Shown here: piece after piece, positions 1-64,000 of the stretch
Numbering within the stretch: position 1 is the first letter of the stretch
How the letters are laid out: each line of letters opens with the position of its first letter
Source of the DNA: Bugula neritina
Taxonomy: Eukaryota > Animalia > Bryozoa
Direction of reading: 5' to 3'
NCBI GenBank assembly: GCA_964035545.1
Contig: OZ037772.1
Location: forward strand, 1,240,001 to 1,304,000
Length of the DNA: 64,000 nt
Notes under the pieces: generated by a model
Database searches by the model: none
What the model was told of the DNA's origin: nothing
What the model saw: the letters and a program-made list of their open reading frames with translations, nothing else
Program-made: the position numbers and the translations under genes

Positions 1-696
1 AGTCTTACTGTGACTCTCAGTCGTAACGGTAATGTAAAATAAAATTGTGAACTGTAAAGTTAAACCCAAGGCTGAAATTTATTTAATTAAATTTAGACAA
101 TCTGAATCATTGGCTCAATCCTTGAGTTTGACTATTACTATTATTATTAGTGTTACGATTGTGATTATCATTGGCATTATGCCATTATGATTATCATTAT
201 GATTGTAATTGTGGTAATTCTAACATTAATTATAATCATAAATTAAAAGGTAATGATTAATGATAATTATTTTCATTTTGTAATCATAATGATTATCATA
301 ATGATGTAAATTTTGATGTAAAACCAAAATACTAAAACTAAAAGTAAAAGTTATAAAATTAAATGATAAAATATTGTAGTGAGTAGTGCAAAGTACAAAT
401 ACGGGAATCGCCCTCTCTCTACTCTTGGAATACTTAGACCCTTATGTAGCAACCAATTAGCAGCTCCGGAAGATATGCTTCCGATTCACGTGACACTTCC
501 CGGGTTATTAACATTATATCACGTTGTTGTAAGCGGAGGCTTGAAGTAGTAACATGTGTTAGTAGTTGACTGATGTATAGGATAATTTGATGTGATGTTT
601 GTTTTATGCTCTATTGTGGATAATAAATATAATTACTCGACAGCTACCCTAGTAATTGCTAGCAGAATAACCAGCTAACTATACGCAAGTAAATAA

Positions 697-1001
697 TGTT
701 ATAATTTTCAGTTTAGGGTTGATATGCTATCCAGAGAGTCTATTTATCTAGTATAGAACTGCACCAGGCTAAGTCGAGTGAACGAGTATATTTTATTCAC
801 AACTATACATCATAAAAACACGATACATTATTTCTAACAAGTTACACATCTAATCTATTTCACACTCTAGCTTCGACTGAGTTAGCAGCGGGAAACTACA
901 ATTGCTGCTAACTATCAACTACGCTAATTGGCTATCCATTGTTCCGGGTCAATTACGCGACCCTACATGTTGTGCTGCTGGTAGTTCCACGAACCACCAC
1001 A
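697..1001 (-). repeat. 3' LTR of Gypsy A copy 1 (TGTGG...TAACA on minus); AATAAA at 797-792
   Basis: Direct repeat of 7883-8187, preceded on the minus strand by the PPT. Confidence 0.97.
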
Positions 1002-1032
1002 CCGCCCCCACCAGCAGAAAGCCATCTTTCTG
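1002..1032 (-). promoter_or_regulatory. Polypurine tract (GGTGGGGGCGG, 1012-1002) preceded by hairpin CAGAAAG-ATGG-CTTTCTG (1032-1015)
   Basis: G-rich tract abuts the 3' LTR. The same arrangement occurs in copy 2 and in family B. Confidence 0.85.
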
Positions 1033-1280
1033 ATAAATATATATAAAAACATTCAATAGTAATTGCATACATCAGTGGACAAAAATAATACATAATATAC
1101 AGGAAGAGACATAATAATACACAGAGTCGTTATAACGATCCGTTGCATACAATTGGCCAGCTGTAGATAGACGAGGAATACTAGCTAGCTGTGGTATTAG
1201 ACAAGGAATAACCTGTCTAGCAGTTAAGCATTTGCACGAGTTTGGTTCTTCACCAAATGTGGAGTATTCTGGATATGTAT

Positions 1281-2357
1281 CTAGAGTCCTTGTTGGGCAC
1301 GCCGGTGCTTGGCTTGGCATGTACGCAGTTTCCGTTTCATACGGCATACGGATCCCTTCAGCTGGAAGAGTCCTGTGGTAGTGTTGAGTAGATCTGGCGC
1401 CAGCTGGGTGAACTCTTCTTGTAATCGTAGGAGGCGTTCTTCTACTGTAGCTAGTCGTACTGGGTCTGGGGACGGTGTCCGTCTGCGGCGTAATGGTGGA
1501 CTGGGGGACCTGGTCCGTCTCTTCGCCGGGGTAGGGGAGATCTCTCCTTCTTCTGGATATGTAGTTTCCTCGGGGGTGTAGGAAATGGGAGGGCGGTCAG
1601 ACACCAACGGGGATTGTTGGCGGGCGTTGTCTAACACACTTTGGAACCCCGAGGATAGAACGGCTAGTAGCATGGCCTTCTTTACCAGAGGTCGTATATA
1701 TGTGAGGAACTCCGGGTACAGCTTAGCGTCGACCACATAGTTTTCTCCAGGGAAACAGCCCGCCGCTCTGTGTCTGGTGACGGGGTAGGGATACACATCA
1801 TTGTACCCGCAGGGGCAGAAGGTCAGTAGGAGATGAGCGTTGACGTGTAGTTTGAGGGAGCGGTGAGAGGCGCAGTCTTCACCACAGATCTGGCATCTCG
1901 TCCGTCCTCTGGACCCCCAGGCTGTTTCTATTTCTTCTTCGGTTTGTGGAGACACCCACCGCCAACGACGGCGTAGTGGCTCAGGCCGGTCACCACTAGA
2001 ATAGTCCTCCGGATACGGAGCGGGAAGTGTTCTATCCCGTACCCTAGTTGTAGCGGGTCGAGTGTAATCTGAAAAAGTTTCAACAGTGTTAGTACATTAC
2101 ACTGCTGTGTTGTCAGCTTGAACAGCTTGGCAACTCCTAATTCAGTTACCTCGTAGAGATTAATGATAGTGAATAGTCAGATAGAACCGTATTGCAATGA
2201 GATTATAAAAATCTCTAAGTCAAACTAAGTTCTTACTACAGTATTTCACTAACCTATCTCCAGCTCGATTGACTCAGTGAGTCAGAGCTGAGCGATGCAA
2301 TCTAGTTTCGTATTAAGATATAGTTAACTCACCCCACGATCTGTTGTGGTAAGACAT
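1281..2357 (-). CDS. ORF3 accessory protein (C2H2 and CxC..H..C zinc fingers, Arg/Ser/Pro basic patch, coiled coil); predicted spliced model join(2357-2333, 2068-1281), 270 aa
   Basis: Motif CQICGEDCASHRSLKLHVNAH..FCPCG..RHRAAGC. ATG lies 25 nt after the pol stop. Donor G|GTGAGT, branch point TACTAAC and acceptor TTTTTCAG| are phase-1 compatible. Homologous to 15363-16832. Confidence 0.8.
2261..2290. promoter_or_regulatory. Palindrome with two AP-1 consensus sites (TGACTCA-G-TGAGTCA) inside the predicted ORF3 intron
   Basis: Sequence cagctc-gat-tgactca-g-tgagtca-gagctg; identical at 31263-31292. Function is inferred only. Confidence 0.4.
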
Positions 2358-2381
2358 ACTGAATATGTGAAATGGTTTGAA

Positions 2382-5300
2382 CTACTGCTTAGAAACACGT
2401 CTACTCTTGACTGCATCAGCGTATGAAAAGATCGAGCAACGTGGTTGGGGTGCGTGATTAAGACTTTGTGCACCCGGCGGATGAATTTTGTTCCTACTTC
2501 CGCCGATACAAAAGTTGATATTTCCGTGGTGTTGACAACTCCCACATTTGCTCGATTCTTTTCTCGTACGGTTTTCCCCTAGACTTTCATGTGTGCCGCT
2601 TTTAACGCAGTCACATACGAAGTCCTTCAAGTATGCGGGGGGTTGCCTCGTACGCTGTCCCCTTTCTAGGGGGGGTGACACGCTTGCCGGTTCGTTAGTA
2701 GGGGCCTCTAATGGCGTCTCTACTTCACCGTCAGCAGTCACCTCTTCTTGTTCTCCGGATGGAGCCCCTCCCTCCGTGGGGGTTTGCACTTCCGGAACCG
2801 GCTCGGTTTCTGGAAGTGATGGAATTAGACTTGGCGGTGGCGGACACGCTTCTGTTGCCAGAAGCTGCCGCTCCTCTCTCACCAAGTTTTCTTCCCGCGG
2901 TATGACCACTTCGTATTCAGGTCCATGCCGCCGTCGCCCGCGCGTCGTTGTCTGCCTCCTGGGCTCTAACAACGGGGGGCTTCTCCCACTCCGCCGGGGC
3001 TAGCCCAATACGGTTTCAAGCGAGACTCATTCTGGATAGACACCTGTCCTGAGCGCTCAATCTTGTACGTATGATTGGGCATGGCCTCGACGACCACGTA
3101 GGGGCCTACGAACTTAGGCTTCAGCTTATCAGCCTGTCCGCGGCGCCTACGGTAATTGACCATCCACACCTTATCTCCTCTTTGATAGAGGGGTGGTTCA
3201 TCGGAATCTTCGTGCCGCACCTTCCACTGCTGTTGACGCAGTATCTCGTGTGCGGCCTTCATCCGTTCCACTAGTTCACTGGCATACTCGTGGACTGAGT
3301 TATCCTGCTCTGGAACGTGATAGGTGAGATGGTCAGGGACACGAGTCTCTCTCCCGAGCATCAAGAGGTTTGGGGTCTCACCAGTACTGGTGTGTGGGGT
3401 GCTACGGTATGCACGCATGACTTGCGGCAACACCGTATCCCATTCCTCTTGACCTCGTCCAAGGAGGAGACTCCGGAGCGCATCACCTAACATCCGGTTG
3501 TTGCGCTCCACCACCCCGTTACCTTGAGGGTGGTAGGGGGTGGTCCTGCTATGATTTACTCCCCAGAGGTGGCAAAGGTCGCTCATCAGTTGAGACTGGA
3601 ATTGAGCGCCTTGATCAGAGTGTATCTGTTCGGGAAGCCCAAAATAACAGAATACGTGTTGGTCTAGTGCCCTGGCCACTGTTGGGGCTGATGCATCTGG
3701 GATAGCCAGAGCATCCGCCCACCTAGTAAAGTGGTCGGTTAGTACTAGGATCCAATTATTGCCTCTGGGGGTCAGGGGCATGGGTCCGACCAGGTCTACA
3801 GCGACTACTTGCCAGGGCCTACCAGCATATAGCCTCCGCCGTCCTGCTTCACCAGGGGGGCGGCTATGCTTACTGGCCTGGCAGATCTCACACTGTTTGA
3901 CTCTGAGCCGGACGTCACGCTCCATCTGCGGCCAATACCACCGGAGTCGTAATTTGGACATCACTCGCTTGACCCCTGCGTGGGCCTGCTTGTGAGTATC
4001 CCAAATCAACTCACGGCGGATGGCTGTGGGGCAGACTACCCTCTTCCTTTCCGGGTGTCTGCCGCTGGCAGCTAGAGAGATGGTTAGCAACCCATCCTGC
4101 CCGATCCGCAGCGAGTCCCAACGCTGACAGTATAGCCGGAATTCGGCGCATCCCTGTCTTATGCGTTCCTCGCTGGGTCGTCGCCCTTCCCTTTTGGCCC
4201 GGTAGATGTCTGCCACGACTCCAGGCAGCTCTTCTTGGAGCTTCTTCAGCTCTCGAACATTACCGGCCAGTACAGGGTTGGCGCGGAGGTTTTGTATATC
4301 CTCCGGGGACTCATCAACTCTTTGCCTGAGTTGACCTTGATCCCAGTCAAACGGTGCTCCGTGATGAGCCAGCGTCTCCAACTCGCATCGAGGGGGACCT
4401 CCATCCCTCCTCTCGATGTTGAGACACTGTTTGCAACCTCCGTCAGGTCGGCGGCTCAACCCATCCGCATTGCTGTGTCTCTTGCCCGGTCGGTGTTCGA
4501 TCCGGTACGAGAATTCAGCTAGGATTTCGAGCCACCGGGCGACCTGACTAGAGGGCTCTGCTCTCCTGCACAACCAGATCAGCGAGGCATGATCCGTACG
4601 CAGCCGGAACTTCCTGCCATATAGGTATGGTCTGAAGTGCTTCACTGACTTGATTACTGCCAGCAGCTCCTTGCGGGTAGTGCAGTAATTTCGTTCAGCG
4701 GGAGAGAGAGACTTGCTGTAGTAGGCTACTACTACTTCTCGGCCTTCCTGCACTTGTGACAGCACAGCGCCAACATTCTGGTCACTGGCGTCCGTGTCTA
4801 GGATGTACTCCAGAGTGGGGTCTGGGTAGGCCAAGATGGGCGCCGTTAGGAGGCAGCCCTTGAGGCGGTCGAACGCTTCTTGTTCGACTGGAGTCCACTG
4901 CCACGTCACTCCCTTTGCGGTAAGCCGGTTTAACGGCTGGGCTATGCCCGCAAAGTCTGGTATGTATTGCCTGTAATACCCTACCAGCCCCAAGAAAGCC
5001 CGGAGTCCGGTCAAGTCTTGAGGGGTGACCCAGTCTTCTACTGCCCGTACCTTTTCGGGATCCGTTGCCACGCCGTTTCGACCGACAACGTGCCCCAGGT
5101 ACTTGACCTCCGGCTGCAACAGAGCGCACTTGGAAGGTTTGAGCTTAAGACCGGCACCTCGGAGTCTCTCGAAAACCTCCTGCAGACGACTGACATGTGT
5201 CTCGAAGTCTGGAGAGATTACGATGACATCATCGAGGTAGACCAGCAGTGTCTTCCAATGGAGTCCGCTAAGGACTTGTTCCATCAGCCTCTGGAAGGTG

Positions 5301-6949
5301 GCTGGGGCGGAGGTTAACCCGAAGGGCAGCACCTTCCACTTCCACAACCCGTCCCGTGTGATAAACGCCGCTTTCTCTTGGGCGTCGGGACTCAGAGGAA
5401 CCTGCCAATAGCCGCTTAGCAAGTCTAACGTACTGAAGTACTTGCTGCCGGCTAGGGCGTCCAATGACTCGTCAATACGAGGTAGAGGGTAGGCGTCCTG
5501 TATGGTTACGCTATTGAGTTTGCGGTAGTCCACACAGAACCGCCAACTGCCGTCTTTCTTCCGGACCAGTACGACTGGCGAGCTCCACGCACTATGGGCG
5601 GGCTCTATCAGTCCCCGGTCCAGAAGATCCCGTACTTGTCGGCTAACCTCCTTCTCTTTCTCCGGCCCCAGCCTGCGTGTGGGCTGCCGGACAGGGACTG
5701 TCCCTGCAGTCAGCGGTATTTCGTGTCTGACAATTCCAGTCAGTCCCACGTCATGCTCTCCGCTGCTGAACACATCACCGTAGTCGCGTAGTAACTTGGC
5801 CATAGCTTGGCGCTCTCTGTTACTCGCGCAGCCACCACTGGCCGTCTCGTATAACTCCCGGAGATGTGTTGGGACTGCCCCTCGTCCCTGAATAGGGTGT
5901 CGAGGGGGGGCCTCTGTCGCATCACTCAGCGACGGGCCTACGTCTCCCTCTTGAACAGAGTGAAAACGGCCCAGCATCGACCCAGCCGGGAGCTTGATAG
6001 GCTCGGTAAAGGGGTTGACGCACTGCACTAAGATCTCCCCTTGCTCAGTCAGCTGATTCAGACTGCTGGCAAGTTGGATCTTTTCGTGCGCGCCTTCAAC
6101 CACCCCGAGTCCAGAGATCCGGCTACTATTCACCCTGCAGTGAATGGTAGCCCGGGAGCGGCCTGGTATGGTACGGTTGCGTACCACTTGCACACCTCCC
6201 ACTAAAGGGCAGCCGAACTTGTCGACGCAGGCAAGTTCCCGCCCGGACATCATCATTGCAGATCTGCTAAAATCTATGTGACATCCGTGCCGTTTAAGGA
6301 ACGGCATCCCGAGGATAGCATCCTCCTTGAGCTGACTGACGATGAACGTCTCTTGGATCGTTTGATCGCGGACTCGTCCCGTCAGCTCAATTATACCATA
6401 GAAGGGAAGGCACGACCCGTCAGCTAGGGTGCCGTATTCCCCTTCGTATGCTTCCATCTCGCCCCTGACCCTAGCACTGAGGGTGTCGAAGAGTTGGCGG
6501 CTTAAGAGGTTCGTGGTACAGCCCGAATCAATGAGAAAAGTAACAGCTTTGCCTTCCAGTTTACCGGGCAAGAAATAGCTGTTCCCATGGGGCTGCACCT
6601 GAACTCTCCCTTCAGGCCTGACTCTCGCAGGGAGTACCTCCCTCGCTTTGGGTCGCGAAGGAGGTCTCTTGGGGCGGTGATAGGTAGGCCTCGGGGGTGC
6701 CGAGGCTGGTTTCTCAGCTACCTTTGTGTGCTCCCATCCAGATTCTTGGACTTGTAGCCCTGTGAATCTGTTGTGAAGGGGCATAGAAAAGGCAGCCGCG
6801 GGGCGAAGCCCCTTGCTGGTCCGTCGCGGCTGTTGCCACTGTTGGTTGCCAGTACGCGGTGCCCGTCTGGGTGACCTGCGTTTCTTCTTCCCTAGAGGTT
6901 TCGTCGGCCCGCGGAAGGTGGGAACATCTGCGGGCCGCGGTAGTTTAAC
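2382..6949 (-). CDS. pol: Gypsy pol (protease, RT, RNase H, integrase); a 1-bp deletion at 2974-2979 removes the last ~196 aa of the integrase tail
   Basis: LIDSG protease, YLDD RT, TDAS RNase H, HHCC plus D,D35E and GPY integrase motifs. G6 run here versus G7 at 31976-31982 in copy 2. Confidence 0.95.
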
Positions 6950-7851
6950 CCCTGATTTAGGAAGGGACAATATCGGCGGAAATGTCCTTGATTTCCGCAC
7001 TCCCAGCAAAAACTGACTGTTTCTCCCTGTGGCGGCGCCAATGGCCGCATGGGCTCAGGGGCGGTACTCACTGGGTTTTGTGGGGTCAGTGTTGCTATCA
7101 GCTTGGCTAGCATGTCCGTCAGTTGAGTGACTTTTGATGCCGTCGCCAACTGGGACACGGCAGCCGCGGCGGGGGTTTCCTCCCCTTGTCCCGCGGCCGT
7201 GTCTGCGCGGTCTATCTCCACTTGGCGGGAGCTTCCGCGACTTTTATGCATTTGGTTAGCTAGGAGGTAAGCTTCCCCCTCAGTCAGAGCATCTTCAACG
7301 GTGGTGACTCCCCTAGCTAGAAACTGGTGGTGGAGACCCAGATCGTCGACAGATGCTATGAAAGCGTCGAGGGTGTACCTCTCGCGGTTGACTGGGGGCA
7401 AGTCGCTGTATGCGATCTGTGCCAGCTTCATGACCGCGGTGGCATGCTCCCGCAGCGGGGTGCGGGGATCACGCCGCAACCTCTGTAATCGGGCCCTGGC
7501 ATCTGTAGTCGAGAGGCCAAAACGGGCCCGCAGAGAAGCAAAGATATTATCAATGTCTACGCCCAGCCCATAGGGCTTGGCTTTGTCCATCAATGCCATT
7601 CTAAGCTTCAGCAGCGCCACCCTAGGGGGCCACTGAGCGACGTCCATTACGTCGCTAAACTCTTGAATAAATTGTTCCACCTCCTCTTCACCCGTGAAGG
7701 TGGGCGCCTTTAACCTGTAGCGGTCTTCAGCTAGTTCTCGCGGAACCCTTCGCTCTTCTACTACATGGTTAACAGGCATTGTCTCTACAGCATTGTCTCT
7801 ACGCTCACCTTCGATTGCCGGTGGTTGAGTTTCAGCATTTTCAGTCTCCAT
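6892..7851 (-). CDS. gag: Gypsy gag, 319 aa, with CCHC zinc knuckle
   Basis: CWECGNQGHFRRYC knuckle; ATG just downstream of the PBS; overlaps pol in the -1 frame. Confidence 0.95.
   Translation of the reverse strand: METENAETQPPAIEGERRDNAVETMPVNHVVEERRVPRELAEDRYRLKAPTFTGEEEVEQFIQEFSDVMDVAQWPPRVALLKLRMALMDKAKPYGLGVDIDNIFASLRARFGLSTTDARARLQRLRRDPRTPLREHATAVMKLAQIAYSDLPPVNRERYTLDAFIASVDDLGLHHQFLARGVTTVEDALTEGEAYLLANQMHKSRGSSRQVEIDRADTAAGQGEETPAAAAVSQLATASKVTQLTDMLAKLIATLTPQNPVSTAPEPMRPLAPPQGETVSFCWECGNQGHFRRYCPFLNQGLNYRGPQMFPPSAGRRNL
6905..6949 (-). promoter_or_regulatory. Predicted -1 ribosomal frameshift signal: G_TTA_AAC, 5-nt spacer, GC-rich hairpin
   Basis: Heptamer at 6949-6943 is in the gag phase and pol is in the -1 frame. 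Stem CGGCCCGC...GCGGGCCG at 6937-6905. Confidence 0.75.
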
Positions 7852-7863
7852 CTTGGATGCACT

Positions 7864-7881
7864 ATCCCACTGCTGCCACCA
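7864..7881 (-). promoter_or_regulatory. Primer-binding site TGGTGGCAGCAGTGGGAT (tRNA-Leu type)
   Basis: 18 nt starting TGG, one base after the 5' LTR; near-complementary to the 3' end of metazoan tRNA-Leu(AAG/TAG) as I recall it. Confidence 0.85.
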
Positions 7882-7882
7882 C

Positions 7883-8187
7883 AGTTATAATTTTCAGTTT
7901 AGGGTTGATATGCTATCCAGAGAGTCTATTTATCTAGTATAGAACTGCACCAGGCTAAGTCGAGTGAACGAGTATATTTTATTCACAACTATACATCATA
8001 AAAACACGATACATTATTTCTAACAAGTTACACATCTAATCTATTTCACACTCTAGCTTCGACTGAGTTAGCAGCGGGAAACTACAATTGCTGCTAACTA
8101 TCAACTACGCTAATTGGCTATCCATTGTTCCGGGTCAATTACGCGACCCTACATGTTGTGCTGCTGGTAGTTCCACGAACCACCACA
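7883..8187 (-). repeat. 5' LTR of Gypsy A copy 1 (U5 end mutated CA>CT)
   Basis: Apparently identical to 697-1001 except for the terminal base 7883. Confidence 0.97.
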
Positions 8188-10906
8188 ATAACTCACGCTC
8201 AGTAATTGCACAAATTACTACAATATTATAATGATAATTATTATATTTATTATATTATTATTGAATATATTATTTCATTAGAAAATAGGTTGCAGCTTAG
8301 CATGATTAAAATTCAGTAAAAATTAGTTTACCAACAGCAAACATGCATGCGTCTTGTCAACATTCAATTCGTAGTGTCATAGCGAAGCCAGATTACTGGT
8401 AGTACGACTACTAGAACTACTACTACTAGTGATGGATTACAGATCCTTGGCGATTTTAGCTGTGAGTGACCTTCACCTCACATTCTCGTCATGTGCGCGG
8501 CATTAGACTAAGTAGAGGGTATGAAGCACTGAGCTGGAATAGAAAGAATATATTTTAATTATAGGTAATACTAATAGTAATATAATTTATGGTAATATAT
8601 AGGTAATATTATTGAGTTCATTGGTATGGAGTATAGACCTATCACTGATAGTATCAGTATCAACTACCACTTACGTACTACTTCAACTTATGACTTACCT
8701 TCAACTCCAACTCAAACTGAAACTGCTTGGAATCATTTGTCTTTGATCATATTGGCATTGTCATTGTGATTGTAATAACTATTAATATTTTTAGTTCAAC
8801 ATCAATGCCGAACATATTGTAATAACTAATAAGATAATCATAAGGTTGATATATTTTGCTAATACTAATACTAATAGTTATAGTAATAGTTATAGTAATT
8901 CAGTGTCACTCTCACTCTGGTGGAGTGAGACTCAGACTTAGAGTTAGAGACAGAGTGAGTCCGAGTAAGTCTGAGTGTTGGTAATAGTAATAGTCATATA
9001 AATTTAAATTATATTTACTTATTTCTAGCAATCACAATGGCAATAGTTATAGTAACTTTCACTTACTCTTAAATCTTTGAACCTGAACTAAAAGTAAAAT
9101 TAAGCATTATCATTATGATTATCATTATGATTATACCTATGATTTTATTATGTTTAAATTAAAAATCAATATCATGATAATATCATAGTGATAGACATAT
9201 TATTGATAAATGATAATATAAAAGTAATTTGATAAATTATACATTGATTTTGAATTAAGGTGATACTGATACTAGACCGGTACTGAAAGTGATAGTAATA
9301 CTAATAGTAATAGTAATAGTCATATAAATTTAAGTTATATTTACTCATTACCGGCAATCACAATGGCAATAGTAACTTAAACTGTAACAGTAATGGTATG
9401 GGTATGTTTGAAATTGTCACTATCAGTATTGCTATGAATCAAAATATAATGCTATCATACCAATAATTTAAAATAATATTACAAAGCTTCAGTAGCAACT
9501 TTTACTTGTACCAGTTTGGAATTTTGAATTATACATATTCTTAGTTAAAGTCTTCAAGTTTATTGTCAAAATGAACTTGAAATTAAAGACTTAGTAGTAA
9601 AAATTAAACTAAGACTGACTGTAAGTGACTAAGATTAAAAATAAGTAATTTTAAATATCGATTTAGTATTTTTCTTACTCTTTGTCTTAAAATTGACTTT
9701 TATTTTGCACCTACTCCTGGTCAATGATTCTTTTTTCTATTTATATTACTATTGCTATTAGTATAATTGACTTAAATTTAATAATAGATATGATTGTATC
9801 TTTATAAATGTGATATTTGATTTTATGAATAGTACTTCGAAAACTCTTTGGTATTATTTATTTTTGATCATTGTAGTTATTATCATTATATTTGTATAAT
9901 AATTATGATTATCAAATTCAATATCGATATTTGTATTATGGTATGGATATCTGCCTCCATCCCATGTTCTGTTTTGCAGTGCCTTTTTACATTCACGTCT
10001 AGGTTCACATTGCGATGGTCATACTGATTGCACTTGGGGACAGTGATGAGCATAATGATTATCACTAATATTAGGATTATCGTTATTAGGATTTAGAATA
10101 ATTTAATAAACAAGCAACTTAAAACAAATGTTTTTACTAATATACATATTAATTACTAATATAAATATACTACTATGAATATTATAATTATTATACTTTA
10201 CAATTCAAAGTAAGATAATCATAATACGAACTGGTAAAACTAAATATAAAGTAAATGTAATAATACTAATAGTAGTTATCCATTCCCCTTTGGTTTCACA
10301 TACTAATAATTGGAAACCTCTGTCCTAATATTATTTCTATTAATATTGCTCAAAGTTTGATCCCTATTTAATTTTATAGTTCACTCACCAGCTACATAAT
10401 TTTATTAAAATACATGTGGTATTGGTTATAGTACTAGTGAAACTTGAAGTTGAATAGCATGCTTATTACTCACTGCTCTTTGCTTACATTATTAGGGTTA
10501 CTCTTTAGTCTTAGAGATACCCTAACATAAACTTGAAAGCTGGAGGTAGTACTAGTCTAGTGCTGTGTTAATCCTACACTGTTGACTTATCAACACTGTG
10601 ACTATAATTATGACTCCTAAGTCAAAGTCATTTTCATATAGTAGTAATCACTATGACAGACTGAAAGTCAGGAAGACTAAATATAATGGTAAAGTGTGTA
10701 AGAATAAATCATACTTAATCAATTACTTTTAGTTTTGTTACCAGTGTTGGGTCAACTTTCAGAATAAAGAATAAATATAATTATAAAGATAAATGGATAA
10801 AAATTCCAATCATGGTTTAATGTGCCTATTTTAAGCTGTTAATTTAATTACTATAATATAAGTGCTCAAAATACAACTTTTGATTTTCATAATTATGTTT
10901 TAATTT

Positions 10907-13900
10907 CAGTATATATTTTCCTAGAATGTTGTTTAGAGACATAAAAAAACTGCCTATGCACAACATACTTTGCATCTGTTTAGTATCTCGTAACAAGACA
11001 TAAAAAAATCAAAGCCAATTATAAGGCAAAAGACCATAATACTGTACTATCATTGGATAGTTCTTCATCAATAAACAGGTAGTCGCCAGTGGTGGATATG
11101 AACCCCTCCTAGATGTTTCTCGTACTTCTTCCTCAAAAAACATTTTCATTAAGCCAAAAAGAAATAACAATACACCTTTTTAGTTGACACTTTTTAATTT
11201 CTGACTGATATTTCACCTTATTTCCAATTATAATTAACTTTTAACCGGCACTTTTCTTTGTAGTAATTCCTACCCTTTAGACTGTGTACTTTGAAATGAG
11301 TCTGTTTTACTCGTTACATAAAGTATAGTTGCACTGGCTACAGGTTGACACAAAAGCAAGCCTATCTTGATAAAGTCATGCGCAAATGTAGAAACTACCG
11401 AGGAGTTTGTTCCTCATAATTAGAAATTGACAAATTATTTTTAATCCGTTTAAAAGCATCTGGTTAGGGAAGCATATGCCGTGTTCAATTTGTTATTCTA
11501 GCATTAACAATAACAGAATGCAATAATTATAAGTTTATGAAAGTAATTTGTTTTCTTTCTAATTACAAATATAATACTTTAGTATATATTGTAAATTTAT
11601 AAGGCTTGCATTAGGAATAACGCAGCTAAAACATCATTTTCCTTAAAGTCATAAAAATATATAAGTATAACATAATACACTATGCCAATAAACTTATTAA
11701 AGTACCAAGCAAGCTTAGCTAGTTTAAGAAAAATTACACTAGGTAAATTCCCATTGTTTATAGAATGCTTGCTGATATTAGCTTTTGATGTAATTAAAGT
11801 AAATTATTATTTATCTTTCTAGCTAAGGATTTCTTGCCGTAAGTTTTGTTTTTATGCGTGGAGAAATGTCGTAACAAACGAGTTAATTTTTTATAGCACA
11901 TAAAAATGTAATCTATAAGTCGAAGATATTTAAACTTAGCCATTAACTCATTTTAATTAGCAATGTAGCCTAAATCTAATACAATACAAAATATATACCA
12001 GTATATATAATATATTTTTACCATGCTGTTAATTACAGTATTTGTAAAACAAATTTTATGCTCATTAATTAAATGCAACAAATATTTATAAAATACTAAT
12101 AATGTTGAATAAATTAATTCAATAATTCCTTTTCTATTTAAATGGCTGCATAATTTCTTGCAAGGTTGTATAAAGGAGTTGTGGCCCACAACTTATTATG
12201 TGTTCAATTGCCACATATGTCTTAGGAAGAAGAAAACTCCCCAAAAATTCTTGGTTTGAAAATTCTAGTATAATTAAAATCACTTAATATATGTCTTTGA
12301 AATGCATTTTGCCACTCTGCAAAATTGCAGGAACAAATATTGCATGAAGTAATAAATGATTTATGAAGTAATTAACAAACCAATGTAAAAACTGTTGTTG
12401 TATATAGAACACAACATATTGATTTTCTTCAATTTCCACATCAAATCTATATATTCAATTATATCTAACCAATGCTAATAAACTAAACATGCATGCATAC
12501 AAATATTTGCATCATATGCAAGTAATATTAGCTAATTAGCAACTATAGCATTTTTTTCATTATCTTTATTGCTTGCATATGTCTAAGTATTATTAAAATA
12601 AGGTTTTTATTTGCAACTTTGCACCACAAATTACATAAAATCTAAAAACTTGAGTTGTGACATAGGGCTACCTATACACAAATAGACCTTCATAAAACTC
12701 TCAATGATTTTATTCAACTCATGTATGCAAAAGTTTTGCATTAAAACAATTCTTCTAAATCACCCTAGAGCAGGAAATTATTACAAAAACAGCTTCTCAT
12801 ATATAATCTTTCTCCAGATTAATTTTTTTTCCTGTATTTAAACTAACTTAGCAAGTGAAGATTGTGATATCACTCAGGTAATCACATATATATTATTCAT
12901 AGCTGTAATACTTTAGCAATGAATAGATCATGTTTAATTTCCACTCTACCTAGCAGTTTTTCAGAATTATAGAGCTATGTATATCGTGAAATTGGAATAG
13001 CCTAATAGTTTTACATGTGTTTATAGCTAGACAAATTAACTTAAAAAGCTTACAATAATTAGATGATATTTGCATTCTTTTGAAGGTTATGGTGAAGCTA
13101 CTGCAAAACTGGCCATTAGTTTAGCATAATATGCAATGCCACGCAAAAGCATGCCAAACAAGCAATGTTTATTTACCTTACCAGTGCAATTTTATCACCT
13201 TAAACACAAAAGCAAGTATAAAATACACATCCATATTAGATTAACTGTCAAGTTAAAAAAAGACAACATATATTCATGAGCTGGTTCTGTTTGCACAAGT
13301 ACAATTTAGACCAGCTTATTATTTAGATTGCCACAAAAATATGACGTAAAATATGTTTTTAATCATTATTTTGATATTCACTGGTTGAAGATATTTTTTA
13401 TATCCTAATATGTAAATATTGTACATAAATCTTAAAAATTAACTAGGTGAATAAGGAAAACTGCTAATTTTATGAAACTGTTATGTTAATAAAGACAATG
13501 GCTATCAACAAATCCCACCAGACCACAAACTAATTGTAAATACTAAAGCAATTATATAGTGCTATGTGTTGATCTAGCCTAGTCAATACACCACAAATAT
13601 GTATTATGACATACCACATTTTAAGTACTGGGTTACCATTTATTCTAATGGGTATTTGTTTAAACTGTTATATACAGCTTTTTGCACTACCAATATACAA
13701 GCCAGTTGTTATTCTGTCACTTTTTATCTACATCTCTTTTTAATGCCAGTTACTTGTTAGCTTCAGTACAAACAGCTAAACATTCTACTCTACAGCCAAT
13801 CTTACTGTTAACTCTTGTTTAACAATATTACAAGAATCTAAAAATTTGAGTGTGTTTTAAGTATAATATTCTATCATTATAACTTTTAAATGAAACAATA

Positions 13901-14011
13901 ATAATATGATAAATGCATTATAACTTTCTGACAAGTTTTTTTGCAAAGTATATGTTTTTGGAAAATAGTTTTACAACATTTGCTAGGAGCATTATATTTA
14001 TTCCTATCTAA
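10907..14011 (-). mobile_element. Second copy of the right end of the giant element (inverted copy of 52271-59473 without the ISL2EU insertion)
   Basis: Begins exactly at the TIR CAGTATATATTTTCC. Collinear and highly similar to 59473-52271, with the empty AT site near 11419. Confidence 0.93.
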
Positions 14012-15298
14012 GCTAGCAAGCATGGCCGCCCCACGGAAACCACTGGTCGACGCCGGCTGTACGCTGGTCGACCGTGGCAAGTAGTGGCGGTAGACCTCGT
14101 CGGGCCTATGCCGTTATCCGCCAGAGGAAACAACTGGATACTGGTGCTCACGGACCACTTTACCCGGTGGGCAGATGCTCTGGCTATTCCAGACGCCACC
14201 GCCCCCACGGTGGCCCGGACCCTGGACCAACATGTATTCTGTTACCTCGGTTTGCCCGAGCAGATACATACAGACCAGGGTGCCCAGTTCCAGTCCCAGC
14301 TCATGGGAGACCTCTGCCGGATATGGGGGGTGAACCAGAGTCGGACCACCCCATATCACCCGCAAGGGAACGGAGTCGTCGAGCGGAACAACAGGATGTT
14401 GGGTGACGCGCTCCGGAGCCTGCTGCTTGGTCGAGGTCAGGAAGAATGGGACGTGGTGCTGCCGCAGATCATGCGGGCTTACCGCAGCACACCACACTCC
14501 GCCACGCAGGAGACCCCAAACTTCCTGATGTTAGGCCGGGAGACGCGGATCCCGGAACACCTGACGTACCATGTTCCTGCCCCCGAGTCACCGGTACACG
14601 AATATGTGGAGGGTCTGATGGACATCATGGGCAAAGCTCATGATGCGCTGCGCACACAGCAGTGGCAGACCCGCACCGAGGACTCAGAGGAGCCCCCGTT
14701 GTACCAAGTGGGAGACTGGGTCTGGATGGTGAGTTACCGTAGGCGGCGTGGACAGTCGGCTAAGCTTCAGCCCAAGTTCGTCGGCCCCTACTGCGTAGTA
14801 GAGGTGCTGCCCAACCACACATACCGTGTGGAGCGCTCTGGACAGGTCTCTGTCCAGAGCGAGCAGCGCCTCAAACCTTACCATGCCAGCCCAGACGCGG
14901 TGGGTCAGGCTTCACCCCTCTTGGAGCCCCACCATCAGCCCAACCGTCGTGGACGGGCCACCCGGCCCCGTGAGGTGGAGATCATGGTCCCCAGGGAGGC
15001 AGACCAGGAGCAAGCCGCCCTGATAGAGCAGCTGGAGCGACAGCAGAGAGCGGAGCGGGAGCAGGAACAGCAGCAAGCCCTTGGCTCACAACCCTTCCCG
15101 GGGGAGGACACCCCCACCCCCGTACGGGGTGAAGACGGGGACCCCCCTACCAGGGTAGCCCAGGAGCCACCAACACCACCAGAGTCTGTTCCACTTGAGA
15201 GGAGCCAGCGGCCAAGAAGACCTCCCAGGTACCTGGCAGACTATGCTGTAGGACACCTGGAGGGGCCCCCTCCTGAGGAAGACCCCCCCCCACACTGA
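14012..15298 (+). pseudogene. pol: Integrase core and C-terminal part of family B pol (5' part deleted)
   Basis: AVDLVGP, HTDQG, NGVVERNN, GPY and RRPPRYLADY motifs. The frame stays open after TGA 15296-15298 until TAA 15461-15463. Confidence 0.93.
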
Positions 15299-15362
15299 CT
15301 GCCACCCCATCTTGGTTGGGAATTCCCTCCATCACCCCGGAGAATTCCACCAAGAAGAAGAA

Positions 15363-16832
15363 ATGGCCGACCGAATTTCGGAAGACACTCGATTACGCGA
15401 GTTGTCTCCTCGAAATCCGGGGGAAATTCCCACGAGCCACGCGACTCGGGCTTCAGCAGGTAAAACTTCTGAAGCACGAGGTTCGGCCATTTCTCATTCT
15501 GACTTCACACAGCTCGCACGGCAGTTGCAACTCAAACTAAATTCTGATTCTAATACTCATTTTGATTTTACCACTATTCTCCGTACGCTATCAGCGGCTA
15601 TGGGGATCACTCTACCAGATACACAATCAGGTATTTCTTCTAGATTAGATCCTCCAGTTGCGGAGTCTAATCAAACTACAGTAGACTGGTCTTTACTAGA
15701 TTTACTTGGTTCTGATATCTTAGGACCGGAGGCCGAGATGGATCTCGGAGATGACTCTGCCATTGATACATTGTTGAATCACGATGTAGGCTCAGTCAAT
15801 TTCTGCGATACACCTCGGCCCTCGGTTTTTAACTTATCTCCATTCACACCTGTGCCAAATTTCGGCGATAGTGAGACCGGCTTCTCACAGCCTCTACTAT
15901 CTATTCTAGAGGAGCGAATGGACGTTGAGGAGGCCAGTCGGTCCGACTCCCCTCCCCCACCGGGCCTTGCTTCGGCTTCTACCAGCCAGCAGGCCGTCAC
16001 CTCCTCCACAGAGGTGTGTTCCGCCATGGTTGGCCCTGACCCCAAACCGGTCGAGCTTCAGCTCACGGCCGGGGAGGAGCAGGGCATCCTACACGGCGAC
16101 CACCTGCCAGCAGAAGAAGATGCCTCCCCAATACTGGCCCTGCCTCGGGCCCTGGTCGCCCGCCAGTATTGGGTGACTGGACCCACCAACCTAAAAATTG
16201 GTGATGCTTGCGGTGAGCCGGGCAACCGCATCTGCCATGAGTGTAAGAGGAAATTCTCCTCTGCACGGCGGTTGCGCGTACACGCCCCTCAGCATTACAT
16301 CAACGTGTTTTGCCCGTGTGGGGAGTTCTCCTACCAGAGAGACTATGTGTTGAGACATCAGCGCATAGCTCACTGCCACACGGGCTACACGTTTGCTGTA
16401 GACCAGGCCTCCTTTCCCGAATTTTGGGACCTGGTGCTGCCACACGTGGCGGATCCCCACAAACGGGCTGCTCTCGCCCTGGGATTCCCCGCGTGTAGGC
16501 CTGTTCGGGAGGAAGAAGGGGAGCCCGCCGCGACACCCCAACCGGCAGCCACCCAGCCACTTCGGGTCATGCTGGCACGGGTCGGACCAGGTGCCAGGGC
16601 CGATTCATCGGACCTGGGCCCCCGACCCTCGGCGGCGGGCGAGAAGCAGACGCACCGCCAGCGACGTCCTGCCCGTGGTACTACCGACCGCCCTAGGCAC
16701 CAGACGTCAGCTCAGTTGGCAGAGGAGGTTCACCAGTTACGCCGGCAGCTCCGCAGATATGAAGAGGAGCTGGGGCAACTCCGGAGACGAGTTAGCCGCC
16801 TGGAGCGGGGTCGATCTGGCGACCGCCGCTGA
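15363..16832 (+). CDS. Family B ORF3 accessory zinc-finger / coiled-coil protein (489 aa unspliced)
   Basis: CHECKRKFSSARRLRVHAPQH..FCPCG..RHQRIAHC..VD..FPEF..LGF aligns with family A ORF3. C-terminal heptads LAEEVHQLRRQLRRYEEELGQLRRRVSRL. Confidence 0.85.
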   Translation: MADRISEDTRLRELSPRNPGEIPTSHATRASAGKTSEARGSAISHSDFTQLARQLQLKLNSDSNTHFDFTTILRTLSAAMGITLPDTQSGISSRLDPPVAESNQTTVDWSLLDLLGSDILGPEAEMDLGDDSAIDTLLNHDVGSVNFCDTPRPSVFNLSPFTPVPNFGDSETGFSQPLLSILEERMDVEEASRSDSPPPPGLASASTSQQAVTSSTEVCSAMVGPDPKPVELQLTAGEEQGILHGDHLPAEEDASPILALPRALVARQYWVTGPTNLKIGDACGEPGNRICHECKRKFSSARRLRVHAPQHYINVFCPCGEFSYQRDYVLRHQRIAHCHTGYTFAVDQASFPEFWDLVLPHVADPHKRAALALGFPACRPVREEEGEPAATPQPAATQPLRVMLARVGPGARADSSDLGPRPSAAGEKQTHRQRRPARGTTDRPRHQTSAQLAEEVHQLRRQLRRYEEELGQLRRRVSRLERGRSGDRR

Positions 16833-17135
16833 GACTATTTGTGTAGTTTTTTTTTCTTTTCTTTTCTACTCTTGTTCTTTGTTGTTTATTATATGTGTGT
16901 AAGTGCTTCATGTAATGCATGTACCTATTCATGCTCTGTTTTTCTTGTGTGTGCACAAATCTTCCCTGTTTTTTTTTGTGTTATCATTGTATTATTACTA
17001 TCACTGCATGTTTACCATATTTTTTTTTCGTGTGTTGCTTTCAACTGTGTGTTTTATTGTCGTGTCATTCCCTGTTGTGTGTTTGTGTTGTGTACGCCTC
17101 TTTATCGGAAAGCATGCTTTCCGATGGGGGGTGTG

Positions 17136-17460
17136 TGTGGTAAATTTATGTTGTGTGTGTGTGTCCTTTGTTGCCGAGATCGGTACTTCGGTCCTCCGAA
17201 ACACCGATATGCCGATTCTCGGCATATCGGAATACCGAAGTACCGAAATGCCGGATTCGGTATTTCGGGTCTCCGATCTCGGCAAACAAAGGAATGTCTT
17301 TGTCCTGCATGTATATAAAAGCCAGCGAGTTCCAGTATAGTTCAGTCTACTACTGGAGCTCGCTGGATAAAGACCATTGATTCACTCGGACTATACTACA
17401 ATAAAGATTATCTACATTCTACCTTATTTCTCGCCTTGTTTCTCATACAAGCATGTAACA
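17136..17460 (+). repeat. 3' LTR of family B, with palindromic array (17164-17293), TATATAAA (~17312) and AATAAA (17400-17405)
   Basis: Follows the PPT; TG...CA termini resemble family A; Academ coding sequence resumes at 17461. Confidence 0.85.
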
Positions 17461-19402
17461 GCACTAGTTTCATTCACAATCCACAAAACTATCACAATAG
17501 AGCACATCTATTGGGCACTCCGTCTAATACGCTCTTGTGCTTTAATTGATGTTTCAGAATACACGTCAAACACTACATCAACCCTTGTATATCCTTTGCC
17601 ACATTCAAGAAATATTTCCAACATCTTCAGAGCATAGCTATAAAAAGTGCCTGATGTTTTTGTCGAGTGAAGTATGCACATACCATCAATAATGATCGAT
17701 TTGTTGGTGGACAGTTGACTATCATCATTAGAGACCCTGTTTCCAAGATATTTCTGTTCCAAAATATGCATTAGTTGCAATTTGCATGTTTTTCTCATCT
17801 GTCCGTTTTCAGTAAATAGAGCAAGAGGGATGGGACCAATTTCTTTCTCTAGAACTGTATGCAAATCTTTGGCACTTTTGGCACTTATGAGGTTTAGCAA
17901 ATGATATTTTAGGAACATTTGGTTTAATGGCCGGTTGAAGTGATTTAGCCACAAAGTCAAAGGAAGGGATTTTAAGCCGGTGAATAGCAGTGTAAAATGG
18001 TTTTATTGTATTCAAAAGTCTATCTTGAAAAAACTTTTGAGCCATTTCTCCTCCCTGAGCCATAGCAGTCACTATTGACAAGGAGGTCTCCGCATCGGGA
18101 CTTACTCCAGTAGCAATATTAATAAGTTCAGTTGAATTATTGCTAAACAACTCAACATCAAACTGCTGCAATGTAAAAAGAATTGCTTGTATATCAATCT
18201 CATCCGTCATAGTTGTAAGGATTGTGTCTTCCTTGTGTAGTGTTAATGACTGTGAGGCTATTTGGCAAAAATCCTTTTGCAAAGAAAGCAGCTGGGCTCC
18301 GATATGACTAGTTAAGAACCATTTTGTCCGAGCTTCTTCATGGTTGCTAATGCCAATAATGCCTCCAGATGTTTTACTGTCTCGGTTCAAAGTTTGCTCC
18401 AAGACCTGATCTGGAGCCATACCTGCAATTTTTTTTCCTGTCCTGTTTATGGTGAATGAACCCTTTGCAAACATTCCATAAACTTCTGGAGCAGATTCAG
18501 GCAAATTTAGCATATCAATAAGGTATATAGGCAGCCACCTTGAATAGTATGTGCGATCATACGCAAAAAATACTGGTAGCATTGCCTGCATACTGTCCAT
18601 ATATAATTGCCAGTTGCCACTACGCTCAGCTCGAATAAATCCCAACATGGCTTCTACTGCATGAAGGTAGGAATTCCAGAACATTGAAAGGTTAGATTTT
18701 AATTTAGTATCAGAATCAAGCTTTTTATAACAGTAGCAACTTTATCTGCGACCGTGGTCCATTCACGTAAGTTATCATCAATAGAAATATTATGAGAATC
18801 TAATGGGTCAAACTGATCATTTTCTTGGAGCCATTCCGAAAGAGATTTTAGTTTCTGCCTTGATATTGCCTCATACAAAATCTTGTGCGCCCGTACACCT
18901 CTGTTATAATGCTTACCACATAGCACCTGTTTCACTGTAACTTCAGAATATATATCACTGTGTACAAGAACTTGGGCGAGGCCGCTTGATTTTACCATTT
19001 TGCCAAGTGCTGCCATGTAATTCATCAAGATATGAAAACCGCCCATTTGAATTATTGTGTTTGAAAATTCAGTTGGTTTGTTCCATTGAATCTCTTTGGC
19101 AATCTTGTAAATAGCTTGGTCAAATGTAATTACTGAATGTTTCTGATTTAAAACTTTCATAGTTTTCTTTAGCTGCAGAAGGATTGTATAAATTGTTGAT
19201 GGATCTGTTGATGGTGCATTAATCATTGGGCAATACCCAATGACTGATCTTTTATTATCTTCTGTGGCAACCAAATTTCTTACATTAAAGCTACTCCAGC
19301 TGGGGCAGTTACGTGTAGAAGGACTTATGTCCAATTGAAATAGTTTGATTGGGGCAAGTCTTGCCAATAGCCACACTTTTTCATATTCAGCAATGTCTCT
19401 TG
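17461..19402 (-). pseudogene. Academ transposase plus start of XPG/PIN-like nuclease domain (frameshifted)
   Basis: FDQAIY, MGGFH, KHYNRG, RSGNW, FAYDRTYYSRW, DQVLEQTLNR.K.GG, IIDGM and RVDVVFDVY..SIK..ER.RR motifs across three broken ORFs. Confidence 0.85.
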
Positions 19403-19403
19403 A

Positions 19404-19643
19404 CTAAGTTTTGTGATAAAATATGATTTTGAGAGCAACGCAGATGTGATTTTAACAGCATGTAAATGCAAAAAAGCAGGCTGTAAGAGTAAAGCATGCA
19501 AATGCAAGCGCCTGATGATGAAATGCTGTAGTTTATGTGAATGTTTCGATTGCAACAACAAAAGTGGCCAGTCTTTTTTTTCAAACAAAGAGCCTGATTA
19601 TGATGATGATGGCAACAAACACAGTTCTGATGAAGAATTATAA
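19404..19643 (+). pseudogene. C-terminal Cys8 (tesmin/CXC-like) finger of the Academ protein, opposite strand to the rest
   Basis: CKCKKAGCKSKACKCKRLMMKCCSLCECFDCNN followed by an acidic tail and a stop codon. Confidence 0.8.
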
Positions 19644-21294
19644 TATATTTAATTTGGTATATAAACGCTAGAGATAACAAAACTTTGTAATAAAGCTTGA
19701 TCTATTGTAAATTAAAATTTTAAATACTATCTTATTTATAAATAAATACAATTACAAATGTCTACTAATATCTGATATAAAAGAGCATAGTAATTGCTTG
19801 TGATGCTGAAATCATAATATTACTTTTTTATGAACCATATTTTATGTTACTATACTTATGGATAAAAAAATCGAATATTAGTGGTCTGTTAATTATTGCT
19901 GACACTCAATTTATACAGTAAATATTGAATATTAATACGTACTTAATAGTATTGACCGTAATCAATTATTCAAAATAAGTCAATAAGCTAATATAAATAC
20001 ACTAAGAATACATTTTTATCATGCTGATGTTGTTCCTATCAACAAAGAGCAATATTATTGGGTAGAAATGCAATAATTTATAACGGAGGAGATAACTCCC
20101 GTTTTATGTTTTTTATTTGTCATGGTTGGGAAAGATGTTATATAGTTCAGAATGTAATGAAAACCGGAGAGCATTATTAGAACACAATAGAGTATTTTCA
20201 TACCAAAAATCAACATTCTAAATGCTAGAACAGAAAAGTAGCAGTTTAGAGAATATCCGGTATATGCAAAAAAGTAGTTTGTCATATTATAGGCTCCGCC
20301 CACTTTTTTTATTTTTGGTCAAAACTTTTGTTAGAGAAAGTTTCATATGTGTACAACATTCCTTGAAAATATTTTTAATGTCAAACTTAAACTGCTCAGA
20401 AAATTAAATATTTAGAGTTCCATAGTCCCCCCTTGAAAAATGCGGAACCCCTGTATATCCACCCCTCTCACGAGAGAACCCCCCCAGATACAAAAAAGGT
20501 ACTTGCAGATCTGAGATCAGTAGAATGTTGGCTTTGCAGTGATATATAGCAACAAAGGTTAGTATTGATGTGCTCCACCCGCCCATTTTTGCATGTTGGC
20601 ACCCCCACTAGCAGAGTGTTAACAAAGGAAGCCACTTCTAACAACTGCATGTCTGTTGAGAATAGCTCACTGCGGCCAGCTAAAGACTATGTCCAGCTAT
20701 TATACACACTTTAGTCACAAATAATCAATTATATTTCAACTGCAACATGCAAGGATTTGGTAACATACATTAGCCCTGGCGATATGTTTTCTCATCTTGA
20801 TAATATCCCATTGTTGAAAGGCTATCATTCGCTCCTTTTTAGCGACAAGTGCATTAGCAGCTTCCAGTTCAATTTTCAGTTTGTCATTGATGCTCTCTGC
20901 ATCTGCCATGGAGTCACTAATCTGCTACATAGACACCTACTGCTTGGCCAATTCTTTCTGAACTGTGAACTGCCTCACAGTTGAGGCTTTTCAACTTGTC
21001 CTGCAACTGGCCAATTTCTTCTCGTAGAGTTCCGGAAGTCTGTTTTTCAACAAAAAGCTGTGTTCACAGGTCACATGACTCTATCTACAGAAATGCACTC
21101 ACAATACACAATGTTATATCTGTTATATATGTACTAATTGCCTCTTTATATTGGAAACATGGTTCTTTTACTGCATAACCAATTGTAAAACAACGCTGAT
21201 GTTTCAAACTCAGCGCGCTTAGCACATTTAAAAATCATATGAAAAAAACGGGACATTTTCAAATTGATGTATGTTGGTTGGCTGAACAGTTTAG

Positions 21295-21296
<2 letters not shown>

Positions 21297-21370
<74 letters not shown>
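21297..21370. repeat. (AT)n microsatellite
   Basis: About 37 perfect AT units. Confidence 0.98.
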
Positions 21371-21373
<3 letters not shown>

Positions 21374-21375
21374 GC

Positions 21376-21520
21376 AAGTATATAGTGTAAGTATACTGTG
21401 TAGGTATATAGTGTAGGTATACTGCGTAGGTATATAGTGTAAGTATACTGTGTAGGTATGTAGTGTAAGTATGTAGTGTAAGTATATACAGTAAGTATAC
21501 AGTATAAGTATACAGTGTAA
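21376..21520. repeat. 13-bp minisatellite (ARGTATAYWGTGT), about 11 copies, partly a 26-bp dimer
   Basis: Alternating tatagtgt and tactgtgt units separated by aagta or aggta. Confidence 0.85.
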
Positions 21521-22256
21521 TTATCAAAGCAAGTAATTAAGTAGAAATATCGGTGTAGCTATCTAAGAGTGTAAAGCTATACGATTATTGCAGTTATAGG
21601 GAGACTTGAACTGCTTGAACTGACTCGTATATAAAAATGGCTATAATTGGCTTTAAATTGGTTTACAAATACTAAACTAAAATTAATAATTTTAGGTTGT
21701 ACTGCACATTCAGTTTACTACTTTATTTATGCTTCATTTTGACCATGGCGCTGAAGCTGCAGCAAGGTATATACTATTTTTTGATCAAATGTAAATAGAT
21801 AATCTTTCAAAATTTGTCTAGCTATAGCACCAGAAATGTAATCAATAATGAATATTAACATTTCCTAGTGAAAAAATATCTTCAAAGTGTTTCTTTAGCC
21901 TTAAATGTAAACTAAAATTAATTAATTATCAGTGGTTTTACGTGAATGCTTATATTGAATAATTTTTCTTTCATAGATTGATTCCCTTTAATCTTAAGAA
22001 GATGAGGACAGCTGAACCAATGACTTTTTTAAATCATTTTATTATTAAATTAGAAGAGTTGAAGGCTTCTAATGAAGAGCTAAATTTGATATTTACTTAT
22101 ATTTTGTACATATGACAGTGTTGATTTTATTATAAATTATATCTCATGAGCGTTTGCAAAAAAAGATACTTTTGCACTGTTTCTGTTCTGTTGTTTTTCA
22201 TTTTTCTTAACAAAATAAAATAGCCATTACAGAGATCGGTGTAGGATCGCAAACCT

Positions 22257-22450
22257 TTCACCAACAATGTATGAAAACCATTTATGCAATGTTATGTAAC
22301 ACAACGTTTATGGGCATAGGTGAAAGTTTTTGCAATAAACGTTTGTTTTAAACGTTGTATATAGTACAAAAATGTGTCGTCATTTAAACATTTATTAAAC
22401 ATTTTGCCTAACGTTTATACAACGTCATATCAATGTAAATTGTTAGTGGG
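22257..22450. mobile_element. Possible degraded MITE with CCCACTAACAA-type end and internal AACGTT repeats
   Basis: Right end ttgttagtggg, degenerate left end ttcaccaacaa, several aacgtt/aacatt motifs; no clear TSD. Confidence 0.4.
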
Positions 22451-22453
22451 GTG

Positions 22454-22635
22454 ATGGCTAAAGAACTATGGGGATATTTTGATGGCTCTATAACTGAACC
22501 TGAAAAATCAGCTAGTGCTATACTAGACTGACTATACAAAGATATCAAGCAAGGCTATGTCAATTATTGTACTCCCGATAATTTGCTATACCTCATAACC
22601 AGCTGCACAGAACCAAAGCAAGCAAGGGGCACTTT
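22454..22635 (+). pseudogene. Ty1/Copia gag N-terminal fragment
   Basis: MAKELWGYFDGSITEPE...AMSIIV...DNLLYLITSCTEPKQA across frameshifts, typical of a Copia gag start. Confidence 0.65.
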
Positions 22636-22781
22636 ACAAAAACCCAGAATCAGAAAGCAAGTCAGGAAACTGACAGTGCCTTCCTCCTATCAAAAAGGGA
22701 GACAACCAACTACTAACCAAAAAAATACTCAAACGGACACTTGATCTAAATTTGTCAAAATAAAAAATAGTTGTTGTAAAC

Positions 22782-23142
22782 ATGACAACTGCACAAGATG
22801 GTGCAGAGTTGTCCACCCAATGGTCCTACTCAAGGAAGAGTTCAACTATTATCTAATAGCCTCAGAAAAATCTGATAAAGAGGATAAAATAAAAATGGCC
22901 ATTCTAATGCGGACCATTAGACCGAGAGGTGTGGACATATTCAAAAGTTTCAAGTTTGGGGAAGGAGAATATAAAGATGTTTACAAGGATGTCCTATATA
23001 GGAAATTTTTGTAAAATGACCTCCAACAAAATAATCAAAAGACATCAACTGCTATCGACAAAACAGGAATGCTTATCAATAGATGAGTATGTCACCAACT
23101 TACATAGGATCGCCAGAAAATGTGACCTTGGTGACATGTATG
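22782..23142 (+). pseudogene. 5' half of a decayed Gypsy-type gag, interrupted by the giant insertion
   Basis: KEEFNYYLIASEKSDKEDKIKMAILM...SIDEYVTNLHRIARKCDLGDMY; continues in frame after the TSD at 59474-59481. Confidence 0.85.
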
Positions 23143-26100
23143 CAGGGTATAATTTCACAGTATCTCGTCCTCAGACATAACACTTATGTGCCAATACGAG
23201 ATACATTACATCATAATTAAATGTTGTCTATCGGCAAAAATTTTGCAGTAGCCAATCATAGTACTATATCAGGGCAGTCTGAGTGTAGTATCTCGTTTAT
23301 CAGCATAATTATAATAGCCCGTAGTTGAAGATGGAGTTGGAAGCTTTTCAAATACCTCCCGCATATAATAGCATTTATGCTAGGCCTTAAAACTAAATAA
23401 ACATTATGGTAGACCAATAATCATGAAAGCTCTACTCATTTGTAACTGGAGGATTTGCAGCACCACAATACTAAATTTCTTGCATTGGAGGTGCTTAGGT
23501 TGTGTTGTCATAGTTATATGTACTTATTGGGGCTTGGTATAAAATTAAACCTGACAATTATAACGATTAAAGTATTATTGCTGTGGTTTCAACTGACCAA
23601 CTTTGGAGTTATTATCTCAATTCTTTGTCGGGAATGGTTAGATAATTTCATGCAATAATGAGTTTTGGCTTTATATCATTATAAATAATGAGTTTTGGCT
23701 TTATATCATTATAAATATCTACATTGATGGCAGCACTGAGCTAGAATTCTAATATCTTTTCAAGCTCATTGGTTGGCAGCTTATCGGCTAAATTTTATGC
23801 AGATATTGAATAATGTGGTTTGATAGTTATGCTATATTGTTAGGTTCACAAGCATCTTTAAAAAGTTATAATTATTGCGTTGACCATAGGTCAAAAAATT
23901 ACCTAAAGAGAGGGCAGACAACTCCAAAAGATTGTTTTCGCAGAAGCAAGTAAAATTCAGCTAAACTGAATACTCCAACTGATCAACATTTTCATCTATT
24001 GAAATTGAAGAAAAGTTAAATATTATTATACTATTCTAATCATGAATAGGCACAAGCTAAAAAAATATTTATTTCAAAAAATATAAAAAGTAAAGTAACA
24101 CAACAATGTTTGCAAACGCAGACCTAAAAATGTGAATATTCTAGCTTGAAATTAAGTCTGAAATTCAGACTTTTCTAGGTTGAATTGACTTTAATTGACT
24201 CACCAGAAAAAAACAATTAATAAAATTATAAAGACAAGCATATAATGAAAAATGTAGTTCATTAGCAAAACTGGAGGAAAGCACTTTTTTTCTAGAAATT
24301 GTTCGATTACATAATACATTTTCGTGCAAATGATATTTTTTAATGAAATGAAACTGTTGTATTGTTTGGCTAGATGAAGTTTCAAAAGTATTTTTAATAT
24401 TTTCTCAAATAAAGTAGACATGCACTCCATTTTCACATTTTTTGGCAAAACATATGATTGGGATTCAGTAGTCAATCAGTTAAGCTTGACACAAGGAGTT
24501 GTCACATCCATCCCAAAGAACAAGACCATCTACAATAACAAACATGGAAAGTACCTAAAATTACATTTAAGTTTACAACAGTCCTTAAAATAAATGTTGC
24601 CTTCTACCAATGTTAAATAAGAACATGATGTAATGCTATGTTTACTTAGACTAAATCTTGCTGACTTACAATGAAATTCATTCATTTCAATTTGAAAATT
24701 CCTGTCAATAACTTGACTCTATGCTAACAACTGATTGTAATACCAAAATCACACTGCTACTTTTAGTTTAGGGAATTCGTTTCATTATTAGTTCAATATT
24801 CAGCAGAGGTTTTTCTTTAATGAACAAACAATAGGCATACATGCAGATGAAAGATTAGGTCTAGTGAATACTAACTTTGTGCCTAACAAAAGAAAATGAA
24901 AGACTGCATGAAAAATTAACAACTCTAAAAACTTGCAATTTGAATGAGGCTCAGGCTTTTAGGTGAGCAAGAGTAACCAGAAGAGCTACTTTAATGGAAG
25001 AAATTACTGACTGATTGTGTAGTTGCAGGCTGCATGATGTGTTTTGATTGTCACAACCACTTTTGAAAAGGGAAAATCCATTAAATTAAGACTACTGGCA
25101 AACAACAGAACGATAAGGAAAAAATACCAAGTAGAAATTCACTTCTCAAAGCAAACTGTAGTTATTACATTATAGATGCTTAGAAGAAGCAGGCAATAGT
25201 GAATGCTATATAGTGTAGATCAGGATTCTATACAATGACAAGTAAACTGAAATTCCAGTGCACTTTGAAACTACTTGTAAGAATGGGCTTAGTGCTTTAT
25301 AGTGCTTTGAAATTTTTTCAAGTCTAATTGGCACCATGCTATTAGAATTCGCAGAGAGATGACCCTTTAAACTTTCATTTTAAACTTTAATACCTTCACG
25401 ATTTTCAGTAAGAAATTCAATTTATCTAGGTCTGAAATTTCACCGAGTTGCATTGTAAAAGCCGCTGGTCAAAATGTTTAGTTTGTGATAACTTAATCAG
25501 CTGATTTTAGAATAACAATCATTGGGAATGACATCTTCATGTAGATATAGATATTTATGCTTATAATTATATCGACTGCCTTCATCAATCATCGATACTA
25601 TGCTGCCAAATCAACTAATTAATTACAGTTGGAAACTTCAATGGGCATTGAATAGCAATTTGGCAAGTTATACTTTTAATATTACAAAAAGAACTTATGC
25701 ATCAATATGATTTAAAACATAGGTGGGTACTCGGCAAGTGATTTTAACTGAAACTGGAACTTTTTTCATGCAGGAAAAGCATCAACGCAACTCAACAGAA
25801 ACTTAAAAATGTCCGGCACACTTTATGCTTTGGCAACATGCACACAATAACTTCGTTTATGGTACAAACCTTTTTGTTGATTGTTTTCCAACATTTTCAC
25901 TAGAGCAAAGCCGAAAGAAATTTGGAAACTGCATAATGATGCCAGCCACCGTGGCATCATCTTCTCTGGAAAAGTATTGACAAATCATCACCCAAAAACT
26001 TCAGCAAAGCCTCCATCAATAGTATGTAATACTTTAGCTGAAACTAAAAAGAAAGAGACAATATTTTCGTGTAATTTAACCCATTAATAAACGCATCAAT

Positions 26101-27091
26101 AGTTAGTGTGGCCACGGTTTAAACCTCATTAATTTCATGCTATTTAAGGCTTTCACAACTTAAAAGATGTAATTCATCTGCAAGAGAAATGTTAGGTATA
26201 TGAAATGAGTAGAAGTGCAAAAGCAAGCAGGTATTAAGGAAGGACGAGTTAGTAGGTGTACTTTGACTTGCGATAGATCAATGTGATACCAGATGTGAAT
26301 TTTGAGGTGTGTTTACTCCAATCTCACTGAAAAGGTATAAATAGCTAAATTTACGAGACACACAATATTTTATGAAATACTGCACATTCATTAAAACTTT
26401 ATAAAACTCTAGTGTGAAGGGTGACTCACACTTTTAAACCGTAGATGAGCTAAGTTGTAAAAGTTTGATGAGAACCTTTTACTCTATAAATTTATGCAAT
26501 ATAAAATACTCTCCACATATTCAACAGCTACGAAGTTTTGTTGAAGATAAACTTCCTCAACAAATATACAGAAAAAAGCTATTTGAAAGCTAAATTTCAT
26601 TAGCATATTATAAGATTATTTGTGTTTCATCTTTATAAACAGTGATTTAGTCATTTAACGGATAACTAATGATTTCACTTTGTTTTTCATTCAATAAAAA
26701 CTAAGTGTAGTTGGTATTAAAAACAGCTTTCATTTCTCACTTTTTTTCTCACCCTAATCTGTGTAGGCAAACAATTGGTTTGTTTCAAACACCACAACAG
26801 TAAAGCGTGACAGCATAGCCAGTGGAGAAAACAATCATCTATACTGCTGGATTAGTGGCAACTTGTGAGTGTGTCAGAGTAGTGTCTTGTTGTGTGACTC
26901 TACAAATAAATTATGAATTTGAATATACTACAAAGTTGCAAACATTGTTTTAACAAAACACAGCATTTATTTGATATTATATGTAAAGCTCAAGTTGATA
27001 TAATATATATTAAATAAATTTTAGCTTTTCTTTTGGATACTCTAAAACAAAATAAAAAAATAAACCAAAATTGGGTAAAGCCATGCGAACT

Positions 27092-27376
27092 AGAGAGAGA
27101 AAGAGAGTGGGAGAGGGGGGGTGGGAGAGAAAGGTTAGGAGAGAGGATGGAAGAGAGATGGGGTAGAAGAGAGAAAGGGAGAGAGTCAGAGAGATAGTGG
27201 AAAAGGGAAGAGAGAAAGGTTAGGAGAGAGAGAAGGTGGGAGAGACGGAGAGTGGGAGAGAGACGGAGAAGGTGGGAGAGACAGAGGGTGGGAGAGAGGG
27301 AGGGTGGGAGAGAGGGAGAGAAAGAGAGAGAGGTTGAGTGGAAGGTGTGGGAAAAAGAGACAGAGAGAGGAGTGAA
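27092..27376. repeat. GA-rich low-complexity polypurine tract
   Basis: Degenerate (GA)n and gtgggagaga units. Confidence 0.9.
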
Positions 27377-27989
27377 AGAGCTTCCAAACTAACACCATTG
27401 ACTTAAAAAATGTTGATAAAAACTGCAGCAAGTCTTTAAAAACGATGCTAGCAAGTTCAAAGCTCACTATAACTTTCAAAATCAATAACATGTCAAGTTC
27501 AAAAAACTTATCTGCGAGCAAAAAATAGTTACAGAGACAACCAGGTATTGGGCAAGAGCCAGCTAATAGGAGTACCTTTTTAGGTAAACTGCATGCAGGC
27601 ACAGTGAGATAGCATCGGTGAGTTGTGTCTTCATTTTAATTTCCTAAAAATGAACATAAACAAATGCTAGTAATGAAAGTTTTCAGGGTTATTAAGGGTG
27701 CAATTTTATCACTAAACATCATAGCAATAGCAAAAATTGCTCAGTACAAATTTAAGAAAAATTTCTTTCATCCATTACATAATACCCGAAATCAAATCCA
27801 TTTATTCAATTCATCAAGCTGAAAAACCAAGAATAATCAGAAAGACAGTAAAATCACTTTCTAGTAAAAAACAGCTTTAGATCATAATTGTTGGGTTCAG
27901 CTCTTAAGCTAAGACACCGATGCACTGAAATACGAAAAAGATCAGCATACTTTTGACTGTCACAAAATTTAATTTACATTTTAAGGTCA

Positions 27990-28032
27990 CCCGCCACCCG
28001 CGCAGGACCACGTTGGTGAAAGGTGACCAGAT
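27990..28032. mobile_element. 43-bp GC-rich insert flanked by a 12-bp direct repeat (retroposed fragment?)
   Basis: ATTTTAAGGTCA at 27978-27989 and 28033-28044. Confidence 0.55.
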
Positions 28033-29697
28033 ATTTTAAGGTCAATCAAAATCAAGCAAAGTTCATCGTCATATTGCTTACTGCTTAATGGTGCAGCTTA
28101 TTTTTGCTTACCAAGTTTCTTTCTGCAGAATAATTGTAGCTAGCTTCTCGATTTGCCATCTTTATTCCAGTCCAGGTTCAAATGACATCTTGATCGTTGC
28201 AAATATCCATGCAAGCTAAAAAATATTTATCAATCAGTACAACAACAGAAATACTTACAATGATCCAAATATTACTATTACATTACTATAACATTACACA
28301 GTAACACTATGTTTATAATTGTAATACGGAAGCATGACTTTGTGGTAGTTTGATATGCTATAGCAAAAGGTAGAAAAATCAACTGAAAAACCGACAGAAA
28401 TAATCAAGTACAATTAACTAAAGTAAATAAACTTACTGAATAGTAAATATTTTACTATACTTAGTGAATTGATTTACTTCCACTAGGTTTACTTTCATGA
28501 TTAAATGCTTCTGTCTATTTTCCAGTTTATAGGAATATATTAAAAGTGAAACCAATTATAATTACTATTACCTTATCTAGTTTTGACTATATGTTTTTCA
28601 CAAATATAAACATAGTTATATGCGTATTCCTATTGTGACTGCAGATACCATTGCGGTAACTGAAATCAAACTTCATTCTACTTCAAGTTTCAAACATTGT
28701 CCTAGTTCAAAGACTAACAAGTGAATAATTAATAACTGTGAAAGCTCCAATAAGTTACTTCATTATTAAATAAGATACAACTGATTCTACTGTATATGAT
28801 ACTATGGTATCTGTATTAAATTAAAACATGATTATGAAAATCAAAAGTTGTATTTTGGGCACTTATATTATAGTAATTAAATTAACAGCTTAAAATAGGC
28901 ACATTAAACCATGATTGGAATTTTTATCCATTTATCTTTATAATTATATTTATTCTTTATTCTGAAAGTTGACCCAACACTGGTAACAAAACTAAAAGTA
29001 ATTGATTAAGTATGATTTATTCTTACACACTTTACCATTATATTTAGTCTTCCTAACTTTCAGTCTGTCATAGTGATTACTACTATATGAAAATGACTTT
29101 GACTTAGAAGTCATAATTATAGTCACAGCGTTGATAAGTCAACAGTGTAGGATTAACACAGCACTAGACTAGTACTACCTCCAGCTTTCAAGTTTATGTT
29201 AGGGTATCTCTAAGACTAAAGAGTAACCCTAATAATGTAAGCAAAGAGCAGTGAGTAATAAGCATGCTATTCAACTTCAAGTTTTACTAGTACTATAACC
29301 AATACTACATGTATTTTAATAAAATTATGTAGCTGGTGAGTGAACTATAAAATTAAATAAGGATCAAACTTTGAGCAATATTAATAGAAATAATATTAGG
29401 ACAGAGGTTTCCAATTATTAGTATGTGAAACCAAAGGGGAATGGATAACTACTATTAGTATTATTACATTTACTTTATATTTAGTTTTACCAGTTCGTAT
29501 TATGATTATCTTACTTTGAATTGTAAAGTATAATAATTATGATATTCATAGTAGTATATTTATATTAGTAATTAATATGTATAATAGTAAAAACATTTGT
29601 TTTAAGTTGCTTGTTTATTAAATAATTCTAAATCCTAATAACGATAATCTTAATATTAGTGATAATCATTATGCTCATCACTGTCCCCAAGTGCTAT

Positions 29698-30002
29698 TGT
29701 TATAATTTTCAGATTAGGGTTGATATGCTATCCAGAGAGTCTATTTATCTAGTATAGAACTGCACCAGGCTAAGTCGAGTGAACGAGTATATTTTATACA
29801 CAACTATACATCATAAAAACACGATACATTATTTCTAACAAGTTACACATCTAATCTATTTCACACTCTAGCTTCGACTGAGTTAGCAGCGGGAAACTAC
29901 AATTGCTGCTAACTATCAACTACGCTAATTGGCTATCCATTGTTCCGGGTCAATTACGCGACCCTACATGTTGTGCTGCTGGTAGTTCCACGAACCACCA
30001 CA
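29698..30002 (-). repeat. 3' LTR of copy 2 (AATAAA changed to TATAAA)
   Basis: 305 bp; ttttatacac here versus ttttattcac in copy 1. Confidence 0.96.
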
Positions 30003-30282
30003 CCGCCCCCACCAGCAGAAAGCCATCTTTCTGATATATATATAAAAAAAACATTCAATAGTAATTGCATACATCAGTGGACAAAAATAATACATAATAT
30101 ACAGGAAGAGACATAATAATAGACAGAGTCGTTATAACGATCCGTTGCATACAATTGGCCAGCTGTAGATAGACGAGGAATACTAGCTAGCTGTGGTATT
30201 AGACAAGGAATAACCTGTCTAGCAGTTAAGCATTTGCACGATTTTGGTTCCTCACCAAATGTGGAGTATTCTGGGTAGCATA

Positions 30283-31359
30283 CTAGAGTCCTTGTTGGGC
30301 ACGCCGGTGCTTGGCTTGGCATGTACGCAATTTCCGTTTCATACGGCATACGGATCCCTTCAGCTGGAAGAGTCCTGTGGTAGTGTTAAGTAGATCTGGC
30401 GCCAGCTGGGTGAACTCTTCTTGTAATCGTAGGAGGCGTTCTTCTACTGTAGCTAGTCGTACTGGGTCTGGGGACGGTGTCCGTCTGCGGCGTAAGGGTG
30501 GACTGGGGGACCTGGTCCGTCTCTTCGCCGGGGTAGGGGAGATCTCTCCTTCTTCTGGATATGTAGTTTCCTCGGGGGTGTATGTAATTGGAGGGCGGTC
30601 AGACACCAGCGGGGATTGTTGGCGGGCGTTGTCTAACACACGTTGGAACCCCGAGGATAGAACGGCTAGTAGCATGGCCTTCTTTACCAGAGGTCATATA
30701 TACGTGAGGAACTCCGGGTACAGCTTAGCGTCGACCACATAGTTTTCTCCAGGGAAACAGCCCGCCGCTCTGTGTCTGGTGACGGGGTAGGGATACACAT
30801 CATTGTACCCGCAGGGGCAGAAGGTCAGTAGGAGATGAGCATTGACGTGTAGTTTAAGGGAGCGGTGAGAGGCGCAATCTTCACCACAGATCTGGCATCT
30901 CGTCCGTCCTCTGGACCCCCAGGCTGTTTCTATTTCTTCTTCGGTTTGTGGAGACACCCACCGCCAACGGCGGCGTAGTGGCTCAGGCCGGTCACCACTA
31001 GCATAGTCCTCCGGATACGGAGCGGGAAGTGTTCTATCCCGTACCCTGGTTGTAGCGGGTCGAGTGTAATCTGAAAAAGTTTCAACAGTGTTAGTACAGT
31101 ACACTGCTGTGTTGTCAGCTTGAACAGCTTGGCAACTCCTAATTCAGTTACCTCGTAGAGATTAATGATAGTGAATAGTCAGATAGAACCGTATTGCAAT
31201 GAGATTATAAAAATCTCTAAGTCAAACTGAGTTCTTACTAGGGTATTTCACTAACCTATCTCCAGCTCGATTGACTCAGTGAGTCAGAGCTGAGCGATGC
31301 AATCTAGTTTCGTATTAAGATATAGTTAACTCACCCCACGATCTGTTGTCGTAAGACAT
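30283..31359 (-). pseudogene. ORF3 of copy 2, predicted join(31359-31335, 31070-30283), with a CGA>TGA nonsense change at 30696-30694
   Basis: Same splice signals as copy 1; the premature stop falls just after the zinc fingers. Confidence 0.8.
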
Positions 31360-31383
31360 ACTGAATATGTGAAATGGTTTGAA

Positions 31384-34300
31384 CTACTGCTTAGAAACAC
31401 GTCTACTCTTGACTGCATCAGCGTATGAAAAGATCGAGCAACGTGGTTGGGGTGCGTGATTAAGACTTTGTGCACCCGGCGGATGAATTTTGTTTCTATT
31501 TCCGCCGATACAAAAGTTGATATTTCCGTGGTGTTGACAACTCCCACATTTGCTCGATTCTTTTCTCGTACGGTTTTCCCCTAGACTTTCATGTGTGCCG
31601 CTTTTAACGCAGTCACATACGAAGTCTTTCAAGTATGCGGGGGGTTGCCTCGTACGCTGTCCCCTTTCTAGGGGGGGTGACACGCTTGCCGGTTCGTTAG
31701 TAGGGGCCTCTAATGGCGTCTCTACTTCACCGTCCCCGGTCACCTCTTCTTGTTCTCCGGATGGAGCCCCTCCCTCCGTGGGGGTTTGCACTTCCGGAAC
31801 CGGCTCGGTTTCTGGAAGTGATGGAATTAGACTTGGCGGTGGCGGACACGCTTCTGTTGACAAAAGCTGCCGCTCCTCTCTCACCAAGTTTTCTTCCCGC
31901 GGTATGACCACTTCGTATTCAGGTCCATGCCGCCGTCGCCCGCGCGTTGTTGTCTGCCTCCTGGGCTCTAACAACGGGGGGGCTTCTCCCACTCCGCCGG
32001 GGCTAGCCCAATACGGTTTCAAGCGAGACTCATTCTGGATAGACACCTGTCCTGAGCGCTCAATCTTGTACGTATGATTGGGCATAGCCTCGACGACCAC
32101 GTAGGGGCCTACGAACTTAGGCTTCAGCTTATCAGCCTGTCCGCGGCGCCTACGGTAATTGACCATCCACACCTTATCTCCTCTTTGATAGAGGGGTGGT
32201 TCATCGGAATCTTCGTGCCGCACCTTCCACTGCTGTTGACGCAGTATCTCGTGTGCGGCCTTCATCCGTTCCACTAGTTCACTGGCATACTCATGGACTG
32301 AGTTATCCTGCTCTGGAACGTGATAGGTGAGATGGTCAGGGACACGAGTCTCCCTCCCGAGCATCAAGAGGTTTGGGGTCTCACCAGTACTGGTGTGTGG
32401 GGTGCTACGGTATGCACGCATGACTTGCGGCAACACCGTATCCCATTCCTCTTGACCTCGTCCAAGGAGGAGACTCCGGAGTGCATCACCTAGCATCCGG
32501 TTGTTGCGCTCCACCACCCCGTTACCTTGAGGGTGGTAGGGGGTGGTCCTGCTCTGATTTACTCCCCAGAGGTGGCAAAGGTCGCTCATCAGTTGAGACT
32601 GGAATTGAGCGCTTTGATCAGAGTGTATCTGTTCGGGGAGCCCAAAATAACAGAATACATGTTGGTCTAGTGCCCTGGCCACTGTTGGGGCTGATGCATC
32701 TGGGATAGCCAGAGCATCCGCCCACCTAGTAAAGTGGTCGGTTAGTACTAGGATCCAATTATTGCCTCTGGGGGTCAGGGGCATGGGTCCGACCAGGTCT
32801 ACAGCGACTACTTGCCAGGGCCTGCCAGCATATAGCCTCCGCCGTCCTGTTTCACCAGGGGGGCGGCTATGCTTACTGGCCTGGCAAATCTCACACTGTT
32901 TGACTCTGAGCCGGACGTCACGCTCCATCTGCGGCCAATACCACCTGAGTCGTAATTTGGACATCACTCGCTTGACCCCTGCGTGGGCCTGCTTGTGAGT
33001 ATCCCAAATCAACTCACGGCGGATGGCTGTGGGGCAGACTACCCTCTTCCTTTCCGGGTGTCTGCCGCTGGCAGCTAGAGAGATGGTTAGTAACCCATCC
33101 TGCCCGATCCGCAGCGAGTCCCAACGCTGACAGTATAGCCGGAACTCGGCGCATCCCTGTCTTATGCGTTCCTCGCTGGGTCGTCGCCCTTCCCGTTTGG
33201 CCCGGTATATGTCTGCCACGACTCCAGGCAGCTCTTCTTGGAGCTTCTTCAGCTCTCGAACATTACCGGCCAGTACAGGGTTGGCGCGGAGGTTTTGCAC
33301 ATCCTCCGGGGCTGGTCAACTCTTTGCCTGAGTTGACCTTGATCCCAGTCAAACGGTGCTCCGTGAGGAGCCAGCGTCTCCAACTCGCATCGTGGGGGAC
33401 CTCCGTCCCTCCTCTCGATGTTGAGACACTGTTTGCAACCTCCGTCAGGTCGGCGACTCAACCCATCCGCATTGCTGTGTCTCTTGCCCGGTCGATGTTC
33501 GATCCGGTATGAGAATTCAGCTAGGATTTCGAGCCACCGGGCGACCTGACTAGAGGGCTCTGCTCTCCTGCACAACCAGATCAGCGAGGCATGATCCGTA
33601 CGCAGCCGGAACTTCCTGCCATATAGGTATGGTCTGAAGTGCTTCACTGACTTGATTACTGCCAGCAGTTCCTTGCGGGTAGTGCAGTAATTTCGTTCAG
33701 CGGGAGAGAGAGACTTGCTGTAGTAGGCTACTACTACTTCTCGGCCTTCCTGCACTTGTGACAGCACAGCGCCAACATTCTGGTCACTGGCGTCCGTGTC
33801 TAGGATGTACTCCAGAGTGGGGTCTGGGTAGGCCAAAATGGGCGCCGTTAGGAGGCAGCCCTTGAGGCGGTCGAACGCTTCTTGTTCGATTGGGGTCCAC
33901 TGCCACGTCACTCCCTTTGCGGTAAGCCGGTTTAACGGCTGGGCTATGCCCGCAAAGTCTGGTATGTATTGCCTGTAATACCCTACCAGCCCCAAGAAAG
34001 CCCGGAGTCCGGTCAAGTCTTGGGGGTTGACCCAGTCTTCTACTGCCCGTACCTTTTCGGGATCCGTTGCCACGCCGTTTCGACCGACAACGTGCCCCAG
34101 GTACTTGACCTTCGGCTGCAACAGAGCGCACTTGGAAGGTTTGAGCTTAAGACCGGCACCTCGGAGTCTCTCGAAAACCTCCTGCAGACGACTGACATGT
34201 GTCTCGAAGTCTGGAGAGATTACGATGACATCATCGAGGTAGACCAGCAGTGTCTTCCAATGGAGTCCGCTAAGGACTTGTTCCATCAGCCTCTGGAAGG

Positions 34301-35951
34301 TGGCTGGGGCGGAGGTTAACCCGAAGGGCAGCACCTTCCACTTCCACAAACCGTCCCGTGTGATAAACGCCGCTTTCTCTTGGGCGTCGGGACTCAGAGG
34401 AACCTGCCAATAGCCGCTTAGCAAGTCTAACGTACTGAAGTACTTGCTGCCGGCTAGGGCGTCCAATGACTCGTCAATACGAGGTAGAGGGTAGGCGTCC
34501 TGTATGGTTACGCTATTGAGTTTGCGGTAGTCCACACAGAACCGCCAACTGCCGTCTTTCTTCCGGACCAGTACGACTGGCGAGCTCCACGCACTATGGG
34601 CGGGCTCTATCAGTCCCCGGTCCAGAAGATCCCGTACTTGTCGGCTAACCTCCTTCTCTTTCTCCGGCCCCAGCCTGCGTGTGGGCTGCCGGACAGGGAC
34701 TGTCCCTGCAGTCAGCGGTATTTCGTGTCTGACAATTCCAGTCAGTCCCACGTCATGCTCTCCGCTGCTGAACACATCACCGTAGTCGCGTAGTAACTTG
34801 GCCATAGCCTGGCGCTCTCTGTTACTCGCACAGCCGTTACTGGCCGTCTCGTATAACTCCCGGAGATGTGTTGGGACTGCCCCTCGTCCCTGAATAGGGT
34901 GTCGAGGGAGTGCCTCTGTCGCATCACCCAGCGACGGGCCTACGTCTCCCTCTTGAACAGAGTGAAAACGGCCCAGCATCGACCCAGCCGGGAGCTTGAT
35001 AGGCTCGGTAAAGGGGTTGACGCACTGCACTAGGATCTCCCCTTGCTCAGTCAGCTGATTCAGACTGCTGGCAAGTTGGATCTTTTCGTGCGCGCCTTCA
35101 ACCACCCCGAGTCCAGAGATCCGGCTACTATTCACCCTGCAGTGAATGGTAGCCCGGGAGCGGCCTGGTATGGTACGGTTGCGTACCACTTGCACACCTC
35201 CCACTAAAGGGCAGCCGAACTTGTCGACGCAGGCGAGTTCCCGCCCGGACATCATCATTGCAGATCTGCTAAAATCTATGTGACATCCGTGCCGTTTAAG
35301 GAACGGCATCCCGAGGATAGCATCCTCCTTGAGCTGACTGACGATGAACGTCTCTTGGATCGTTTGATCGCGGACTCGTCCCGTCAGCTCAATTATACCA
35401 TAGAAGGGAAGGCACGACCCGTCAGCTAGGGTGCCGTATTCCCCTTCGTATGCTTCCATCTCGCCCCTGACCCTAGCACTGAGGGTGTCGAAGAGTTGGC
35501 GGCTTAAGAGGTTTGTGGTACAGCCCGAATCAATGAGAAAAGTAACAGCTTTGCCTTCCAGTTTACCGGGCAAGAAATAGCTGTTCCCATGGGGCTGCAC
35601 CTGAACTCTCCCTTCAGGCCTTACTCTCGCAGGGAGTACCTCCCTCGCTTTGGGTCGCGAAGGAGGTCTCTTGGGGCGGTGATAGGTAGGCCTCGGAGGT
35701 GCCGAGGCTAGATTCTCAGCTACCTTCGTGTGCTCCCATCCAGATTCTTGGACTTGTAGCCCTGTGAATCTGTTGTGAAGGGGCATAGAAAAGGCAGCCG
35801 CGGGGCGAAGCCCCTTGCTGGTCCGTCGTGGTTGTTGCCACTGTTGGTTGCCAGTACGCGGTACCCGTCTGGGTGACCTGCGTTTCTTCTTCCCTAGAGG
35901 TTTCGTCGGCCCGCGGAAGGTGGGAACATCTGCGGGCCGCGGTAGTTTAAC
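31384..35951 (-). pseudogene. pol: pol of copy 2 with a 1-bp frameshift near 33311 (between RNase H and integrase)
   Basis: Split into ORFs 33249-36011 and 31384-33300. ggggctgg here versus ggggactca in copy 1. Confidence 0.93.
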
Positions 35952-36853
35952 CCCTGATTTAGGAAGGGACAATATCGGCGGAAATGTCCTTGATTTCCGC
36001 ACTCCCAGCAAAAACTGACTGTTTCTCCCTGTGGCGGCGCCGATGGCCGCATGGGCTCAGGGGCGGTACTCACTGGGTTTTGTGGTGTCAGGGTTGCTAT
36101 CAGCTTGGCTAGCATGTCCGTCAGTTGAGTGACTTTTGATGCCGTCGCCAACTGGGACACGGCAGCCGCGGCGGGGGTTTCCTCCCCTTGTCCCGCGGCC
36201 GTGTCTGCGCAGTCTATCTCCACTTGGCGGGAGCTTCCGCGACTTTTATGCATTTGGTTAGCTAGGAGGTAAGCTTCCCCCTCAGTCAGAGCATCTTCAA
36301 CGGTGGTGACTCCCCTAGCTAGAAACTGGTGGTGGAGACCCAGATCGTCAACAGATGCTATGAAAGCGTCGAGGGTGTACCTCTCGCGGTTGACTGGGGG
36401 CAAGTCGCTGTACGCGATCTGTGCCAGCTTCATGACCGCGGCGGCTTGCTCCCGCAGCGGGGTGCGGGGATCACGCCGCAACCTCTGTAATCGGGCCCTG
36501 GCATCTGTAGCCGAGAGGCCAAAGCGGGCCCGCAGAGAAGCAAAGATATTATCAATGTCTACGCCCAGCCCATAGGGCTTGGCTTTGTCCATCAATGCCA
36601 TTCTAAGCTTCAGCAGGGCCACCCTAGGGGGCCACTGAGCGACGTCCATTACGTCGCTAAACTCTTGAATAAATTGTTCCACCTCCTCTTCACCTGTGAA
36701 GGTGGGCGCCTTTAACCTGTAGCGGTCTTCAGCTAGTTCTCGCGGAACCCTTCGCTCTTCTACTACATGGTTAACAGGCATTGTCTCTACAGCATTGTCT
36801 CTACGCTCACCTTCGATTGCCGGTGGTTGAATTTCAGCATTGTCAGTCTCCAT
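35894..36853 (-). CDS. gag: gag of copy 2, intact 319 aa
   Basis: Near-identical to 6892-7851, with the CCHC knuckle. Confidence 0.95.
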   Translation of the reverse strand: METDNAEIQPPAIEGERRDNAVETMPVNHVVEERRVPRELAEDRYRLKAPTFTGEEEVEQFIQEFSDVMDVAQWPPRVALLKLRMALMDKAKPYGLGVDIDNIFASLRARFGLSATDARARLQRLRRDPRTPLREQAAAVMKLAQIAYSDLPPVNRERYTLDAFIASVDDLGLHHQFLARGVTTVEDALTEGEAYLLANQMHKSRGSSRQVEIDCADTAAGQGEETPAAAAVSQLATASKVTQLTDMLAKLIATLTPQNPVSTAPEPMRPSAPPQGETVSFCWECGNQGHFRRYCPFLNQGLNYRGPQMFPPSAGRRNL

Positions 36854-36884
36854 CTTGGATGCACTATCCCACTGCTGCCACCAC

Positions 36885-37169
36885 TGTTATAATTTTCAGA
36901 TTAGGGTTGATATGCTATCCAGAGAGTCTATTTATCTAGTATAGAACTGCACCAGGCTAAGTCGAGTGAACTATACATCATAAAAACACGATACATTATT
37001 TCTAACAAGTTACACATCTAATCTATTTCACACTCTAGCTTCGACTGAGTTAGCAGCGGGAAACTACAATTGCTGCTAACTATCAACTACGCTAATTGGC
37101 TATCCATTGTTCCGGGTCAATTACGCGACCCTACATGTTGTGCTGCTGGTAGTTCCACGAACCACCACA
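36885..37169 (-). repeat. 5' LTR of copy 2, 285 bp (20-bp deletion)
   Basis: Lacks gagtatattttattcacaac; the deletion lies between AAC microhomologies. Confidence 0.96.
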
Positions 37170-38269
37170 CTATCAGTATGACCATCGCAATGTGAACCTA
37201 GACGTGAATGTAAAAAGGCACTGCAAAATAGAACATGGGATGGAGGCAGATATCCATACCATGCTACAAATATCGATATTGAATTTGATAATCATAATTA
37301 TTATACAAATATAATGATAATAACTACAATGATCAAAAATAAATAATACCAAAGAGTTTTCGAATTACTATTCATAAAATCAAATATCACATTTATAAAG
37401 ATATAATCATATCTATTATTAAATTTAAGTCAATTATACTAATAGCAATAGTAATATAAATAGAAAAAAGAATCATTGACCAAGAGTAGGTGCAAAATAA
37501 AAGTCAATTTTAAGACAAAGAGTAAGAAAAATACTAAATCGATATTTAAAATTACTTATTTTTAATCTTAGTCACTTACAGTCAGTCTTAGTTTAATTTT
37601 TACTACTAAGTCTTTAATTTCAAGTTCATTTTGACAATAAACTTGAAGACTTTAACTAAGAATATGTATAATTCAAAATTCCAAACTGGTACAAGTAAAA
37701 GTTGCTACTGAAGCTTTGTAATACTATTTTAAATTATTGGTATGATAGCATTATATTTTGATTCATAGCAATATTGATAGTGACAATTTCAAACATACCC
37801 ATACCATTACTGTTACAGTTTAAGTTACTATTGCCATTGTGATTGCCGGTAATGAGTAAATATAACTTAAATTTATATGACTATTACTATTACTATTAGT
37901 ATTACTATCACTTTCAGTACCGGTCTAGTATCAGTATCACCTTAATTCAAAATCAATGTATAATTTATCAAATTACTTTTATATTATCATTTATCAATAA
38001 TATGTCTATCACTATGATATTATCATGATATTGATTTTTAATTTAAACATAATAAAATCATAGGTATAATCATAATGATAATCATAATCATAATGATAAT
38101 GCTTAATTTTACTTTTAGTTCAGGTTCAATGATTTAAGAGTAAGTGAAAGTTACTATAACTATTGCCGTTGTGATTGCTAGAAATATAATTTAAATTTAT
38201 ATGACTATTACTATTACCAACACTCAGACTTACTCGGACTCACTCTGTCTCTAACTCTAAGTCTGAGTC

Positions 38270-38660
38270 CGACGCATCAGCCTTCTCCTAAAAATATTGT
38301 CTAAGGAAGAACTACATCCAACTCTGAGTGCTGCCTATGATGATTTTCTAGATCAGCGGACCACAAGCACTGTACAGACTCGGTCTCAGGTTGCAGGATT
38401 TCCCAGATCAGTAAGAGCAAACAAGAATGGGTATCTTTATAGTTTTCTCCCAAGAACAATAAGAGATATGAGGATCAGCACTGATCACACACAGACAGGC
38501 TAGTTAGCCTGTTAAGTTAATCTGCACAAGAATGTTAACACTTTTTAGATTACTGTCCAAATACTGACAACTTAGTTTTTTATATGAGGCACACCCCTTC
38601 TTCCCTCTAGGGAGGTCCAGTGTGGAAATAACATCGACAGGTATCGACAGGTATCGACAG
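38270..38660 (+). mobile_element. 5'-truncated CR1/L2-group LINE (end of ORF2, 3' UTR, tandem tail)
   Basis: Absent from the paralogue near 8928. TSD GAGTC (38265-38269 and 38661-38665). YLYSFLPRTIRDM resembles the SFFPRTIRDWN ORF2 C-terminus. Tail of three ATCGACAGG(T) units. Confidence 0.8.
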
Positions 38661-39756
38661 GAGTCTCACTCCACCAGAGTGAGAGTGACACTGAATTACT
38701 ATTACTATTACTATTAGTATTAGTATTAGCAAAATATATCAACCTTATGATTATCTTATTAGTTATTACAATATGTTCGGCATTGATGTTGAACTAAAAA
38801 TATTAATAGTTATTACAATCACAATGACAATGCCAATATGATCAAAGACAAATGATTCCAAGCAGTTTGAGTTGAAGGTAAGTTATAAGTTGAAGTAGTA
38901 CGTAAGTGGTAGTTGATACTGATACTATCAGTGATAGGTTTATACTCCATACCAATGAACTCAATAATATTACCTATATATTACAATAAATTATATTACT
39001 ATTAGTATTACCTATAATTAAAATATATTATTTCTTTTCCAGCTCAGTGCTTTATACCCTCTACTTAGTCTAATGCCGCGCACATGACGAGAATGTGAGG
39101 TGAAGGTCACTCACAGCTAAAATCGCCAAGGATCCATCACTAGTAGTAGTAGTAGTAGTTCTAGTAGTCGTACTACCAGTAATCTGGCTTCGCTATGGCA
39201 CTACGAATTGAATGTTGACAAGACGCATGCATGTTTGCTGTTGGTAAACTAATTTTTACTGAATTTTAATCATGCTAAGCTGCAACCTATTTTCTAATGA
39301 AATAATATATTCAATAATAATATAATAATTATCATTATGATATTTTATCATTTAATTTTATAACTTTTACTTTTAGTTTTAGTATTTTGGTTTTACATCA
39401 AAATTTACATCATTATGATTATCATTATGATTACAAAATAAAAATAATTATCATTAATCATTACCTTTTAATTTATGATTATAATTAATGTTAGAATTAC
39501 CACAATTACAATCATAATGATAATGGCATAATGCCAATGATAATCACAATCGTAACACTAATAATAATAGTAATAGTCAAACTCGAGGATTGAGCCAATG
39601 ATTCAGATTGTCTAAATTTAATTAAATAAATTTCAGCCTTGGGTTTAACTTTACCGTTCACAATTTTATTTTACTTTACGACTGAGAGTCACAGTAAGAC
39701 TAAGAAAAAGAGTAAGTCATACCTTTCTTGCAGTTATTTTCAAAGTTTGTAGTTGT

Positions 39757-39891
39757 ACTAGTACACTAGTAGACCTAGTAGTAGTACTAGTAGTAGTAGT
39801 AGTAACAGTACTATTAGTAGTAGTAGTAGTAGTACTAGTACTAGTAGCAGTACTAGTACTAGTTGTAGTACTAGTATCAGTGGTAGTAGTA
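39757..39891. repeat. Degenerate (TAG/TAC)n microsatellite
   Basis: tagtagtactagtag runs. Confidence 0.85.
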
Positions 39892-40960
39892 ATAGGACTG
39901 CGATCTTAGATGTAAGTCTAATGAAATACGAATAATAATAGTATAAGTATAACTTTTACATATTTAGTTTTACTATAAGTGTAAATATAATGAGTAATAG
40001 TAAAACTCAAAGTGTATACATTAACTCAGTTGAGCATTAATGATTAAATATAATAATTATAATAAAGTAATATGATCACCATTACGATTATAATTAAAAT
40101 TCTTAGTAACACTTTTATGATAGGCCTACTCAGTTTAATTTATTAATATTAAACATTAGTTTGGCTACCACAAATAACTAATAAGTGCTACTATAGGTAA
40201 CTGTAAAGATAAGTATAAATTTAACTATAACATAGACTATCAGCAATAATAATATATCATATTGATATTAAACTATATATGGATAATGCAAATCATAGAT
40301 CATACCTCATGATAATTATTCCTAATGATCTTACTTTTTATATGCTGATGCTAATAAGTAGTAATTTTAAATTTGATAACTCATGAATGATGAATAAGAT
40401 AACAAGAATAATACTGGACCTAGTAATACTATTAGTCCTACTACTAGAATTTTATTATCTTATATTTGTAATACGCTTCTTTTAGTAATACTGCTGGTCA
40501 AAGTTAGTGTTAATCATATTTATAGTTAAATGTTGAAGGAATAAATTAGTTCATAACATAAACATTTCACTATGTGAATATGAAATTTAATATGAATATC
40601 CCAATTACACTTGCTGTTGCTCTTTAGAGACTAGAGTTATAACTTATAACTATGATATAATAATGAATACCATTATTTTAACTAATCATATTACTCAGCT
40701 AATGTTAATGATAACTGTAAGTCTAAAAACCATTACGGTTATAGGTATCACTGACTAATATTATTAATAATATAATCCTTCGTTTTATACTTGTACCTAT
40801 ATTTATATTTATACTTATACCTATTTTTATACTTATGATCATATCTATACTTTCACGTATGCTTGTACATTGTACTCATAGTATCAGGGTGGCAATCGAA
40901 AAGTCATAATCGATATGCTAATCTAATAATAGAACCAACTGCACTATTATTATTATTATT

Positions 40961-43900
40961 GTTGATTGACCGTAGTTTTTTAGCTGGTGTAACCTTTTAC
41001 CATTAGCCTAGTTATACTAGGCTGAAATGGCTAGAACTTTCCTCAGGATGTGAGCTTATCCTGATCCTAGTAAGGGTGTCTGCTGAATTAATGAGCATTT
41101 GTTTTCAGCTACTCCAAGTAGTGTCAGCCAGTCTACAATCTTGTATAAAGCTCCAAAGGCTCCAGTTACAACGGGATGACTTTTTTGATGTTTTCCAAAG
41201 GCGGGTTTATTCTAGTGCTAAATTCTGATATTTTCCTAACTTTTCGAATTTTTTTCTTTTACTCTGTAGTTAACAGGGACTGTGATATCAATTATCGTTG
41301 TTTCAGCATTATGCTTGTCAACTACTAATATATCGGGTCTCCTAACTTTGATGACTACGTCAGTGTGTATGTTAAAATCTTACAAGGTTTTCACATTATC
41401 ATTTTCCAGTACTTATTCTGCTTGATGGCCGTACCAATTCTTACTTTTCTGAAACCCACGAAGTTCACACAACTACTATTGAAATTATCAATGCCAAAAG
41501 GTTGTGTTTTTTCTTATATTCTCCTTCTGCTACCTTCTCAAACTCACTCAATACGTGCATCGAAGTTTTGTCTCTTGCGTTACACATTCCACACTTCTTG
41601 CTACCCTGTTCTCTCATCATAGCCACTTTATAATTTCTAGTAGTGAATAGTTGATCTTGCGCAGCTGTCAGCAGTCCTTCTGTTTCCTTTTTCAGCCAAC
41701 CATACTTCAACCAGTTCCAGGAAAATGCTTTCATGTCTTCCACCATTTTGATGTATTGACCACGTGAAGCTTTTTCTTTACACTCATCAGTTCTTTCTAT
41801 CACTTTATCATTATTTAGTTCTACCGCTGTTTTGTCTTTTAGAAAGGTATTCAGTGTGGTGTTTCTATCAGTCTATGTTATATTTATGTAGTCTGACATG
41901 CTGCAGTTTTCAATCTTTATGGATTTTTCAGTTGACAACATTCTTCTACCGCCTTCCCTTCTGCTAAAATACAGCCTGCCTACATCTGCCCTCGGATAGG
42001 GTGCACGGTTTGTTGTCATTAGCTTTCTTGTCTTTCAGTCCATATTTTTTAGCTCATGAAACAGTTCAGTCAAGTATTCTAGCTGTGTAATGCACTGCTG
42101 TTACTGCCCATGTGTTTATTGCTTTGATTGTGTTCTCACCATTCAGTTTTGAATCCAGAACTTTTCTTATTTGTTTGTAGTACTCCTTGATCTTATTTTT
42201 CATTTCATATATTTGTATTCTATCAATCTCAAGAACTCCTAGATATTTATACGGCTTCTCACCCAGATCTTTAATTACCTGTTCCTCAGGCAAACTGATT
42301 CCTGTGTCCTTGATTTTCTTTCCCTTTCTCATAACCAGTGTGGCACATTTTTTAATCCAAATTTCATTTCTATATTCCTTGTGAAGATCCCGGCAGTGTT
42401 TACCAAAGCTTCCAGTTCTGACTTTGATTTCCTATTTACCTTCAGGTCATCCACATATAGGAGATGGTTTGTTTTCTGTCTCGTCGAAATTTGCATCATT
42501 GAGCCGCTTCTGTCATGCGAATCGGTAGTTGGAGAAAAGGGATAGAGATAAAGAGTCTCCTTGGAAAATTCTTAGTTTGATCTTTATTTCTCCTATCTTT
42601 TCTTCCAGGTATTTCAGTTGTGTTTTCCAGGTTTCATGCTTTTTCTTATCAACCTTATGACATTAATTGCTATTCCAGTTGTTTGCATCGTTTCTAAGAT
42701 CTAATTTCCTTGTCTTTACATATGCTCCAATTTGTTGCTAACTTTATTTAGTCATTCTGCATTGGTATTATTTTTAGTTGGCTGACCCCATAATTATATT
42801 TTATCAGAATGCTTTTGATTTCCTTGTCAGGTGCCTCTTTAGATGTACATTCATTTCCTCGTAATTCTTGATAAAAGCGCTTATCATTGTAAACATTGTG
42901 TTCTGATTATATTGATCAACTCATTCTGTATATCTGTTTATCTTCTGGCTTACAGCTCTCAGGTTTTGCTTCAGTTTTTCAATCACTACACCACACTCTT
43001 TGTTTTTTATCCTATATTTTTCTTCAACCATTCTTCTCAATGAATCATTGTAAGCTCTACTTTTTCACTCTGCTATTTTACTTAAGTCTGATCTAATTTT
43101 TTTTATTTCTTCTGCAGTCGTATTTTCCATACTTGTACATTGTCAGTTTTTCTTTTTCCTTTTTGTTACACACTTGTTCTGTTACTATTTTTCGCACAAG
43201 CCATGGTGGTGTTATTAAGCTCAATGGTATTAATAATCTCAACACAGTTTAGCACATCATTAATCTGTTTTACTGCCTGTAGTAATTTGACCCTCTCAAT
43301 GTGCCCAAGGGCTCTTAGTGTTGGTCGATCATTAGATAGTTTGTTATGCTCATTTATAATTTCTCTACTAACACTTTTTCTACCTCTGAACTAGGTACTC
43401 TTAAAATTCTCATGGCTGATTTATATGCTATCTCATGTTGCACTATAACATCCTCTATTTGCAAATTTAGCTCTTCTTTATTAATTGATGTGCCTAGTTC
43501 TTGCAAGGTTCCTTCTTCAATCTTATGGAGTTCTTCTTCCATAAAATGCTTGTGTTTCTTCATAGTTCTTGCTTAATCCGCTAGTCTCTATTCGCTGATG
43601 TTAAACTCTCCTCTGTTTTCCAGCGTTTGCACATTCTTTTTAAATAATTCTTTGATCCGGGTCTACAGAGCTCATACGTTGTTTTTCTATGACCTCTCAA
43701 TTTGGGTGTACTTTTGAAGCAGCATTTCATGACAACTTTGTTGTCTTCTCTTGAGTATCTTCTTCTAGTTGTGCCAGTAACGGGTTGACGGCCGTAGGTT
43801 GCCTGGTCCTCCACATACCCACTGCCAGACGAGACATGCCATGTTTAGTTAGACATACCATTAACGTCGTTGGCTTTATTAGTTCTATTTTAATTGATCA
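40961..43900 (-). mobile_element. Decayed non-LTR retrotransposon with restriction-like endonuclease (R4/Dong-like), inserted in (TAA)n
   Basis: Fragments RRRYSREDNKVVMKCCFKS, FQGDSLSP, HLLYVDDLK, YKYLGVLE, KAINTWAV, WLKKETEGLLTAAQDQ, CGMC..H and RPDILVVDK. (ATT)n on both sides. Confidence 0.85.
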
Positions 43901-45502
43901 TATTATTATTTTTAATTATTATTATTATCACTATCAGTAGCAAATAAATAATTTTATATTTGTTATTAGTTACTACTTATAGAAATTGAGTGCCACAGCT
44001 TGAGGGTTATAAAGTCAGTCTTAGTCAATGTAATGGGGATGCTGATACTGACATTTGGCTTCGAGCTCATAGTTAAATTGCTAACAACTATACCTAAGGA
44101 TAACAGGAGTATTAAAATGTTAATTTATAAGGATTATAACCTTAGAGTGGAGATATTATTCTCAATTTATTTAGTTTTTACTTTACTAACTTTTATTTTA
44201 TTCATCAACCTTACTGTCTATTTAAATAGCAAACTAAAGAATAATTATGAAGGCCTTTGAATTGAAGTACTTTTCTGTAGCTGATTAGATTTCAAGTATT
44301 AAAATAACATACTAAGACAGAATACCATTATATGAGCTAGATTAATAAAGTAAAGAAGATTTCTTTGTTAATAAAAATATAGGTGTCACATATGCCTATT
44401 TTTAAGATTATGTTCTTATATGTGCTGTCTTTTTAATATTTTTAAAGTGCTACATTTTGAGGGTACATCAATATGACTGCCCTGTAATTGCTTGTCAACT
44501 ATAAGAGTTAGACCTATAAACTGTCTCATTTTCAAATTATCTTTACTTTTCTAATTGATGTTAACATGACTATTCCTATTAGTATTTTGGTGTTTACCAT
44601 TAGTAATGTTTGAACTAACATCAATATCATTGTTAATTTGTCTAATTATTCAAATTTTAATATTCATCATTTGTGAACAGTAATAAAATTTTGTCTTTTT
44701 TAAATTAATGTGATGCTAGATTAGCTACTCTAGCAAGTGTGTATTGTGCAATGAGTACTAATGCCATATTTTTGCACTTCTTGTTCTATATAATTTAGAT
44801 TTAAGGTAACAATTCCTAAAGCTATCACATAATGCTGCTATCAGTTATAAAGATGTCACTGATCCAAACATTGAAAACCAGCTGAGTGCATGCAAGGTTG
44901 AAAACTTATTTTCTCTGGTTAGGTAAGTAGAAAGGTATTTGCTGTAATTTACAACTATTTTGTTTTCAACATCCTTGATGTTCATCTCTAAAAGATAAGT
45001 AGCACATAATGGTACCTGTTTTACTTAGCAGAAGAAATTATTGTCAAAGCTCTATTACTACATTTTAAATTGTATGACACTCTTTTGACTACATTTGATT
45101 TCATATCTCAAATAATTATATTTCTGACTCATGAAACTGTAACCACACACTTGAGAACAAAATAAATAATGATATGGAAGCTTTCTTTAACTTTGTCAAT
45201 TTAGTCACCAGCCAATGACTGAAAACATGTTTTGTACACTATTGATTGCCTCTCTATTTCCGCTATAAGGCAGAAACTTTAATCTCAAAATTTAAGACAC
45301 TGGCAATTCTTCCCAATAATACGTTGTTCAAAACAAATATTTTTTGCCAAGTAATATAGTATTTAATTATATTTTTTAGTCAAAGAAATTTGTTTGGTTT
45401 CTTGTGTCATCTTGAATAGCTTGTTATTCATTATCTTTTTCTTCGTGTTATGACTATGAGTGTATATAACCTTTGCTGACAGGTTTTTCCCCCATCACTA
45501 TA

Positions 45503-48500
45503 TGTGACCTGGCACCACAAAACAAGGGATGTATATAAAATGTTGGATACCTAGTTATTACTATGGAGTGATAGAGCAGACTTTTTTGAACATTTTGCAC
45601 TTTATTTGAAGTCTCTAGCGTAAATAGAACTCGAGATATTAGTATTTAAAAACTTTAACGTTTTTAGAATTTCTAAATTACTGTTTCGAGAAAATCGCGT
45701 TTAAAGTTGGCAACTCTAGAATAATTTGAGAATTATTTGTTTACAATTTACAAGCCTTAGCAACGGGTCTTTGTATAATAGGAATAGTGACAAATTTGGT
45801 ATCAAAATAATTGTGAAAGTTTGGGCTTTCTGTTAAACTAAATTTCATGCTGCCTCAACATAAAATTAGGTCAAATATGGCCGCCAAACTTTTTGTCTAA
45901 TTTATTTGTCAATTTGCTTTTTACTTTGTTTAATGGTTGAAAGGTTTAACAATTCCAGCAAAGAAGATGTTTCAGCAAGTTTGTGTGTTGAGATATTTAA
46001 ATTAGGCATCTAAGTCAGCAGAAAATCATATAAAACAAAATGGCAGCTGCTTCCTCTTATACATTGAATACCTCCCTTTCCTCTAATATATTCTGTAATA
46101 TATCAAACTGCAGCTATTGAGCTGTGCTGTTTCATAATTATTGCTCTATGAGTAGAACACTTATGAGAAAATTATTTGACTATTATGAGATCACGCAAGG
46201 TTCATTCATAAATATCTTTATAATCTCTAACAGCAACGAAATTTAGCAATTGATTTGGCTGAGATATTGAAAATATTATAAACATAAAATCAGCTATTAG
46301 AACTTTTGAGTTTTATTAGGCATTAATATTCACATTTAAAACATCAAATACATTATTTTAAAAAACCAATTGAATGCAGTAAAAAATCCAACCTGGATAC
46401 AACCATTGTGCTTGAATTAACTCTTATCAAGAAAAGAAAATTAGATAGCTTCTACGGTTTTTGCAGAGAAGGCACTTATCATCTTTCTACTTTCTTGGTC
46501 TTCATAATATGAGTTTACGGAGTATGGACACATAACATCATGTATGTGGCAAAAGCTTCATCACTATCATCAGCTGATTTTCTAGCAATTATAGATGCTG
46601 CTACTTGACCTCCATCCTGCAAATCTACCCACTTATTGTCTATTCCAGAGCTGAAAGTACAATGTTGACTTTTTTTAAATAACAAAAGGAAACGGTAGCT
46701 TGATTAGAAATTATACCCAGTTATATTATAAAAATTTAGTTGGCTAAACACTCTTGTAGTACTATTATGGCAGTAGTTAATTGTGATCCTGCATTTCATC
46801 AACGTTTAAATTTATTGAATTAAAAAGAACAATTTAAATTAAAAAAATGCTTGATAATTTTCAAGCACATCATTAAAAGACTGCAAACCTTTTTATAAAT
46901 GAAATAAGCAGAAGCCATAACCTTGCAAGTCAAAATTCGGAGTGTCTACATTAGAAGTATTAGATTGATAGGTAGTAGAGTTGTGTAGGTATAAGTCTTC
47001 ACTCTAATGCCCTCACAAGTGCACTTTTTGAAATGTACAGAATATCGGATTATTCTATATTAACCCTTACGCGATCAATGGACCATATATGTCCCTGAAA
47101 GCGACACTATCCACAGATCAATGGACCATATATGGTCTTTTAGGTAAACAAACAATATCGCTTACTTTAAACTTCCAGTTTTCAACCGAAAAGCCTAAAA
47201 CTTTTTGTAATTGAGGTTGATAGAGCAGCTTAGTAATTTTGGAATAATTAGAGCCATTAAATTTGGTTAAATTAATAGCTACCAAGCCAGCTAGTTGCTT
47301 TTCAATTTAATCCCTAAATTTCAAAATTGTCGGTAAATTTTAACGCTACTTTCAAATGCATGAAACTGCTGTCAAATTATAGAGAGCCAGTTTATTTTAT
47401 TCAGATTACATTGAGAAGAACATCTAAATAAACAGAAATGTTAAATTCACTATATTTTGAATCATATTATAAATTAATTTTATCATTTTGAATTTTCAAT
47501 TTTAAAATAGCGGTTTTGAGAGGCAAATTAAAATGACTGGTTTTAGCTAGAATTGAGGTCTCCCGTCACTTTAAAAAGCTTTTTATAAAAGAAAATACTC
47601 TTAAAATTATATTACCCAGTTTAATTAGGGCCAAAATCAAGTGTAACTTTTTATTAATGAAATTGAAAGTTATGCAAAATTTGTTAGCAAATTTCGCGAT
47701 AAACTTAAACGAAGCTTGAAATTACGTAACTTCAAAGTTGATCGCCAAAGGGTTAACATAGTATCAGTAAAATTTACACATTATGCACTTGAATATCTAG
47801 CATATCTGCAATTGGCAATTTTGAAGCAATGTCTTTAGATAACTATTAACCACTCAGGCATTTAATTGAGTAAAAAAGCTAGCTAAGTGCAACTGAATCT
47901 ATTAGAGACATTTACTATAAAATCAATTTGAATTCAATGAATTACTTTAAAATATGAATACATTTTTGCTCATCTTATAATAAAATTAAAAAGTTTAGAC
48001 TATTTATGCATTCAGTTAGTGTTACTACTCACTAAATAAGACTAAAAGTAACTTACTGAAAAACTAAGTCAGTCAACTATAGAATCATCATGAACTCGCA
48101 TTAATATTTCATCATTATAATCATTTACATTTAGTCACATTTATCATTTCAATTTGGTTATAGGTGATGCTTTTATCAATATAAATATGATTATCAATTG
48201 GGTTTTGATAGTAACACTAACTGTAAGCCTGCATAATGTGATAAAGATTTTATCATTATATTTTAAATCAAACTTTGAGCTAATTTAAAAATCACAAAAG
48301 GAACCGGTAGTTTGACTAGTACTAGTTGGCCTAATGTTAATACTAATAGTAATAGTAATCAGTAACTGTATTGACAAAATCTAAGACAGAGGCTACAAGT
48401 TACTAAGAGTAAGAGTAAGTCTAATGTAAATTGTAATATCAACTACAGAATAAATCAATAAATATAATACTATCAGTATGAGTATCAAGTTTTAATAGCA

Positions 48501-49458
48501 AAGGCAAAACTCAGAGTCAGACCCAAATACTAATACAGTAATACTAATAAGTAATAAGTAATAGTAATACTAATACTAATAGTAATAGTAATAGTGAATT
48601 TATAATTATTAATTACTTATACTTATAGTTATACTATTAGTATTAATAATAATGAGTTACATTTGGTTTTACTACCAAATACCAGTATCAGTAAATCATG
48701 AATAATAGTCATTATGATTATCATTATGAGTAACCGTACCTCAAACTGTGAGTCATAGTGAAAGTCATTTAAATAGTTACTAGTAGTAGTATAGAATAGA
48801 ATAGACTAAGACATACTGATACTCCTACTCCTAGTCACTAGGCTAGTGATAGTATAAATATTATTAAATTGATAACTACAAATAATCCTGGCAACAATTC
48901 TAAGTTAGTAGCGTAAATGATTGTTTTGAGTATAATTACCTGTATTGTTGTGGTTTTCAAGCTTGAACGCTAAAAATAAAGATTAAGTTCAGCATTTATC
49001 ACCAAAGGGCAAAACAGCTCAGTAACTTAAAAGCTAACTTTGGATGGAACACGGTGAAAAACTAAAACTAGCCTTCGATTTTAAATATGATGCTTCTGAC
49101 AGTACGAAGAAAGAGGTGTAAGCTAAATTCATTTGATAAAAAATAAATTTGCAAGATCTCATGCTATTAAAGTGACTAAAATTGTCTTCTTTCTTTAATC
49201 GATAACTTCGCAATTTTTTCATCATTTAAAAAATTGAAAGCCTTAGTTACCAACTTTAAACGCAATTTTAGAGCTGAATGAATCATCAAATGCTTACGAA
49301 AGTATGATTTTTGAAATCCTTAGATTCTTTTGCATTAGAAAAGTCTAAAATCTAAAAATTGGAAATTAATTTCAAATTTAAGTATTTCCAAATTAAACCT
49401 TCATTTACTACACTTAATAAACGCCGCCACATCCCCGGTTTTGTCGCGACTGGTCACA
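45503..49458. mobile_element. DNA-transposon-like element with TGTGACC termini at a TA site; superfamily unassigned
   Basis: Left TGTGACCTGGCACCACAAAACAAGGGATGT versus reverse-complemented right TGTGACCAGTCGCGACAAAACCGGGGATGT; flanked by TA on both sides. Confidence 0.7.
47064..47752. mobile_element. Non-autonomous piggyBac element (689 bp)
   Basis: TTAA at 47060-47063 and 47753-47756. TIRs CCCTTACGCGATCAA and CCCTTTGGCGATCAA. Subterminal repeat gatcaatggaccatatatg occurs twice. Confidence 0.88.
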
Positions 49459-52400
49459 TATGTTTCTCTGTTTACTCTCTAACAGTTTTATTTCCGTTCA
49501 TTTTTTAGAGTTTACTAAAATGACATGGGTGTGCTTTGTTGTGGCTCCTAATTGAGCGCATCCGTTGAGATTATTGGAAGTTTTGTTGAAACTGAGCTGA
49601 GGCCTCTTACTCCTAAAGGCAAGAATTTGAGTCATCTTAGCTACTTGTAGCATATCAACATCGAACAGCACCATTCCACTACTCTAAGCTTAAGGTTTTG
49701 GCTGCATTAGATCAACAGGTAAGTTTAATAGTTTGTATTTCGTACACTATTTCATGATGTCTGTTCAGCATTTACTTAGTAGCACACATTTATAGATTTT
49801 GCATTCTTTTAGTTTTTTGCAGTACAACTTTTCCACGCAACTATTACACTGTTGTTGCTGTTAATTGTGGTTTATTCTGCTTGACCATGCAATTATTGAA
49901 TTATGTTGCAAAGGTGATTGAGTCCTTTTATTTAATTTAGTACACACTGGAAATCTGCAGTTTTTAGCCATTTTTACAATTTAGCTGCTAATGAACAATG
50001 CTTTTTGCTTAAAATTAGTGAGACATCAAGAAATACACCTAAATAATCAAGGTTCTTCTTAATTTTGCATGATTTCTCATGTTTTTTCCTATTTATTCAT
50101 TTCATTTGGATTGCCTACTGTTACAAACTAACCGTGGCGATCCCCAGTCAGAAGTTGCTGTAATTAGAAAAAAGCATAGGAAATCAAAGAAAATTAAAAA
50201 GAGCCTTGATTATTTAGGTGTATTTATTGATATTTTTTTAGTTTCGGGCCAAAACTCATGTTCATTAGCAAAAACTTGAGATCTTCAGTATGTACTAACT
50301 TAAATAAAATGAACCAATTGCAGTAAATTTCTGCATTTTCTAATACTTCTCAAATGTACACCTAAAATAGTGTTGTCTTAAGAAAATGACACTAGCTGCT
50401 GTTTTCATGTATGTGCCCCAATTGTATATAATGCTGTTGATTTGTTTAGTTCTTTTTCTATTTGTTTGTTATATAACTTTTCTTTTATGGTTGTTGCCAG
50501 CACCTAAAGCATTATTCATTAGTGTCAATTAATTTCTACTCACAGTTTTACTGTTACATAGTTTATAAAGCCCTTGTGTCAACTTTTCTAGATATCCTGG
50601 TTAAAATTGTTCCACTTGATGAATGTCATAGGGCATATGCAATAGCAAAACAGTTGCAGGCTGTTTTGGAAAAAAAATTGTGCATATAATCTTTATTTTA
50701 TACATGTTATTTAGGCTTTGGTAGAACTGTTGGAGAGCCTTTCTCTTGAATAAAGCTACTCAACTTCCCGGATTCTACTTTATTGACATTAACCCACTAC
50801 CTACAACACGCCTTGAAATTTAGCTAATAAATTATGTATTTTGTGAGTTTTTTTAAATGTACAATGTTATGTATAAATTACAATCAGTTTATATATATAT
50901 ACATGTCTTTTGCTACTTAGTATTACAGTGTAAAAAGCATTTCAGGGTTAACAATTTAATTAATTGGCCCTAACAGTAATTATGTATAATACAGATTTGC
51001 AGATGCTTTAAATGAACCCAAAAAGCTGATGTTGTTAAACAGTGTACAAAATAGTCACCTCATATCAGCCAGACATGCTTAGTCATTACCTAGCATTAAA
51101 ATCATATTATGAATGCAGTCAAGTTTTGATATGCATCCCTATTATTGATAGTTTGTGAACCAGCAATTAAATATCAAGAAGCAATATTACTAACCAATGT
51201 GCTGGTTAAAGAGTTTCAAGTTGTAGTTATAGTATCAAACTATTATAATGGCATAAAAACTATCAGTTAAAACATCTTATTAATATTTACTACAGGAATA
51301 CATATTATAGGTGTGCTAAAAATCTGGTAGAAGCATCAATTATTTTAGATGTTTTGGATTTAGTATCTCTGTACTATAATGTAATATACAGAACATCAGG
51401 TGCTGTCTCCACAGTGCATTGATGGCACTAATGAATATTAATACATGCAGGCAGTGTTGGTAATGATTTATTGAAATAGGAGTTTAAAAACTGTTTAAAC
51501 AACAACGAAAAGCCTGAGATTAGTCCAAGGAGAGGGGTATTTCAAGCTAGCAGATGAGCAATATAGATGCGAAAGTCTTGCCTAAAAATCATTATTGTTA
51601 TATCTAGTCATTAATTTCTTGCAATAGATCTATTTCACTATTGAGAAGAACAAAATTAGCTAGTAAACAGTGTAATAGAGTCAAGGCACTTTGGCAGTGC
51701 TAGTTTAAAATAAACCTGGGATAGTCGAATAGCAGAAGTACTTTTTGATGCATAATATAATTATGTACAGCTTAAGATTTTGCAATACTGTGTTTTCAGT
51801 GAGAATTAATTTCAATAGCTACATTAAAATAATGTATGCAGTGATGCAAGTGATGCAAAATCTTCTAAGATGCTATGACTGTAGCAGTTTGCTACTATAG
51901 TCTCAAGTAACAAACCAAATAGCCTTTCTTTGTGCCACCATCCAAATGCCAAACAAATAACTCATTCACTCTGTAACAACAAGGTGGTCTCCCAAGTAGA
52001 TTGTTAGACATTTCAGGCATTAATAACCAAAGGCTTTTCACTTTGGCATAATTGTATAGTTACCCAGCTAAATAAATAATGTATTCATGGTATTGTAATT
52101 CCAAGCCATGCATTTATCTGTGAATGCAGCTAAGTATTTAATACGGCCTTACATTTATGTACTATGTAGCAATGCCTAATGTAGCTGTCAAGCTTCTACT
52201 TATACTCATTTTACTGATGCTTTACTTCTGATTACATGATTACAAACATAGCAGTTCAAACAAAATTATTTTAGATAGGAATAAATATAATGCTCCTAGC
52301 AAATGTTGTAAAACTATTTTCCAAAAACATATACTTTGCAAACAAACTTTTCAGAAAGTTATAATGCATTTATCATATTATTGTTTCATTTAAAAGTTAT

Positions 52401-54862
52401 AATGATAGAATATTATACTTAAAACACACCCAAATCTTTAGATTTTTGTAATACTGTTAAACAAGAGTTAACAGTAAGATTGGCTGTAGAGTAGAATGTT
52501 TAGCTCTTTGTACTGAAGCTAACAAGTAACTGGCATTAAAAAGAGATGTAGATAAAAAGTGACAGAATAACAACTGGCTTGTATATTGGTAGTGCAAAAA
52601 GCTGTATATAACAGTTTAAACAAATACCCATTAGAATAAATGGTAACCCAGTACTTAAAATGTGGTATGTCATAATACATATTTGTGGTGTATTAACTAG
52701 GCTAGATCAACACATAGCACTATATAATTGCTTTAGTATTTACAATTAGTTTGTGGTCTGGTGGGATTTGTTGATAGCCATTGTCTTTATTAACATAACA
52801 GTTTCATAAAATTAGCAGTTTTCCTTATTCACCTAGTTAATTTTTAAGATTTATGTACAATATTTACATATTAGGATATAAAAAATATCTTCAACCAGTG
52901 AATATCAAAATAATGATTAAAGACATATTTTATGTCATATTCTTGTGGCAATCTAAATAATAAGCTGGTCTAAATTGTACTTGTGCAAACAGAACCAGCT
53001 CATGAATATATGTTGTCTTTTTTTAACTTGACAGTTAATCTAATATGGATGTGTATTTTATACTTGCTTTTGTGTTTAAGGTGATAAAATTGCACTGGTA
53101 AGGTAAATAAACATTGCTTGTTTGGCATGCTTTTGCGTGGCATTGCATATTATGCTAAACTAATGGCCAGTTTTGCAGTAGCTTCACCATAACCTTCAAA
53201 AGAATGCAAATATCATCTAATTATTGTAAGCTTTTTAAGTTAACTTGACTAGCTATAAACACATGTAAAACTATTAGGCTATTCCAATTTCACGATATAC
53301 ATAGCTCTATAATTCTGAAAAACTGCTAGGTAGAGTGGAAATTAAACATGATCTATTCATTGCTAAAGTATTACAGCTATGAATAATATATATGTGATTA
53401 CCTGAGTGATATCACAATCTTCACTTGCTAAGTTAGTTTAAATACAGGAAAAAAATTAATCTGGGGAAAGATTATATATGAGAAGCTGTTTTTGTAATAA
53501 TTCCCGGCTCTAGGGTGGTTTAGAAGAATTGTTTTAAAGCAAAACTTTTGCATACATGAGTTGAATAAAATCATTGAGAGTTTTATGAAGGTCTATTTGT
53601 GTATAGGTAGCCCTATGTCACAACTCAAGTTTTTAGATTTTATGTAATTTGTGGTGCAAAGTTGCAAATAAAAACCTTATTTTAATAATACTTAGACATA
53701 TGCAAGCAATAAAGATAATGAAAAAAATGCTATAGTTGCTAATTAGCTAATATTACTTGCATATGATGCAAATATTTGTATGCATGCATGTTTAGTTTAT
53801 TAGCATTGGTTAGATATAATTGAACATATAGATTTGATGTGGAAATTGAAGAAAATCAATATGTTGTGTTCTATATACAACAACAGTTTTTACATTGGTT
53901 TGTTAATTACTTCATAAATCATTTATTACTTCATGCAATATTTGTTCCTGCAACTTTGCAGAGTGGCAAAATGCATTTCAAAGACATATATTAAGTGATT
54001 TTAATTATACTAGAATTTTCAAACTAAGAATTTTTGGGGAGTTTTCTTCTTCCTAAGACATATGTGGCAATTGAACACATGATAAGTGGTGGGCCACAAC
54101 TCCTTTATACAACCTTGCAAGAAATTATGCAGCCATTTAAATAGAAAAGGAATTATTGAATTTATTTATTCAACATTATTAGTATTTTATAAATATTTGT
54201 TGCATTTAATTAATGAGCATAAAATTTGTCTTACAAATACTGTAATTAACAGCATGGTAAAAATATATTATATATACTGGAATATATTTTGTATTGTATT
54301 AGATTTAGGCTACATTTCTAATTAAAATGAGTTAATGGCTAAGTTTAAATATCTTCGACTTATAGATTACATTTTTATGTGCTATAAAAATTTAACTCGT
54401 TTGTTACGACATTTCTCCATGCATAAAAGCAAAACCTACGGCAAGAAATCCTTACCTAGAAAGATAAATAATAATTTACTTTAATTACATCAAAAGCTAA
54501 TATCAGCAAGCATTCTATAAATAATGGTAATTTACCTAGTGTAATTTTTCTTAAACTAGCTAAGCTTGCTTGGTACTTTAATAAGTTTATTGGCATGGTG
54601 TATTATGTTATACTTATATATTTTTAAGGCTTTAAGGAAAATGATGTTTTAGCTGTGTTATTCCTAATGCAAGCCTTATAAATTTACAATATATTATACT
54701 AAAATATTATGTTTGTAATAAGAAAGAAAACAAATTACTTTCATAAACTTATAATTATTGCATTCTGTTATTGTTAATGCTAGAATAACAAATTGAACAC
54801 GGCATATGCTTCCCTAACCAGATGCTTTTAAACGGATTAAAAATAATTTGTCAATTTCTAAT

Positions 54863-55880
54863 AGACCATGTAAAACTCAGCCAATCAGCGAAGTGTACCA
54901 GGTCAATGTCTTACCATTGTAACTGATATAAAATTCTGCAAGTTCAATTGCAAAATGCATGCTTCTAAAAGCTAGTTGTGCAACTTTTTTTTCATGCATT
55001 ATTTAATTTCATATCTTAAATTGATGACTCTTGAAATGATTTTTTAAAATGTCTAAATTAAGTGTTTATAAAACGCAATTAAAAATTGCATGTCTAGAAA
55101 AATGACCTGGTACACTTTTGCAACTTAAAGCCAATTATTACATAACTGCCAGCTTAGTAGTTATTTGTTGTTGCAGCTTGAATGGGTTATTGTTTAGCAT
55201 TGGAAGCTTGCAGTAAACATCTGTGAATTTGGTACATGACTTTGATTGGCTGGTTTTTGAATGGCCCTTTAGTATATGCATCTGGATGGCTGGGTAGTGT
55301 GGACTCCGCCTACATCTAGCTAATGTACAGTAGCCAATCCACAGTAGTATTACAAAATTTCTGTTTAACAAATGAAATATTCTGGTCATTTGTTTTGTAC
55401 TTTACAATCGTAAATATTCTATTCAACTAGAATTTTATTGTATGTAAGCCATGGGAACTACTAAGAGGTTAAATCAACCACCCATGCTGGTAATATTGTT
55501 GCTCGCAGTAATAGCAAGTCCACACCATATAAATATACACATAAGCTATTATGTGCAGCTTATGAATGCTGAAGTGACCCCATTTCTTACTTTCAATTTG
55601 AAAAAATTGATAGTAGTCAGTTTCTGCAGCAGTCAACTGCATCCACAATAAACAACGTAAGCTTTCAAATAAACTATAAATATATGAAATATTAGTGTGG
55701 AAACAATGTAATTTATTCATTGCTATGATGAAAAATTACAAGAATATTATATAAAAGCTAGATATAGATTTCTATAAAATGGCACAGGTAAAAATAACAC
55801 ATTTTTACTTCAAATTCTAAATTTCATCAGTCACCAATGGTGGCTGTAGATTACAGAGAGCACAGCAAACTATCATAATC
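54863..55880. repeat. Left arm of ~1-kb inverted repeat (partner 57885-58959)
   Basis: Near-identical reverse complement of the right arm; this arm has a 57-bp deletion near 55609. Confidence 0.95.
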
Positions 55881-57884
55881 TTGTCTAATAGAGGTGCCAA
55901 CACCAAGTTCACACCTCCAGGACCATTTAAAATATTGAACTCCTTTATTCTTTTGATTGCTCTTTCGACATGGATTCGAAGGTTAGCAATCAACTTTGTT
56001 TGCAGTAACTGCATTTTAGTCATTTGCAAATGGCCTCTTTTCCCAGGTGGTATGGCCAACTTGGCTCCAGCACCTATAAGTTCTTCTTCAATAAGAAAGC
56101 CTCTATCTGCCATGACCACATCATCTGGGTTTATGAAGTCTAAGAACCCAGAGTCATTCACTACACACTTGTCTGAGGCTTTACCTCCCATTCCATGTGA
56201 AATAAAGCAGATAGTGCCCCTGGGTGTAATTGCAACCAAATACTTGATGGTGTTGATATTTTTATACTTACTCCATGTTAAATATTGAGCCAGCTTTGAT
56301 TGAGGCTTGCAAATGAATATTTCTGTGCAGTCTATAATGCACCTAATGTTAGCATATTGGCTTTGAAAGCTCAGAGGGATGTTCAGCTTCTCTCTTGTTG
56401 GAAAAACTATTAGATTGTTCAGTTCTCTTGCTAAAATATCTAATGTGTTTTTGAAGGTTTTGCTTGCTAGCAATCTAGAGATATAAAAAAGGCCAGCAAG
56501 TATTTGAAACTGTAAACCTTGACGCAGTTTCATCAAAGCCAATAAAAGTTTATCTTGTCTTGTTAACTTTTTTCTGAGAGTGAGAACTTTCATCTTCAGA
56601 CATATAAATCTAAATATAGTAAATAAAGAATGAAAATTAAATTATGATTCAAATTATAATGTATGTGCTAAATAAATTTTGTGCTCAGTTTGTATTCATT
56701 CAGCAGTTTTTACCCTCTGGTAAGTAGCTTCAGTTATATTTTGCAACAACTATGAAGTTCAAGAACTGCTAGCTGAAGGCTTGACCCAATATATCACCAT
56801 TCAAACAGAATGTAATGTGTCAACATGTGTTACGTAATGCTGTAACAGTACATAATAAGCTAGTTGTATGAATACATGCTTTGAATGAAGTCATGAGTTT
56901 AAACAAATAGTGTTGACAAACAATTATTACTTCATTTTATAATTATACTATAACTAATTCAAACCCATATTATTTTTAGAATAGCATTTAATAATGTTTG
57001 TGAATAAGTGAAACTAGTAACAAGTGTAAACCATTTTAGTTTTAAACACTGAGTTAGTTTCAGCTAAAAATTAGATTAGAAGGCCACTTTTGATAAGCTT
57101 TAAAATAACCAAGGAAAATTTAAGTCAAAACAATTTACTTTTCCTGGAGAAAGTGAGTCAATTTATCCACAAATAAAAGACTGCTGCTTGTTTAAATAAA
57201 ACCCTAAACTAAATAAGTCAAAGCATACAGATGACCACTGTGGTATTTATGAATATCTTACATAAAACAACATCTTTAATAAAAAATGTATGAATGATGC
57301 ACTCACACTGCAACAAATTTAATTAAAATGACAGTTTTACTACACATCAAATTTAATCAATGTAGAAATTTTAGCATAGTGAGACTTGCATTGTTTATTT
57401 GTAATAAACCATAGTCTATCTTTGCAACAAGAAAATCATAATTTTCACCTTGCTAAAAAATAGTATAGAGAACGTGTAGGTATTCCAGTATAGAATTTAG
57501 TTTGCTTATCTGTAGTGGTGAAAGTTTTAAAAACTTTTACTTTTTCAATAGTTGCTTTTTGTTTAAACGTGGAACTTTTTGAGCCTTTTCTTCCAACTTT
57601 TGATTTTCGTCTATCAATAGAATGTGCAGATCTTTTTTTCTGAGTAGTTGATGATTCTGGTAACTCGGTTACTTCTGATAAAGTCTGACTATGAGGCTGG
57701 CTGTCAGATGAGTTCTGTTGCTCTATATCAGCTGACTCTGTTGAAGACGTTTTCTGTTCGCTTCCTTCACATGTTTCATTAAAACCACTGTTTTTTGTGC
57801 GTCTTACATTATATGCTTTAGTGTGTTGGTAGCCCAAATGAAAGGTTGGAGTTGGATTTTGCTCAGTGGGCTGACCATCCTTAT
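55817..57884 (-). pseudogene. ISL2EU transposase, 5'-truncated: join(57884-57449, 56609-55817)
   Basis: THAP-end-like motif DGQPTEQNPTPTFHLGY; phase-2 GT-AG intron at 57448-56610; IIDCTE, YKNINTIKYL, MADRGF and RIHVERAI motifs. Confidence 0.88.
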
Positions 57885-58959
57885 GATTATGATAGTCTGC
57901 TGTGCTCTCTGTAATCTACAGCCACCATTGGTGACTGATGAAATTTAGAATTTGAAGTAAAAATGTGTTATTTTTACCTGAGCCATTTTATAGAAATCTA
58001 TATCTAGCTTTTATATAATATTCTTGTAATTTTTCATCATAGCAATGAATAAATTACATTGTTTCCACACTAATATTTCATATATTTATAGTTTATTTGA
58101 AAGCTTACGTTGTTTATTGTGGATGCAGTTGACTGCTGCAGAAACTGACTACTATTTTCGAAATTTAAAAGGAAAACAAATTCTTGGTGCAGCAGTGGCA
58201 GAATATGTAATACAATTTTTTCAAATTGAAAGTAAGAAATGGGGTCACTTCAGCATTCATAAGCTGCACATAATAGCTTATGTGTATATTTATATGGTGT
58301 GGACTTGCTATTACTGCGAGCAACAATATTACCAGCATGGGTGGTTGATTTAACCTCTTAGTAGTTCCCATGGCTTACATACAATAAAATTCTAGTTGAA
58401 TAGAATATTTACGATTGTAAAGTACAAAACAAATGACCAGAATATTTCATTTGTTAAACAGAAATTTTGTAATACTACTGTGGATTGGCTACTGTACATT
58501 AGCTAGATGTAGGCGGAGTCCACACTACCCAGCCATCCAGATGCATATACTAAAGGGCCATTCAAAAACCAGCCAATCAAAGTCATGTACCAAATTCACA
58601 GATGTTTACTGCAAGCTTCCAATGCTAAACAATAACCCATTCAAGCTGCAACAACAAATAACTACTAAGCTGGCAGTTATGTAATAATTGGCTTTAAGTT
58701 GCAAAAGTGTACCAGGTCATTTTTCTAGACATGCAATTTTTAATTGCGTTTTATAAACACTTAATTTAGACATTTTAAAAAATCATTTCAAGAGTCATCA
58801 ATTTAAGATATGAAATTAAATAATGCATGAAAAAAAAGTTGCACAACTAGCTTTTAGAAGCATGCATTTTGCAATTGAACTTGCAGAATTTTATATCAGT
58901 TACAATGGTAAGACATTGACCTGGTACACTTCGCTGATTGGCTGAGTTTTACATGGTCT
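57885..58959. repeat. Right arm of the inverted repeat (copy of the last transposase codons and the 3' end)
   Basis: Starts gattatgatagt and encodes IMIVCCALCNLQPPLVTDEI* on the plus strand. Confidence 0.95.
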
Positions 58960-59473
58960 ATTATGAGGAACAAACTCCTCGATAGTTTCTACATTTGCGC
59001 ATGATTTTATCAAGATAGGCTTGCTTTTGTGTCAACCTGTAGCCAGTGCAACTATACTTTATGTAACGAGTAAAACAGACTCATTTCAAAGTACACAGTC
59101 TAAAGGGTAGGAATTACTACAAAGAAAAGTGCCGGTTAAAAGTTAATTATAATTGGAAATAAGGTGAAATATCAGTCAGAAATTAAAAAGTGTCAACTAA
59201 AAAGGTGTATTGTTATTTCTTTTTGGCCTAATGAAAATGTTTTTTGAGGAAGAAGTACGAGAAACATCTAGGAGGGGTTCATATCCACCACTGGCGACTA
59301 CCTGTTTATTGATGAAGAACTATCCAATGATAGTACAGTATTATGGTCTTTTGCCTTATAATTGGCTTTGATTTTTTTATGTCTAATTACGAGATACTAA
59401 ACAGATGCAAAGTATGTTGTGCATAGGCAGTTTTTTTATGTCTCTAAACAACATTCTAGGAAAATATATACTG

Positions 59474-59908
59474 CATGTATGATGCTTTTTTTATGCAGGC
59501 CTTTCTTCTTGGCATCAACGACACGAACAACTTTGGAGAAAATTGTTCGAGGAGTCAGAAAACATAGACCTCAAAAAAGCTATTAAAAAGTGCGAAGTGG
59601 CTGAGGGCTCTCAGAGTGATATGAAGACTATTAAATCGGAAGGAGAATCAATTCATACACTTGGTCTCAAGGCCACTAAAGCAAACAAAAGTGCCAAACT
59701 GTACTTACGCACAACTGACAAGGAAGCGAATAATCCTGCCAAGTCTAACTGTGAAAACTGTGGCAACTCTCATCCTCCCGAAAATGCATACGGCAAACAG
59801 TGTAGTAACTGCACGAAATCCAACCACTTCATAGCAGTCTGCAGACCCAGGAAAAACGGCGGGATAAATGCAGTCACTGAACACATAGCTAAAACATTAA
59901 AACTTTAA
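59474..59908 (+). pseudogene. 3' half of the interrupted Gypsy gag, with two zinc knuckles
   Basis: LLGIND...LKKAIKKCEVAE...CENCGNSH...CSNCTKSNHFIAVC. Confidence 0.88.
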
Positions 59909-60636
59909 CTGCAATTTTTTTACCTTTTTAGGTTAAATGCAATAAAAAGAAGTGCAGTGTCAAATATAGCTTCAAGTAGACTTGCACTCATGGCAACTGA
60001 AATTCATGAACAATAATAGATCTATACTCAAAGTACGTGCAGATAAGTCAGTAATAAGTCTAAAGTTGTGTTTATACCTTTCCTGAACAAAGTATTTGTG
60101 TTTCAGTTAATTAATAACACTCTTCAGAGTGCACCCTTATAACATAGTCTTACTGAAACTTGGTGACATTTCAACTTGAGTTTAATTGCTGACTAAAAAT
60201 TTGGAAGGTATAAATGCAACTTAGCAAATATTACCTAAAAACTCCATCTAATAAAATAGTTGTGAAGTTTTAGCTACATGTATAACATTTTAATAGACAA
60301 AATTACAATCACTCACCCTAGTGCTTACTAATCACAAAACCTGGTTTGATAACCGGGAATTTTAAATAACAATTCATTTCATCAAGATTAGAATTGAAGT
60401 AAATTTTTTATGGCATTCTCACCAAATAAAGATTCGCTGTCATTGTCCAACTTTGCTCTTTCAATCAAATTATTAAAAGCACTTTGAACGATAGAAGCTG
60501 AGTTTACAATGTAAATACAATTTTATCTCTGAGTGTAATTCTGTGCATTTAATCCAAAAATGTTAATAACAAAAACTGAAGGCTCTTGAGTGTGTGTTAC
60601 AAAAATGTTATATAAAGCCTGAGATCATGCTTTAAG

Positions 60637-60768
60637 ACACTTTAAATATTGCATAATATATAATAAATCAAATAAGTAGGCCTACACTTTTAATATTGCA
60701 TAATATATATTAAATCAAATAAGTACACTTTAAATATTGCATAATATATATTAAATCAAATAAGTACA
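60637..60768. repeat. Three tandem copies of a ~41-47-bp AT-rich unit
   Basis: acactttaaatattgcataatatatattaaatcaaataagt repeated three times. Confidence 0.85.
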
Positions 60769-61314
60769 AGATCAAAATATATATCGATACTATAATTTAT
60801 TATATGTATAAATATACATGAAGTGCTAGCATAATGTAGCTAATATTTTATATTATGATAAGCCATAAGTGATCATTACAATTTTAAACAGTGTATATGT
60901 TTGCAGTCTAAATACAATAAATAGATAGCTGTTGTCCATATTTTCAATGCAAGCTGATTAAAAATTGCCAGTGCGGAGTGTGACAGCCGATACTAGTTGC
61001 TGTATCAGCTGATAATTGTTGCTGCGTCAGCACGTGTGCTGTTTGGCACGGATGTCTATGTATTATGATTCACTTAACAAAGGGTGAATGGATTGAGGAC
61101 ACAGATGCAGGCCACAACTCTATTTGTTGTTTATTGCCAACAGTATATTTTCTAAGTTAGACTTAGACTTGAACTCATACTGATACTCATACTGTAACCT
61201 ATAACCATGAGAATTACAAACATCATGTTAACTCAACATTAATTACACAGCTGACAAAACATTTAGTTAATGAAGTTCAAAACAAAAAATAATATAATAC
61301 TAGATACTTACAAT

Positions 61315-63060
61315 TAAGTATAGATTGCCTGCATCTTTAGCAGGAGGAAAATTGAGCTGCACTGACTCATTGAATAAAAATAGCCAGCAAATAGCTATCG
61401 CGAAAGCTTTCACAAATAGCTTTAATTTTACAATGGTTTTTTGGAAAGCTGCCAAAACTCCTGCAACACAGAGATCTATATATGGCCTTCAAGGCTATTA
61501 AAATATATTTTATAGAGTTTCCAATCACCATTAAAACAAAGTTTGAGTATTTGTAGGCAATATAATTACTGAACAGATATACTTTAAATATATATTAACG
61601 TAGGAGGTCTAACATTATTCTTAAAAACAAAGTAACAAAAGTAACAAGCTAAAGTTGCTTTCGAAACAAAATAATGATTTACAGGTATACATATTAAATT
61701 AAAATGTTTGGTATTAGATTACATCATATAGTTTTTTGGTAAGCATTATGCATGATTGTCTCCCCAATCAACAAGAAGTCATAGTATGCAGTTTGATGAT
61801 TTTAGTTATTTAAAAAAGATAATTGTATTTTTAGTAAATTGTTACATGAAACAAAATTGCACATTTCCTCATAAATTTAACTACAGTTAAAACAACTTTA
61901 TTGTTTTTTGGTAAAACTGGAAGAAATTAAAATAATACTCAACCTAAGAAGATACATACCTTTTGCTGTCTCCAACTTGCTGCTCAACTTTTCATTTTTG
62001 CTTCTGGTAGAAACAGGCATTTTTTCTAAGAACTTAGTTATATAGTGTTTAAAAGTACTATGGTTTCCCAGCAAGTTTTACCTTGCTGAAATGTAACTTT
62101 CCAGTGTCAGAATAGCAGGTTTGACAAAATTTCTTATTTATATACTGCTATAATAGTAACAGAGAAAATTATCTGTTCCTGCAATTACTTCTACTAAGGT
62201 CTAGAGGGAGAGTGCATCCCTATAATTATGCAAAAGATAATAGACTCCCTGTAGTTCTGGGCCAATTTTCTTTTCATCTTCATAATAATCAGGAAGCTTA
62301 AGTAAGCTTAAAAGTTTTTGATTTACTAAAAATGGCTGCCAAGAGTTGAAATTTAGTTTGAACCTTATAAAAAAATCTTGGAATTAGCCAACTTCCAAAG
62401 CACTGTCATAATTATAAATTCTTTTGAAGAAGTTTACCCTCAAATACTGTACAATAAAAAAAAATCTTCAAGCTAGCTGTTCCATTTTTCTTGGTTTTGT
62501 GTTATCTCAGTACATGCAAAGTTTATAGTCTCTATGAGAGACCTTTTTCAACTGACTGAGCATAATAGCTGAAAATTTTGTCTGCTGTCCCTACAACGGG
62601 AACTTTTATAATAGGAGATGTTAAGAAATGCTTGCAGCTTACTTTTGCGACTATAAATATTAGACCCTGTAGCATATAAGACACCAAGTTTCATTCACAA
62701 TAAACCTAATGGGAATCAAGAGATATTAAATTCAAAGTTATTACCACATATTATTGAAAATTATCTATACATGTCTTACTCTTTTTTGTGTAGGTAGTCA
62801 TATTATATGACCAGCAAGAAATTTAGATTTTGATATTCACCCATTGCGTGAACAATATTTTTTCTAACTGAATTATTTTACTTGAAAAATTTCCAAAACA
62901 GGGAAACCAATTCAGCAACTAGTTCTAAAGTTTGAAAAAGGCATGTAGCACCAGTGCTACACTGGTCGTCTGTCTCTAAGAGTAACAATTCAGTTTAATT
63001 CCAATTGGCAACTCCCCTCCATATAAACTCCAAACAATATATTCTACTTTAACTGGTATA
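61315..63060 (-). pseudogene. Possible decayed multi-exon gene of unknown product
   Basis: Several short AG...GT-bounded segments (for example ~62027-61960 KMPVSTRSKNEKLSSKLETAK and ~62150-62083 QYINKKFCQTCYSDTGKLHFSK); some contain stops; no recognisable domain. Confidence 0.3.
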
Positions 63061-64000
63061 TTTAAAAACATTAGAAAATAAAAATCACATTTTTTATAAA
63101 TAGTATGTATAGTAATTTTCATAAAATAAGCAAGCACTTTGCTGGGAATATTTTGTTGCACGCAATTAATAGAAACTGGGGGGAACTCTGAGTATGTCTC
63201 ATGTAAACACAGTTGGAGCAAATACACCAGCTAACTGTAGAACGGCTAAATATTTGCAGCTGTAATGCCTCTGAACAATTCAACTAAAAAGTAGACATGA
63301 ATGTGGACATTGTAGCTATTTGGTAATTAGTATAATAGCTAAGCTGTGAATTTGCTCTTATCCTTACTAAGTGACAGGCAAAGTAAAAATTTAAAAGTAA
63401 GAATTTAAAGAATAAAATATTTTCATAACCTCATATCCCAATACATTAGGCCAGGAACTACGACAAATTAAAACAAATAATGGCTGTCTTTAATTTAACT
63501 TTTTTGCGGCTACTTACATTTTTCTTTCATATATTGAAGAAGACACAACCATTTAGTTTAGAATTAGCAAAAGCTAGCAACTGTAAGACATGTAGTATTA
63601 ATCAAGTAGCTAACCTATTACACAGAGAACTTGACAAATAAAATTTTCTGCCTCAGCAAAAGAAGTTTAAGTTTTTTACCACCATGTCTCGATAAATGCT
63701 TAAATATTTTATGTGTATAAACACTTAAAGTAAGTTTGTGATTTGAAATTAATGGCAAAAGGTTAGACTCAACTAATTGACTATTGCCTTTCTTGGCCTG
63801 GGCCAAGGCTAAACAACTTATACTACTAAAAGTTTGTGGAGAACTCGAACAGCTGACAAATTAAGTAATTTTAGAGGTAATGGTTTTCATTATAAAGTTG
63901 ATAACAGGTTCCAACCTTAAAGAGATACACAAAGGGCTACATAAGGGCAATGACAACTACAATAAGTATAACATAGGACATGAAGTTTGAAGCAATTCTG

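Follow-up and report, generated by a model that had tools for sequence, protein, structure and literature searches.

The 64-kb stretch of DNA analysed here (the window) consists of AT-rich, animal-like sequence (GC about 0.3) and GC-rich mobile elements, including two copies of a Gypsy LTR retrotransposon, family A, and a 5'-truncated element of a second family, B (Table 1). Pfam matches within family A pol run in the Gypsy order of protease, RT, RNase H and integrase; each copy carries one pol frameshift, and the identity of the copy 1 LTRs over 304 nt, together with the 4-bp target-site duplications (TSDs) around both copies, indicates young insertions. Whereas the first-pass annotation spoke of two divergent families, this overstates their separation, since the A and B integrases share 80% identity over 300 aa and the two are best regarded as families of a single clade. 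Directly after pol, in both A copies and in B, lies a third open reading frame, which we call ORF3.

Table 1. Features of families A and B in the window: feature, position, strand and description
Family A Gypsy LTR retrotransposon, copy 1	697..8187	-	TG...CA ends; 4-bp TSD ATAA; pol frameshift near 2990
Copy 1 3' LTR	697..1001	-	purine tract precedes
Family A ORF3 exon	1281..2068	-	261 full codons after phase-1 acceptor
Coiled coil, family A	1290..1463	-	C-terminal end basic
Arg/Ser/Pro-rich patch, family A	1467..1529	-	particular to A's own subfamily
Conserved core of ~125 aa, family A	1608..1985	-	W-helix, C2H2 finger, CxC-x12-H-x4/5-C finger, VD strand, three helices; seven-ligand motif 1770-1895
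Non-coding spacer, family A	2069..2381	-	GC 0.37; stops in all frames; ends in TACTAAC branch point (2094) and T-rich AG acceptor; predicted intron end
Family A pol	2382..7054	-	protease, RT, RNase H, integrase, SH3-like C-terminal domain, long tail; two frames in copy 1
Family A gag	6892..7851	-	ATG 7851; 319 aa; one CCHC knuckle
Predicted splice donor, family A	7803..7811	-	last exon base 7809, 43 nt from gag ATG start, phase 1; best of 430 GT sites in element
Primer-binding-site-like 18-mer	7864..7881	-	after copy 1 5' LTR; presumably tRNA-Leu
Copy 1 5' LTR	7884..8187	-	identical to 3' LTR over 304 nt
Family B integrase and pol tail	14012..15298	+	element 5'-truncated, spans 14012-17459
Family B ORF3	15363..16832	+	frame open from 15252; acidic N-terminal region, core (finger motif 16233-16358), basic linker, coiled coil
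Family B 3' LTR	17137..17459	+	palindromic U3 with 14 CCGA/TCGG words; TATA 17312; hairpin 17322-17366; AATAAA 17400
Family A copy 2	29698..37169	-	98% identical to copy 1; TSD CTAT; pol frameshift near 33280; ORF3 premature stop; finger motif 30772-30897

The ORF3 core carries eight putative metal ligands in the pattern C-x2-C-x12-H-x3-H, then C-x-C-x12-H-x4/5-C. In both families the first finger keeps classical C2H2 spacing (position +4 is Leu in 82% of 78 aligned rows, and Phe is the top residue in 42%), while the second departs from it. The A and B proteins align at 35% identity over 115 aa (E 2e-16), and a DNA pattern written for seven of the eight ligands matched three times in the window and in none of 100 shuffles. 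The motifs quoted in the first-pass annotation are indeed present directly after pol in both A copies and in B; its statement that both A copies encode the core stands for the motifs themselves, but in copy 2 the frame is interrupted by a premature stop beyond the fingers. The extent of the gene had to be redrawn: rather than a single gene at 1281–2357, the frame is open over 1281–2096 only, and 2070–2381 contains 6, 6 and 12 stops in the three frames. The Arg-rich patch, reported as shared by the two families, occurs in only 2 of the 48 A-type proteins that contain both core and coil, the two being from A's own family, and we rejected an Arg-rich linker as a conserved functional motif. The basic stretch that is conserved is the C-terminal end of the coil (41 of 42 A-type proteins); a basic linker is present in 13 of 25 B/C-type proteins. 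The coiled coil proposed earlier is borne out by a C-terminal helix, residues 202–259 of the 261-aa model, predicted with high confidence.

ORF3 is a real gene and not env, as the first reading of the locus had concluded from the lack of a signal peptide and a transmembrane helix: the highest 19-residue hydropathy reaches 1.36 in A and 0.94 in B, with no transmembrane helix in either, and exceeds 1.8 in 7 of 207 homologues. Errantiviral env occupies the same slot and is typically expressed from a spliced mRNA (PMC10309623, PMC5408684), but ORF3 has neither the helix nor any Pfam or Foldseek match to viral fusion glycoproteins, and its architecture is incompatible with env. The bryozoan elements described in PMC13524379 carry only a gB-type env, in the order gag–env–pol, and the term 'zinc finger' is absent from the main text of that paper. 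Family-specific third ORFs also follow pol in bdelloid LTR retrotransposons, typically spliced and some with coiled coils (PMC5408684, PMC6431247), but these are GDSL esterases, DEDDy nucleases, and coiled-coil or transmembrane proteins, the main text of PMC5408684 containing neither 'zinc' nor 'finger'. The MDG1 sORFs (PMC11952523) and the extra ORFs reviewed in PMC6431247 are other proteins. ORF3 thus apparently belongs to a protein family not previously described, in an arrangement of a familiar kind; as the first-pass annotation had supposed, we found no description of it in the literature listings and open-access main texts searched.

ORF3 is under purifying selection, with pN/pS of about 0.12–0.13. 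Across the 261 codons, copies 1 and 2 of family A differ by 11 synonymous changes, 3 non-synonymous changes and 1 stop (pN/pS 0.13, p 1.5e-4), as compared with 37 synonymous and 15 non-synonymous changes in pol and 7 of each in gag. Variants in two sequencing runs, RNA run X1 and run X2, give a similar picture: among the best-supported 40 of 63 rows, 32 lie in the exon, of which 24 are synonymous and 8 non-synonymous (pN/pS 0.12; 23 of the 32 at third positions), X2 being possibly the window's own source and hence not fully independent. The constraint that had earlier been deduced from the kept metal ligands is therefore visible in the substitutions, and the ratio lies far from the value near 1 that had been named as a refutation. 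Between families the gene changes far faster than its neighbour, A and B retaining 35% identity in ORF3 against 80% in integrase.

The frame of family A ORF3 offers no ATG before the fingers, its first Met lying after them. Scoring of splice sites throughout the element, by a weight matrix for donors and a crude score for acceptors, revealed a strong candidate pair: the donor within the gag leader (Table 1), and an acceptor with exon start 2068 in phase 1 that ranks third of 284 by the crude score and is preceded by a full TACTAAC at 2094, a T run and AG. The predicted intron of 5740 nt would join the first 14 gag codons (donor 7809) to ORF3 in frame; matching of the two phases had a one-in-three prior chance. 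Among A-type homologues that reach the acceptor site, 29 of 31 read S-D, L-D or S-G there, whereas the residues upstream vary, a pattern that, as judged from protein letters, fits a YAG|G junction. No RNA contig crosses the 7809–2068 junction, run X1 offering a single 219-nt contig over the finger region. We predict from these signals that the family A protein is made from a spliced gag-leader mRNA, as is CERV of Cer1, a Ty3/Gypsy element of C. elegans, whose non-env 3' ORF is spliced to gag-frame exons and is required for export of genomic RNA (PMC10309623). The first-pass annotation had noted neither the missing start codon nor this precedent. Family B has an in-frame ATG at 15363, with an N-terminal region similar to that of relatives throughout, and also a phase-1 acceptor candidate inside ORF3 at 15700, the best in 15201–16200; it may use its own ATG or this internal acceptor.

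We examined the fold through a model of the 261-aa A protein built from 93 sequences (pLDDT 83.9), in which an ordered core is joined through a disordered linker to a helix of 58 residues; modelled alone, the core reaches pLDDT 95.7 and pTM 0.87. Pfam returned only weak C2H2 matches (zf-C2H2_4 in 9 of 93 members at E ≤ 0.01), sequence matches in the PDB were confined to finger 1 and generic coiled coils, and a Foldseek search of PDB and viral models produced no hit at E ≤ 0.001. Structural comparison of the core with VIA placed DNA-bound tandem C2H2 pairs first—Kaiso (Z 3.9, rmsd 3.0, 57 residues aligned) and SALL4 ZFC4 (Z 3.6, rmsd 3.0, 51 aligned)—although these were tied with unrelated helical chains, the overlays cover about 55 of the 126 core residues, and none of 48,161 chains reached Z 5, which is not proof of a new fold; the full model matched generic coiled coils only. 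ORF3 resembles Kaiso/ZBTB33, SALL4 ZFC4 and BCL11A in the canonical spacing of finger 1 and in an overlay of the pair at about 3 Å over 50–57 residues, but differs in its CxC-x12-H-x4/5-C second finger, in having no TGEKP-type linker, and in embedding the pair in a 125-residue domain with extra helices that those proteins did not match. The models thus lend weak support to a finger pair in a DNA-binding-like arrangement, within a larger domain that has no clear match.

Homologues proved numerous. A phmmer search with ORF3 found 59 proteins among 1,496 candidates, a wider search found 102 cluster representatives at E ≤ 0.001 among 1.84 billion, and a profile search gave 84 matches among 7,981 scored. 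Alignment of 78 non-redundant domains shows the eight ligands conserved in 87, 95, 94, 94, 100, 97, 94 and 76% of rows respectively, together with an upstream Trp and Thr and a downstream Val-Asp. Of 28 clusters looked up for names, four gave an organism, in each case a bryozoan, which makes a cheilostome bryozoan the probable host of the elements. A DNA pattern based on ligand spacing matched no viral contig, one metagenome contig (L001) and one prokaryotic contig, the latter rejected as chance because it shows no ORF3 similarity and encodes a bacterial helicase. A profile of 31 distant members recovered three proteins, all already contained in it, and gave no spread beyond bryozoans.

We next considered how far the domain is tied to retrotransposons. 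Linkage to an element is seen for the three copies in the window, and is indicated for others by their sequences: among 57 N-terminal extensions, those of the read-through homologues P0071 and P0162, on separate branches of the tree, begin with pol-tail sequence, and those of P0004, P0022 and P0047 begin with sequence matching the family A spacer. L001 holds a broken gene for an acidic arm and fingers, 145 nt behind the stop that follows a pol-tail-like motif (recognized by eye from A and B), and so probably keeps ORF3 in the same post-pol slot. By contrast, confinement of the homologues to the interval between pol and 3' LTR, which the first-pass annotation had looked to as support for novelty, is unsupported for four clusters that correspond to annotated bryozoan genes (Watersipora subatra XP_067940963/4 and XP_067944745; Bugula neritina KAF6040923 and KAF6037488). 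Two of these four have the domain doubled. In all, three homologues (P0156, P0160 and P0100) contain the core twice, two of them annotated bryozoan genes (Watersipora, Bugula) and two ending in a coiled coil; they are possible domesticated host genes.

Such host genes might suggest that ORF3 is a zinc-finger exon recently captured from the host and carried as passive cargo, and KAF6037488 and its shorter cluster mates do differ upstream of a point that, judged from protein letters, is compatible only with a phase-1 acceptor. The phylogeny points elsewhere. In a tree of 78 rows and 125 columns—78 of 175 domain hits kept after redundancy removal, L001 excluded by the coverage filter, and the midpoint root used for drawing only—the A clade, the B clade and a third clade fall inside one supported group (96/88), with a double-domain Watersipora protein just outside it and about 26 more distant rows beyond. 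The Bugula KAF6037488 cluster nests within the B clade (99/97), among element sequences, a position that favours domestication, or an element annotated as a gene, over recent capture and fits either better than a source gene. The purifying selection within family A, and the retention of one slot by A, B, the two read-through homologues and probably L001, likewise speak against the idea, which we consider very improbable: 'passive' and 'recent', the latter named by the first-pass annotation among its refutations, are largely refuted by pN/pS near 0.12, while ORF3 may have been captured from a host gene long ago.

What, then, might the protein do? Taking all such readings together, ORF3 is probably an element-encoded nuclear regulator, as the first-pass annotation had proposed. 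Among them, we think it quite possible, though short of an even chance, that the product binds DNA at specific sequences and trans-activates the LTR of its own element. On this view the core would form a single two-zinc domain and the coiled coil would let the protein oligomerise; basic residues would bring it to the nucleus, where the finger pair would read a site in element DNA, and in B/C-type proteins the acidic N-terminus would recruit co-activators, creating a positive feedback that would mirror the accessory trans-activators of complex retroviruses.

The B/C-type proteins contain the parts expected of a transcription activator: an acidic N-terminus, DNA-type helices, a basic linker in about half, and the coil. 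Among their N-terminal extensions of at least 60 aa, 15 of 16 have a net negative charge, and a D/E-x-LL-D/E-like motif is present in 8 of 16. In the finger 2 helix Asp stands at +2 in 24 of 25 and Arg or Lys at +6 in 21 of 25; finger 1 has a basic residue (Arg or Lys) at +2 in 22 of 25, and its +3 position is Arg in 20 of 25. Such residues fit canonical DNA-reading helices, and because the finger 2 pair also occurs in the distant class (Asp in 18 of 31, Arg or Lys in 20 of 31), it looks like the older state. The A-type proteins contrast in both respects: their second finger has prolines at helix +1 (46 of 49) and +3 (49 of 49), a pattern that partly served to define the class and that speaks against this finger reading DNA in the usual manner, and they have no acidic arm beyond the predicted 14-residue gag leader. 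Having lost the arm and rebuilt finger 2, the A type may have shifted its ligand or its job. N-terminal acidic motifs of the W-A-D/A-E type occur in the distant homologues P0136, P0146, P0148 and P0150.

A candidate target for the trans-activator is the palindromic array in the family B U3 (17164–17293), a large nested palindrome (RNA fold z -9.7) just upstream of the TATA box. The family A LTR has none of B's CCGA/TCGG words. Just after the B TATA box lies a near-perfect hairpin (17322–17366, z -6.0), with only a weak counterpart in A (z -1.8); a TAR-like reading of it was set aside, as it starts about 10 nt after the TATA box with the start site probably inside. Structural support for trans-activation is weak, the modelled matches lying below Z 4 and tied with unrelated helical proteins. 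Also counting against it, CERV is the sole characterised Gypsy gene with such a position and splicing, and acts in RNA export rather than in transcription (PMC10309623).

ORF3 could be imagined as a Rev- or CERV-like adaptor that, made from the spliced mRNA, would attach to unspliced genomic RNA, form multimers there and thereby permit its export from the nucleus. The gene logic is that of CERV: the post-pol slot is shared, and ORF3 is likewise predicted to be spliced to gag-frame sequence (PMC10309623). A strong donor and acceptor would make the genomic RNA intron-containing, creating a need for export, and the A-type finger 2 is unlike a DNA reader while the coil of these proteins ends in an Arg-rich run. 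Yet the acidic arms and DNA-type helix residues of the B/C type are not needed for export, and RNA folding revealed no response-element-like block in A: the spacer has no strong structure (z -1.9 and -0.8), and the 29 of 148 windows with z ≤ -2.5 are scattered through gag and pol. The proteins differ too. CERV (517 aa) is divided into H, M and G domains and contains a C4-type loop, no homologues beyond nematodes being reported (PMC10309623). ORF3 combines the ligand set Cys2His2 plus Cys2HisCys in a 125-residue finger domain, followed by a coil at the C terminus, and its B/C types add an acidic arm; it leaves no room for a G domain, and neither this nor the C4 loop, as the paper describes them, is seen in its sequence or model. 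Sharing gene logic with CERV and not domain layout, ORF3 is not filed as a CERV member, from which it is set apart by description; by analogy it may nonetheless work like one, with the export function established for CERV only. We regard a role in RNA export as unlikely, if a serious competitor to trans-activation.

A different kind of nuclear activity is hinted at by the pace of change, ORF3 diverging far faster than integrase between families yet under purifying selection within them, as in host conflict. On such grounds the protein could be an anti-silencing or chromatin factor that would block repression, rather than activate directly, by attaching either to the element's DNA, perhaps in methylated form, or to a host silencing protein; the top structural match, Kaiso, is a methyl-CpG reader, and the B U3 words contain CpG. 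However, the Kaiso match is weak and tied with others, Pfam identified no chromatin-reader or enzymatic domain in ORF3, and fast divergence is common to accessory genes whatever their function. We judge this reading improbable, and return to trans-activation as the preferred one.

Complex retroviruses offer a parallel in their accessory trans-activators and export factors, where small spliced 3' genes—foamy virus Tas, HTLV Tax and Rex, HIV Tat and Rev—regulate the element's own expression, as ORF3 would. No sequence or structural match of ORF3 to the accessory proteins of complex retroviruses was found, and these are not known to be built around a classical C2H2 finger pair. It is commonly assumed that LTR retrotransposons leave transcription and RNA export to host factors, and for most third ORFs other than env no function is known; in these elements that slot holds a compact, well-folded, selected domain with many natural variants, yielding predictions that include an exact splice junction, a candidate target in the B LTR, and a contrast between A and B in finger 2 and acidic arm. 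If ORF3 is a trans-activator, regulation in the style of complex retroviruses arose separately in invertebrate Gypsy elements, and mobile elements have a new route by which to supply zinc-finger genes to hosts. The most far-reaching version—that animal Gypsy elements include an old lineage with a zinc-finger transcription factor of its own, which has an undescribed two-zinc domain, is expressed from a spliced subgenomic RNA, and binds the LTR to switch it on, and that bryozoans have repeatedly domesticated the domain as part of host genes—is possible but on balance doubtful; if true, it would endow a retrotransposon with a feedback circuit like that of a complex retrovirus.

The window contains further features of its own. 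The family A integrase tail (2382–2999, minus strand) extends about 70 residues beyond the motif at which B pol ends and contains a Cys/His-rich stretch. An AT-rich repeat of 2.6 kb occurs in inverted orientation at 11419–14011 and 52271–54862 (98% identical), adjoining the 5' truncation point of B at 14012, and further inverted blocks link 8234–11420 with 28818–29697, 37172–39341 and 58960–59473; nested insertions and local inverted duplication are alternative explanations. Directly after the B LTR, at 17508–19403 (minus strand), three consecutive ORFs (234, 310 and 164 aa) resemble a broken DNA-transposon transposase with what we take to be Academ-like motifs, and have no Pfam match at E 0.01. 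Decayed ORFs at 41465–42431 (minus strand), likewise lacking a Pfam match at E 0.01, look by eye like the RT tail of a non-LTR retroelement. Finally, a PIF/Harbinger-type transposase (DDE_Tnp_4, E 2e-43) is encoded at 55817–56641 (minus strand) with 57445–57915, between inverted repeats of 751 nt and 271 nt.

Follow-up and report, generated by a model that had tools for sequence, protein, structure and literature searches.

A Ty3/Gypsy LTR retrotransposon of the bryozoan Bugula neritina carries a third gene (ORF3) behind pol, which encodes a protein with zinc-finger-like motifs and a coiled coil and probably depends for its expression on a splice of env type that joins a donor near the start of gag to an acceptor directly before ORF3. 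The element lies in the window, the whole 64,000-nt stretch of DNA analysed here. The original prediction for this locus was a 264-nt spliceosomal intron splitting ORF3. Its branch point and acceptor, the non-coding nature of the segment and the need of ORF3 for splicing all hold up, but the donor at 2332 is probably not the main route, and the 264 nt would instead make up the non-coding 3' part of an intron of 5,740 nt.

Structure of the retrotransposon

The element is about 7.5 kb long and is found twice in the window, both times on the minus strand, in copies that are 98.2% identical.

697..8187, minus: Ty3/Gypsy LTR retrotransposon copy 1, from its LTRs, Pfam domain order and best PDB match
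7883-8187 and 697-1001, minus: LTRs of copy 1, TG...CA type, 305 nt
7864..7881, minus: primer-binding site (PBS), from sequence
6892..7851, minus: gag, with a CCHC knuckle, overlapping pol in a different frame
2382..7054, minus: pol, with protease, RT, RNase H, integrase, an SH3-like end and a low-complexity tail
1281..2068, minus: main exon of ORF3, 261 codons after the junction codon
29698..37169, minus: copy 2 of the element, with target duplication ATAG

TG...CA LTRs, a PBS, a PPT and a short target duplication place the element in Ty3/Gypsy (Metaviridae), as does the Pfam domain order protease-RT-RNase H-integrase in pol. The best PDB match of pol is Ty3 Gag-Pol, with the RT closest to Ty3. 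We take the PBS to be of tRNA-Leu type. Copy 1 is flanked by a 4-bp target duplication (TTAT) and is young, because its two LTRs are the same except for the last base; one LTR of the two copies has a 20-nt deletion. The pol of copy 1 is frameshifted near 2973; that of copy 2 is frameshifted too, and a stop interrupts exon 2 of its ORF3.

The 264-nt segment

2069..2332, minus: AT-rich non-coding segment, putative 3' end of a long intron, perhaps spliced separately as a 264-nt intron as well
2333..2357, minus: possible short exon 1 with its own ATG, 25 nt, phase 1, followed by the near donor GGG/GTGAGT at 2332
2069..2108, minus: branch point TACTAAC (2094-2088), short T tract and acceptor CAG, from sequence and homologs

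The signals first described for this segment are all there: GTGAGT at the start, TACTAAC 26 nt short of the end and TTTTTCAG at the very end. Donor and acceptor are both in phase 1, as claimed, and exons 1 and 2 together make 270 codons. U2-type signals (GT donor, branch point, pyrimidine tract, YAG) are present from 2332 to 2069, ordered and in phase, with the full strict set recovered in 8 of 5,000 shuffles and a loose set in 254 of 5,000. The ATG said to lie close behind pol is at 2357, 24 nt from the pol-frame stop at 2384-2382, and exon 2 indeed has no Met upstream of the fingers. The segment was also correctly described as an AT-rich island (GC 0.37 vs 0.54–0.57 in coding parts). In this clade the spacer between pol and ORF3 is generally AT-rich, even where the near donor is lacking. 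The in-frame TAA reported for copy 1 is accompanied by further stops; stops occur in all three frames of both copies, with six in the ORF3 frame of copy 1 and five in copy 2. Copy 2 keeps every signal (31334-31071), as had been noted, which is weak evidence because the copies are so alike overall; within the 264 nt they differ at four positions (1.5%), against 1.4–2.0% in coding parts.

DNA run X2 represents many copies of the element (summed depth 8,000–70,000 vs ~100 for single divergent contigs, depth not being equal to copy number). In this run six sites within the 264 nt have single-base indels, whereas the adjoining coding sequence, 223 nt in all, has no such site (p 0.03). The deepest X2 contig here carries one of these indels itself, so the length of 264 nt being a multiple of three is incidental. 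Low variant counts at ~2150-2205 coincide with a dip in depth and were excluded from conservation. The segment folds more stably than shuffled sequence (z = -2.68; 2/200 shuffles), a result for a single sequence without covariation and so not proof of an RNA element, and a search of Rfam at E 1 gave no match.

The acceptor before ORF3

Comparison with homologs indicates that the predicted acceptor before ORF3 is real and conserved. The exon-2 start is reached by 29 of 86 close ORF3 records, in which the preceding residue is S in 25, L in three and E in one; S and L are compatible with YAG because TCAG or TTAG would give them. These homolog signatures are back-translated and come from related rows, so the counts are not independent events. 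Upstream of the exon-2 start, subfamilies are homologous yet read in different frames, as expected of non-coding DNA. X2 has no listed variant at 2069-2122 (54 nt), whereas 119 nt of exon 2 have 10 (p 0.03). A hairpin of 9 bp is predicted around the branch point, which lies partly in its loop and partly in its 3' arm; the hairpin arms are compatible in all six testable unjoined homologs (by back-translation, 2–10/300 shuffles each; three records starting inside the 5' arm left out), while the loops vary and no compensatory change in the arms was seen among the homologs.

A probable donor near the start of gag

7809..7851, minus: start of gag (43 nt, 14 codons plus 1 nt), probable first coding exon of ORF3, from the join in P0031
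2069..7808, minus: putative long intron of 5,740 nt from the gag donor to the ORF3 acceptor, from a homolog record

The key record is P0031, an ORF3 homolog from a sister subfamily and the one record with E before the exon-2 start. Its first 14 residues, which resemble no read-through of the intron, are the Gag N-terminus of P0212, from the same subfamily, and run directly into the D-H-T-R of the exon-2 start. Gag itself continues G-E where P0031 has the exon-2 D, a residue that a phase-1 splice would produce from the last G of the donor and the AT behind the acceptor. The corresponding position in the window, exactly that of the P0031 join, holds the donor AAG/GTGAGC at 7808, which matches eight of nine consensus positions and tops the four donor-like sites of the element; the near donor at 2332 scores one below it. 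Copy 2 has the gag donor as well, after 36811. Among Gag homologs, 55 of 101 rows reach the donor codon, one of them a misaligned integrase piece that was dropped. In the remainder the donor codon is G, S or R in 51 of 54 rows, all residues whose codons can carry GT at positions 2–3, and the next residue is E in 54 of 54, while nearby columns vary and the peptide before the donor codon is variable in both sequence and length. A conserved donor near the gag start and a conserved acceptor before ORF3 are found in equal phase.

P0031 is the one joined Gag-ORF3 product on record among the 29 records that reach the exon-2 start; it is known as protein only, forms a cluster of one, and belongs to a subfamily ~54% identical in ORF3. 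A deletion could also account for P0031, given the 2-nt microhomology (AG) between donor and acceptor. No 2068/7809 joint was found in X2 among the 15 of 51 joints listed. RNA run X1 has a word share of 0.16, and its coverage stops short of both junctions.

Alternative routes to ORF3

The near donor at 2332 deserves attention as a site, since it is beyond chance: when a real acceptor was assumed and the spacer shuffled 10,000 times, 242 shuffles produced a GTRAGT together with an open ATG exon in phase 1, and 39 of these had the G in front as well. If the 264-nt intron were spliced alone, ORF3 would start at the ATG at 2357, by means of an internal promoter or re-initiation after pol. We consider this improbable, and the near donor an unlikely main route to ORF3. 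Its use at any level is a better prospect, though still doubtful, and such splicing may coexist with the gag splice, the two donors competing for one acceptor. Three of the four segregating variants of exon 1 in X2 are synonymous (one change private to copy 1 left out), and no X2 variant is listed at 2320-2336 (p 0.12). The sister element described below likewise has an ATG, a phase-1 donor-like site, an AT-richer segment and a phase-1 acceptor-like site in the same order, but, judged by eye, no more than ~2 of 5 homolog rows allow its donor-like codons, and its segment remains in frame and coding. On erosion of the donor across the family, proposed as the sign that would speak against a short intron, the homologs give a mixed picture. 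P0024 (49% identical) starts V-S 88 codons before the D, at most 2 nt from the donor position, and is compatible with a kept donor; a GTGAGT kept there says little because the whole 264 nt is recognisably conserved in this record. Against this, two divergent contigs of X2, which have a loose end at 2309, carry a changed GT, and the donor is absent from a distant family of four loci. None of the 29 records reaching the exon-2 start has an exon-1-like join, and the suggested search for intron-less copies found no 2068/2333 joint among the two joints listed for X2, even though RNA spliced at the near donor should be copyable because it retains gag, pol, PBS and PPT.

The gag splice that we favour would lose its force if no relevant splicing took place, with P0031 a chance deletion and ORF3 either expressed by internal initiation or the decaying remnant of a former Pol tail. 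In many close homologs an in-frame Met does occur shortly upstream or downstream of the acceptor position, two loci (L001 and L002) have the domain as part of Pol, and the joined record is a single one. The window family, however, has no Met before the fingers; the P0031 join coincides exactly with a donor and an acceptor that are both conserved and agree in phase; and ORF3 is open, with Cys/His positions conserved over 59 close and ~100 representative proteins. We therefore regard this explanation as very unlikely. Slimmer still are the chances of a doubly spliced message of tat/rev type, in which the gag donor would be joined to the CAG at 2359, followed by a 26-nt middle exon and the 264-nt intron. 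Only 1 nt does separate a TATTCAG, which has a stretch of 24 nt free of AG, from the ATG at 2357 that follows it, but the 26-nt exon shifts the frame from the gag ATG, the sole in-frame upstream acceptor (78-nt exon) runs into the pol stop, a good branch motif at the usual distance is missing, and no record supports the message. Joining the gag donor directly to this second acceptor-like CAG (window 2358-2381, minus) would shift the frame into a short alternative frame of exon 2.

The ORF3 protein

The main exon of ORF3 encodes a finger of classical C2H2 spacing (C-x2-C-x12-H-x3-H), its ligands conserved in homologs, and a second, atypical one (C-x-C...H...C). A basic, S/T-P-rich linker follows, and then a C-terminal coiled coil with a confidently predicted helix of ~53 residues. 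Searching with the exon-2 frame recovered 59 homologs (47–99% identity), and clustering at 50% left 102 representatives. Database matches are faint: Pfam C2H2 hits lie below cut-offs (best E 0.012–0.057), the top Foldseek rows are C2H2 fingers at E 0.29 or worse, Foldseek against PDB and viral models gave no match at E 0.001, and the best hit of the ORF3 profile against PDB sequences had E 1. A wide VIA search matched the C-terminal helix alone, with generic hits of Z up to 6.1, and barely probed the finger region. Scans with ORF3 patterns confirmed no locus in 146 metagenome stretches, in viral sets of 66, 4 and 46, or in 101 genome contigs.

From its motifs and predicted structure, we expect ORF3 to be a nuclear protein that binds nucleic acid through its fingers and oligomerises through its coiled coil. 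Regulation of the element's own RNA output would be its likeliest function. Export or splice control in the manner of Rev or CERV is a tentative possibility; the features of ORF3 that bear on it are basic clusters, two loose NES-like patterns and the coiled coil. Transcription control is about equally possible and fits an acidic stretch in the sister ORF3. An integration factor or chromatin tether seems less likely, although the fusion of ORF3 to Pol at some loci fits a role in integration, and we give about the same small weight to some other function.

An errantivirus or retroviral Env was also considered as an identity for ORF3 and ruled out: none of 37 members matched an env family in Pfam at E 0.1, and inspection of ORF3 revealed no signal peptide, membrane span or anchor, or long hydrophobic stretch.

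A sister element and the wider clade

A second family with a related ORF3 is present in the window.

14012..17460, plus: sister-family element, 5'-truncated, with integrase end, ORF3 homolog and 3' LTR
15252-16832, plus: sister ORF3 homolog, open for 526 codons
15460..15909, plus: AT-richer segment of the sister ORF3, 450 nt, in frame, with phase-1 ends CAG/GTAAAA and TTCTAG/

The ORF3 profiles of the two families match with a probability of 99.4% over 123 columns. The N-terminal half of the sister ORF3 is acidic and of low complexity, a part lacking in the family with the 264-nt segment, and the structural model of the sister ORF3 is too poor for fold comparison (mean pLDDT 44.8). From its ends, the 450-nt segment is a possible counterpart of the short intron, but it is open and conserved as coding in homologs. 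Nine of 18 rows of the sister family run in frame through the acceptor-like column, with YAG-compatible residue pairs in all nine (by eye). Two homologs of the sister element, P0282 and P0283, read in frame from the Pol tail into ORF3.

A scan for the integrase located 22 loci, six of them with the ORF3 domain; several of the 16 without an ORF3 match end too early for absence to count. At two loci (L001:1694-6928 and L002:980-6262), ORF3 finger and coiled coil form the C-terminal end of a Pol frame of 1,744–1,760 residues. The fused domain at these loci is an integrase tail outside any Pfam family. Their gag start has no donor, so that not all of the clade would share the splice. The other four (L003, L004, L009, L016) have a separate ORF3 with its own downstream ATG behind an AT-rich spacer (GC 0.32–0.33), in which CTAAC...CTGTAG is present and a GTRAG donor is not. 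Sequence comparison thus presents the acceptor-like signal and the AT-rich spacer as traits of the clade, and the near donor as no such trait. In an integrase tree of 18 rows, the nine ORF3-bearing rows split from the other nine with support 100/100; the tree is midpoint-rooted, omits seven short loci and includes some loci without an ORF3 match that end early, so that the order of events cannot be read from it.

Several smaller observations concern these relatives. A P-Y-K motif upstream of the finger recurs in distant subfamilies (A2 columns ~265–275; P0086, P0087, P0093, P0112, P0143) and in the Pol-fused form (L001 ~6100), and in one subfamily the upstream part ends in residues compatible with CTAAC...YTAG in phase 1. 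P0054 and P0073 join a Pol-tail-like peptide to mid-ORF3 and are likely internal deletions. In L005, L006 and L010, which are also related Ty3/Gypsy elements, a dUTPase separates RNase H from integrase; the Pol tails of L005 and L010 extend ~650–700 residues with no Pfam match, and L011 has a 664-codon ORF after pol, also with no Pfam match.

A scheme for expression of ORF3

We propose that a single LTR-driven RNA would carry a strong gag start and donor and a modest acceptor. Splicing from the gag donor would remove gag-pol and place 14 Gag residues before ORF3, giving a protein of 276 residues. The weak acceptor, with its five-T tract and a branch point in a hairpin, would leave much RNA unspliced to serve as Gag-Pol message and for packaging. 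Unspliced RNA would then yield Gag, Gag-Pol and genomes, and spliced RNA the Gag14-ORF3 protein. Spliced RNA would have lost gag-pol and probably, if retroviruses are a guide, the packaging signal, and would seldom be copied back, with P0031 a likely exception. The element would face a balance between spliced and unspliced RNA like that of retroviruses, as originally suggested; the accompanying puzzle of how a small intron survives reverse transcription would dissolve, because a splice from the gag donor would remove gag-pol.

Splicing from the near donor, for its part, would take out the acceptor and yield a message with gag-pol intact. The junction would fall 49 nt after the pol stop, and the limit for nonsense-mediated decay is 50–55 nt, which puts 49 nt just inside. 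A bolder scheme, to which we assign a low probability, has both donors compete for the hairpin-hidden acceptor: the far donor would give a Rev-like ORF3, the near donor would lock RNA into a translation-only gag-pol form, and unspliced RNA alone would be packaged. The gene itself would have originated as a zinc-finger tail of Pol that turned into a spliced accessory gene in a widespread invertebrate Ty3/Gypsy clade. If true, this would be a splice switch like that of complex retroviruses in an env-less retrotransposon, evolved apart from CERV.

Relation to known systems

Introns in LTR elements, spliced third ORFs and a Rev-like retrotransposon protein are already known (PMC3735527, PMC5408684, PMC12992720, PMC10309623). 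The nearest precedent for the proposed splice is the env of Drosophila errantiviruses, above all those of the idefix subclade: it too is the third ORF and follows pol, and its message arises when a long splice starting inside gag takes out gag-pol (PMC12992720). ORF3 here differs from that env in its zinc-finger-like motifs and coiled coil and in having no env match. For the protein, the closest parallel is CERV of the C. elegans element Cer1, reported as a nematode-only protein of 517 aa from five exons, with a role in genomic RNA export demonstrated by mutants (PMC10309623). Both are non-env proteins of Ty3/Gypsy-type elements, made or probably made from spliced RNA, with N-terminal peptides in common with Gag (PMC10309623). 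CERV also has a Cys-rich putative finger, an oligomerising part and a basic nuclear signal (PMC10309623); unlike it, ORF3 would have one long intron, a C2H2-spaced finger and 276 aa.

The introns of the plant LTR elements BARE1 and Ogre resemble the 264-nt segment in being short, GT-AG and U-rich and in being kept in genomic copies (PMC3735527). Spliced and unspliced RNA pools of these elements serve different jobs and the introns tune Gag versus Pol (PMC3735527), whereas the putative intron segment here lies after pol and would feed an accessory gene. LTR elements of bdelloid rotifers offer another invertebrate Ty3/Gypsy group with diverse captured non-env ORF3s, stated to be typically expressed from spliced messages (PMC5408684). 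Those ORF3s differ in being esterases, exonucleases, membrane or coiled-coil proteins, and the word 'zinc' occurs nowhere in that text (PMC5408684). In the open-access literature searched, we found no description of the finger and coiled-coil family of ORF3.

Where LTR elements have a spliced third gene, it is usually env-like, and CERV is the one RNA-regulating case that we found. Here the third-gene slot is filled across one integrase clade by an unnamed finger-plus-coiled-coil family. Its four arrangements, from fused to Pol to dependent on the Gag start codon, offer a natural series for the gain of an accessory regulatory gene. For annotators the case is also a warning: what looks like a flawless short intron in an LTR element can belong to the 3' end of a long intron of env type.

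Other features of the window

The window also contains a transposase ORF of the DDE_Tnp_4 type (55817-56641, Pfam E 2e-43) between long inverted repeats at 54859-58963, a unit that is presumably a Harbinger/IS5-like DNA transposon. At 17508-19403 (minus), three adjoining ORFs of 164, 310 and 234 codons have no Pfam match above cut-off and are possibly a broken large transposon gene. Long AT-rich inverted duplications of 98–99% identity link 9078-13903 with 28818-29697, 37172-38122, 52271-54694 and 58960-59473. Copy 2 of the retrotransposon sits between two pieces of this duplication, which suggests that it inserted into another young repeat.

Follow-up and report, generated by a model that had tools for sequence, protein, structure and literature searches.

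A split gag-like gene carries a 36-kb insert

The window analysed here, 64,000 nucleotides of the Bugula neritina genome, contains a host repeat whose gag-like open reading frame is split into an upstream half (22745-23142, plus strand) and a downstream half (59482-59905, plus strand). We observed by direct reading that the 8-bp sequence CATGTATG is present twice, at 23135-23142 and at 59474-59481, and that the 36,331 bp enclosed by this exact duplication (23143-59473) begin with CAGGGT and end with ATATACTG. In silico excision of the insert together with one copy of the duplication restores ...KCDLGDMYDAFFMQAFLLGIND... in a single frame, with a frameshift further downstream. The preliminary description of this DNA had reported that gag is split, resumes in frame and is flanked by an 8-bp duplication at both junctions, and this is what the sequence reads.

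A 140-nt query that joins 70 nt of either flank recurs without interruption, from 1 to 140, at no fewer than 21 other places in the genome, with 90-99% identity. The window locus splits the same query into 1-70 and 63-140, and the overlap at 63-70 is the 8-bp duplication. Since the query is intact elsewhere and split in the window, the two gag-like halves belong to one repeat family; a derivation of the halves from different families, which had been named as grounds for rejecting an insertion, is contradicted by their contiguity at these sites. Both boundaries of the insert are exactly the ends that are common to ~80 other copies. The downstream half carries a zinc knuckle of the form CX2CX4HX4C, and the ESM Atlas clusters closest to it are of the CCHC/gag type. 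Pfam gave no significant match on the gag pieces and no gag domain, and we therefore use the wording "gag-like", an identity that the zinc-knuckle motif and the Atlas neighbours suggest.

The insert is a 20.47-kb unit with four nested insertions

We compared the insert (plus strand) with a canonical copy of the same family at C8:1008054-1028521 (L061-L063) and found the two colinear in five blocks with 97-99% identity. The mobile unit is ~20.47 kb and not 36 kb, and the excess consists of four later nested insertions, all of them missing from the canonical copies. The first is a GC-rich 7.5-kb Ty3/Gypsy LTR retrotransposon (29698-37169, minus strand) with TG...CA LTRs and the 4-bp duplication CTAT, whose absence from the canonical copies is seen in the alignment; its twin copy at 694-8187 matches the Pfam models for RVT_1, RNase H, rve and protease. 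The second is a 392-bp SINE-like insertion (38270-38661), which the upstream copy lacks as well. A 3.95-kb non-autonomous TIR element (45504-49457), with a ~33-bp TIR starting GTGACC and a TA/ATAT duplication, is the third. The fourth is a 4.1-kb Harbinger/ISL2EU-like transposon (54859-58963, minus strand) with ~1.02-kb TIRs, which encodes a DDE_Tnp_4 ORF at 55817-56593.

Two further repeats lie within the family unit. At approximately 41040-43890 (minus strand; canonical ~10.1-12.95 kb) is a decayed non-LTR retrotransposon that probably represents the C-terminal region of a reverse transcriptase, as homologues of its 121-aa ORF carry PF00078 and the Atlas gave a lead in addition; the ORFs of this region had no significant match in Pfam, and a PDB sequence search was empty. 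The other is a small foldback/MITE-like repeat (49986-50270; canonical ~15.07-15.37 kb), which also occurs at the flank of locus L025 and has a read abundance far above its surroundings (depth peak at L062 5001-5400).

The window holds parts of two more family copies. A partial second copy (1-10906, minus strand; canonical 8796 down to 5734) carries the second Gypsy copy mentioned above. Alignment to the canonical copy identifies 10907-14011 (minus strand; canonical 20468 down to 17365) as the right-hand 3.1 kb of a third copy. This third copy is inserted in the second at canonical 5734, and a 5'-truncated Gypsy-like fragment adjoins its break at 14011/14012.

The unit belongs to an abundant and young family

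Exact-end patterns recovered 80 left and 84 right ends in the B. neritina genome, compared to 0 for the reversed-pattern control, and 400-bp end probes each gave at least 40 matches with 98-100% identity. These ends form 73 pairs, and the modal class (30/73) measures 20.2-20.8 kb. In total the family occupies 1.7 Mb, or 0.8% of the genome, and its copies differ by ~1-2%. The preliminary description missed that the core is itself a high-copy family of ~73 pairs; a very large cut-and-paste family is present as proposed there, with a unit of 20.47 kb in place of the 36 kb given for the giant DNA transposon.

All 15 pairs that were checked have perfect 8-bp duplications, every one different in sequence. 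The flanks of the copies are unrelated to each other, and the termini fall on the same two nucleotides. The ends of the window insert thus form a further 72 pairs, and the 14 of these that were checked all show perfect, different duplications; because the ends pair in this way elsewhere, the reading as a transposon withstands the end-pairing check that had been suggested for it. Common termini, a duplication of fixed length and differing sequence, an empty site and a weak TIR together place the family among class II TIR elements.

Over 20.47 kb, three canonical copies align colinearly with ~98% identity. The full-length reading of the family is that of these three copies, and the larger recurrent size classes (~22.4-22.5, 25.1, 28.3, 29.3-29.4 and 32.4 kb) are known by the spacing of their ends. 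Internal-deletion derivatives of 11-19.8 kb retain both ends, and nested self-insertions (L014/L049 and L029/L052) have 8-bp duplications of their own. Median pairwise divergence over the terminal 1.85 kb is 1.0% on the left and 1.7% on the right, and the majority of variable sites in the left-end alignment are singletons. The copies are strongly clustered, in one region per chromosome.

Weak terminal repeats and subterminal motifs mark the ends

The family ends, 5'-CAGGGC...ATATACTG-3', are exact in all copies, with the left end reading CAGGGT in the window copy and CAGGGC in 79 others. When the outermost 38 nt of each end are compared in inverted orientation, 26/38 match in the window copy, which reproduces the earlier count for CAG-initiated imperfect TIRs, and 25/38 match for the usual CAGGGC left end. 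This TIR is weak but well above chance, and it includes CAG (positions 1-3) and AGACATAA (31-38). The left terminus and subterminal region (23143-23300, plus strand) contains two GTATCTCGT motifs (23160 and 23288) and one of the complement, ACGAGATAC (23196), and the right terminus (59380-59473, plus strand), which ends in CATTCTAGGAAAATATATACTG, contains a subterminal ACGAGATAC at 59389. Three of these motifs lie in the left 160 bp and one or two in the right 220 bp. Hexamers TCTCGT/ACGAGA are also concentrated here, with 5/9 of the unit's total in the terminal 600 bp.

The unit has no recognisable gene

Outside the reverse-transcriptase-like region, the 79 ORFs of at least 40 aa gave zero Pfam matches, in an ORF-by-ORF scan that is blind to a transposase encoded in numerous short exons. 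Rfam and tRNA searches of the unit gave no matches, and its GC content is uniformly low and lacks exon-like islands. The sole true RNA run yielded three tiny, low-depth contigs over canonical 12-18 kb, compatible with either the presence or the absence of low-level transcription; neither GT..AG joints nor spliced contigs were seen among the assembled RNA contigs over this interval, 6 of the 20 kb. Sequencing runs whose kind is unrecorded show huge word depth and behave as DNA would. The unit is without a recognisable protein or RNA gene, and the one identified protein remnant is the dead reverse-transcriptase fragment. The terms "cargo-bearing" and "exon-like remnants", applied to the insert at first, do not hold against the Pfam, Rfam and tRNA results and the lack of spliced contigs in the 6 kb tested. 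The "cargo" of the element is junk DNA, not genes.

No hAT, P, KDZ or MULE domain lies inside the paired copies

Transposase-domain searches of the genome gave 14 hAT, 8 P, 10 KDZ and 11 MULE matches, with 0 inside the paired copies, in line with the original remark that the insert, once its recognised nested elements are removed, has no recognisable transposase. The nearest of the hAT matches (PF05699) lies 261 kb from a paired end, the nearest of the P/THAP9 matches (PF12017) 86 kb from a paired end and the nearest of the KDZ matches (PF18758) 18.5 kb outside a copy; the MULE model (PF10551) likewise found none in the 73 pairs. PF14372 had zero matches anywhere, a result that is uninformative because the control genomes also gave none. 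KDZ-gene-bearing elements were seen at C4:11.72 Mb, C5:10.99 Mb and C8:6.20 Mb.

We also searched from the ends. Genome-wide, no hAT, P, KDZ or MULE gene has the exact 12-nt left terminus nearby. A search for the inverted pair of subterminal motifs returned nothing outside the family. Relaxed end patterns (up to 3 mismatches), together with a family-excluding pattern, recovered the family, a few older diverged copies and chance-level matches, none near a transposase gene. The flanks of 60 end loci hold no transposase-like ORFs. An unknown TE protein at 17511-19403, beside the upstream broken copy, was considered as a candidate and rejected on present evidence, as all of its loci are outside the paired copies and away from the family ends; related proteins, for which there is no Pfam model, occur at ~30 loci, three of them with 1,462-aa open frames.

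Since no transposase gene is carried, we take the giant element to be non-autonomous and moved in trans. The insert is very probably an old copy, since decorated, of a young and abundant ~20.5-kb non-autonomous TIR (class II, cut-and-paste) family, a level of confidence that covers the reading of a non-autonomous giant TIR transposon as a whole, superfamily excluded. A DDE transposase encoded elsewhere would bind the CAG termini and the subterminal GTATCTCGT/ACGAGATAC motifs, excise the whole 20-kb segment (or one of up to at least ~30 kb) and re-insert it via 8-bp staggered cuts. Copy number would grow by donor-site repair or by transposition during replication, and re-insertion may frequently occur nearby or inside other family copies.

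Which superfamily supplies the enzyme

The superfamily of the partner enzyme is the weakest step of this reading. A hAT-like enzyme is our leading candidate, put forward tentatively at somewhat under even chances. hAT termini read 5'-YARNG at both ends, and the left end CAGGG fits this consensus and is as in Ac; the right end, read inward as CAGTA, departs from it. Ac/Hermes-type elements prefer nTnnnnAn targets, and no such bias is present among the duplications of 45 sites, a small sample with an AT-rich core (position 2, A 23 and T 10; position 7, A 18 and T 19). The CAGTA right end and the missing target bias would count against hAT specifically. A large element of the hAT family is the 14-kb ToxhAT of fungal wheat pathogens (PMC12506042). 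Set against ToxhAT and against non-autonomous hAT elements of the Ds type, our family is alike in its 8-bp duplication, CAG-type left end, short imperfect TIR, subterminal motifs repeated in either orientation, derivatives with internal deletions, probable mobilisation in trans and tendency to land nearby. It differs in its size of 20.5 kb, its ~73 copies and the negative results for PF05699 and (uninformatively) PF14372 in all copies, as well as in the right end, the target sites and the lack of an end-matched hAT under the family-end patterns.

Possible, if rather unlikely, is a non-autonomous KDZ (Zisupton/Dileera-type) element that is moved by one of the genome's own KDZ transposases, and KDZ-domain genes with 451-aa open frames are indeed present. 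KDZ elements combine 8-bp duplications, unusual size, CA..TG ends and little or no TIR (PMC12730594; PMC11343200), the same features that we find here; the 8-bp duplications and CA..TG ends are those of fungal Zisupton/Dileera (PMC12730594), and KDZ1/KDZx1 of Cryptococcus measure 6.4-10.9 kb (PMC11343200). However, the B. neritina family is non-coding and twice the length of the described fungal elements, with no KDZ/CxC domain in any copy (PF18758 in 0/73), and neither the exact 12-nt left terminus nor family-like ends (up to 3 mismatches in 26) occur near the KDZ genes, a comparison of partner ends made via the family patterns.

We consider it improbable that the element belongs to the P superfamily and is moved by the genome's THAP9-like P transposase. 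P elements make 8-bp duplications, start with CA and have altered non-autonomous copies that are moved in trans, as proposed here, and the eight near-identical P-transposase exon matches (one at C8:12694635) suggest an active P family. As a lead only, GGGCA in the left end resembles what we take to be a THAP-type core, but the right end has no such core. Moreover, P elements are a few kb long with TIRs that are usually well matched, compared to 25/38 here; no P match lies inside or near any copy, no copy holds a P-transposase remnant, and the 12-nt terminus is near no P gene.

An unrecognised enzyme is about as improbable as a P transposase. It would be a transposase outside the hAT, P, KDZ and MULE models that moves non-coding segments of 20 to >30 kb, has yielded ~73 near-identical copies and prefers one TE-rich, possibly pericentromeric, region per chromosome; such an enzyme might found a new superfamily with 8-bp duplications or be a domesticated host enzyme.

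Slightly less probable again is that the unit or a larger variant is autonomous and encodes an unrecognised transposase, either in many short exons or from a family without a Pfam model, possibly of a new 8-bp-duplication superfamily. Anonymous DNA accounts for about 17 kb of the unit, and the size classes recur as if variants transpose, one of which might carry a gene outside the four Pfam models. The motif-pair and 12-nt terminus searches located no partner elsewhere, and large TE proteins without a Pfam model do exist in this genome, as the 1,462-aa frame illustrates. Against this stand the Pfam-negative ORFs, the flat low GC and the absence of exon-like islands and of spliced contigs over canonical 12-18 kb, and the copies of the 1,462-aa ORF lie outside all paired copies and away from the exact left terminus.

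We give a little less weight still to an origin of the family in a weak-TIR Mutator-like element (MULE). Duplications of 8-9 bp and the capture of foreign DNA are known from some MULEs, and a weak MULE match at C4:12465130 (E = 4e-4) is located 11.5 kb inward of a diverged left-like end at C4:12453645 (3 mismatches) in the same orientation; it could be a nested insertion, and roughly one such coincidence is to be expected when 43 transposase-domain matches are tested against 0.8% of the genome. MULE ends are usually long and begin with G. All 15 duplications here are exactly 8 bp, and no family-like ends occur near the two intact 779-aa MULE genes.

A segmental duplication or assembly artefact, for which the clustering in one region per chromosome might speak, is refuted by the common two-nucleotide ends, the unrelated flanks, the 15/15 distinct 8-bp duplications and the uninterrupted target elsewhere. 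Maverick/Polinton elements, with a 6-bp duplication, polymerase B and integrase, and Helitrons, with no duplication and a Rep/helicase, do not fit the 8-bp duplication and the lack of any protein domain in the unit.

A gene-less giant among cut-and-paste families

The preferred reading, a giant non-autonomous TIR transposon, represents, on present evidence, a new family within a known kind of element rather than a new class. The suggestion that the family may be undescribed agrees with a limited literature search, which found no paper describing the element; to our knowledge, bryozoan mobile elements have hardly been described. High-copy non-autonomous DNA transposons are normally short. Here, a gene-less 20.5-kb unit is present in ~73 copies that differ by 1-2% and make up 0.8% of a compact animal genome. 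These near-identical copies and the recurring 25-32-kb variants, which look as if they were still moving, imply a very cargo-tolerant trans-acting transposase. Identifying this enzyme would inform the size limits of cut-and-paste transposition and may provide a tool for large-cargo gene transfer. In bryozoans, the family also provides a strong marker for chromosome regions that are rich in TEs.

Insertion site and the interrupted repeat

Reading the sequence directly, we observed the octamer CATGTATG at both 23135-23142 and 59474-59481, on either side of an insert (23143-59473) that starts with CAGGGTATAATTTC... and finishes with ...GGAAAATATATACTG. When the insert and one octamer were taken out, the flanks were rejoined in one frame as ...RKCDLGDMYDAFFMQAFLLGIND..., linking two retroelement ORF halves at 22745-23142 and 59482-59905. 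The downstream piece contains a CX2CX4HX4C zinc knuckle and its closest ESM Atlas clusters are CCHC/gag-type proteins; because Pfam detected no gag domain in the interrupted ORF pieces, we use the term gag-like. For an empty-site test, 70 nt of each insert flank were joined into a 140-nt query and searched genome-wide. The query matched over its full length, at 90-99% identity, at at least 21 other genomic places, and at the window locus it was split into 1-70 and 63-140, the overlap being the 8-bp duplication. Since it is uninterrupted elsewhere, the two halves belong to one repeat family with an intact target site. This confirmed both the split gag-like gene and the 8-bp duplication, exact at both junctions, of the preliminary description.

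Copies of the gag-like host repeat lie mostly on contig C8, mostly in the + orientation, and many have an incomplete second copy of the 105-nt stretch ~2.4 kb upstream (for example C8:272074/274483, 465374/467783, 1092807/1095248 and 3886073/3888478). This points to either a bigger repeat unit or a duplication within it, with most copies on a single chromosome.

Composition of the inserted copy

When the window (C8:1240001-1304000) was compared with itself, much of the 36-kb insert proved to be repeated upstream in inverted form, lacking the large GC-rich block and a 4.1-kb block. A genome search with the terminal 400 bp returned at least 40 matches per end at 98-100% identity, with numerous left and right matches spaced ~20.4 kb. 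Three fetched copies (L061-L069; 20,468, 20,537 and 20,467 bp) are colinear and ~98% identical, and the copy under study aligned to them in five blocks at 97-99%, so it consists of a 20.47-kb unit and four later insertions. These are a Ty3/Gypsy LTR retrotransposon (29698-37169, duplication CTAT), a 392-bp SINE-like piece (38270-38661), a 3.95-kb TIR element (45504-49457) and a Harbinger/ISL2EU-like element (54859-58963). The last has two ~1.02-kb TIRs that are 99-100% identical, a 258-aa DDE_Tnp_4 ORF and a junction duplication that is not clean (TAA / TTA). The insertion had been described as 36 kb long; the alignment to the three copies places the mobile unit at 20.47 kb and assigns the extra 16 kb to later nesting.

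The Ty3/Gypsy element is GC-rich (55-58% GC in a genome of ~30% GC) and present in the window as two copies that are 98% identical, 694-8187 and 29698-37169, both inside copies of the giant family. The first is very young, since its LTRs are 100% identical; the LTRs of the second are only ~93% alike, with a deletion.

Abundance and age of the giant family

A genome-wide census was carried out with exact-end patterns and a reversed-pattern control, and ends were joined by bracket-matching. We found 80 left and 84 right ends, compared to none in the control, which formed 73 pairs and left 7 left and 11 right ends unpaired. Thirty pairs measure 20.2-20.8 kb; eight fall below that range, at 11.0-20.0 kb, and the remainder exceed it, up to a 52.4-kb pair that encloses a nested 19.4-kb copy. 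For one shorter copy (L005, 19.75 kb, left end read), a 643-bp internal deletion explains most of the shortfall. The paired copies sum to 1.73 Mb, ~0.8% of the 216-Mb genome. Perfect 8-bp duplications, every one different, flank all 15 pairs whose two flanks were available; paired ends with distinct duplications, which the preliminary description had proposed to look for, thus occur throughout this sample.

Divergence between copies over the terminal 1.85 kb has a median of 1.0% at the left end and 1.7% at the right. Variable sites in the left-end alignment are mostly singletons, which fits a recent burst, and sub-lineages are evident from shared variants, for example a C/T difference in the TIR and a tandem duplication of 30 bp found in five copies. 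A few older ends with 1-3 mismatches are present, and many read contigs with 90-95% identity point to older fragments. Several larger sizes recur: 25,120 and 25,124 bp, 28,256 and 28,270 bp, 32,360 and 32,376 bp, 22.26-22.52 kb (n = 5, four at 22,422-22,515 bp) and 29.3-29.4 kb (n = 2). Such near-identical sizes suggest that copies with the same extra insertion may themselves have transposed.

Genomic distribution and nesting

Copies cluster strongly, each chromosome having a single main region: C1 32.9-35.3 Mb, C3 14.8-15.8 Mb (12 left ends inside ~1 Mb), C5 14.6-17.7 Mb, C6 0.4-6.5 Mb, C7 11-15 Mb and C8 1-8.5 Mb. These regions may be pericentromeric, or TE-rich for another reason. The family has inserted into its own copies at least four times, and for two of these events both flanks were seen and show an 8-bp duplication. 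Within 106 kb of C8 (1193382-1299473) there are four copies, the last being the copy under study; one of the others, in reverse orientation, encloses another full copy together with the right end of a further one. In the window, the right terminus of one copy abuts canonical position 5734 of another at 10906/10907, a self-insertion (canonical positions refer to the 20,468-bp unit at C8:1008054-1028521). The inserted copy breaks off at 14011/14012 (canonical 17365), where it meets a Gypsy-like fragment beginning mid-integrase. The remainder of both the inserted and the host copy is absent from the window, which indicates later deletion or rearrangement.

Interior and coding capacity

GC content of the unit interior is flat at 25-38%, with exceptions at canonical 4.07-4.24 kb, a GA-rich 16-bp tandem array, and 10.1-12.95 kb. 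Broken minus-strand ORFs in the latter segment have homologues with the reverse-transcriptase domain PF00078, and the segment is a dead non-LTR retrotransposon carried as a passenger. A ~290-bp foldback/MITE-like repeat at window 49986-50270 (canonical ~15.07-15.37 kb) is 10-20x deeper in read-contig words than the sequence around it, and the flank of another family locus (L025) contains a diverged copy. The repeat is apparently a small, far more abundant element in its own right.

Outside the reverse-transcriptase-like segment, no meaningful Pfam match was obtained for 79 stop-to-stop ORFs of at least 40 aa, and Rfam and tRNA scans of the unit were negative. Transcript evidence was drawn from assembled contigs over canonical 12-18 kb, including one true RNA run. 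Contigs from runs of unrecorded kind behaved as repeat DNA, the RNA run yielded three contigs of <200 nt at depth 2-4, and no GT..AG joints were seen. Parts of the element also occur in sequencing runs labelled 'symbiont metagenome'. Within the scope of these scans and contigs there is no evidence that the unit encodes anything, and the "exon-like remnants" and cargo proposed earlier are not supported: the interior reads as junk, the dead reverse-transcriptase passenger being the one protein trace identified in it.

Elsewhere in the window, three adjoining ORFs of 164, 310 and 234 aa (17511-19403, - strand) represent a broken copy of a large TE protein that Pfam does not match. Assemblies of cnidarians and other animals contain more than 100 homologues, one of which bears DUF6589 (PF20231), and this genome has ~30 loci, with intact 1,462-aa frames at C3:19738434, C9:4657563 and C82:424882. 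The protein may be a transposase of no recognised class, and nothing was found to connect it with the giant family. A short + strand ORF (19404-19640) directly adjoins its start and has a weak match to a Tesmin/TSO1-like CXC cysteine cluster (E = 0.0026).

Termini and the mobilising enzyme

The family ends are 5'-CAGGGC...CTG-3', in longer form CAGGGCATAATTTC...AGACATAA. Their inverted match is 25/38 for the family and 26/38 in the copy under study, where the sixth base is mutated from C to T, reproducing the imperfect CAG-initiated TIR first noted. In the left 160 bp there are three occurrences of the 9-mer GTATCTCGT or its complement; the right 220 bp contains one, plus a variant. The unit has nine TCTCGT/ACGAGA hexamers in all, five of them within its terminal 600 bp. 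An inverted pair, GTATCTCGT-27 nt-ACGAGATAC, is exact in 71 of 80 left ends and was found nowhere else genome-wide.

Six-frame HMM searches of the whole genome gave 43 transposase matches. The hAT dimerisation domain accounts for 14, including three identical 563-aa open frames (C1:30462367, C3:28905230 and C5:1593917), and these matches lie far from the giant-family clusters. Eight are near-identical P transposase exons (e.g. C8:12694635), ten are KDZ, four with 451-aa frames (C4:11721561, C4:11728328, C5:10985459 and C8:6196648), and 11 are MULE, two with 779-aa frames (C3:24783783 and C4:22599985). PF14372 had no match genome-wide or in the controls. None of the 43 lies inside a paired copy, so that, as far as hAT, P, KDZ and MULE are concerned, the family is non-autonomous.

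With up to 3 mismatches allowed, relaxed 35-nt end patterns found nothing beyond family ends, a small number of older copies and one random-looking match (C5:296541); one older left-like end is at C4:12453645. An end-neutral pattern gave 11 further matches beyond those listed, and a pattern designed to exclude the family gave nothing new genome-wide. Exact matches to the 12-nt left terminus were seen at 17-18 places outside the family, compared to 6 in the control, with no transposase gene near any of them. One weak MULE match is located 11.5 kb inside the diverged end at C4:12453645; with 43 matches set against 0.8% of the genome, one coincidence of this kind is about the chance expectation.

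An 8-bp duplication is typical of hAT and P elements, and lies only at the edge of the range for MULE and a few rarer superfamilies. It is also typical of KDZ/Zisupton (PMC12730594, PMC11343200), so that hAT, P and KDZ/Zisupton are the only typical fits among the superfamilies considered. We tentatively favour a hAT-like enzyme, a reading that falls short of probable: a left end of CAGGG, a TIR that is short and imperfect, and subterminal motifs repeated in both orientations agree with it, but the right end is CAGTA, the target duplications show no nTnnnnAn bias and the unit is large for a hAT element. ToxhAT, one of the closest described elements, is 14 kb, compared to 20.47 kb here. Mobilisation by a KDZ enzyme is rather unlikely; the large size, CA..TG ends and nearly absent TIR would suit it, yet no copy holds a KDZ remnant and searches with the giant-family end patterns detected no shared ends. 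The closest described fungal KDZ elements are 6-11 kb (PMC11343200), again smaller than this unit. A P enzyme, which shares the typical duplication length and has no match inside the copies, is improbable, as is an unrecognised enzyme or an autonomous element; there is likewise only a small chance that the enzyme is something not yet described. Mobilisation by a MULE enzyme, with 8 bp at the edge of its range, is very unlikely.

In conclusion, the insert very probably belongs to a real, young and abundant family of giant TIR transposons that are non-autonomous and flanked by 8-bp duplications. The giant DNA transposon family first proposed is retained as a real and very large family, without the 36-kb size, cargo and exon-like remnants. 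No paper describing the element was found in a limited literature search. The size of the family's unit and its success without coding capacity are unusual.
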